DNA of 64,000 bases from Macrostomum lignano (taxonomy: Eukaryota): assembly GCA_002269645.1 (NCBI GenBank), contig NIVC01000106.1, positions 806,001 through 870,000 on the forward strand. Direction: 5' to 3'. The notes below the pieces were generated by a model. The model had not been told where the DNA came from. It saw nothing but the letters and a program-made list of their open reading frames with translations, and did not search any database. This document shows, one piece after another, positions 1-64,000 of this stretch. The translations under genes were made by a program, and so were the position numbers. The first letter of the stretch is position 1; each line of letters opens with the position of its first letter.

Positions 1-918
1 ACCAGTGTTATCCAGTGTGACCAGTGTTATTCAGTGTGACCAGTGTTATCCAGTGTGACCAGTGTTATCCAGTGTGACCAGTGTTATCCAGTGTGACCAG
101 TGTTATCCAGTGTGACCAGTGTTATCCAGTGTGACCAGTGTTATCCAGTGTGACCAGTGTTATCCAGTGTGACCAGTGTTATCCAGTGTGACCAGTGTTA
201 TCCAGTGTGACCAGTGTTATCCAGTGTGACCAGTGTTATCCAGTGTGACCAGTGTTATCCAGTGTGACCAGTGTTATCCAGTGTGACCAGTGTTATCCAG
301 TGTGACCAGTGTTATCCAGTGTGACCAGTGTTATCCAGTGTGACCAGTGTTATCCAGTGTGAGCAGTGTTATCCAGTGTGACCAGGGTGATTCAGCGTGA
401 CCAGGGTGACTCAGTGTGACCAGGGTGATTCAGTGTGACCAAGCTGATTTAGTGTGACCAGAGTGATTCAGTGTGACCAGGATTATTCAGTGTGACCAGG
501 GTGATTCAGTGTGATCAGAGTGATCCAGTGTTACCAGGGTGATTCAGTGTGACCAGGGTGATTCAGTGTGACCATGATTATTCAGTGTGACCAGGGTGAT
601 CCAGTGTGACCAGGGTGATTCAGTGTGACCAAGCTGATTTAGTGTGACCAGAGTGATTCAGCGTGACCAGGGTGACTCAGTATGACCAGAGTGATTCAGT
701 GTGACCAGAGTGATTCAGCGTGACCAAGCTGATTTAGTGTGACCAGAGTGATTCAGCGTGACCAGGGTGACTCAGTATGACCAGGGTGACTCAGTATGAC
801 CAGAGTGATTCAGTGTGACCAGGGTGACTCAGTATGACCAGAGTGATTCAGTGTGACCAGAGTGATTCAGTGTGACCAGGGTGATTCAATATGACCAGGG
901 TGATTCAATATGACCAGT
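1..918. repeat. 19-bp minisatellite (accagtgttatccagtgtg), degenerate beyond ~380
   Basis: Near-perfect 19-nt units from base 1, changing to accagggtgattcagtgtg variants. Lies in the intron downstream of lectin D exon 953-1213. Confidence 0.95.
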
Positions 919-952
919 GTGCTTCACATTCAGTTGATTACACCAATCTCAC

Positions 953-1213
953 CTATGCTCACTTGAGTAAACTTCTCCGAACCGTAGTCGATTCGATTCC
1001 AGACTCTGGCACCGACAACCATAAATTCGTCCTTCATGTCAACCAGCCACCAGGGTCCCCGATCACTATTAGACGATTCGACGCATCTTTCTCCATATTT
1101 TATCACGCCATCGCGATTGCCATCGTTTCCAAAGATTGGCAAATTTTTAGCGTCAATTGTTGAAGACATTTTGGCCGACAGGTTTTTTGGGACAATGAAT
1201 TGTTCCGCTCGTC
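953..1213 (-). CDS. Internal exon (phase 1-1, 261 nt) of F-type lectin paralog D
   Basis: tttttag acceptor at 1215-1214 and GTGAG donor at 952. Open frame GRAEQFIVPKNLSAKMSST...GNDGN...CVESSNSDRGPWWLVDM...VWNRIDYGSEKFTQVSIG aligns with exon 2 of paralogs A-C. Downstream exons would lie left of the window; exon 1 is not securely found. Confidence 0.85.
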
Positions 1214-1280
1214 CTAAAAATTAGGGCATTGTTTTAGATATTTTATTCAGTGTGACTTGGCGTGTGTAATTGTATCTTAG

Positions 1281-4200
1281 TGTGTCTCGTTATCTCTGTT
1301 TGTCTTCATGTGTCTGGTGTATCTGTTTGTCTTCGGTTGTCTCGGTGTGTCTGTTTGTCTTCGTGTGTCTCGGTGTGTCTGTTTGTCTTCGTGTGTCTGA
1401 TGTGTCTGTTTGTCTTCGTGTGTCTCGGTGTGTCTGTTTCTCTTCGTGTGTCTGATGTGTCTGTTTGTCTTCGTGTGTCTCGGTGTGTCTGTTTCTCTTC
1501 GTGTGTCTGATGTGTCTGTTTGTCTTCGTGTGTCTCGGTGTGCCTGTTTGTCTTCGTGTGCCTGATGTGTCTGTTTGTCTTCGTGTGTCTCGGTGTGTCT
1601 GTTTATCTTCGTGTGTCTCGGTGTGCCTGTTTGTCTTCGTGTGCCTGATGTGTCTGTTTGTCTTCGTGTGTCTCGGTGTGTCTGTTTATCTTCGTGTGTC
1701 TCGGTGTGTCTGTTTGTCTTCGTGTGTCTGATGTGTCTGTTTTTCCTCGTGTGTCTCGGTGTGTCTGTTTATCTTCGCGTGTCTGATGTGTCTGTTTGTC
1801 TTCGTGTGTCTCGGTGTGTCTGTTTTTCCTCGTGTGTCTCGGTGTGTCTGTGTGTCTTCGTGTGTCTCGGTGTGTCTGTTTGTCTTCGTGTGTCTGATGT
1901 GTCTGTTTTTCCTCGTGTGTCTCGGTGTGTCTGTTTATCTTCGCGTGTCTGATGTGTCTGTTTGTCTTCGTGTGTCTCGGTGTGTATGTTTATCTTCGTG
2001 TGTCTGATGTGTCTGTTTTTCCTCGTGTGTCTCGGTGTGTCTGTTTGTTTTCGTGTGTCTGATGTGTCTGTTTGTCTTCGTGTGTCTCGGTGTGTCTGTT
2101 TGTCTTCGTGTGTCTCGTTGTCTCTGTTTGTCTTCGTGTGTCTCGGTGTGCATGTTTGTATTCGTGTGTCTGATGTGTCTGTTTGTCTTCGTGTGTCTGA
2201 TGTGTCTGTTTGTCTTCGTGTGCCTGATGTGTCTGTTTGTCTTCGTGTGTCTGATGTGTCTGTTTGTCTTCGTGTGTCTCGATGTGTCTGTTTGTCTTCG
2301 TGTGTCTCGGTGTGTCTGTTTGTCTCCGTGTGTCTGATGTCTCTGTTTGTCTTCGGTTGTCTCGGTGTGTCTGTTTGTCTTCGTGTGTCTGATGTGTCTG
2401 TTTGTCTTCGTGTGTCTCGATGTGTCTGTTTGTCTTCGTGTGTCTGATGTGTTTGTTTTTCCTCGTGTGTCTCGGTGTGTCTGTTTGTCTTCGTGTGTCT
2501 GATGTGTCTTTTTGTCTTCGTGTGTCTCGGTGTGTCTGTTTGTCTTCGTGTGTCTCGGTGTGTCTGTTTATCTTCGTGTGTCTCGATGTGTCTGTTTGTC
2601 TTCGTGTGTCTTGATGTGTCTGTTTGTCTTAGTGTGTCTGATGTCTCTGTTTGTCTTCGTGTGTCTCGGTGTGTCTGTTTGTCTTCGTGTGTCTGATGTG
2701 TCTGTTTGTCTTAGTGTGTCTGATGTCTCTGTTTGTCTTCGTGTGTCTCGGTGTGTCTGTTTGTCTTCGTGTGTCTCGGTGTGTATGTTTATCTTCGTGT
2801 GTCTGATGTGTCTGTTTGTCTTCGTGTAAATGTTTGCCTTGGTATGTCTGAATTTGTCTGGTTGTCTCGGTGTCTCTGGATGTGTCTGGTTGTCCTAATG
2901 TGTCTTGTTGTCTTGGTATGTCTGTTTGTGTCTGGTTGTCTCTATGTGTCTGGTTGTCTCTATGTGTCTGGTTGTCTCTATGTGCCTGGTTGTCTCTATG
3001 TGTCTGGTTGTCTCTATGTGTCTGGTTGTCTTCGGTTGTCTCGGTGTGTCTGTTTGTCTTCGTGTGTCTGATGTGTCTGTTTGTCTTCGTGTGTCTCGGT
3101 GTGTCTGTTTGTCTTCGTGTGTCTCGATGTGTCTGTTTGTCTTCGTGTGTCTCGGTGTGTCTGTTTGTCTTCGTGTGTCTGATTTGTCTGTTTGTCTTCG
3201 TGTGTCTCGGTGTGTCTGATTGTCTTCGTGTGTCTGATGTGTCTGTTTGTCTTCGTGTGTCTCGGTGTGTCTGTTTGTCTTCGTGTGTCTCGGTGTGTCT
3301 GTTTGTCTTCGTGTGTCTGATGTGTCTGTTTGTCTTCGTGTGTCTCGATGTGTCTGTTTGTCTTCGTGTGTCTCGGTGTGCCTGTTTGTCTTCGTGTGTC
3401 TCGGTGTGTCTGTTTGTCTTCGTGTGTCTGATGTGTCTGTTTGTCTTCGTGTGTCTGATGTGTCTGTTTGTCTTCGTGTGTCTCGATGTGTCTGTTTGTC
3501 TTCGTGTGTCTGATGTGTCTTTTTGTCTTCGTGTGTCTGATGTGTCTGTTTTTCCTCGTGTGTCTCGGTGTGTCTGTTTGTCTTCGTGTGTCTGATGTGT
3601 CTGTTTATCTTCGTGTGTCTCGGTGTGTATGTTTGTCTTCGTGTGTCTGATGTGTCTGTTTGTCTTCGGTTGTCTCGGTGTGTCTGTTTGTCTTCGTGTG
3701 TCTGATTTGTCTGTTTGTCTTCGGTTGTCTCGGTGTGTCTGTTTGTCTTCGTGTGTCTGATGTGTCTGTTTGTCTTCGTGTGTCTCGATGTGTCTGTTTG
3801 TCTTCGTGTGTCTGATGTGTCTGTTTTTCCTCGTGTGTCTCGGTGTGTCTGTTTGTCTTCGTGTGTCTCGATGTGTCTTTTTGTCTTCGTGTGTCTCGGT
3901 GTGTCTGTTTGTCTTCGTGTGTCTCGGTGTGTCTGTTTGTCTTCGTGTGTCTCGGTGTGTCTGGTTATCTTCGTGTGTCTCGATGTGTCTGTTTGTCTTC
4001 GTGTGTCTGATGTGTCTGTTTGTCTTAGTGTGTCTGATGTCTCTGTTTGTCTTCGTGTGTCTCGGTGTGTCTGTTTGTCTTCGTGTGTCTCGGTGTGTCT
4101 GTTTGTCTTCGTGTGTCTGATGTGTCTGTTTGTCTTCGTGTGTCTCGATGTGTCTGTTTGTCTTCGTGTGTCTGATGTGTCTGTTTTTCCTCGTGTGTCT

Positions 4201-4850
4201 CGGTGTGTCTGGTTATCTTCGTGTGTCTCGATGTGTCTGTTTGTCTTCGTGTGTCTGATGTGTCTGTTTGTCTTAGTGTGTCTGATGTCTCTGTTTGTCT
4301 TCGTGTGTCTCGGTGTGTCTGTTTGTCTTCGTGTGTCTCGGTGTGTCTGTTTGTCTTCGTGTGTCTGATGTCTCTGTTTGTCTTCGTGTGTCTGATGTCT
4401 CTGTTTGTCCTCGTGTGTCTCGGTGTGTATGTTTATCTTCGTGTGTCAGATGTGTCTTTTTGTCTTCGTGTGTCTCGGTGTGTCTGTTTATCTTCGTGTG
4501 TCTGATGTGTCTGTTTGTCTTCGTGTGTCTGATGTCTCTGTTTGTCTTCGTGTGTCTGATGTGTCTGTTTGTCTTCGTGTAAATGTTTGCCTTGGTGTGT
4601 CTGAATTTGTCTGGTTGTCTCGGTGTGTCTGGATGTGTCTGGTTGTCTCTATGTGCCTGGTTGTCTCTATGTGTCTGGTTGTCTCTATGTGTCTGGTTGT
4701 CTCTATGTGCCTGGTTGTCTCTATGTGTCTGGATGTGTCTAGTTGTTTCGGTGTGTCTGGATGTGTCTAGTTGTCTCGGTGTGTCTGGTGTGTCTTGGTT
4801 GCTTTGGTGTATCTGAATGTACACCTGGCTGTGTGTATATGGATGTGTCT
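1281..4850. repeat. TG/TC-rich 27-28-bp minisatellite with embedded 18-bp sub-arrays
   Basis: Units gtgtctgtttgtcttcgtgtgtctcggt / ...gtctgat. All C/V/S/L-rich ORFs here are repeat translations. Confidence 0.95.
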
Positions 4851-5600
4851 GAGTCTGAGTTTGTTTTGGCGCGTCCATTGTGGCTGGATGGGCATCTTGG
4901 TGTGCCCGGGTATGTAGGTTATCAGTGTTCCTGTACCAGCCTTTATAGCTAGCCTGTTTTAAGTCTTCTTCTATGCATAAGAGAATCAAATTGAATCTTT
5001 TTACAGCTTTTATACAGCTGTCCATAGTCTTAGTCGTTTATCAAGAGTGTGTACCGGTATAGTGATTGAGTTGATGCTCACCAAACGGCAATATGGCGGT
5101 AATTGCAAGGCAGAGCAAAGCAAATTGTTGTAGATACATTTGCCTCTAGTAGGAGTTCCGTATTGCTGCGCTTTTTCCTTCAGACAGGAGGAATCTCGAA
5201 AAGTATCAAAACAACTACTAGTATTAAGCACTTGCATAGGCTTTATATGCCGATATTTGAATCGTATTTATACACGAAAACAGGCAACGAGAAACAATTC
5301 GCCTAAGCAGTGCCAATCTCGCCTGATGCAAACCAACCAGACAATGAAATGGCCATGCGGTGCTTTCCCACATCCATCAGACCACCACCAGAGAGGCTGG
5401 CTTTGAGAACAATGGAAATCTTTATTTCTAAACTGATTGACTTGAAAAACTTAATTGTCTAGGATGTTAAAAGCGTTCAGCAGTTTTTGATTGTCTGCTT
5501 CATGAACTGAAAGCTTTACATGTTCCATCTTCACCTACCATTGATTTGCAACTGCTTTACAATGCTATCTCTCTGTCTATATTTGCCTCAATATGTCTGA

Positions 5601-5915
<315 letters not shown>

Positions 5916-6529
5916 TAAATTTTAAACTCATCGGTGGAATGTCAGATGTCAAGGCTCATTGGGGGAATCGCTTAGATGTCATGGCTTACTGAGGGAATTG
6001 CTGAGATGTCAAGGCTTACTGAGGGAATTGCTGAGATGTCAAGGCCATATGGGGGATGGCTGAATTGTTGGGCGGTTATTGTGCGATTGTCAGATAGCCA
6101 AGTAGTAGGGCTCAAGTAGCTCATTTAATTCACATAATGAAAGAGTACACGTAAGTGATGCTGATTTCTGCTAAAAGAAAATACCTGCGTATTTATTAAA
6201 GGTTTTATTCTTTGAGCTAGGCGAATAAAGAGGGGTCTAAGGCCGTCAGGGATTGGCAGAATGAGCTCCTCCTGCGGACCAGAATAAACCTAGGCCAATG
6301 ACGATACGCACTAAGAGTTTTTGCTTGAAAAGATGAGCACAATTTGCTAATTGAGAAAGGGAAAGAAAAAGGAGAAAGGGTAGACAAGCGCTGAACTGCT
6401 AAAAAGCCACCCGGAGGGGGGTTAAATGGCTAGTCTAATCTTCTAATCTTCTAATCTAAATATACTAAATCCAAATATACTAAATCTCTAAGATCTGTCT
6501 GTCCGTCCACCTATACTAAATCTCTAAGA

Positions 6530-6575
<46 letters not shown>

Positions 6576-7334
6576 CATCTGAAACGCTTTAGAGATTGCA
6601 ATTCTTGACCAATTTTGATCGCTTTTTCGCCAAAAGATTTGTAATTATCTGGAAAGAAGACAGTTAAAATTTCTTGTATCTGCTTCAATGCAAAAGGGAT
6701 TCAATATTCGAAAAACATGCTTTTTTGCAAAGGTCAAGCAGCTCTTTCGACTTGAAATGCATTGTAAGAATGCTAGAGAAAAAACTGACTGGCTGAATTC
6801 TGATCCTGATAAAGATTGTTGCATCACAACAAGTTGAAAACACTGTGCCAAGTTAAAAGACAGAAATTTTGTAACCATATTGCTAACTTTAATTGAGACT
6901 GATGCTGACTGCTTGAGTATTTGATTATGTCATAGCTGCTTCGTGTGACTTTCACTGAAAGAGAATTTGTGTTAGTACTCGTGTAACGTTCTAGAGATCG
7001 AACCGATTGACCAATTTTAATCGCGTTTTCGCCAAAAGATTTGTAATTATCTGGAAAGAAGACAGTTAAAATTTCTGCAATCGGCTTTAATTCGAAAGGT
7101 ATTAAATATTCGAAAAACGAGTTTTCCCTATGCTTTTAATGGGAGGGCAAACTAGGTTGAATTCTTGACTGGCTGAATTCCAATTCCAATTATGATTGCG
7201 CCATAACTTTTCTCTCTCCACTGTGTAAGCTTCAATACTGGCTGCAGTGTGCAAGGAGAAAAAATGCTTAGTGACCCTGGCTCTGACTATAATTGCTATT
7301 TATAGATTTCACTCAATCAACTGTGCATTGGCTC

Positions 7335-8685
7335 CGCCTGTACGCCTACACACTGAGCAGCCTATCACTGCTATGTATTTTAACTGCAGTTCTGAAGCAT
7401 ATATGGCTGATTTTGTTGTCCTCCCATCAATAGGCGGAGTAGCCGCACTGTAGGCACTTAGGACTAGGTTTAGGCTAGGCGTAAGGTCCAAGGTTCGAGT
7501 CTGCCTCCCCGGCGGATAATTAAAATTAAGATAATTCAATAATTTATAGCTTATGCCTCGACTAATTGGAACATTTTTTGATTAATTACAATTGAAACAT
7601 CATTTATTAATTCGCAATTCATTTTTTGCTGCTCGGCACAAGCCACTAATCAAATTTGATTTGTTAAAACTGCTTCGAGTATAACTGATCCCATCAATGG
7701 GTATTGTCTAGCTCCATAAAAGTACGAAATTACTAAACTGCAGACAATGCTGCTAAATTGCTTAAAGGTATTGCTAAATGCTGAGCTTTTCAAGACTGCC
7801 GATATGTATCGAAAATGGATTAGTGAGCCGTAGAATGCTGAGCAAATTGCAGTTTTCTGAGGGGTCTGAGGTGCCGGCCAGAGAAGAACTGCAGATTGTG
7901 AATTAGTTCCTCCAGACTTAAATCTAATTTATAGATTTTACTTAACTTCGCATTGACTCTGCCTGCATACAACCCGTGCACTAAGCAGCCTATCACTGCT
8001 GTGTATTTGACTGCAGTACCAAAGCATATATGGCTGATTTTGTCGCCCTCCGATCAATAGGCGGAGTAGCCGCACTGTAGGCACTAGGACCAGTTTTAGG
8101 ATAGGCGTAAGGTCCCAGGTTAGAGTCTGCCTCGCAGCGGACAATTAAAATTGAACTAATTATTTCATTTTAGCTTGTGCTTCGACTAATTGGAACTTTT
8201 ATGCTTAATTAACAAGGCACACTAAATGAACTACATGTATTTTTGCTATTTAGCACAAGTCTCTAAGCAAAGTTGATTTGTAAAAACTGCTTCGAGTACA
8301 TTTATTACGGGCGTACTGATCCCATCAATGGGTATATGGCATAGTACCATGAAAGTATGAAATTGCTAAACTCCAGACGATTCTGAAAAAACTGCTGACG
8401 GTATTGCAAAATGCTGAGTTTTGCAAGACTGCCGATATGTATCGAAAATTTATTAGTGAGCCGTAAAATTCTGAGCAAATTGCAGTTTCCTGAGGAGACT
8501 GGGGAGCCGGCCGAGAGGAGAACTGCAGGCTGCTGAGAGGGTGAATGAAAATTGTTAATTGAACAGTTGCAGACTGCAAATGGGATGACTGCAGACTGCT
8601 GAGGGGAACTGCAGACTGTCGAAGGGATCATTGCAGATTGCAAAGGGGAAACAACTGCAAACTGCTGAGGTAGTTCCTCCAGACG
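7335..8685 (+). repeat. Tandem duplication (~635-bp period) of a module carrying a tRNA-like A/B-box segment
   Basis: 7335-7915 aligns with 7970-8685 (e.g. gcagcctatcactgct, catatatggctgattttgt, aataggcggagtagccgcactgtaggcact). B-box-like GGTTCGAGTC near 7493. Confidence 0.75.
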
Positions 8686-9496
8686 TATGAGCGTATAGCT
8701 GTAGACTGCTGAGAGGGGAAACTGCGGACTAATTGGGAGATAATGGCAGACTTCTGAGGCTTATAACTAACTATTGAGTTTTGAGTGGATATTAACTGTG
8801 GAAGATTAAGTACAAGTTGTTTAGGGGATTTCTGCGGCTGCTAAGTGAAATATTTTTGGCTAAGGGGACAATTCTATGCCGCTGAGGGTATGCATTCTTA
8901 ATTTTAATAAAAGTTTTAAAATGCAAAGTGGATGATAAATGCCGGCTGCTAAGAAATAACTGCAGCCTTTTTGCAAGATTTGATGAAGGGATAATTTCAG
9001 GTTATTGTGGGGATAAATGCCGATTTCTGGGGGTTAACTTCAAACGGCTGAAGTTGCTAAACTAGATTATTTCGACCACATGTCAATAGGCACAACAGCC
9101 GCAGTAGGCAGGCAGTATCCGGCATAAGCTAAGCAGAATGCTTTGATGTCAGCAGTTCGAGCCTGCATTGAAGCAGCGAATTTATCTTTGTGACCTGTGA
9201 CAATAATGATTGTATCCTATGCAGATTCATGGAGATGTTAAACACTTAAATTTAAAGATACTTTTGCTGGGGGGGGCTGCGTTAGTCTTCTAGAGCAGTG
9301 CTAATCTGCTGTAAGTGCTAATTTGCAAAGAGTCTAATCTAAGGGGCTAATCTGACGTACAATGAAGTAATAAATATGTAAGAGGATTGCAAATCAAATT
9401 TAAACTGCAAGTGGCAAACATTTCAAATGGTTTCGATTATTGAGAAGCATATGGAGATCAGTGGCCATCTGCTCCCAGATTTTGCGGAACAGTGCC

Positions 9497-10170
9497 GGTG
9501 AACCATTGCTAAACTGCTGGTGAAGCATTGCTGAACTGCTGGTGAACCATTGCTGAACTGCTGGTGAAGCATTGCTGAACTGCTGGTGAAGCATTGCTGA
9601 ACTGCTGGTGAAGCATTGCTGAACTGCTGGTGAAGCATTGCTAAACTGCTGGTGAAGCATTGCTGAACTGCTGGTGAAGCATTGCTGAACTGCTGGTGAA
9701 GCATTGCTGAACTGCTGGTGAAGCATTGCTGAACTGCTGGTGAAGCATTGCTGAACTGCTGGTGAAGCATTGCTGAACTGCTGGTGAACCATTGCTGAAC
9801 TGCTGGTGAAGCATTGCTGAACTGCTGGTGAAGCATTGCTGAACTGCTGGTGAAGCATTGCTGAACTGCTGGTGAAGCATTGCTAAACTGCTGGTGAAGC
9901 ATTGCTGAACTGCTGGTGAACCATTGCTGAACTGCTGGTGAAGCATTGCTGAACTGCTGGTGAAGCATTGCTGAACTGCTGGTGAAGCATTGCTGAACTG
10001 CTGGTGAACCATTGCTGAACTGCTGGTGAAGCATTGCTGAACTGCTGGTGAAGCATTGCTGAACTGCTGGTGAAGCATTGCTGAACTGCTGGTGAAGCAT
10101 TGCTGAACTGCTGGTGAAGCATTGCTAAACTGCTGGTGAAGCATTGCTGAACTGCTGGTGAAGCATTGCT
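9497..10170. repeat. 22-bp minisatellite (ggtgaagcattgctgaactgct), about 30 units
   Basis: Direct reading. Explains the MLHQQFSNASPAV... pseudo-ORFs. Confidence 0.97.
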
Positions 10171-10299
10171 TAAGTTGTGGTGAAATATTGTATTTTTTTA
10201 AATAAATGCTTCTTTTAAAGAGAAGAAAGCGCAATGCAAGAAAAAGCAAAAAAAGAATCACCATGTCAATCATAAAAGAGGCGCACTGTCGAACATAAA

Positions 10300-11800
10300 A
10301 GACTCATTGGGAATTTTTAAGACTGCTATGACTATTGCTACGAGCGTAAGGCTGGTATGGGAAATTGCTGTGATATCAAGACTCATGGGAGAATTTCTAA
10401 GATCTCAAGGCTCAGGGAATTGCTACAATGATGTGATTCTGGGGAAAATTGCTTTGATTTGAAGGTTTATTTGGGAAATTGCTGAGGTATCAAGGCTTAG
10501 TAACAATGCTTTGCGGTCAAGGCTCATGGAGATAATTACTGGAATGCTGTGGCTGTTGGGGGAATTGCCGACATTGTTAGGGTAAGAGTAAGGCGTAAAC
10601 CGTAAATGAATTGGCCTGTCAAACATAAAAAACTCATCGAGGAATGTCAAAGCTCATGGGGGGTATCTGAATTATACTGTAGCTCAATGCTCAGGGGGAA
10701 TTGTTGTGATTGCAACACTTAGGATTATTTGGGAACTTTTGTGGCTAAAAATGAGTTGCTGAGATATCAAGGCTCATTGGGGAATCGCTGAGATGTCAAA
10801 GCTTACGGGGGATCCCTGTAATGCTGTGGGCTGTGACTCTTGGGTATTGCTAAGATGCCAAGGTTCACAGGGGAATGGCTGAGATTTCAAAGGCTCCTAA
10901 AGGGAATAGCTGAAATTCACGAAATGTCAAGGTTCATTGGGTAATTGTTGAAATGCTGTGGTTCATAGTGGGAAAAGCTGAAATGCTGTGACTTGGCAGG
11001 GTTAGGGTTCAATCATCGTTTCGTGTGAAAGTGCCAAGATATCAAAAGGTTAGTCCCTCAATTTTCTGGCTCATGGGAAATTGCTAAGATTTCAAAAGCT
11101 CATTGGGGAATTTCTGAAATTCTTGGGCTGAGAGGGAGTTGCTGAAATGCTGTGACTCGGCTGCAGGTAAAGGGTTATGGTTTGGGTTCAATTATAGAGC
11201 GATCGTCGTGTCAATCATAAATGATTCATCAAGGAATTGCTAAGATTAAAGTCTTGGGGCGAATTACTTAAATGCTTTGGCTCTTCGATAATTGCTGACA
11301 GGTCAAGGCTTTCGGTGAAATTTAGATTTCAAAGCTTATGAGGAAGTTACTTTAATGCTGAGGTTCAAGGCTCATGAGGGGGAATAGCTAACATGCCTAG
11401 ACTCACTTATGGGTTAGGGCTAGGGGCTTAGGGTCAGTTTTGGTTCAATCATAGATTAACCGCTGTCAACCATCAATTAAAGAGTTGCTAAGATGAGAAT
11501 TGCTATATTGCTTGATATCGTAAGATATCAAGGCTCATGTGCGGAATCGCTGAGTTGACAAGGATCATGAAGAAATTGCTGAGATATCAAGGCTCATAAA
11601 GGTATTGCTGAATTCTTGGGGAGGGGAGTTGGGTTGTTGAGATGTCAAGGCTTACTGGGCTGGGAGAATTGCGGAGATGTCAAGGCTCGAGTTTAATTGC
11701 TGCGATGTCGATCTTAATGAGGGAATTTCTGAGATTTCAAGGCCTACTGGGTAATTGCTGAGATATCAAGGCTCATGGGGGATGGCTGAATTGTTGGGGG
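10300..11800. repeat. Degenerate ~30-bp repeat (ggggaattgctgagatgtcaaggctcat), also at 5930-6060, 14450-14900 and 16135-16270
   Basis: Recurring gaattgctgagat(g/a)tcaaggct core. Confidence 0.8.
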
Positions 11801-12949
11801 AAGGGGGTTAGGTTGTTGAGCGATTGTCAGATCGTCAAGTAGGACGGCTCAAGTAGCTCATTTAATTCAGATAATGAGTGATGCAAACACACAAGTGATG
11901 CTGATTTTTGCTAATAGGAAATATCAGCGTATTTATTAAAGGTTTGGTTCTCCGAGTTAGGCTAATAAAGAGGGGTCTAACTCTAAGGCCGTCAGGGATT
12001 TACACATTGAGCTCCTGCTGCGGACCAGAATATGCCCAGGCCAATGACGATATGCACTAAGAGTTTGATTGAGAAAGGGTTTTAGGCTGATGTCGGAAAC
12101 TTTTTTGGCTGGTGAAAGTTTTGATTCATGGCAATTTATCTTTGCCAAAAATCAGAAAAAGTAATTTTTGATCAATGGAAATCAACATTTTGGATAATTA
12201 GTAAGGTTATATACTCTTGGGCCAAAATAAAAACCACTTTCATTTTAAATGCTGGGGTGTCATTTTTAAGGCCACCCAGCGGGGGGCTAAATGGCTAGTC
12301 TAAATATACTAAATCTTTAAGGTTTTTATGATTGTTAGTCTGTTTTTTTGTTTGTCTGTCTGTCTGTAACACTCTAGAGATTGAACCGATTGACCAATTT
12401 TGATCGCGTTTTCGCCAAACGATTTTTAATTATCTGGAAAGAAGACAGTCAAAATTTCTTGTATCTGCTTCAAAGCTAAAGGTATTAAATATTCAAAAAG
12501 CGAGTTTTCATAATGCTTTTAATGGGAAGCCAAACAAGGTTGAATTCTTGACTGGCTGAATTTCAATTTCAATTCCAATAATGATTGCATCATAACTGGG
12601 TACTGAATATTCTCGTTATAAACTGACTAAACTGAAGGCAGTGTGCCAAGCATTGCGCATGCACTCTGGAGCGAGAGAAATCAGCCAGTGCATTTTAAAA
12701 GTATTTTAACTATTGATGGTGTACAATATTGTATTTTGTAAATTTATAGTCCTTACATCTGTCTATAATTTTCGCTATATGGAACGAAAGCATTTCGCTC
12801 TACAGACTGAATGCCTGAAGGGCCATTGGAGGGGCAGAGTGCAGTGCTGGCTGGGTGCAAAGGTGAGAAAAATAATCAGTGGTCGCGTGAATACATTCAG
12901 GTCATGTGAACCTGTCTGACTGGTAGTGACTCAGCTAACTAATTAATAT

Positions 12950-13425
12950 GATGAGCACGAGATTTTCCCGCCGAGCTTTTCCCGCCGAGATTTACTCGCA
13001 GTGAATTTTGCCCGCGAGCGAATTGCACGCCGAGTTTTTTCCCGCCGAGGTTTGCCCGCAATGCTTTTCCTGCAGCGCATTTAGCCACGCGGCAGATTTT
13101 GTCTGCATTGCCTCCCCAATGCTTAATAAGTCTTAATAAAGAGATTTACCCGATTCTTGTAGGTATTCAGTTCTAGATACATACAGGGGTACATCGGTGA
13201 GCTATTAATTCATGTATATGCCGTGTCGCTTTCTCCCCTAAATCTCTTTATTAAAACTTACGCGGTACTAAGCATTGGGGGGGGGGGGGAGGCAATGCAG
13301 ACAGAATCTAGCTGCCATAAATGCACTGCAGGAAAAAAGCACTACGGGCAAACCTCGGCGGGAAATAAACTCGGCGGGCAGTTCGCTCGCGGGCAATTCG
13401 TCTGTGGGCAATTGTCATGGACTCA
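12950..13425. mobile_element. Foldback/MITE-like element with long imperfect inverted arms (superfamily unassigned)
   Basis: The left arm ~12950-13150 is the reverse complement of ~13238-13425 (tttcccgccgaggtttgcccg ... cgggcaaacctcggcgggaaa; ttaataaagagattta ... taaatctctttattaa). The arms contain ~15-bp sub-repeats. Confidence 0.8.
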
Positions 13426-13792
13426 TTAATGTTCCTCTGCCTTGACTGTACGTTGCAATCAAATTTTAGCACTATGGGCGTATTTTACTGACTGCTCGTG
13501 ACTGCCCGACCAAGTGCCCATTAAATTAAAAATAATAGTAAGCCCGTATAAAGGCTTTTCTTTAATAGTAGACTTGTTGTAGGCAGATGAAGCAGGCTAA
13601 GCAGAAGATTGACAGTTCGAGTTTGCATTAAAGCAGAGAATTGATCTCTGTAACCTGTGACAATAGTAATTATCTCCCATGCAGATTCATGCGGATTTTT
13701 TATTTCAATTTAAATATTTTTTCCGGGACTGTGTTAATTTTCTAGAGCAGTGCCAATCTGCTTTAAGTGCTAATTTGCAGTGTGTATTATTA

Positions 13793-14185
13793 ATCTGGGG
13801 GAGGAGTGCTAATCTGGGAGGGGGCAGTGCTAATCTGGGGGGGGCAGTACTAATTTGGGGGTAGTGCTAATCTGGGGGAGCAGTGCTAATCTGGGGGCAG
13901 TGCTAATCTGGGAGGGGGCAGTGCTAATCTGGGGGAGCAGCGCTAATCTGGGGAGGGGGAAGTGCTAATCTGGGGGAGCAGTGCTAATCTGGGAGGGGGC
14001 AGTGCTAATCTGGGGGAGCAGTGCTAATCTGGGGGGGGAGGCAGTGCTATTCTGGGGGGGGCAGTGCTAATCTGGGGAGTAGTGCTAATCTGGGGGGCAG
14101 TGCTATTCTGGGGGGCAATGCTATTTTGGGTTAGCAGTGCTAGTCTGGGGAGGGCAGGGCTAATTTGGGTGAGCTGTGCTAATCT
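13793..14185. repeat. G-rich 18-21-bp minisatellite (gggggcagtgctaatct)
   Basis: About 20 units with a variable G-run. Confidence 0.92.
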
Positions 14186-15003
14186 GACTTATACAATAAA
14201 GTAATAAGTCTGAGAGGATCGCAAATCAGTTGCAAACGTTTCAAATGGTTTCGATTTCTTGAGAAATATTTAGATTTGTGGCTATCTACTCAGGGATTGT
14301 GCGAAACAGCGCTGGTGAACCATTTCTAAACTGCTAGTGAACCCTGCAAGTTTTTTTAATAAAAACTATTTTTAAAGAGAAGAAAACTCAATGAAAGAAT
14401 GAATGAAAACAGAATCACCATGTCAACCAAAAAGAGAATAAGAGTATAAGACTCATAGGGAATTGCTAAGGTGTCAAGACAAATGCAAGGAATCACTAAG
14501 AGTCGAGGCTTAAGGCGGAAATTGCTGAGATGTCAAGTCTGGAGGGGGGGGGTAGATGAAATGCTGTGATTCTTGGGGAGAATCGCTGCGATTTCAAGCT
14601 TCATTTGGAAAATTCCTGAGATGTCAAGGCTCACGGGTGGGGCTTCTGGGATATCAAGGCTCATTGGGAAATTGCTTTACTGTCAAGGCTCATGGAAACA
14701 ATTACTGAAATGCTGGGGCTGTTATGGCAATTGCTAACATGTCAAGGCTTATGAACTGTGAACTGCTGAGTTGTTAGGTCTCATAGGGGAATATCTGGAA
14801 TTCTTTGGATCAAGCCCGTGGGGAGCTACTGAGATGCCAAGACTTATGTGGGGAATTACTGAAATGCTTTTGCTCTTGGGGGAATGGCTGAAATGCTGAA
14901 GTTTCAGCAGGATTAAAGGGGGTTAAGTTAGGGCTAGGGTTAACCATGAAAAATCCCCTTGTCGACTGACTAAGAAGGTCTTATACATGGGGGAATTGCT
15001 ATT

Positions 15004-15359
15004 GCCCAGTGGTCTGGCGCGGCGCTCTGGTGTGCCAGCGGCCCAGGCTCGATTCCAAGTGCAGTCACATTAATTTGGGGCTTAATTGAAATCTCGGCTT
15101 GGCTCTGCTCGTGCTATTAACGGCCTTGAGGGCCAACCCCCCAGGGACAGTGAAGTTTACATGCCTAATGATAAATAAGGTTACGGCCGCTGTACACTCC
15201 TGTGTGAGTGTGTACCTGTGCGTATGACTGCGTACGTATCCGCGCGCTTGTGGGCCTGCTCAGGGGAGTCGGCGGAATGGGCAGTAATGCCTCTCGCCGG
15301 TTGTGTGACAATGTCGCTTAAAGCGTGCCAGGATGCACAAGCCCCTACCTCTAATAAAA
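15004..15359 (+). mobile_element. tRNA-derived SINE, copy 1
   Basis: A-box-like gcccagtggtc and B-box-like ggctcgattcc. Body matches five other copies; A-rich tail. Confidence 0.85.
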
Positions 15360-16271
15360 TTCTGTGCCAAAACTTTTCATTTTCAAAGCGATTTGACAAG
15401 GATCTTTAAAACTGTTTAGAGATTATATTATAGATAAAAACGAAATTCTTGTTAGCTCAAAGCATCATCATAGCTTGTTTGATTGCTATACCAAGAATAT
15501 AATTCGCCTTTTCAACATTAGACATGTGAAGCTCCTGAAAAAAAGCTTCGCAAATGAAATCACACTATCGCCACTGTTCGTCAATTCCACACTCTAAATT
15601 TACTCTGTCGAACCTGATTTAGATACTGCAGTTGGCTACTCATGCAGTTTTATACAGAATTATAGTTAAAATTGTTCGAATTCCGTTAGAGTCAGTTTTT
15701 CCCAATTCAAACCCAGGTTAAGCTTCATATTTGAGCAAAATTCAGATCCGGTTGTAAAACTCAAATAAGCAGCTATTTTACTTGTGAGAGTTGGCATCCG
15801 GCATCGAGTTGGTGCAACATGCAAACATTTATCTTGGCGACTGCAAACTCTGATATTTAACACCGATCCAGACGGTGCTGACTAAAAGTTTTCCCAGTGC
15901 GTTCAGTTTTTATGAACACAGCAAAGTGGAGAAACAATCTTATATTAAATTAAAAGTAGTCTGCTAAATCGTTAATCACATTCGGCTCATAATTATTCAC
16001 TTTTCAGACTATAAACGCTGGATATTCTGAAAAGCTCTCCGATATTTCTTATATTCCTGTTCTCTGACCGGAAATCGACTTCTTCATTGATTGGTTATAT
16101 GGATTCGTTGCCTGAACGGCAAGGGGACCCTGCAAATTGCTGTGGCTCATGGGGGAATTGCTGAGATGCCAAGGCTCATGTGGGGAATTGCTGAGATTCC
16201 AAGGCTCATGGGGGAAATTGCTGACAGGTCAAGGCTTACTGGGGGAATTGCTGACAGGTCAAGGGGAATTG

Positions 16272-16650
16272 CTTTTCACCTTCTGGTCCTCCGTAAAGGT
16301 ATGGTGCACCCATCGGGCACATCGCTTGGAGGCTCCAGCTTGTCGTGCAGGATGGTGGCATCCGCTGCCGATGCAGTGCTCAGCAGGTTACTTGCCGGTC
16401 CTCGTCAATCATTCTCTGGACGGTTCTGTTCGGTGACAGCAGAAGCTGCGCGTCTCGTCCGAGACTCGTCATCAAGGCTGCTTCGCCCCCCTTAAACTCA
16501 CTGTACCACCGAGAAACCAGCTGTGGCACGTGAAGGGGCTTAGTCACTGAAAGCAGCACGTATACTTTCAATACACTACTCCTGCGTGAGACCTTTTCGC
16601 GAGTCCTAAAAAGTCATGGCACGAAATTGCCTTGGTTTTTTTGGCAAAGT
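16272..16650 (-). mobile_element. Degenerate mariner transposase 5' fragment (irritans-like)
   Basis: With stops and frameshifts the minus strand reads QFRAMTF*DSRKGLTQE*CIESIRAAFSD*APSRAT / VSRWYSEFK / GRSSLDDESR / MIDEDRQVT / ILHDKL / CARWVHHTFTEDQK. This is the mariner N-terminal HTH region and WVPHEL linker. Confidence 0.8.
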
Positions 16651-16905
16651 GCTGTTCAGCCTACTTATTCTTTTCACAATGAGAGTAGCCAGTGTAGAAT
16701 GTAACTCATATGCAGGAAATTTCCTCAGAATGCGCGATTGTGCACTGTCTCTAAATTCCGTGCCTTGAGCTAGTAAAATTTCCAATTTGTCAAGTTTCAA
16801 GCAAGCGAGAGCGGTGCAATTGATGCAAATTTTAAATAATCTGGACTGTTCCACTTATGCGCTTGCGTTATATTATCGTGTGCAAAAATGGCATTTTAAT
16901 TTCAG

Positions 16906-17133
16906 GTTTTCAAACCTTTATGATTGGTAAGAACAAGCCATTAAAATATCGCCGTCAACACGCGACGTCAGCGATAATCCCATCCAGGAAAAGGATGGTG
17001 ATGCACACGAAAACTAATGAGCTTTAACGGGGTCTTTGAGTGGTGGATCTGGAAAGGAGGCTGCTCACTTTTGGTGTCTGGTTCTGGAACCGACTTAGCT
17101 GCTGTTCTGAACGATTTGCTCAAGTGAGCATCG
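16906..17133 (+). pseudogene. Decayed F-type lectin exon 2 (paralog psiE)
   Basis: ttttaatttcag acceptor and G|GTTAGT donor, phase 1-1 like A-D. Reads GFQTFMIGKNKPLK...MHTKTNEL*RGL*VVDL...GVWFWNRLSCCSERFAQVSIG with two in-frame stops. It is 21-33 nt shorter than the paralog exons. Confidence 0.75.
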
Positions 17134-17155
17134 GTTAGTTATTGCTAATTATTTA

Positions 17156-18100
<945 letters not shown>

Positions 18101-18247
18101 CCAATATACTAAAATTGGTCTGTCGGTAGGTAGGTAGGTGTGTATCTATCTAGGTATGTGATCGATTTTAGCAAATTATCTGCTATTGTTCTATTACCAT
18201 GATTTATGCGATCACTAATTCTTAATCACTAAAACATTTGACTAAAA

Positions 18248-18637
18248 CAATTCACTCGCGGGCAATTCACTCGCGGGCAATTCACTCGCGGGCAATTCAC
18301 TCGCGGGCAATTCACTCGCGGGCAATTCACTCGCGGGCAATTCACTCGCGGGCAATTCACTCGCGGGCAATTCACTCGCGGGCAATTCACTCGCGGGCAA
18401 TTCACTCGCGGGCAATTCACTCGCGGGCAATTCACTCGCGGGCAATTCACTCGCGGGCAATTCACTCGCGGGCAATTCACTCGCGGGCAATTCACTCGCG
18501 GGCAATTCACTCGCGGGCAATTCACTCGCGGGCAATTCACTCGCGGGCAATTCACTCGCGGGCAATTCACTCGCGGGCAATTCACTCGCGGGCAATTCAC
18601 TCGCGGGCAATTCACTCGCGGGCAATTCACTCGTGGG
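18248..18637. repeat. 15-bp minisatellite (caattcactcgcggg), 25 perfect units plus 1 variant
   Basis: Direct reading. Followed by a MITE-like end, aaaatctcggcgggcatatctcatggaccc. Confidence 0.97.
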
Positions 18638-19012
18638 AAAATCTCGGCGGGCATATCTCATGGACCCGATATTCGATTCTGTGTTGGAAGTGGCCAAAAG
18701 TATGAAAATGCTCAAATTTTCAACTGATATTTAAACATTGCGCAACCAATTGCGAAAATTGTATTATCAATTTATTTATTTATTTAGTAAATACGTATCT
18801 CAAATGAAAGAGAATTCAAGGGCAAGACCAGTCATTTTCTGGATCTCTTGGCTGCTTCCTCCAGTTCCTTTTGGCCCTGTCTCTTTATTCTTATGGCTGA
18901 CGGCATTTTAATGCTTTTGGTTGCAGCGCCAGCAGCGGTTTAAGTCTTGGGATTGCGGCGGACTCGGAATTTCGATCAGATCGACGATAAAGTGAAACGG
19001 TAAACACTAAAA

Positions 19013-19907
19013 CAGGGATTGGCAAACTCCGGCCTGAGGGCCAGATGTGGCCTGCAAAGCCTCTATATCCGGGTCTTGGGTCCTTTGAATCTTCACAATA
19101 GCAATCCGGCCCGCTCAAGGTTTGCGTCTCTTCTCAGCTCTCTTCCCTCACCTATCTCTTCTCATATTCTCCTGTCCTGTCCTCTCCTCTCTCCTGTCCT
19201 CTCCTCTCCTCTCCTCTCTCCTCTCCTCTCCTCTCTCCTTTCTTTTCCTCTCCTCTCCTCTCTTTTCCTCTCATCTCCTCACCTCTCTCCTTTTCTCTCA
19301 TCTCCTCACCTCTCTTCTCTCTTCTCCTCTCATCTCCTCACCTCTCTCCTTTCCTCTCCTCTCCTCATCTCTCTCCTTTCCTCTCCTCTCCTCACCTCTC
19401 TCCTTTCCTCTCATCTCCTCACCTCTCTCCTTTCCTCTCCTCTCCTCACCTCTCTCCTCTCCTCTCCTCTCCTCATCTCTCTCCTTTCCTCTCCTCTCCT
19501 CACCTCTCTCCTTTCCTCTCCTCTCCTCATCTCTCTCCTCTCCTCTCATCTCCTCACCTCTCTCCTCTCCTCTCATCTCCTCACCTCTCTCCTCTCCTCT
19601 CATCTCTCATCTCCTCTCCTCTCTCTTATATTTCGACTCTCCTCTCCTCATTCATCTCCCCTCTCCTCTCTCCTTTCCTATTTTATCTCTCTTCTCGTCT
19701 ACTCTCTTCTCTTTTATTTATTCGCCTCTCCTTTCTTCTATACTCGTATAGTTCTCTTCTCTATTCCCTATCCTCTCTCCCTATAGGCCGCAGTCATCAG
19801 GGACTCCTGGGTGCGTTTCTTTTAGGGGGCCCAGCGAAGCGGACCCAGAAGGGCAGATAGCGCTGTTCTCAATCTGGCCCTTGAGGTAAAAAGTTTGCTG
19901 ACCCCTA
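19013..19907. mobile_element. hAT-type (Charlie-like) non-autonomous element with an internal CT-rich expansion (19130-19790)
   Basis: Left end CAGGGATTGGCAAACT...ggcctgagggccagat; right end atctggcccttgagg...AGTTTGCTGACCCCTA. Imperfect 8-bp flanks cactaaaa / aactaaag. Confidence 0.7.
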
Positions 19908-20429
19908 AACTAAAGCACTAGGCTTAGGCACATTAGATGAAAACTGGAGTGGAATGGGATTGCGAACAACATGAACGATTAAATCAGCTGGTACCCTTAG
20001 CTTCCAAGACTAAAAAAAGCCAAAGCCCAAAAACGGCCGACACTTGTTTAAATTCAAAAAGGGCACTTGCTGGATCATGCTAAAAAGTGTGGGGGGCTCA
20101 AACCCATGCCCCCCCCCCGGTTCCGACACCCCTGTAGAAAGCCACTGGATTTAGGAAGTCATCGTTCATAATCTTTATGCTAAAACTTCATTGAACTTTC
20201 ATTTGCCTTTGCAGAAGCAATGCTGATCGTTTTCGTTGACTGAGTTCATTCAACACGTTCAAGGATGCTATGCTTCAGTTTTTTAAGCCAATTGTAATTC
20301 GCCTCCATTTTGATTGGTTTAGAAACCTTGCATTTAAGATTTGGCCACGTCGCATTTCCGATTTCCTTGCAAGCAACAAAACTGCATTTTCTAAATAATT
20401 TCTTCAAATAGCTGGGATAAATTTGAAAA

Positions 20430-23400
20430 ATGAAAACGTTGAATTTAATTCTGCTTCTGCTTTTCTGCTTCCAGTTCGCTGAAAATGTGCTTGGTAAGAA
20501 TTGATTCGATTTAGAAAAGCTGTACTTTTTGTCTCAGAACTCTGTTATTAGTGAACTGCTATTAGTAGACTGCTATTAGTAGACTGCTATAAGTAGACTG
20601 CTATTAGTAGACTGCTATTAGTAGACTGCTATTAGTAGACTGCTATTAGTAGACTGCTATTAGTAGACTGCTATAAGTAGACTGCTATTAGTAGACTGCT
20701 ATTAGTAAACTGCTATTCGAATATAGGTATAACGCCTATTGATTTTAACTCTGTATTTTATGAATCCGTGCTTTTAATAGCCTAACATAGAGTATAATTT
20801 GTTAGACTTGACCAGAGTTAGGCTAAATTGGAAAATGTTCCGTCAAATGTCTGCAGGTGCCGAGAAAATCACCGTTCCCAAAAACAAGCCCGCTAAGCAG
20901 TCTTCGAAGTTCCACTCAAACGACGACCCAGCCCTGGCCAACAACGGAAACACCGGCGGCTCCCTTGTGCGCCTGTCGAACTGCTTCGAATGCGCGAACA
21001 ACGACCCGCTACCCTGGTGGATGGTTGACATGGGCGAGATCTACTTTGTCCACCAGGTGAAGGTGTGGAACAGAATCAACTGCTGTGCTGACCGGTTTCG
21101 GCAGGTTAGCGTTGGTAAGTTGCTGCTGCGAAGCTTAGATTGCTGCATGGCTTTGAGATAGATCGATCGGGCAAAAAACTACAGTAAATAGAGAAAAATT
21201 TACTGGTGTTGTATCAAGAAATGTTTTGCTAAGCAAAAGCAAGCTACAGGGCAACGATGAAAATACATGTTTGTTAACGCTTCATGTTCAACGGTATAAA
21301 CGGAGATATAGAACACTCAGATTTACTCAAACTCAGAAACATTGCACAAACAAAAAATACTCGTATTTATATTCAATCAGAAAATGTTTGTGGAATTCCC
21401 AAGTATGTGCCAAAAAGACTTTTGATAGGGCATTACTTTACTTTGCAGCAGAGGGCTTTCAGGGATGAAATGCTATATGCGTTTGAGCTTTAAATGGATG
21501 CTTGTAAGAGGTCCCTTTCATGTAGTAACACGTGCGATGGTCTAAAATTGCGGTAGCATTGTCCATGCATGTTGCCGATTCTCTGTACGGGGTCCGAATT
21601 CGGGCTTCAAAGCAGCTTATCCATGACGAGCTTCACGATCTGAGCTTCACGGGCTGAGGACTTCACCTTGCAGTCCACCTTTCTGGACCTCAACAGAACG
21701 GGAGTGTCCCAGGAGGTGCAAGGTGGCAGTCCGATGGGAGAACATGATGTACATGATCAAGCGAGTGAGTTGCTCGTGCGGGCCACTTGATTAAAAAGCA
21801 CGTTATCGAAGGTATCAATTTTTTTCGTAAAAACGACTGTCGAGCACCGCGCGTTTCAATTTGTTGACAATGGCGTGCAATGCGATATCGATAGAACGGT
21901 CCAGACCGAAAGACGCGCCGGTTGCAGGAGGGGGAGACGCCAGAGCCCATCCGTTCTATCAGTTTAACAGTAGAAAGACCACGCTATTTTTCCACATGGG
22001 GAAAGACCATGGGATCCCGGCTCGTCAGGGCCGCGTGGTGGCACTCCGTTGAATTCGAAGGTCCCGAAGGTCGTCCAGACAGAGCTGAATGCTGAACATG
22101 GTGCAGGACCATTGTATAATACGCAGACATACCTGGTTTGGTCCTTGATAGAAAAATCACGATGTTGAGGGTGTCAGCTCGTCGGGGCCGCGTGGTGGCC
22201 CTCCCTTAAAGGTTCCGAAGGTCGCCTGTATGTCTACAGGTCAGCCTAGAGGGTCACCATCGTCCATTTCATTCACCGATTATGTCTACTGACTGAATGC
22301 TGCATGCAGAAGAGGATTCTTCCACTTCAGTTTTGGAAACGCAGCCGTCTCTACGATACCGATCGGGTGCTTTGGTTGAAGGTCCCGACGGTCGCCGCCG
22401 ATGCTCCAGACGGTGATGAAGGGGACCCTGGTGTCTGAGATGCTGACGTCCCTGCGACTGATATGCATAGTTTTTTGAGCCGACGTCGTTTCATGATGAG
22501 ATTTTGTGAGCAGAAATTTTTTGCCAATGTTGTTGGTTTTTTCCACCAGACACCCCGAGGAGAATCGCTGAATATCTCGACGATGCCGATTTTTCGTGAT
22601 TCTCGAAGTTGCTTTATCAAATAGAGTGGAAAGTTTTAGCCCGCGTTCTGGATTTTCATGGAAATTGGTTGAATATTCTTGGAGATATAGACAAAGGAAA
22701 AATGTGTGTATTTAAAATACACCCCCATGGTCTTTCTACTGTTAACGAAGAAGAGCGTCAGATTGATATGGCGGTAATTGCTTTGGCAGAGTGTTAGCCT
22801 CCCTTCCATGGTTTTGAGATAAAGACAATCGTGGCTTCCTGCCAGCCACGGTTGCTGAGGAGGTCGAGGAATCTGTCATTTTCACTGCTGTTGCTGCTTG
22901 AAGATTTTTTCAAGAGTCGAAGAGTTTACTGCCAATAAAATCCTCTCTCTATTCCAGGTGTGGCTAAAAATCCCATCGTATGGACGTCCTTCAACCAGGA
23001 CCTGTTCGAACGCTGCGACTACTGGCCCGGGGTGGCCACGGTGGCTGACAATCCCATCGTGTTCACCTGCCCCAGCCCCATCGGAGGCAGGTACCTGGCA
23101 GTGTACAAGAACACCAGCGGACTGAGCGACGGGAGTGCCAGGCTGCACTTTTGCGAGACTGACATCCTTGCAGGTTAGATGGGCCTTTGTAGCTTTGGTA
23201 GTTTTTTTATATTATTCTGGCAGTTTAAATACAGAATTAGAAAATTCTAACAAAAGAAGCGTCTCTCCAGTCAATAAAAAATCACTTCTGAAATCTATGC
23301 AGAAAAAAACCTGAATTTTGCACCACGGATGTCTTCAGATACTAATCACAGTTACATAGTTTTGATAGAGCTGATTGATGGGCAACTCGGGCCACTGCAG

Positions 23401-24183
23401 AGGCAGATTCCAGCTAATGTCTTCATGAGGAGTGGTTCCTCGAGATTCTGGATTTGTCGCTGCACTACCTGTAAATATAAAATAAGCTGACATAAAAGAC
23501 AAGCATGTGTCACCCAAGGACTACTAGACTAGAAGGACGCAACACTTGAAAATCGTGCAAAAATGACTGAAGGCTGATAATTAAAATGTCTGTATCTCCG
23601 AATCGATTGCATGTTGAAGGTTACTTTTTTCGACAGATTGTTCAGATTTTTGTCCCCTACTGAGTAAGTAAGTTTAGTGTCCCACTGGATGTAGATGCTA
23701 GGAAAGACTGTACAATGGAGACCCTCTATTTTCGGGCGTTTGGTATTCAAATCGTTAAGTTTAGGGACCAAATGATGAAGGTAGTGAAAATCTTAAACGC
23801 AATTTTTTGTGAAAATTTTTTTTCAAAAATATTGGCACTTCGATCTATAGTTCGCTCTTTTCTAATACAACCTACGAGCGTAAAGTTATAAAAACATATT
23901 TTTTAATAAAAAATTTTCAGTCCTAAAGCCGTCCATGATCTCTTTCGAGGCTAAGGTCATTCCGCCAAGGTTCTCAACGAAGCCAACCGACTCGCAGCTC
24001 GATGGCTCTCCAATTGCTGCCAAGTTGAACATCGCCTGCCTGCGTGAGTGCGGCAGCCACCCAATGTGCCTCTACACTTTGTACAAGCAGGGCAACTGCT
24101 GGCTGTTCTCATCTGGCAGCATCTCCGATAGCTTCATCAGCATCCTGAGCGGTGGAGATGCCAAGTTCATGCAGCTGAACTAA
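20430..24183 (+). CDS. Secreted F-type lectin + PAN/Apple-domain protein, paralog A (266 aa)
   Basis: Exons 20430-20493, 20857-21114, 22958-23173, 23921-24183 (801 nt, all introns GT-AG phase 1). Signal peptide MKTLNLILLLLFCFQFAENVLG. FTLD motifs QSS..NNGN..C..PWWMVDM..WNRINCCADR..C..CPSPIGGRYL..LHFCETDI. PAN motif CLRECGSHPMC..CWLF. Confidence 0.92.
20547..20717. repeat. 14-bp minisatellite (attagtagactgct) in lectin A intron 1
   Basis: Direct reading. Confidence 0.92.
21560..22240 (-). mobile_element. Degenerate non-LTR retrotransposon reverse transcriptase fragment in lectin A intron 2
   Basis: Across frameshifts: RGPDEL / LSTVKLIERM / FGLDRSIDIALHAIVNKL / TFDNV / EQLTRLIMYIMFSHRTATLH..VEVQKGGLQGEVLSP / KLVMDKLL. 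This is the colinear order of LINE RT motifs. Confidence 0.6.
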
Positions 24184-26099
24184 TTAGCAATCTGTATATT
24201 CCTGTATCAATGCGTTTGCATGGATATTTTTTACACTCACATCGTTACACGTTACACTCACATCGGCCGAATTGCATGGTTTGTTCCGCATGGGATCCTC
24301 GGGGCAAGCCTCTTCTTCGCTTGGCAGTGATGGCAGAGCATCATCGTTACCGCATTCAATGAATCGGATGAACTCCATCAACTCGTTCATTCATTCGCCT
24401 CGATGACAATCGAATTCGACCAATTTATCATTCGGATGAGTGGCATGAATAGAGGTTAGGGCAAACAGAAGAAATATGAACATGTATCCTCTGCTGCAGA
24501 GTTCCAGCTTATAAGACCACAGCTTCATTTAACATGTTTCGTCTATGGTAATTTCAGACTGTTCCGCTTAACTTTTCGTTCCAGACGTTTTGTCTATGGC
24601 CATCATTTGGCTTGCGCCAAGTGGAAAATGCCTATGACACAAATCCCTAGAATCACTTAGTGAACAATTCCCGTCTGGGAAGTTGTGTCCTAGCCCTTTT
24701 GTACCGGCCTCGACGCTATGGCAGTTGTGTGTGAAGCGTGACCTCTCGATAATCATACATTGTGCCTAGTCTCACTTACTACTCAGACTCATGCAGATCA
24801 GGGGCTGTAGTGAAATTTTCCTGAGTAAATTTGAGTTTCTATCACTTTGGAAGCGTCTCAGGAACACCTCCTGACTAATACAAAGGTCAATAACTCCGTG
24901 AAGTGTCTGTATGTCGAAGGCTCCAAGACAATCAATTGACTACATACATTTCTTCTTTTTACTCAAAAACACTCTAGTGAAAAAAATTATCTTCAAAGAT
25001 TAGGCGACTTTATTGTCAATTCTCTTTCACAATACGAGGTATCTATATAGGCGCTGGGTATCTATACAAGCACTGGGATTTCTGTAAAGTCTGTTGCGAT
25101 CCTATTCCCAAAAGATTTTTGAGCTTGAAAGTAGCCATTGTTTTTTCCACAATTGCGAACCTTCCATGATTCTTAATACTCGTAGAAAAGGGCTCTTGAA
25201 AATGTTCCTATAGCGCATTGTCCTTACTTGGGGGTTACTGACTTCAAGCAAGCCTATGAGAAACTAAAAGTTCCTGCGAATCCAATTTTATTCAATATTA
25301 ACTATAAAGCGAATCTCCTAAAGAACTTCTTGTTGATTTAAAGTAAGTATGCTCGATTCCAACAAATTCATATCTCTCTCGTATTTCTCAGACGCATCCG
25401 ATTCTGTGTGAGTTTCTTTCTCCCATTTCTAAGAATTCCTTCTGAGTTTGGACAGGCGATGTCGCCAGACGAAATTCTCACGAGTTTGAAATTCTTGCCT
25501 CGCATTGTTTTCAGTTCCAGCTATTGACACTACTAGAATTGGCACTAGTTTGGTTGGTCCAAGCACTAACAGGCTCTAAGAATATCTTCTGACATAACTA
25601 AGGTGGATGAATGGTGCCTTTTATGTCCATTGACATGCATGCAAACTTATACAAGATGGTACAGATTTTATCAGCTAAATATCCCTTTTGAGGCTGTCAT
25701 TCATGACAAGCTCACCCACATAAATCATAAAATAGCTACAAGTTAGATTTGCTGGTGTCATCGCAGATTCACATTTAGATTTTAGTAAAGCTGCACTAAC
25801 TTACTTACTGCGAGTAGTGTGCTTGGGAAAAGTAATTAAAGAGTGTATTTGCTCAAAGCATCTCCGACTGTAAATATTATTGATTGCATAAAGTTTGTCA
25901 GAAAAGTCAAGGCATGCGCAATAATAATAATACTACTCATACACACTCATTCACACGCTCACACAGGGTTTAAAGCGGCCTGAATTTCTAATTGTCAGGC
26001 ATGTACACTCTCTGTGCCTTGGCGGTTGGCCCTCGTGGCTGTGAATCGCACGACAATCCGCCGGCCAATTATTGGTGCATACAAGTCCCAAATGAATTT

Positions 26100-26250
26100 T
26101 GTGCTGGCGCCCTTGGTGCTGGCGCCCCTGGTGCTGGCGCCCCTGGTGCTGGCGCCCCTGGTGATGGCGCCCCTGGTGCTAAAGCCACTGGTGCTAAAGC
26201 CACTGGTGCTAAAGCCCCTGGTGCTAAAGCCCCTGGTGCTGGCGCACCTA
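26100..26250. repeat. 15-bp minisatellite (ggtgctggcgcccct / ggtgctaaagcccct)
   Basis: About 10 units. Source of the GAPGA / APLVL pseudo-ORFs. Confidence 0.92.
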
Positions 26251-27071
26251 AACGAGTCTGAATTTTGGTTCGATTCGGTGCTTGTGTGCTCAAAAATTGG
26301 CCTTTGGGGTTGTCGTGCAAATAGACAGATAGACATTTGCACGACAGTCATGTGCATCATGTGCATCATCAGTCATGCACATGATGGCCAGCCTCCAAGG
26401 CACAGTGGGTGTTGCAGAGAGGATTAGAAATTGTCAAGGCCGCTGTAAACTCTGTATTTGCGCAACTGTAAAACAATTATTGGACAAATTATCAAAGCAT
26501 CATACAGCGCAGGCAGTAACCCGTCTGTTCTTTTGCTATTGTCTTATTGACATGATTTTTGCTAATTAAAATGTTACATGGCACGTGTACAGGTATTTAA
26601 TAAATAATACATTTGAACAAGATAAAACCGATGCTTTTAAATCTGCATGCACGTGTTCGCGCATCCACACAGCTAGCTGATCCTCTATTTGATGTAGCAA
26701 CTGACCGGAAGCTTCCAGTTTTGTATCTGCTGTTAATGCATTGTCGATCAGACAAATATGAGCTAGAGATGAGAATTTATCGCGAGGAAGAAGTTGCCTT
26801 AGCTAGTTCAGCAGAAAATGAAGCAAGCAGTCAGTCATCATGGTGACAGGATGCTTGCTTTTCTTGAAAAACTTATCTAAAAGGCGCCCTAATAGATCCA
26901 CACGCAGTTTAATGGGCAAACAAAGTTTGCCGTTATGTTTGCTCGCTAACTGAAAGCTAGCTAACTTTTAAGCGTTTTAGTGTTCTGAATGGCTTCCGCT
27001 GACTGATGGACGGCTAAATAAGACAAACCGGAGAGTTTGGAAGACAGTTTTGCTACTTTTGAGCATTCACG

Positions 27072-28066
<995 letters not shown>

Positions 28067-29003
28067 AAACTACACCCATGAGGGTACATGCCTGAAGATT
28101 AGAAAGTCAAGGTCGCTGTACACCCTGAGCAAGCGTGTGTATGAGTACGTGCCTACATACAGAATTGCGATCAGCGCTGGTTGTGGGATGATATCGCCGA
28201 AGGCATTGCGCTATGATGCCAACAAACTTTCTTAACTCTTCTTGTTGATAAGTTAATACCGGTATTCTCAGTCACTGGATTTATAGAGCTAGACAATTAT
28301 TGGCTAGCGACTCGTGTTGGTTTCAAACACGTTGGCAGTGAGAGCAGCACAAAATTTGCCTGCTCGATCGTCTCCTCCGGTTTCTTGGCCGTGTGAGACG
28401 TGCGTTGTCGACATGCACAGCCGATGGCAGAAGTGTGCAGCGCAGTGGTGACTATGTGGAGAAGCCTCAGGACAATAGTACATAGTACCATAACCTTTGT
28501 GCCCGCTGGGCACTTATTCTTGCCTTTTAATGCCATGGACTACATTTAAGCCCGCTTGCAGGAGTCACACTTATACTTTAATGCAAATTAGCGGGCGGGC
28601 AACGAGAAATAATAAGAGAAAGAATGTGACAATCACAAAATTACGCAACGAGAAATAATAAGAGAAAGAATGTGACAATGTTGATTAACTTTTAACTGTT
28701 ATTTCCTCAGCTTTCATGTTGCGGATGTTTTGTTGATTCGTTGAATGTTTCGTTGTTTCGTGCATCGGGTACAAAGCTTTGGTCTATGGCAATTTGCAAA
28801 AGTAGCACAGGGGTTGGGGCAGAAAAGTGCTCATATCTCAAGAATGCCAGCAGATACAGAAATAAACAGAAGGTCATTTTAACGGGCAGATAATTCTCTT
28901 TTTAACTGCAACAAACTTAATATTTCTGATCGGTCAGAAAAGGCTGTAGTGAAGAAAGTATAGCACCGACTTTTGGGACACCCCTTGTACATGCTAAAAG
29001 TAT

Positions 29004-29765
29004 TATAGCTTTTTGCAGCCCATTTGGGCTTACGTGCATTTAATCTAATCCAAGATAGGTTTGCCAATGTAGTGGAGCTTTTGTCTATGGTAGCAAGGCT
29101 GCCACAGCGGCACTTAATTTAGTCCAACAAGCTTCAATTTGGTCCATAGCTTTATTTGCAACTGTTGCGGAGGAGCAAGATCAGCTCCACAATTGTGAAC
29201 CACTCTAGGTTGTCGAACGTATGGCACTTGCTTGTGATCAAAGCACTCAACACAGGTGAACACCCAAAGGACATTGCAAGGTTGCTGAATACAGAAGAAA
29301 GATGGTTTACAGCATCCATCAGCGTGTTGAAACCACTTCTGGCATAGGTCACCTGTGAAAGGTGGCAATCGCCAAGGCAAGTTGCTAGAGACTCAGGTCC
29401 AACTGCTACTTAATGCAATTGAGACGAACCCTTTGTTGACGGAGCAGAAAATGCAGCAGCAGTTGAAAGAACAGTTCCAGTTGGTTATCAGATTTGGACT
29501 ATCAGCAGAGCTCTGGAAAAGCGACTGAAAATTGCTGGTACAGACGCTGACATTCCAGCGGTGCGCAACAACCCTTAGGCGGTTGCGAGAAGGCAAGAGT
29601 TTGCCATTGGCTCACAAGCATTTGGACCAAATTGATGCTTGCTGGACCAAATCGATAGCCGCTGTGGCAGCCCTGCTACCATAGACAAAAGCTTCACTAC
29701 ATTGGCAAACCTATCTTGGATTAGATTAAATGCACGTAAGCCCAAATAAGCTGCAAAAAGCTATA
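29004..29765 (+). mobile_element. Internally deleted IS630/Tc1-mariner-like element with ~143-bp TIRs, copy 1
   Basis: TIRs 29004-29146 and 29623-29765 (tatagctttttgcagcccatttgggc... / ...gcccaaataagctgcaaaaagctata). Interior HTH-like LVIKALNTGEHPKDIARLLN. No DDE domain. Confidence 0.8.
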
Positions 29766-30019
29766 TTGAATTTTCATGAATTATTTGCCTTTGCAGAAAC
29801 AGAGCATATCAAGTCCACTACTGATGGTACATTTAACGTGGTCAAGGATGCTATGCTTCAAATATTTCAACCCAATTATAATTCCCCGTCATTGTGATTG
29901 GTTTAGAGAACATGTATTTAAGTTTTGACACGACGCATTTCTGATTCCCTTTGGAAGCCATTTCCATTTGAAGCATAAAAATTTATTCTGAAAAATCATT
30001 GCTTCAAAAAGCTAGGGAA

Positions 30020-32232
30020 ATGAAAACGTTGCCAATGATCTTCAATTTAAGTCTGCTGCTGGTTTTCTGCTGCGATTTCTGCGCTCAAAAAGTGCTTGGT
30101 AGGTTTGATTTAACCGCGTCTCAGTGTAAGCTGTAACTTTGGTCTCAGGACTCGATATAATGGTGGCTGGGCCTTATCGAGTCAGGGGCAAGTCAGTGGA
30201 GCTGTGACCACCCTGGCGCACTTTAAGCGACATTGTCACACAACCGGCGAGAGGCATTGCTGCCCATTCCGCCGACTCCCCTGAGCAGGCACACAAATGC
30301 TTGGATATACGCACAGGCACTCACTCACACAGGAGTGTACAGCGGCCCTAACTTTATATTATCGTTTTGTCTTGGGGCTTTGGCCCTCAAGGCCGTAAAG
30401 TGCACGAGCAGAGCCAAGCCGAGATTCCAATTTAGCCCCAAACTGATGTGACTGCACTTGGAATCGAGCCTGGGCCGCTGGCGCATCAGAGCGCCGCGCC
30501 AGACCACTGCTGGGCTACGCCCCTCCTAGACTGCTGTTAGTAGAAGCTCGAGATGGGACGTCTAATGAGAAAATATTTCAACTCAGTTTTCTATAAATAG
30601 GTAGCTTCGACAGCTCAAATTGAGATGATACATAAGAATAGGTAGCTTTGATCAGGTTTAATGAACTAGACTAAATAAATAAATATACTGTCATATGTGC
30701 ATCGTCTGCAGGTGCCGAGAAAATCACCGTTCCCAAAAACAAGCCTGCTAAGCAGTCTTCAAAGTACCGCCCAAACGACGACCCAGCCCTGGCTAACAAC
30801 GGCAACACCGGCGGCTCCCTTGTGCGCCTGTCGAACTGCTTCGAATGCGCGAACAACGACCCGCTACCCTGGTGGATGGTCGACATGGGAGAGATCTACT
30901 TTGTCCACCAGGTGAAGGTGTGGAACAGAATCAACTGCTGTGCTGGCCGGTTTCGGCAGGTTAGCGTTGGTAAGTTGCTGCTGCGAAGATTTTTTAATCC
31001 ATTGTTTTACATTAACTACGAGTACATTGCAGCGATGGCAAAAATTTAGGTTTGATTTTTTTCTTTCTCACTAGTGTACATGTATCTTTTACTAATCGAA
31101 ATGCTGAGAGCGGCATAAAGCTTGCATTTTGTGTTGGCATATTGGTAGCAATTTCGAGTATTTTATGTCAGCTCCATCAATCCGAATCAGTTCGACGAGT
31201 CTGACTGGTCAATATGCTATAGACGATGATCTTTTTGAAAGGGCAAGAATCACCTGGCAGGCTGGAGCTCAATGCTTTATGCCTGCCGCTTGAGAGATTG
31301 TTAGTAATTACGAGCGTAATATTAACTTTCCACAAATATTAGCCTGCCTCCAAATTTCCAAAGATTTTTTTATAAGAGACTGATATTCTCTTATGGGATA
31401 GCCTTCGTACTTTGAAGATTCGGGCACCTGGCTCAATTTTTCTGCTTTGCTAACCCCTGAAATATGCCTGCCCAATCAAATCCTTTCTATATTCCAGGTG
31501 TGGCTAAAAATCCCATCGTATGGACGTCCTTCAACCAGGACCTGTTCGAACGCTGCGACTATTGGCCCGGGGTGGCCACGGTCGCTGACAATCCCATCGT
31601 GTTCACCTGCCCCAGCCCCATCGGAGGCAGGTACCTGGCCGTGTACAAGAACACCAGCGGACTGAGCGACGGCAGTGCCAGGCTGCACTTTTGTGAGGCT
31701 GACATCCTGGCAGGTTAGATGGGCCTTTGTACGAGCGTAGCTTTGGTAGTTCCTTCATATAGTGTTCTGGCAGTTCAAATATAGGAACAATGGGCTACAT
31801 CACCGTCACTGAGTGTTACTTGGGCTGATTAATAGGCAACAAGATTAAGACGCGCCGGTAGATACTGAGCTACCGTATTTAATTTAAGTCACACTTATTG
31901 GGTATTTCTAGTTCGCTCTTGACTATCACCTTATTTTATTAAAACATATTCTTAAAAATTAAATTTCAGTCCTAAAGCCGTCCATGATCTCGTTCAAGGC
32001 CAAGGTCATTCCGCCAAGGTTCTCAACGAAGCCAACCGACTCGCAGCTCGATGGCTCTCCGATTGCTGTCAAGTCGGACATCGCCTGCGTGCGTGAGTGC
32101 GGCAGCCACCCAATGTGCCTCTACACTCTGTACAAGCAGGGCAACTGCTGGCTGTTCTCATCTGGCAGCATCTCCGATAGCTTCATCAGCATCCTGAGCG
32201 GTGGAGATGCCAAGTTCATGCAGCTGAACTAA
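30020..32232 (+). CDS. Secreted F-type lectin + PAN/Apple-domain protein, paralog B (271 aa)
   Basis: Exons 30020-30098, 30712-30969, 31498-31713, 31970-32232 (816 nt, phase-1 GT-AG introns). Exons 2-4 differ from A at about 26 of 737 nt (hand count). Confidence 0.92.
30204..30523 (-). mobile_element. tRNA-derived SINE, copy 2 (lectin B intron 1)
   Basis: Reverse complement begins ggggcgtagcccagcagtggtc...ggctcgattcc. Same body as the other copies. Confidence 0.85.
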
Positions 32233-32784
32233 TCATCAAATATTCGGGAAAGTTGTGAAACAAGCTAAACTGAACTCAAATAATACTCGTAAAACAGCTT
32301 TTTAAAGTTTCAGGTGAAATCTAAAGCCAGCGCGATAATAATTATTTTAAAAAAGCTACTGTTTTAAATGATGTGACTAAAATAAAATAATTATTTCCCA
32401 ATTAGTTAACGTGTAACACAGATATTAGAATAACTAGATGGTCCACTCAGCACATTTGCGCCTTTTAGCTACTTTCAGTTCAGTAGTAAGTCAAACTGAA
32501 GAATTTTAATGTATTTTTAAACACAAGGATTATTCTTTAATACCTGAAGAACAAGAACCTTCAGGCCTCAGACTCCATACAGAAACCTCTACCTTTTTTC
32601 CCTAGCCAGCAAAAGCAGGAAATTTCATTGTTCGCAGGAAACAGAAAGAATATTTTGATGTGGTCTTTCAACTTCTTAAAAATTATTTCGAAAAATAAGA
32701 TATGGGTTTGAAGAACTGCCTGCAGAAAGAACAACGCTATTAAATAGCTTTATATATACAGTAATAGCACTACGAGGTAGAACT

Positions 32785-33088
32785 CTTTGGGGCAGGTTCC
32801 GACACCTGGATCCTGACGGATGCCTTGGAGAGGCAGCTGGACGCTGCGCATGCGGCCATTCTGCGAGCGGCGTTCGGAAAGCAGCGGTCCAGACAGTGAG
32901 ACCAATACGCCGCGCTCTACACGAGTGCGCGCCTGATGCGGCCTTCTGACCTGCCTACGCCGGCGGCGACTTCGACTGCCCTGAGCCGCTGCTCTCTGAC
33001 TCCCCCCCTTTCTGGCTACACTGCGTGGCTGGCGGGGTGAAGTATGTTTTGTTGTTGTTGTTGTTGTTGTTTTTGTTGTTGTTGTTAA
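32785..33088 (+). mobile_element. 5'-truncated RTE-like LINE 3' end with a (TTG)n tail
   Basis: GSDTWILTDALERQLDAAHAAILRAAF..ALY resembles the YGSETW...LDxF..xLR post-RT region of RTE elements. (GTT)n follows at 33050-33088. Confidence 0.6.
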
Positions 33089-33718
33089 GGCAGGTCAAGA
33101 GAAGGAGTAAGGAAAAAAGAAACAATTTCTTTATTTTTAATTAAGTTCTGACGATTGAGATATATTGTGAACTAAGCTAGTGCCAAGAAAACTGAAAACT
33201 TACTCGCTAATCTTCTTTGCAGCGAACACCGGCAAACTTCCAGCAAAATTTGCAGCCAGCTTTTGAAAGCAGTAAAGCGGAGTGTGGATCCACCGTAGAC
33301 CCTTGAGTTTGCCAAAGAGTTTCTTGTTCATATAAGGCTTTTCAGGTAACCATGGTTTCTAGCGTAAGCAGGATGCCTTACTTTAAGCATCAGTAAAGCG
33401 TTGCATTTTCGTGCTCACTTCTATCAACAATGCATCTTTGTCATTTGAGTTTCTGCCTGTGAGAGTCTGCTTCTGAGAGAAACAATGGGTGAATGGCTCA
33501 CTGAGCATGTTAAGAGCCAGGAAAAGCACTTGTAAGTACTTGGTTGTAGTTAAAGGCTCAAGTTTTCCTCTTAAGACTCTAAGCCACTAGCTGCAGCTTC
33601 AGGAGAGGTTTAGATTCTTTTTAAGCAGAATTTCTTTCCAAATTTTCTGTAGACATTTTTTCTCTAAATTTTACTCAATATTTTCCAAGAAGAATTGCTA
33701 GTTCGTAAAATAAACGCG

Positions 33719-35447
33719 ATGAATAGGCAACAATACAAGTTCGACGCGAATTCTTTCTTTATCGTTTTCATCATCTGCTTGTTGAGATGCTCAATCACTA
33801 CCGGTAAGGCAAACTTATTTGAGAATTCTAAAGGTGGTTTCATCATCAATTAATACTCTGAGAATGCATTCTCTAATTCTAATTGAATTTCTCAGCTCCC
33901 ACCGTGCCGAAAAACTTACCGACCAAGATGTCGTCTTTGTACGAGGCGCCATCGAATTCTGCCTATGGCTACAACGGCAACACTAATGGAGTTTACAATC
34001 CATCCACTCAGTGCTTCGCTACTAGCAACACCGACTTTAGTCCCTGGTGGATGGTGGACATGGGAAAGGACTACATTGTTTCTGGTGTTCGAGTGTGGAA
34101 TCGAGTCGATTGCTGCGCTGAACGGTTTAGACTGATCACTGTTGGTGAGTGGCAGCTGATTCCATTTGGTTTTTATTGACGATGTTGTTCACCTTGAGAG
34201 TTTTCAACCGCATCCAATCCAAGGAGTCACCTCGAATCCGTCCGCGTGGAACAGCGCAGATCGCAACCTGTTCAGCAAGTGCTTCGATTGGCAGGGAGTA
34301 GCCGCGGCCGTTGACAATCCACTGAGCTTCTCTTGCAATCAACCGACTGTAGGCAGGTACCTGGCTGTGTTTAAAAACACGAGCGGACAGACTGGAGACG
34401 TCATTGTGCTGACAATGTGCGAGATCGACATCTACTGTAAGTTCAACACAACCAGGGTGGCGCAGTTCTAGGCAGTTTTATTGGGAGATGGGTCTTTATT
34501 GGAAGATGAGTTTTTATTGGAAGATGGGTCTTTACTGGGAGATGGGTCTTTACTGGGAGATGGGTCTTTACTGGGAAATAGATCTTTAATGGGAGATGGG
34601 TCTTTACTGGAAGATGGGTCTTTACTGGGAGATGGGTCTTTACTGGGAGATGGGTCTTTACTGGGAGATGGGTCTTTATTGGGGGATAGGTCTTTATTGG
34701 GGAGTTAGGTCTTTATTGGGGGATAGGTATTTGACTTTGACTCTTTATTGGGGGATAGGTCTTTATTCGGAGACGGGTCTTTATTGAGAGAGGGGTCTTT
34801 ATTGGGGATAGGTCTTTATTGGGGGATACATGCGTAGGTCTTTATTGGGGGATAGGTCTTTATTCGGAGACGGGTCTTTATTGAGAGAGGGGTCTTTATT
34901 GGGGATAGGTCTTTATTGGGGGATACATGCGTAGGTCTTTATTAAGGGATAGGTCTTTATTCGGAGAAGGGTCTTTATTGAGAGATGGATCTCTAATGGG
35001 CTTTAGTACCAAGGGGCGCCAGCACGAAGGGTCTTTAGCACCAATAAGGGGCGCCAACACTTAAAATGAAAATGTTGTTTCAAGACCATCCAGTCAATAT
35101 TCAGCTATTCCGTCAGGGACCAGATGTACAAGTTCGTACATATAACCCAGGCAGAAGGCTAACAAAACGCTCGTGAATCGCTTCCAGACAAAGATCCATC
35201 GTCCGGCGTCTTCAAGACTACTCTGCCAAGCTTCTCAGCGAGCTCGACTAGCCTGGTGGCTTCAACCTCCGCCAGCACAGACGTGCATTGCACCATCATC
35301 TGCGCCGCCAAAACTGAGTGCTTGTATATTCTGTTCCAATCAACCACACTCAATTGCTGGCTGCTGTCATCGTCCACCGCTCCAGACAATTTGCGCATCG
35401 AGTATAACAATCCGGATGCTAAATTCTTGGGATTTATCGAGGAGTGA
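33719..35447 (+). CDS. Secreted F-type lectin + PAN/Apple-domain protein, paralog C (268 aa)
   Basis: Exons 33719-33803, 33896-34144, 34224-34436, 35188-35447 (807 nt, phase-1 GT-AG). Hydrophobic leader FFIVFIICLLRCSITT. WNRVDCCAER, VGRYL, MCEIDI. PAN motif CTIICAAKTEC..CWLL. Confidence 0.9.
34487..34985. repeat. 18-bp minisatellite (gggtctttactgggagat) and derivatives in lectin C intron 3
   Basis: Direct reading. Confidence 0.92.
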
Positions 35448-35842
35448 ATTCAATGACTGATAATTTACTCAAAGTCGAAGCAAAATTAGTTTGAACTGCT
35501 ACAGTACGGTGTTCTCACACTGCTCCCACTATTATTAGATTCATGGGATTCATCTACCCCCCCGTAGGTCTATTCACAGAGCCCAAGTTATTATTTACAA
35601 TTTGCTGTCATTCTATTGCACAGCGCAACACGTGTTCGATCTATCAACTTCGATAACAACTTGGTGTGCTGTCAAGAATCTCGAAAATAAATCAGCTAGA
35701 TTGACAGGTTGGCATTGCACTTGGAAGGAATAAACAGTACTTTCTGCACATCAAACTTGTTTTATCTTAATTGGCTGGGTGTTTTACTTAAATTGGTTTA
35801 ATGATCAGTGTGTAGCATGCGGAGTTGAATGTAGAGTGGAGT

Positions 35843-36400
35843 ATGTAGCTTGTGGACTGGAATGTAGAGCTTGTGGACTGGAATGTAGAGCTTGTGGACT
35901 GGAATGTAGAGCTTGTTGACTGGAATGTGTAGCTTGTGGACTGGAATGTGTAGCTCGTGGACTGGAATGTGTAGCTTGTGGACTGGAATGTGGAGCTTGT
36001 GGACTGGAATGTGTAGCTTGTGGACTGGAATGTGTAGCTTGTGGACTGGAATGTGTAGCTTGTGGACTGGAATGTAGAGCTTGTGGACTGGAATGTGTAG
36101 CTTGTGGACTGGAATGTGTAGCTCGTGGACTGGAATGTGTAGCTTGTGGACTGGAATGTAGAGCTTGTGGACTGGAATGTGTAGCTTGTGGACTGGAATG
36201 TGTAGCTCGTGGACTGAAATGTGTAGCTTGTGGACTGGAATGTGTAGCTTGTGGACTGGAATGTGTAGCTCGTGGACTGGAATGTGTAGCTTGTGGACTG
36301 GAATGTGTAGCTTGTGGACTGGAATGTAGAGCTAGTGGAGTGGAATGTGAAGCTTGCGGAATAAAATGTGGAGCTAGTGGAGTGGAATGTAGAGCTTGTG
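35843..36400. repeat. 21-bp minisatellite (agcttgtggactggaatgtgt)
   Basis: Direct reading, about 25 units. Confidence 0.95.
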
Positions 36401-37180
36401 AGGTGGAGTTTCTGGAGTGACTGAGTATTTAATGTCTTGCTTGATCTGTTTAGTCATATCATAAGTACACAGCTACATGTTTGCTAGTTTTTCAAAACCA
36501 TTACTATAGCTTATTGATAAAATGAAATAAGAAAATTAAACAAAAAAGCAATAGATTTACCATGATAATTTCAAGAGCGGAACTGCCCAACCAAATTGAT
36601 GACAGATATTGATTGAGTCGACTTATACTTGAGCAAAACTGCAACGCAAACAGACAACTAAGAAACCAACGCTTCCGTAGATCACGTACAGACTTTACGA
36701 CCATATTATATAGTTAAAAACAAATGAAAAATAAACAAGTGTTACAGTCTGCAAGGGTAGCCTAAAGATGAATAAAAAATACACTCATGGAGTTAAGTAA
36801 GACGAACTGATAACTACTTATTAAGTAAATTGAAGGTCAAAAGTAAGAAAATAGATTTGAAAAGGTTAGAGATGCTTATTAAATTGTTAAAAGTGATATG
36901 CAAACAGAACAGTAAAAAATGGAGGGTGACAGTGACAGTGTAAACACGTTTTAGACTTACAACTAGCCCACTAAATGCAGATTAGTTAAGCACAACAAAA
37001 ATAGTTACTATTATTAAATGTATCGATACTTAGACTTCTGTACTACAAATGGGCGCGCGGCAATCAAGCAAAACTTGAAATATAATTATAGCACCATTTC
37101 ACCTAACATCAAATTTACTGCTTAATGCCAAAGTAATAAAAAAACTCGATAACAGACTGAATCAGAGTTAAAGTGTCTTT

Positions 37181-40100
37181 TCAACAGGCTTTAGCCTGAG
37201 CCCGAGCCTGAGCTCTAGCCTGCTCTTCTGCAACAGCAATGGGCCGACGGAACAGTATAATGTGCGGCTCCGGGTGGTGAACCATATAGTTAACCCAGCC
37301 TAGGCTCTGTTGAATGCCCAGACTGCGCCACTCGGCTTCGCTCATCAAACGGATTGAATCGCCACTCCTTGGCAGTCTGGACACCAGCTCCTTGGGAATG
37401 TGGCAGTGCCTAAAAATGTATGCTTTTAGTGTATAGTAGTAGTATGATATTAAATTCAAGGTGTAGTGTTTAACTGTAATTATAGCTGCGGCTATAGAAC
37501 ATGTGCTAGGTTGATCTTTTACCTTGGGCATTATAAAGAGGGTTGCGGTACCAAGAACCTTAATTTACTCATAGTATATAAAATAAGTCTGCTTGGTGCC
37601 AACCTTAGAATATTCTTTATGCTGGGATTACAAAAAATGATAGAGAATGAACTGGCATAGGTAAAAAACTAAATAGGAGTGGTTAAATCTGGGTCAGAGC
37701 ACCTTCTCATACCCAACCCAATAACTTGATTGCAAACTTTGTTTACCTTTGCTATTGAAAATTGAACTATAATGTAAGGGAAGAAAGGGGGGCCGTAGCC
37801 CAGCGGTAGCGCAGCTGCTCTGGTGTGCCAGCGACCCAGGCTTGATTCTAAGTGCAGTCACATTAATTTGGGGCTGAATTGGAATCTCGGCTTGGCTCTG
37901 CTCGTGCAATTAACAGCCTTGAGAGCCAACCCCCCAAGGTGCAGTGAAGTGTACATGCCTAACGATAAAATGAAGTTAGGGCCGCTGTACACTCCTGTGT
38001 GAGTGTGTGCCTGAGTATGTATCCGCGCACTTGTATGCCTGCTCAGGGGAGTCAGCGGAATGGGCAGTAATGCCTCTTGCTAGTTGTGGGCCCATGTCGC
38101 TTAAAGTGTGCCAGGGTGCACACACCCCCCCCCTACCTCTAATAATAAAAAAGTAAGGGAAGAAGTCTTAAGATTAGAATGCTAGGGACTAGGAACTGAT
38201 AACCTAGGAAGTAGGAACAACAAGGTTGATAACTATCTTTCCTGACCTATCCCATTAGCCTAGCTTGCCAATGAGATAGCTAAAAACATTTAAAAGCTAA
38301 AACACAAATGAGACTCCTATATACTGCCAATATTTACACAGCAACAAAATTTATAAAGCCTCCTAGCTCTCAATAAGTTGAAATAAATTAAAGGAAAGCA
38401 TTGATTTAGTAATTTTAATAAGGATATAAAGTTTTATTAACTGTATTTATTTTGATCTTTTGCAGCTTTTTGAGTAGCCCCTAATAGGCTAATAGGCTTA
38501 TAGGACCTATATAAATTTTTAGCTAAAAATAGAATTCCACTGTAGCTACAGATATGGCTACAGGAAGTTACAGATAGAGATATGGTTATGGGAACTTGTA
38601 CTTCACATATATACTAATACCACTCAACTGAGACCCAAAAATACCACAAGAACTGTTGATCTGATGGAGAATAAGAGAAATTAATAACTGTTGCTTGCTA
38701 GCCTTCAAAGTGGTAAGAACTTTAAAGTCTCTAAAATTTAGGACTCAGCATCAACATAGACTGTCAATGCAATTTCCATGTTATAGTTGGATAGTAAAGA
38801 CTGAAATAAAGATGAATTTTTTTACTTTCAAAGGGGAGCTTTTAAGTCCCTACATGGATTTGGAAACTTAGCAACAGAGTTGATACCACATGCACATACA
38901 CAAGGGAAGGGGGCTAAAGTTAGATGAATATTTTCACTTTCAATGTAGGGAAGCTCTTAAGTCCCTAGGGTTAAAGACTTCAACAAAAGAAATTTTTGAT
39001 GCCATATGCTGGGTTGTGGGGCCATACATGCGCAACAGTCGGCTGAGTCAACCGATCTGGCTGACCGATTTGGCAGCCAATCAAGGAAGTTGCAAAAATG
39101 CCCAACCGAAAAAATACCAAAGTAGTATTACTAAGTAGCTGATGAGGCATTTTGACCTAATAAGACAGTCATAGTTACTCCTTCTGTTTACCCAAAATTG
39201 CATTAATTTTGCTTTACGGTTTTTATTACATGTAAGTCACATTTTTGGCCAAAAACTATGTCGCATCTTTGTTAAAACTAAGTTGCATGGCTGACCGAAT
39301 TTTGGAGGTTGTGCAAGTATGCGTGGGGCTAAAATTAAGACAAATATCTTTATTTTTAATGTGAAGGCCAAAGGGAATTTTCAAGTTCTTAGAATTGGAG
39401 ACTAAAGCAACAAAGATAGAAATATTTGATATTGGAATTGGAATTAAGGTTGGAATAAGGGGCATTAAAGTTAAGATATGTTTTTATTATAAATAAACAG
39501 GGAACTCTAAAGTCTCTAGGGTCAAGCCAAGGACTTAAGCAATATATATTTGACACTTGAGACACATTGTGGTTGGGATAGTGGGTGCTTAAATCAAGAT
39601 CAATGAAGCAAATTGGGAAGCTGACTAGTATCTACCATTATCAAATTAGGTTAGATTGCAAAAAAGGCTTTTTGGAAACCAACTAATTGGTCCAAGTAAA
39701 CTATTATAATTGCAGAAGATCTTGATAAGAATTAAAGATTTAGTTACTTTAGTTACCAAAACAATATAAGAAAGGAAAAAAAAGGAAAAATAATGAAAAA
39801 AGGAAAAGAGGGGAAAAAGAGAAAAGGAAAGGAAAGAAGAGAAAGAAGAAGGGATAAAAAAGCAAAAGAGAGAAAAAAGAAAAGAGAAGACATTTGCCCT
39901 TGGCTACAATCCATAGTTTAGATCATATATTAGTATATGCTAGGTTTAGTAGAAGAAAAAAGTAAGACTAAGACCTTGTATATATACTAGGACTAAAAAT
40001 GTCACTGATGTTTTTTATTGTATAATGTATATTAGAAATGTATATATGCAATATCTAGCTGTTTTTTTAAACTTAAAGCATTTTATTTATCAAGGTCTAG

Positions 40101-40504
40101 GTCTTAGTACTATAATCTATATAATAGTTACAGAAAGTTTATTAACTAGGTAGATATAAATACCAATTGTTGATTTACATGTAGACCCTATCTTAATAAT
40201 GTATATCTCCCATTCAAAATTTTCTAGAACCTGACAGATAATTATGGATAAGGATAGGCCTAGGCAGCTATAGTCATATAGAAAAATTATAATAGGCCTA
40301 TAAGATTATGGTGGCCTAGCTCTAGGTTATTTTTTAGCTAAGACCTAGTCCTAGTCCTAGGCTCTACTCCTAGGTCTAATAATAGGCCTAATATTTATAA
40401 TTAAAATAATATTAATTAACAATTATTGACTTCACTTACCTATATTCATACATATCATCTCTGTATTTCTCAGAGTATAAAATTTTTGATGCCAGATTGC
40501 TCAT
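37181..40504 (-). CDS. CKS1: Cyclin-dependent kinase regulatory subunit (CKS/Suc1), 97 aa
   Basis: Exon 1 40504-40440 ([27 protein letters not shown] donor) and exon 2 37409-37181 ([45 protein letters not shown]). The phase-2 intron falls in the YR codon. CKS1 versus CKS2 orthology is not resolvable. Confidence 0.93.
37787..38152 (+). mobile_element. tRNA-derived SINE, copy 3, full length with a 12-bp TSD (CKS intron)
   Basis: gtaagggaagaa at 37774-37785 and 38153-38164. Head ggggccgtagcccagcggtag, tail ctaataataaaaaa. Confidence 0.9.
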
Positions 40505-41949
40505 CTTTTCGTTTTATAATTTTTTGTACTTGTAAAATTGTATGAACAAGGTGGTCTAGATTTTCAATGTAGTAGGGGCCTATAGTATTAGTAGAATCTA
40601 GGGGCTAATCTAAACTAGGGCCAATGCTTTGCTTTTTATAGTTCTTGGCCTGTTTATCACAATATTAAAATAAAAAAATTAAGATGCAAGTAGCAGTGTA
40701 GTGCGTAGCCCCTATTTAACTTGAATAGGCCTAAGTATATGATGAGCTTTTGTCTACGACTAGGCCTACAGATTGTTAAAATGGAACTTGTGGCTGTGCG
40801 CTCTAGTATAGTCGAACGTCAAAGCAAATAATAAATGTTATTCTTTATGCCACTATTGTGGGCCTGATCGTGGATTCGTGGGCCTAAACCGTCTAGTAAG
40901 TAGGCACTAAGACTAAAAATACGAAGGCTTCAATTATATAGTGCTCGGCGCCTTATAGTGCCAATGCCAAAACAAAACTCACGTGATATACTTTAAAGTT
41001 TACGTTAAATAAAACAAAACTTAAAACTAGGTTTTATTTTATATTTTTCAGATAGCGTATCTCTTTAAAAGTTTATATTAAATAAACTTTACTTCTTTTA
41101 AATACATTAAAAAGTTGTTCAATGTTTATGCAAAAAGATTTTGAGTCCTTAGCATTTTTAACATCAGCAATTGATTATTAAATGACCGGCGGTGCGGCAG
41201 ACAGACAGCAGTCTCGACTACTCTGGAAGATTTCATCACATCGTATATAGACAGAGCTTCCCTAAATGCTTGATTACAAAAACGTAAAATTCCCTGGCAA
41301 AGCATTAACACTTTGAATATCTGTCGTGTTGTAAAATACAACACCCTGGCCCCTCGTTCTCCCCTGCTAGTACTACTTTAACTGAAGGTCCTAACTATAG
41401 CAAATTATTTTTCATCAAACACTAGACTTTGGTTTTCTAGCTTACATGCACTGCTATCATTGTTTTGAAAGTTAACATGAGGCTCCCAGTAGTAGCACTA
41501 GCTGGTATTATTCATTTTAGGCAATTTTCCTCTTCAGTTCGTTATAATATTTTTTTACGTTTTAAATGAAACAAATTTTGCTTAATAGCTTATAAATAAC
41601 ACGTGCTTTCACTTTTATATGGTTTCTGCAATCTATTAATTATTAAAAGCTACAGAATTTTTAATATTGGGTAGGGTAGACTTGTCATTAAATACATCCT
41701 CTTTGGAACTTTATATTTTTTATTTATAAAAGTTTCTATATTTATTCTTACAGTTACAAGTTTTAAATCAATTTTAACTTTTTAAATTATTGAAAATAAT
41801 GTTTTTAACTTTTTAGTTATCTCATTAAAATCACTTATGGCATATAATGGGAAACCAAAGCGGAGGCTAAATTTAACCCTAATTTTACTGGAACAATCAA
41901 AGAATAACTTACTAAGCTTATAAGCCGTGTAAGTCCGAACAAAAGTCAC

Positions 41950-52226
<10,277 letters not shown>

Positions 52227-52485
52227 CAGGCAGACTGACAGACAGAGCTCCAGAGCTTTAAATTGGCTGTGTCATATGGAACGATGCACCAAAAGGACCA
52301 TTGGTACTAGTAGTAAGACATGTAGGTCTGAACATCTATAAATTTGTTAGAATAAAAAATTCGCTTTAAAATGCATTCTGAGACAGGGTAGTAATCATTG
52401 CGAATGCAATTTAATACCAATATGGGTACTGAGTTTTTACGGAATTTTCAAGTTTTTAAAAAATCCAATAACCATCATTTAAAAA

Positions 52486-53235
52486 TATAGCATTTTGCAG
52501 CCCATTTGGGCTTGCGCGCATTTAATTTAATCCAAGATACGTTTGCCAATGTAACGGAGCTTTTGTCAATGGTGGCAGGGCTGGCGCAGCGGCATTTAAT
52601 TTGGTCCAACAAGCATCCATTTGGTCCAAACACTCGTGAGCCATTGGACAAACTCTTGCCTTCTCTCAACCGTCTGCAGGTTCTTGCGCACCGCTGGAAT
52701 GTCAGCGTCTCTACCAACAATTTTCAGTTGCTTTTCCAGAGCTCTGCTGATAGTCGAAATCTGATAACCAACTGGAGCTGTTCCCTCAACTTCTGCTGCA
52801 TTTCGGCAACGTCAACAAAGGGTTCGTCTCCACTGCATCGAGTAGCAGTTGGACCTGAGGCTCTCGAGCAACTTTCCTTGGCGATTGCCACCCTTTCGCA
52901 GGCAATCTCTGCCGGCAGAGTTTCAACGCGCTGCTGGATGCTGTAAACCACCTTTTCTTTTACATTTAGCAACCTTGAAATGTCCTTTGGGTGTTCACCT
53001 CCGTCGAGTGCTTCGATCACAAGCCAATGACATTCGTTCAATAGCCTAGCATATGGTCCACAATTCTGGGACTGAGCTGCAAATGAACTAAATGGACCAA
53101 ATTGATGCTTGTTGGACCGGATGGAATGCCGCTGCGCCAGCCTTGCTACCATAGACAAAAGCTCCATTACTTTGATAAACATATCTTGGATTAAATTCGA
53201 TGCGCGTAAGCCCAAATGGGCTGCAAAAAGCTATA
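52486..53235 (-). mobile_element. Internally deleted IS630/Tc1-mariner-like element with ~143-bp TIRs, copy 2 (inverted)
   Basis: TIRs 52486-52628 and 53093-53235. Minus strand reads LVIEALDGGEHPKDISRLLNVKEKVVYSIQQR..DVAEMQQKLREQLQL (two HTH-like blocks). No DDE domain. Confidence 0.8.
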
Positions 53236-54068
53236 TTAAATCTTAGTATTTTCAATTTGGAAATCTAAATTCAATTACACACAAAGCTCGTACCACCAAT
53301 TTTATAAGCGCAAATGAAGTTCAAAAGGTGAGGTTGCTATCAAATTTCCAGAAAAAAACTGAAAAGTTTGAGTCTCACGATTGCATCCTGGAGCGAAATT
53401 ATGACTTTAAGTAATATTTTTTATCAATTTCTATTGAATAACTGACCTGCTTTTAACAGTCTTTAAAACAACGTTTCGTGTACCTCAATAATTTTGTGAC
53501 AGTAGATTCACTACTTAATTCCGAATATATAATGTACAGCTTTATTGGATATTTAGTTATAAATTTTAGTATATGGAATTTGCTTTCTAACACCTGATAA
53601 TCCCATTAGTTAAATTGAATATTTGGCAACAGCAACAATTGAACATTTATAACCTTTTTGATGTCGAATTTTTGTTAAAGCAACATTGTGGAATCTCAGT
53701 GTCTACTACTCTTGTTCTTAATTTTTAAGAATTGATTTAGCTTTAATTTCAGAATTTAACGAATGAAACCTTTTGCAGTGCGCCTTTCACATTGTTGACG
53801 ATGCTTTGCACTGGTTCTCTTTGCTTTTTGTTTTGGCAACAAACTGCTCAGATTTGCTTTCAATGTGAGTCCTTTGCACTACTCAGAAAGATTTTTGTTT
53901 TATTTTTTCCACTTACATATACACATATACTTTTTGAGGCCCCCACAGTTAGAATTATTCCGAGATAAAGTGTAGAAATCTTCCCAATGCAGTGCAGAGA
54001 AGTTTGTTAATAAGTCTGACAATATATTGTGAACTTTCATAGGAAACCTGCTGTAGAATGACGCTACA

Positions 54069-54188
54069 CACTCAAATTTCTTGGAAATGAGATGCGAGCC
54101 GGTAAGTAACCTACAGTATGGTCTGGAGTGCGCAGTGCACAGATTAAGGTTTTGCCATAGACAAATTCATTTCTAAGAAAATCGAGTG
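54069..54188. mobile_element. Short MITE-like palindromic element
   Basis: cactcaaatttcttggaaatga ... tcatttctaagaaaatcgagtg. Related sequence at 46860-46982. Confidence 0.45.
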
Positions 54189-54807
54189 AACCGTAGCGTC
54201 CTTGTACTTCAGGTGTCCATGGGCGACTTATTTTTGCAAATAATAGCTAATGAACTGAAACTGCATGCTGCTTTTACCATATCGGTAGAAGTTCTGACTT
54301 AATTGATTAACAAAATGTCGATAAGGGCCACAAGCCGTAGCCCTCAGTACAGCAAAGTGTGCGTGCTTATCGCTCCCATGCTTCGACGACAGAAATAAAG
54401 AGCAATTATAATCTTTAGACTGGCTTTAAGGACTAGATTACAAGAGATTGAATTCGATATGTTTACCTAGCTACACTGGGCCGCTTTACATGTAGATAGG
54501 CCATATCGAGTCAAGCAAATCTTGGCTGTTTCACTGCAGTGCAACTGGGGGCAGACGGACCACGAGTTGAAGATTTCTGTACGGTCATGCAGCTAACACA
54601 CAACGTTAGTCACAGCCCCACCAGTGCAGCAATCGACACTGTATCTAATCGGGCCTGACTGACACAGTTTTCCATAACAATCTGCGCACCTGCGAGTCAC
54701 GCGCACCCGCCTCTATTGAAGCGTACGTATTTATAAGCTCTGAAAGCCCCTGTGGAAGACGTGGTGACGTTGAAATTTACAAGCAACTCCAACTGTACGA
54801 AGCCAGC

Positions 54808-57547
54808 ATGGACGCCAGCACAGTTGCTAAGCAGGATCGGCGAGTTGAGTTTGAAGAAGACGAACCCGAGCCTGGAGTCGGATTCTGCGGCGGAATCCTC
54901 ATCTTCTTCTCAGTTATTCTGATCATTTGCAGTTTTCCTATTTCGATCTTTATGTGCATCAAGGTAAATTGCTCTCGAGATTGCTTGGCATGTATGCTTT
55001 ACTAATGTTCTCTTTAGTAGTTTATTTTCAACAACTTCAGATTGTGACGGAATACGAACGGGCGGTGATCTTCCGGTTGGGCCGTATCATTTCTGGCAGA
55101 CCAAAGGGCCCAGGCCTGTTCTTCATTATTCCCTGCGTGGACACAATGCGCAAGGTGGACCTGAGAACCATCATGTTTGACATCAGGCCTCAAGAGGTGA
55201 CTACCAATTTCAAATCCAATTACTATCCAGGGTGATCTAGATCGAAACAAACAACCAACCAACCAACCAACCAACCAACCAACCAACCAACCAACCAACC
55301 AACCAACCAACCAACCAACCAACCAACCAACCAACCAACCAACAACCAACCAACCAACCAACCAACCAACCAACCAACCAACCAACCAACCAACCAACCA
55401 ACCAACCAACCAACCAACCAACCAACCAACCAACCAACCAACCAACCAACCAACCAACCAACCAACCAACCAACCAACCAACCAACCAACCAACCAACCA
55501 ACCAACCAACCAACCAACCAACCAACCAACCAACCAACCAACCAACCAACCAACCAACCAACCAACCAACCAACCAACCAACCAACCAACCAACCAACCA
55601 ACCAACCAACCAACCAACCAACCAACCAACCAACCAACCAACCAACCAACCAACCAACCAACCAACCAACCAACCAACCAACCAACCAACCAACCAACCA
55701 ACCAACCAACCAACCAACCAACCAACCAACCAACCAACCAACCAACCAACCAACCAACCAACCAACCAACCAACCAACCAACCAACCAACCAACCAACCA
55801 ACCAACCAACCAACCAACCAACCAACCAACCAACCAACCAACCAACCAACCAACCAACCAACCAACCAACCAACCAACCAACCAACCAACCAACCAACCA
55901 ACCAACCAACCAACCAACCAACCAACCAACCAACCAACCAACCAACCAACCAACCAACCAACCAACCAACCAACCAACCAACAACCAACCAACCAACCAA
56001 CCAACCAACCAACCAACCAACCAACCAACCAACCAACCAACCAACCAACCAACCAACCAACCAACCAACCAACCAACCAACCAACCAACCAACCAACCAA
56101 CCAACCAACCAACCAACCAACCAACCAACCAACCAACCAACCAACCAACCAACCAACCAACCAACCAACCAACCAACCAACCAACCAACCAACCAACCAA
56201 CCAACCAACCAACCAACCAACCAACCAACCAACCAACCAACCAACCAACCAACCAACCAACCAACCAACCAACCAACCAACCAACCAACCAACCAACCAA
56301 CCAACCAACCAACCAACCAACCAACCAACCAACCAACCAACCAACCAACCAACCAACCAACCAACCAACCAACCAACCAACCAACCAACCAACCAACCAA
56401 CCAACCAACCAACCAACCAACCAACCAACCAACCAACCAACCAACCAACCAACCAACCAACCAACCAACCAACCAACCAACCATCCGACCAGATTCTGAC
56501 CAGAGATTCTGTCACAGTGACGGTAGACGCTGTTGTGTACTACAGAATATTCAGCCCCATCATGTCGGTGAAGAATGTGGCCGACGTGGACTCGTCGACT
56601 AGATTCCTGGCTCAGACAACGCTAAGAAATGTTCTTGGAACAAAGAATTTGTCAGATATTCTCTCGGAGAGGGAGGCAGTCAGCCAAGCAATGCTGGTGA
56701 GCATTGTTGAATTCTCATACATCAAAACCGTATACTGTATAATACCTGTCACTAAAGTTCACTGTTGTCACTAACAACGTAGGCACAACTGGACGAAGCC
56801 ACTGATCCTTGGGGAGTGAAAGTCGAACGAGTGGAAGTGTGAGTTGCATCAATTTATCTCGGATAGCAAGCTATTTTGCACTATTTTCTAATAAATTTCC
56901 TGCAACAAACCACCTTGATTTTTACAGCAAGGATGTCAGGCTGCCAACCCAGATGCAGCGAGCCATGGCTGCTGAAGCTGAGGCGAATCGCGAGGCCAAC
57001 GCTAAGGTGAGATTGCCAACTGGAAAAAATCTAAGAGGATTAAATAAAGCAATAAACTTCTCTCTAATGTAGTAGTAGATAGGTGAGGCAGTGCAATTAT
57101 TTCTGCAGAATTGCTACAGGTATAAGATGATTGACCATTCGGTTGTTTTGCAGTTGCTATGCAGTTGTTGTGCAGTTGCTATGCAGTTGCTTGCTACGCG
57201 GTTGCTATGTAATTGCAGTGTTGCCTTTTGCAGAACTTTAGAGCTCGGGTAGAGCCGTTTAAGTTATACACCCGAGCTAAAGTTGAGTTAAAAATAGCTC
57301 TTCTTATCTGTTATTACTAACTTTTTCTCCTGTAAACTCCCAGGTAATCGCTGCCGAAGGCGAGAAAAAGGCCTCTCGTTCGCTCAAAGAGGCCTCCGAC
57401 ATCATGGCGGAATCGCCAGCCGCTCTGCAGCTGCGCTACCTGCAGACTCTGAACACGATATCAGCGGAGAAGAATTCCACAGTGATCTTCCCGCTGCCAA
57501 TGGAAATCATGTCGTTCTTTGTGGACAACAAGAAGACGAAGATGTAG
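54808..57547 (+). CDS. STOM: Stomatin (band 7/SPFH family), 284 aa
   Basis: Exons 54808-54963, 55041-55196, 56493-56696, 56783-56838, 56928-57006, 57344-57547 (855 nt, GT-AG). Hydrophobic hairpin with [59 protein letters not shown]. Exact orthology within the stomatin/mec-2/unc-1 family is not determined. Confidence 0.93.
55247..56482. repeat. (AACC)n microsatellite filling stomatin intron 2
   Basis: Direct reading, ~1.24 kb. Confidence 0.98.
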
Positions 57548-58182
57548 TGGAGAATGAATAGACAAACAACTCTACGCTTTTACATTAGTTTTACATCGGG
57601 ATAATCTGATTTATCGCCTACTAAAACAAGTTTTTTTGACAGAAATATTGTAGCATCTCAAATCAGAAGCAAGCAAAGTTTTTATTCAGAATTTTAGCTG
57701 CATGTATACTCGCTAATCTTATACCTTATTAGATTTTATATTTTTCTATCGCTGTTCCATTAAGCACTGTTCGTTCACTAATTGGTTGTGTCTGTATTCA
57801 CGGCATGGAGTGAAGAGTGAAGACAGTCTGAAATTGGCTTTGAAATGTTTCGCATTGCTCTCCTGATTCGTGCAAATGATTGGGAATTTATGAACAATTT
57901 ACGACGTATTAGTAGATTATGTAACCTTCATGTCAATACGATTATTATTGCTGTCACAGACAACGGCAGCAAATTAAATTTTTGGATGTATGTCACTTAA
58001 AAGGCTTCAAATTTGCTATCTAACGTAAATTTACCGCATTTCATACGGCAGTATTGGTGAAAATAATATTTTTTGAAACGCGATAGCTGAAAAATCATGC
58101 CTACACAACTTACTTACTATAAGGAAGAAAAATCTTAGTAAGTAATTGAATGTGGAATGTTACACTAATTTTTACATTTTCA

Positions 58183-59310
58183 GGTGGCACTCTCTGACTT
58201 ACAGGTGACACTCACTGATTTACAGATGACACTCTCTGATTTACAGGTGACACTCACTGATTTACAGTTGACACTCACTGATTTACAGTTGACACTCACT
58301 GACTTACAGGTGACACTCACTGATTTACAGTTGACACTCTCTGATTTACAGGTGACACTCACTGATTTACAGATGACACTCACTGACTTACAGGTGACAC
58401 TCACTGATGCACAGGTGACACTCACTGATGCAAAGGTGACACTCACTGATTTACAGGTGACACTCACTGACTTACAGGTGACACTCACTGACCTACAGGT
58501 GACACTCTGACTTACAGGTGACACTCACTGACCTACAGGTGACACTCTCTGATTTACAGGTGACACTCACTGACCTACAGGTGACACTCTCTGATTTACA
58601 GGTGACACTCACTGATTTACAGATGACACTCACTGATTTACAGGTGACACTCACTGATTTACAGATGACACTCACTGATTTACAGGTGACACTCACTGAT
58701 TTACAGATGACACTCACTGACCTACAGGTGACACTCTCTGATTTACAGGTGACACTCACTGACCTACAGGTGACACTCTCTGATTTACAGGTGACACTCA
58801 CTGATTTACAGATGACACTCACTGATTTACAGGTGACACTCACTGATTTACAGATGACACTCACTGATTTACAGGTGACACTCACTGATTTACAGATGAC
58901 ACTCACTGATTTACAGGTGACACTCACTGACCTACAGGTGACACTCACTGACTTACAGGTGACACTCACTGACCTACAGGTGACACTTACTGACTTACAG
59001 GTGACACTCACTGACTTACAGGTGACACTCACTGACTTACAGGTGACACTCACTGACTTACAGGTGACACTCACTGACCTACAGGTGACACTCACTGACT
59101 TACAGGTGACACTCACTGACCTACAGGTGACACTTACTGACTTACAGGTGACACTCACTGACCTACAGGTGACACTCACTGACTTACAGGTGACACTCAC
59201 TGACCTACAGGTGACACTCACTGACTTACAGGTGACACTCACTGACTTACAGGTGACACTCACTGGTTTACAGGTGAGACTCACTGATTTACAGGTGACA
59301 CTCACTGGTT
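58183..59310. repeat. 21-bp minisatellite (acaggtgacactcactgattt)
   Basis: Direct reading, about 53 units. Confidence 0.97.
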
Positions 59311-59773
59311 TACTCGTGAAACTACTTTCTAGAAAAGAAATCTAAATCATCCCATAGGCCCAAATGAGGTTATGTTAGGCCACATCAAATATGTGTTCTC
59401 TTAGACTATCACGTGAGGTTCTCCAAAAATTCCAACCTTAACAACTAAAAGTTGTATTTATTATTAATAGTTGATATTCAGCAAAGTGTTACAAAGCAAA
59501 ATATGGAACATCAAATCATTGCTTGATGGTAAATAACTAAAGAATTGGCGTGCAACAAAAATGTAAAAAAAATTAGCAGCTTTCAGTGGCCACCCAGGAT
59601 TGCGAGTGGCACAACGCTTGATTTGGTGAACTCGATATTATTAGTGCAGAATCGGCCTAGTCTTCAATATTTCAAGTTCAGAGAACCATACTTCTCACAT
59701 CCGGCTTCAAAAGTAAATGACAAGTGACATCGATTCCACTTTAAGTATTTAGTACACAGAATGATCTTGATTA

Positions 59774-60246
59774 AAACCAATCAACCAACCAACCAAAAAA
59801 CCAATCAACCAACCAAACAACCACAACTAACCAAATAACCAACCAACCAACCAACCAACCAACCAACCAACCAACCAACCAACCAACCAACCAACCAACC
59901 AACCAACCAACCAACCAACCAACCAACCAACCAACCAACCAACCAACCAACCAACCAACCAACCAACCAACCAACCAACCAACCAACCAACCAACCAACC
60001 AACCAACCAACCAACCAACCAACCAACCAACCAACCAACCAACCAACCAACCAACCAACCAACCAACCAACCAACCAACCAACCAACCAACCAACCAACC
60101 AACCAACCAACCAACCAACCAACCCAACCAACCAACCAACCAACCAACCAACCAACCAACCAACCAACCAACCAACCAACCAACCAACCAACCAACCAAC
60201 CAACCAACCAACCAAACAACCAAGCAACCAACCAAGCAACCAACCA
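59774..60246. repeat. (AACC)n microsatellite just past the SLC22-like stop codon
   Basis: Direct reading. Confidence 0.97.
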
Positions 60247-60301
60247 ATCTATCGTTAGTCTTAATTAAAAAGTCTTCGTTTTCTCCGTCAGCATTGCAGC
60301 A

Positions 60302-63300
60302 TCACCGACAAACGCCGCAGTCTCTGATACAGCCTCGACCTCGTCCTTCCAACATCTGCTTCTCCGCCTCGTCCAGCGTGTCCGGGGCCGGACAATTTCG
60401 AGTTTCTGGCAGCACAGCCGCCGACAGAAGACATCCGATCAGGCTAACAACGCCGCATGTGACGAGAGGCAGTTGCGGCCAAAGCTTGCTCAGCAGGGTG
60501 AGCTCCGGAGCCAGAACCCCGCCAACTCTGGCCGCCGTGGAGCCGACTCCGACGGCGGAGTTCCTCGCCGGAGTGGGGAACACCTCGCTAGCGTAGAGCC
60601 AAATCAGTTCAAACGCCAGCAAGAGGCCGAACCGACCGGTCAGGGCGAGGGCGATCGCCGCTTCCACAGGAAGCAGCTGGTTGTGACGCAGAGCAGCTGT
60701 AAGAAGGAGGGCCGCGCCGCCCACACCCATCGAACCGGCTAGAAGGCGAACCCGGCCAAGGCGAAGGCCGCAAACGGTGCCCAGGACTCGAGCGGCCACT
60801 TCAGCGCAACCGCCAAGCGCCATGGCAACGAACGGCGAACTGCCACCGTTGTTGCCTCCTGCCACCACGCCGAAGTCGCTCCAGCCGAGCGACAGACCGT
60901 AGTAGCCGAAGCTGACCATGGCGAACACCGACCAGACGGCGAAGGCGACCGAGCGAATAACTTGGCGAGACAGCAGGTGGGCGAGTGGAGCGGTGGCCGC
61001 TACGGGCTTCTGGCAAGAGTGCTGGGTGGCTAACTGGGCCGGTGTGTTCCTAATGGGTGAAGATTGGGATGGATTTTAATGGGAGTTGAGCTTCCGGTTT
61101 GCAGGCAACTTTCGCTGATGCACAGGTTACACTCACTGATACACAGGTGACACTCACTGATGCACAGGTTACACTCACTGATGCACAGGTGACACTCACT
61201 GATGCACAGGTGATACTCACTGATGCACAGGTGACACTCACTGATGCACAGGTGACACTCACTGATGCACAGGTGACACTCACTGATTTACAGGTGACAC
61301 TCACTGATTTACAGGTGACACTCACTGATTTACAGGTGACACTCACTGATTTACAGGTGACACTCACTGATTTACAGGTGACACTCACTGATTTACAGGT
61401 GACACTCACTGACCTACAGGTGACACACTGATTTACAGGTGACACTCACTGATTCCCGGTTGGCCCTCTTTGTCCTATTATTGATGGCTTCTTTTTGCCT
61501 CTATCTTACAGGTGAAGATTCTCACTAGTACAGTATGGGACAACTACTAGTAACTGTTGATGTCCACATGTAGCAGGCGTTGTCAGACATCTGTGCCCAG
61601 AAAATAACTAATTAAACGTATCAAAGCTCTGTCTAAAGTATCCTTACTTGTCTCGCAGCTGGTGCGGATGCAGACTCTGCAAGCTCTGCAGACCGTTCTC
61701 CTGCAAAACTGACAAGTTCTTGCTATCTCGACGGGTTTCGCTGGTGCAGTCCGTGTCTTCTCCTTCCGATGACTGCTGACCTGACGGCTTTCGTTGTTTT
61801 CTTGTTTGTTGCTGGTGTTGCAATTGTTGATGCTGTTGTTGTTGTTGTTGTTTTATCCTCTGATGCGACTCACGAATGTACAGATGCATCGCATTCCGAC
61901 GCTCGCGATCAGCCAACAGACTGTCCAGGCGATTCGTTCGTCCGTTTACGGCCGCCATTTTATGCAGCGCTGCTGTTGCGTCGCAGGCTCGACCGACCTG
62001 CGGTGCGATGGGCGGTGAATTGAGAGGCGGGGACTTAACGACCTAGTTTTTGGACCTAAGTGGGTCTTGAAACTGTGCCACTTATATGACTAGGCATAAG
62101 TCTTTCGTATCCTTACGACCTTCGTAATCTATAAAGCGCAGGTTTGCTCTTACGCTTGACCGTAATTTTGGGACTACGAGTAACATGGAGTCTCTGCTCG
62201 TGCAATTAACGGCCTTGGAGAGCCAACCCACCAAGGCGCAATGAAGTGTACATGCCTAACGATTAATCAAGTTAGGGCCGCTGTACACTCCTGTGTGAGT
62301 GTGTGCCTATGTGTATGACTGCGTACGCATCCGCGCGCTTGTGTGCCTGCTCAGGGGAGTCGGCGGAATTGGCAGCAATGCCTCTCGCCGGTTGTGCGAC
62401 AATGTCGCTCAAGTGCGCTAGGGTGCACACAGCCTTCTGGCAAAAAAGTGGCAGGTTCCTTTAGGCTTGTAGGAATATTTTTCGGGATTGCAGAAAGGTT
62501 TTGAGATCCCAGTATTCGAATATCTTAGTGAATGTGGAAGTGACCAATAACTTAATGCATGTAAAATTTGAAAAGATTCCCGTTTTTCTTTCAAGAGTAA
62601 AATATCTGACCCTGGAAATGGGAAAGTTCATCCTTCGGTTTATTGAAGGAATGCAATACCGAGTTTTGAACCATTGTGGTGTTCCCTTGCATTCGAGTTG
62701 TTCCAATGTGCACCGGAAACTAATGAAATACTAGTCACTGTAAAGTACAGTCAGAACGACTCCCGATTGGCTAAAGGTCAAACCTGCATGAGCCAGCGAG
62801 GCGACTCAACCACGTAGAAGTGGGCGAGCAGCAGCAGCAGGGCCGGAGCCGAGATGACCAGCTCGAGGTATCGCCAGTGCTGAGTTACGTAGGCTGCGCC
62901 GGTTAGCAGAAAAATTCCTGCACTCCAGCCCTGCAAGTAGTTTATAGGGCGTTTGTAGGTAATTGCGGAGAAGCTCGAAACTGCACTGTTACACGTGGAT
63001 GTGCAAAATGTCTTCGTGTACAGTAGGTAGGTGACGTTTTTACGGAGACAATCAGACTGGGTTTACAAAGACATCAGACTGGGTTTACACAGACATCAGA
63101 CTGGGTTTACACAGTCATCAGTCTGGGTTCACGCAGTCATCAGACTGGATTCACACAGTCATCAGTCTGGGTTCACACAGTCATCAGTCTGGGTTCACAC
63201 ACTCATCAGTCTGGGTTCACACAGTCATCAGTCTGGGTTCACACAGTCATCACACTGGGTTCACACAGTCATCAGTCTGGGTTCACACAGTCTTCAGGCT

Positions 63301-64000
63301 GAGTTCACACAGTCATTAGACTGGGTTCATACAGACATCAGACTGGGTTCATACAGACATCAGACTGGGTTCATACAGACATCAGACTGGGTTCACTGCT
63401 TGCCCTGTCGATTTTCGCTTTTATTTGCGCCAGTGACCGAAGCCGAGTTAATAACTGGCAGGAAAAATTTCCTCTCTCACCTGCTTCATTAGCATAGTAA
63501 AGAGGAACCTGTGCCTGCTGTGCTGCATCTCGGTGTGCCAGGCGAAGCACACAGTCAGCAGACCGGAGGCCGCGAAGCCGGTCACGAAGCGGAACACTGC
63601 GTAGGCGGCCACCTCCTTGACGAAGGCCGCGATGACGCCGCCGACAGCCAGATTGACGCAGGCCAACAGGTAGGCGTTGCGCCGGCCCCACCGATCCGAC
63701 AAAATCCCATAGCTTGTGCTGCCAAATAGGAAGCCGAGCATAAACATCACCTTGACAACCGTTGCTATGGGTTCCCAGCCACAGACAAGACCGAACGATT
63801 CCGTCACAGTTTTAGACATCGGGTCGGAGCTGTTGAAGAGAAAGCGCTGGCAAGGTATTCCGGCTGCAGAAGGAACGCTGCCGTTCTGAGTCGCCTCTGG
63901 CGCCGATGTCGGACCGGGAATCTGACAGCTGCTCAAGTTGGACACCGAGGCCCAGTCGATTGAAGCTGCAGCTGAGGAATTATTCGAGCCGAAACCGGTG
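60302..64000 (-). CDS. SLC22-like organic cation/anion transporter (MFS), 5'-partial
   Basis: Exons 64000-63481, 62930-62784, 61997-61648, 61049-60302 (GT-AG, phases 0, 0, 2). Motifs [65 protein letters not shown]. The frame is open to the window edge. Confidence 0.9.
61108..61452. repeat. 21-bp minisatellite, same family as 58183-59310, in the last SLC22 intron
   Basis: acaggtgacactcactgat(tt/gc) units. Confidence 0.95.
62192..62435 (+). mobile_element. tRNA-derived SINE, copy 6 (5'-truncated), SLC22 intron
   Basis: Same body from ctctgctcgtgcaattaacggcc onward. Confidence 0.85.
63047..63395. repeat. 22-bp minisatellite (gggttcacacagtcatcagtct), SLC22 intron
   Basis: Direct reading. Confidence 0.92.

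Follow-up and report, generated by a model that had tools for sequence, protein, structure and literature searches.

The analyzed window, 64,000 bp of the Macrostomum lignano genome, contains a cluster of genes encoding an F-type lectin domain (FTLD), listed in Table 1. Scans of all six frames by tblastn and profiles yielded five copies of the exon for the N-terminal half of the domain (D, psiE, A, B and C), whereas the exon for the C-terminal half and the exon for the C-terminal tail are present in three copies each, in A, B and C only. The preliminary description of the locus as a five-member cluster of three complete genes, exon D and decayed psiE is thus confirmed. So is the layout that A, B and C share, four exons joined throughout in phase 1: the exons were spliced into open frames of 266, 271 and 268 aa, and all splice sites are GT/AG. 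An unlinked paralog has the same four-exon layout. Each of the three products consists of a signal peptide (the leader being judged by eye), one FTLD and a tail of about 85 residues.

Table 1. Exons and exon remnants of the FTLD gene cluster (window coordinates).
Feature	Coordinates	Strand	Details
Gene D, candidate leader (signal-peptide) exon	5082..5139	-	Putative; MYLQQFALLCLAITAILPF + G, then GTGAGC; phase 1; found by scan for ATG, hydrophobic stretch and phase-1 GT donor
Gene D exon 2, FTLD N-half	953..1213	-	Intact ORF; acceptor AG 1215-1214, donor GT 952-951; CVE...RIDYGSEK
Upstream exon joined to A exon 2 in public model P0001	16300..16432	+	Donor GTGACA, phase 1
psiE, decayed FTLD N-half exon	16906..17133	+	Interrupted by two in-frame stops; net loss of 30 nt; RLSCCSER loop; tblastn, profile i-E 5e-8
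Gene A exon 1, leader	20430..20493	+	MKTLNLILLLLFCFQFAENVL(G); gene model and leader scan
Gene A exon 2, FTLD N-half	20857..21114	+	E66 (GAA 20988-20990) at the His52 position; RINCCADR 21072-21095
Gene A exon 3, FTLD C-half	22958..23173	+	tblastn, gene model, profile
Gene A exon 4, linker, four-Cys PAN-like module and stop	23921..24183	+	C219, C223, C229, C239
Gene B exon 1, leader	30020..30098	+	Gene model and leader scan
Gene B exon 2, FTLD N-half	30712..30969	+	E71 at the His position; RINCCAGR 30927-30950
Gene B exon 3, FTLD C-half	31498..31713	+	tblastn, gene model, profile
Gene B exon 4, PAN-like module and stop	31970..32232	+	Gene model, profile
Gene C exon 1, leader	33719..33803	+	MNRQQYKFDANSFFIVFIICLLRCSITT; gene model and leader scan
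Gene C exon 2, FTLD N-half	33896..34144	+	A70 (GCT 34018-34020) at the His position; RVDCCAER 34102-34125
Gene C exon 3, FTLD C-half	34224..34436	+	tblastn, gene model, profile
Gene C exon 4, Ser/Thr-rich linker, PAN-like module and stop	35188..35447	+	C217, C221, C227, C239; PAN_1 E 0.004

One public protein is 99% identical, and it and all the full-length matches are M. lignano proteins annotated automatically in UniProt as "FTP domain-containing protein". Transcript-like support for A, B and C is provided by public gene models only. One of these, P0001, has the same junctions between exons 2, 3 and 4 as our model of gene A. Its residues 1-44 map to 16300..16432, and residue 45 onward to 20857. 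The exon at 16300..16432 possibly belonged to psiE as its 5' exon and was orphaned when that copy died. Another model, P0002, obviously fuses A with B by reading through a microsatellite.

Exon 2 of D was detected with a profile i-E of 3e-27, matched the Pfam domain F5_F8_type_C_2 with E 1e-4 and showed 42-44% identity to A and C in tblastn. The reading frame remains open when this exon is joined to the candidate leader, and a 19-bp minisatellite filling positions 1-926 of the window abuts its donor side. Given the intact exon, the candidate leader and a donor running into the minisatellite, D may continue beyond the window as a complete gene of which only the 5' half lies inside. Of the initial reading of D as one inverted exon, the intact exon on the minus strand stands, but it may not be isolated, since a plausible leader (5139..5082) and good splice sites are available. 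The copy psiE is a whole decayed exon in which the acceptor and donor are still present; no C-half or tail partner exons for it were found in the window by the six-frame tblastn and profile scans. Tandem arrays are abundant across the region, and three of them lie downstream of psiE (17157-18100, 18248-18637 and 19168-19712).

The FTLDs of A, B and C scored above the Pfam cut-offs of both F5_F8_type_C (PF00754) and F5_F8_type_C_2 (PF22633), which supports the domain assignment. The best PDB sequence matches found by phmmer were 1k12 (6.8e-11) and 3cqo (1.5e-9), and discoidin domains are more distant from it in sequence than true F-type lectins (1k12, 3cqo, 2j1r). The top Foldseek match was also 1k12 (5.4e-7), the structure of eel agglutinin, although the underlying full-length AlphaFold model is weak, with a mean pLDDT of 51.5; the predicted structure is too poor to show the geometry of the site. 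An N-x-S/T sequon is conserved in the C-terminal half of the domain. By eye, hydrophobic leaders were recognized in the candidate exon of D as well as in A, B and C; with the sequon, they suggest that the cluster proteins are secreted. Together with the FTLD scores and the PAN-clan tail described below, they uphold the proposed two-domain, secreted-type organization.

Four invariant cysteines arranged as C-x3-C-x5-C-L-x(8-12)-C were present in all seven tails compared. Of these tails, five matched PAN_1 and four matched PAN_3 (E<=1). The tails of A, B and C scored below the Pfam thresholds (14.7-17.2 bits against 21.1 for PAN_3; 17.4 against 21.4 for PAN_1). The homologous tail of paralog P0016 passed the PAN_1 gathering score (22.9 against 21.4 bits), and the tail was assigned to the PAN clan because of this homology. 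The AlphaFold2 model of the tail contains a helix (32-45) and two strands (52-56 and 59-63), with a core pLDDT of 70-83. Its top Foldseek matches were all PAN modules (SML-2, HGF NK1 and EtMIC5), at E 0.27-1.1 over about 31 residues, and a profile search of the PDB with the tail returned nothing significant. On sequence grounds we take the tail for a minimal PAN core, with A, B and C falling under the thresholds themselves. The Apple domain was also considered for the tail and rejected, as A, B and C have four cysteines instead of six and lack the third disulfide linking the N- and C-termini. Thus, of the earlier label "PAN/Apple", only the first half is justified.

Alignment of A with eel agglutinin by HMMER paired E66 with His52, R94 with Arg79, N96 with Asp81, C97-C98 with Cys82-Cys83 and R101 with Arg86. 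The motifs read CFE...RINCCADR in A, CFE...RINCCAGR in B, CFA...RVDCCAER in C and CVE...RIDYGSEK in D, in agreement with the preliminary description. The reading of psiE (...MHT...RLSCCSER) also agrees, its His assignment being approximate because of indels. The His52 position is thus occupied by Glu in A, B and D and by Ala in C, and His is found in none of the four intact copies. Asn occupies position 81 in A and B. All four intact copies retain the first Arg; at the last basic position A-C carry Arg and D carries Lys. The vicinal Cys82-Cys83 pair is CC in A, B, C and psiE and YG in D, as read from sequence, the disulfide itself being predicted. The fucose motif is published as HX24RXDX4(R/K), and the defining basic triad includes His52 (PMC5712786); this motif is absent from A-D. 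The spacing of 26 residues between His and Arg assumed initially holds for eel agglutinin, but it is 27 in the cluster genes and differs from the published form. The cation-binding motif h2DGx is lost by Asp-to-Asn replacement in A and B (LANNGN) and in C (GYNGN), whereas D keeps GNDGN. Replacements of metal ligands are frequent among FTLDs (PMC5712786).

Unlinked paralogs retain the His, among them P0029, P0003 and P0004. One of them, P0029, carries the whole canonical motif (CVH...RLDCCSGK), so the loss of the His in the cluster is derived. Among 691 related FTLDs surveyed, the His is kept in only about half, and Glu at this position is rare (4 of 691).

The copies differ in age. A and B are separated by a dS of 0.10 and are 96% identical in the N-half exon, whereas A and B are 53-54% identical to C, and D is 42% identical to A, B and C. 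In the identity matrix and the neighbor-joining tree the divergence of C and D is comparable to that of unlinked paralogs. The FTLDs of A and B give a dN/dS ratio of 0.11 and their tails one of 0.35, and A or B against C gives 0.23-0.27; overall the values for A, B and C span 0.11-0.38, far under 1. Judging from these ratios, the FTLD scaffold is under purifying selection. Linked paralogs of differing age coexist with a pseudogenised copy that has acquired stops and lacks partner exons. Tandem birth-and-death, as suggested at the outset, is the history that fits, with A and B as recent duplicates, C and D as older copies and psiE as a dead exon. Between A and B the exons share 92-96% identity, but the introns cannot be aligned; so large a difference is a hint of some gene conversion in addition to birth-and-death.

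The prototype single-domain F-type lectin, Anguilla anguilla agglutinin (AAA, 1K12), is the best match to the cluster FTLD in both sequence and fold. In AAA, as in the cluster proteins, a single FTLD follows a signal peptide, and the alignment matches Cys50, Arg79, Cys82-Cys83 and Arg86 as well as the C-terminal structural Cys. The cluster proteins differ in the replacement of His52 by Glu or Ala, of Asp81 by Asn (A, B) and of the Ca-motif Asp by Asn (A, B, C), in one additional residue separating the His position from Arg79, in an extra unpaired Cys in A and B (C67 in A) and in the added C-terminal PAN-like module. The same domain family includes Morone saxatilis FBP32 (3CQO) and multi-FTLD lectins of fish, molluscs and hemichordates. 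In MsaFBP32 an intron also splits the FTLD-coding region (PMC5712786). Among the best 150 of 5210 matches, the closest relatives outside Macrostomum come from gastropods and a hemichordate; these are multi-FTLD proteins, and many of their domains also deviate from the motif. Multi-FTLD lectins contain from 2 to >30 FTLDs without a PAN-like tail, in contrast to the single FTLD and tail of the Macrostomum proteins. The triad is also replaced in Drosophila CG9095/furrowed and in the third CRD of rotifer triple-FTLs, where this was read as changed specificity or lost sugar binding (PMC5712786; PMC8878817). However, in CG9095 two basic residues became aliphatic, whereas in the cluster the Arg residues are kept in A-C (Lys being last in D) and only the His, with Asp81 in A and B, is changed; moreover, an acidic residue is rare at the His position.

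For the tail, Sarcocystis SML-2 (2YIO), Eimeria EtMIC5 (1HKY) and the HGF N domain share with the model a helix on a hairpin tied by core cysteines, although these matches are non-significant (E > 0.1, about 31 residues). The four core cysteines are strictly conserved in HGF (C70, C74, C84 and C96; PMC9249922). Their spacing is C-x3-C-x9-C-x11-C in HGF and C-x3-C-x5-C-x9-13-C in the tail, which is without the third (Apple) disulfide. PAN modules mediate protein-protein and carbohydrate interactions (PMC9249922). According to its entry title, SML-2 was crystallised with the galactose analogue 1-thio-beta-D-galactose, hence a PAN module can bind sugar.

The combination of an FTLD with a PAN-like tail was seen only in M. 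lignano among the best 150 of 5210 matches, in a library that may lack other Macrostomum species and many flatworm transcriptomes. Two points are possibly new, this architecture and the Glu rarely seen in place of the His. The variants of the triad, in contrast, have been documented before (PMC5712786; PMC8878817; also PMC12221842, where Bishnoi 2015 and Khairnar 2019 are cited). PMC5712786 already reports the FTLD motif in planaria, so F-type lectins are expected in flatworms. To call the cluster an undescribed system was therefore too strong: deviant triads are published and make up about half of the 691 FTLDs, planarian FTLDs are known, and the proteins are present in UniProt. The cluster represents a genuine gene family, lineage-specific among the proteins compared, whose kind is already well known.

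We consider it probable, from sequence comparison, that the cluster encodes soluble glycan-recognition proteins of a Macrostomum-specific tandem family, whose primary site is not a classical L-fucose binder and whose ligand preference has shifted or narrowed. Gene duplication built up the cluster, giving the recent pair A and B, the older relative C, and D, as old as the unlinked paralogs; one copy died, and the decayed exon psiE is all that is left of it. Constraint keeps the structural disulfides, the Arg pair (with Lys last in D) and, in A-C, the Cys-Cys pair, while the fucose-coordinating His has been replaced in all intact copies and, in A and B, the Asp bracing the first Arg became Asn. 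These replacements would have moved the primary site away from classical L-fucose binding, and the PAN-like module would add a second binding or oligomerising surface. The earlier statement that the live members had left classical fucose binding accordingly holds for the absence of the His from all intact copies, and is otherwise a reading of sequence set against the Arg pair and Cys-Cys retained in A-C. The part in immunity, mucus or gamete recognition suggested at the outset is conjecture.

Indeed, with both Arg in A-C (Lys last in D) and Cys-Cys in A-C, fucose binding could persist. The proteins could still be ordinary fucose-binding F-type lectins: the loops with the two Arg and Cys-Cys would be enough for binding, and whatever residue occupies the His position would do no more than adjust affinity. 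R94, R101 and C97-C98 (A numbering) are conserved in A, B and C, the FTLD is under purifying selection, and about half of the 691 related FTLDs are without the His, so that many such domains presumably work. PMC12221842 describes natural motif variants studied for glycan binding, whose differences suggest distinct specificities for fucosylated glycans. Nevertheless, we regard this explanation as rather unlikely: His52 belongs to the defining triad (PMC5712786), A and B are also altered at the bracing Asp81 and at the h2DGx Asp (ANNGN), and Glu, found in 4 of 691 domains, places a negative charge in the position of a hydrogen-bond donor.

It is less likely still that the FTLD was co-opted to bind a protein, lipid or matrix ligand as a non-lectin scaffold, in the manner of discoidin and F5/8 C domains; the proteins would then serve as structural or adhesive material in mucus, eggshell or glue and not as glycan sensors. 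F5/8 C and CBM32 domains, which have other ligands, share the F-type fold (Foldseek list; PMC5712786), several residues of the sugar and cation sites are altered, PAN modules mediate protein-protein besides carbohydrate interactions (PMC9249922), and the linker of C is Ser/Thr-rich and mucin-like. However, the sequence is nearer to 1k12, 3cqo and 2j1r than to discoidin domains, and the Arg pair and the vicinal disulfide are conserved. To our knowledge, these have no role besides sugar binding.

The death of psiE, the loss of the Cys-Cys pair in D, the tandem arrays throughout the region and the messy public models might suggest a decaying cluster of expanded-family relics, with A-C heading to pseudogenes and the triad changes reflecting lost function, but this is highly improbable given the complete ORFs, intact splice sites and dN/dS of 0.11-0.38 in A, B and C, and the conserved exons with unalignable introns of A and B are the opposite of neutral decay.

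The F-type lectin domain (FTLD) N-half exon is present in five copies in the window: in three intact genes (A, B and C), in the minus-strand exon D and in the decayed copy psiE. Translated searches (tblastn; queries A and C plus two paralogs) and a profile scan of the open segments in six frames agreed on these copies. By the same searches, the FTLD C-half exon and the exon for the C-terminal module of about 85 residues (the tail) were found for A, B and C only; no hidden C-half or tail exon for D or psiE turned up in the window, although the profile scan was sensitive and covered all six frames. The spliced ORFs encode 266 (A), 271 (B) and 268 (C) amino acids in four exons each, with canonical GT/AG sites and all junctions in phase 1; the layout of leader, FTLD N-half, FTLD C-half and linker plus tail given in the preliminary description matches the assembled genes. 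The junctions of exons 2, 3 and 4 of gene A are identical in the public model P0001, and the spliced A product has a 99%-identical public protein, a cluster-mate of which is UniRef A0A1I8HY10, "FTP domain-containing protein" of M. lignano. An unlinked paralog on another contig shares the four-exon layout. The paralog with a canonical motif (P0155/P0029, contig NIVC01000249.1, L001 10001-12990) has this four-exon structure and, unlike the tandem cluster of the window, is a singleton within ±10 kb.

Features of the window (coordinates are window positions)
Feature	Position	Strand	Basis or remark
D, FTLD N-half exon	1213..953	-	tblastn and six-frame profile scan
psiE, FTLD N-half exon	16906-17133	+	tblastn and six-frame profile scan
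A, FTLD N-half exon	20857-21114	+	tblastn and six-frame profile scan
B, FTLD N-half exon	30712-30969	+	tblastn and six-frame profile scan
C, FTLD N-half exon	33896-34144	+	tblastn and six-frame profile scan
D, candidate leader exon	5139..5082	-	3.9 kb upstream
19-bp minisatellite	1-926		48.7 copies
55/28-bp minisatellite	1275-4815		about 3.5 kb
Upstream exon of model P0001	16300-16432	+	donor GTGACA, phase 1
Extra Cys codon, A C67	20991-20993
Extra Cys codon, B C72	30846-30848
CKS (Cdk regulatory subunit) gene	37184-37531	-	flanking housekeeping
TTL-family (tubulin-tyrosine-ligase) exon	45811-46104	+	flanking housekeeping
Band_7/stomatin exons	54927-56771	+	flanking housekeeping; split by (CAAC)311 array
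MFS/SLC22-like transporter exons	60305-63945	-	flanking housekeeping
Repeated element, copy between A and B	29114-29745		HTH-like ORF
Repeated element, second copy	52475-53215		HTH-like ORF
Short interspersed repeat	6217-6387	-
Short interspersed repeat	11957-12148	-
Short interspersed repeat	15181-15399	-
Short interspersed repeat	30233-30451	+	B intron 1
Short interspersed repeat	47065-47283	-

The spliced A, B and C products score over threshold with the Pfam models F5_F8_type_C and F5_F8_type_C_2, which bears out the family assignment proposed earlier. By sequence, the nearest solved relatives of the FTLD are eel agglutinin AAA (1K12, 6.8e-11), striped-bass FBP32 (3CQO) and the pneumococcal fucose-binding module (2J1R). 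Even with a weak full-length AlphaFold2 model (pLDDT 51.5) the top structural match is 1K12 (5.4e-7). These sequence and model comparisons identify the N-terminal domain as an FTLD.

The tail had been described as a PAN/Apple domain. Four invariant cysteines, spaced as C-x3-C-x5-C-L-x(8-12)-C, are present in all seven aligned family tails. PAN_1 is matched at E ≤ 1 by five of the seven, and the tail of the unlinked paralog P0016 exceeds the PAN_1 gathering score, whereas those of A, B and C match PAN_3 or PAN_1 below threshold only. A separate model of the tail (core pLDDT 70-83, moderate) has a helix followed by a hairpin; its closest PDB structures are all PAN modules (Sarcocystis SML-2, HGF NK1 and Eimeria EtMIC5), at non-significant E-values of 0.27-1.1 over about 31 residues. 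A profile search against PDB gave non-significant matches throughout, with the apple domains of factor XI and prekallikrein and SML-2 at E 0.07-0.6; its best matches, to a Cys-containing stretch of coronavirus spike S2 (E 0.02-0.06), were regarded as due to chance. An Apple domain needs a third disulfide, and with only four cysteines in the tail the "Apple" part of the label was dropped. In HGF, too, the PAN domain has four cysteines that are strictly conserved (PMC9249922). We conclude that the tail is probably a PAN core reduced to the minimum of four cysteines.

When 1.84 billion representative proteins were searched exhaustively with HMMER, 5210 matched at E ≤ 0.001. Among the best 150 of these, both domains occur together only in five M. 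lignano clusters (A/B, P0003, P0016, P0029 and P0004); the remainder are multi-FTLD proteins of gastropods, one hemichordate and others. The tail profile matched none of the non-Macrostomum proteins among the same 150 even at E ≤ 10. Word-indexed protein searches with gene A and the family profile returned M. lignano proteins only; with the tail profile there was no match at E ≤ 0.01, not to the family's own members either, which makes that search uninformative. Within the best 150 of 5210, the combination of an FTLD with a PAN-like module thus looks Macrostomum-specific. One of the closest non-flatworm relatives, P0013 of the hemichordate Glandiceps talaboti, carries a WSC domain and five FTLDs. 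In its title and abstract, one paper links WSC with PAN and Apple terms, so that a PAN-like module beside FTLDs may have had more than one origin.

The sites were compared with AAA, in which His52, Arg79 and Arg86 form the sugar-binding triad, Asp81 is the bracing residue and Cys82-Cys83 the vicinal disulfide. In the HMMER alignment His52 corresponds to E66 of gene A, Arg79 to R94, Asp81 to N96, Cys82-Cys83 to C97-C98 and Arg86 to R101. The motif strings reported earlier for A, B, C, D and psiE were all correct on re-reading.

Sugar-site motifs of the cluster and of unlinked M. lignano paralogs
Sequence	His region	Binding loop	Remark
A	CFE	RINCCADR
B	CFE	RINCCAGR
C	CFA	RVDCCAER
D	CVE	RIDYGSEK
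psiE	~MHT	RLSCCSER	His region approximate
P0029	CVH	RLDCCSGK	fully canonical, His kept
P0003	CTH	RLDNDCAQR	His kept
P0004	IIH	RLDNSWHKR	His kept
P0016			Leu at His position

Since P0029, P0003 and P0004 keep the histidine, its loss in the window cluster is, on this comparison, derived. The arginine pair and the vicinal Cys-Cys are kept in A, B and C; the last position is Lys in D. At the Ca-site motif h2DGx, A and B read ANNGN, C reads GYNGN, and D keeps NDGN. One residue past the His position A and B, but not C, have an extra cysteine ("CFEC"), which makes the cysteine count of the mature protein odd; this residue could remain a free thiol or link two molecules by a disulfide.

FTLDs that deviate from the triad are, as a class, nothing unusual. 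In a crude, spacing-based count over 691 FTLDs of the 147 closest non-Macrostomum proteins (from the best 150 of 5210), His is at or adjacent to the expected position in about 52%, and Glu takes this position rarely (4 of 691); by a similarly crude pattern, 68 of the 147 proteins have no fully canonical FTLD. The third CRD of lophotrochozoan triple-FTLs is non-canonical (PMC8878817), FTLDs are on record in planaria (PMC5712786), and PMC12221842 cites work on atypical motifs, one survey and one biochemical study (Bishnoi 2015 and Khairnar 2019). We found no relevant paper in the literature on Macrostomum F-type lectins, fucolectin, discoidin, FTP, PAN or apple domains. What had been proposed as an undescribed system therefore belongs to a known lectin family whose deviant motifs are already in the literature; the observation itself was confirmed, and its interpretation is partly supported. 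The F-type lectin family seen here is genuine and under constraint; among the proteins examined it is lineage-specific, and its accessory domain was not found paired with FTLDs elsewhere.

A, B, C and D are best read as small secreted glycan-recognition proteins. Their leaders are hydrophobic and an N-glycosylation sequon is conserved in the FTLD C-half, both of which suggest secretion. The scaffold is preserved; with one triad residue of three replaced, the classical coordination of fucose has probably changed. A and B have the acidic Glu in place of His, and Asn in place of the Asp81 that normally salt-bridges Arg79. The PAN-like module could plausibly provide a second binding surface or drive oligomerisation. 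Beyond domain identity, the substitutions and the constraint, this functional account is wholly inferred. The FTLDs might instead retain fucose binding, to which the kept arginines and vicinal cysteines of A-C would be favorable and the replaced histidine unfavorable. Deviant motifs have been read as altered specificity or as loss of binding (PMC5712786, section 8). A non-lectin scaffold role of the FTLD would be a less likely alternative, with the same arginines as a point against it. A more specific account seems rather unlikely to hold in full: that FTLD plus four-Cys PAN is a Macrostomum-lineage invention in which the window cluster acquired new primary-site chemistry (Glu for His and, in A and B, Asn for the bracing Asp), a ligand other than L-fucose (cationic sugars, amino sugars or a protein are examples), covalent dimers through the unpaired Cys67 in A/B, and a flatworm-specific recognition role such as mate/sperm interaction or surface-mucus defence. 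Expression information for the cluster genes was not found in the M. lignano literature, the supplements of its seminal-fluid screen contain no lectin, F5_F8 or PAN entries, and the proteins of the adhesion paper have C-type lectin and vWD domains and no FTLDs.

Between A and B dS is 0.10 and dN/dS is 0.27 overall, 0.11 in the FTLD and 0.35 in the tail. Between either of them and C dS is saturated, with dN/dS of 0.29-0.38, 0.23-0.27 and 0.35-0.61, respectively. A, B and C are constrained genes and not relics, so a cluster in decay, as psiE might suggest, is the weakest of the alternatives. In the N-half exon, identity is 96% between A and B, 53-54% between C and these two, and 42% between D and A, B and C, to which D is no nearer than the unlinked paralogs are. 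In the neighbor-joining tree (A,B) clusters with C, and D branches separately. These identities, the tree and psiE fit tandem birth-and-death. When A (20201-24190) and B (29783-32239) are compared, the exons are 92-96% identical and the promoter/leader region 70-77% (promoter, 77% over 170 bp), whereas the introns are unalignable save for 20-70 bp at exon edges, as are the 3' flanks. This contrast suggests either gene conversion confined to the exons or introns that turn over very fast.

The D exon is intact and has good splice sites. Its candidate leader exon is plausible and lies beyond the 55/28-bp minisatellite, which would occupy the first intron. The D donor site abuts the 19-bp minisatellite, so that this lectin gene sits among tandem arrays, and any further exons of D would lie off the window. 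psiE keeps its acceptor and donor, contains two in-frame stops, is 30 nt shorter and has no partner exons; tandem arrays of about 2.5 kb lie directly 3' of it. Model P0001 joins its upstream exon straight onto A exon 2, bypassing psiE, which lies 475 bp downstream of that exon. This upstream exon may once have been the 5' exon of psiE, left orphaned and now supplying a chimeric transcript. The public model P0002, an A-B fusion translated through a 15-bp array, is an annotation artefact.

F-type lectins serve as models for diversification of sugar specificity on one fold and as glycan-detection reagents. Canonical and His-less paralogs of one two-domain protein make a natural series on the contributions of the triad His and the bracing Asp, and give a first look at an FTLD coupled to a PAN-like module. 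M. lignano is a small, genetically tractable free-living flatworm with RNAi and transgenesis available; the cluster genes, currently without functional annotation, are candidates for its secreted recognition or matrix proteins. Otherwise the case is ordinary: a well-known lectin family has expanded within one lineage.

The eukaryotic DNA of the window is rich in repeats and is interrupted by some thirty tandem arrays. The ORF of the two-copy repeated element has a weak match to Pfam HTH_29, and the element is probably a transposon remnant. The short interspersed repeats were recognised by near-identical ORF translations, e.g. "...SAYRHWP..ILVR.RSS.C.SLTAL".
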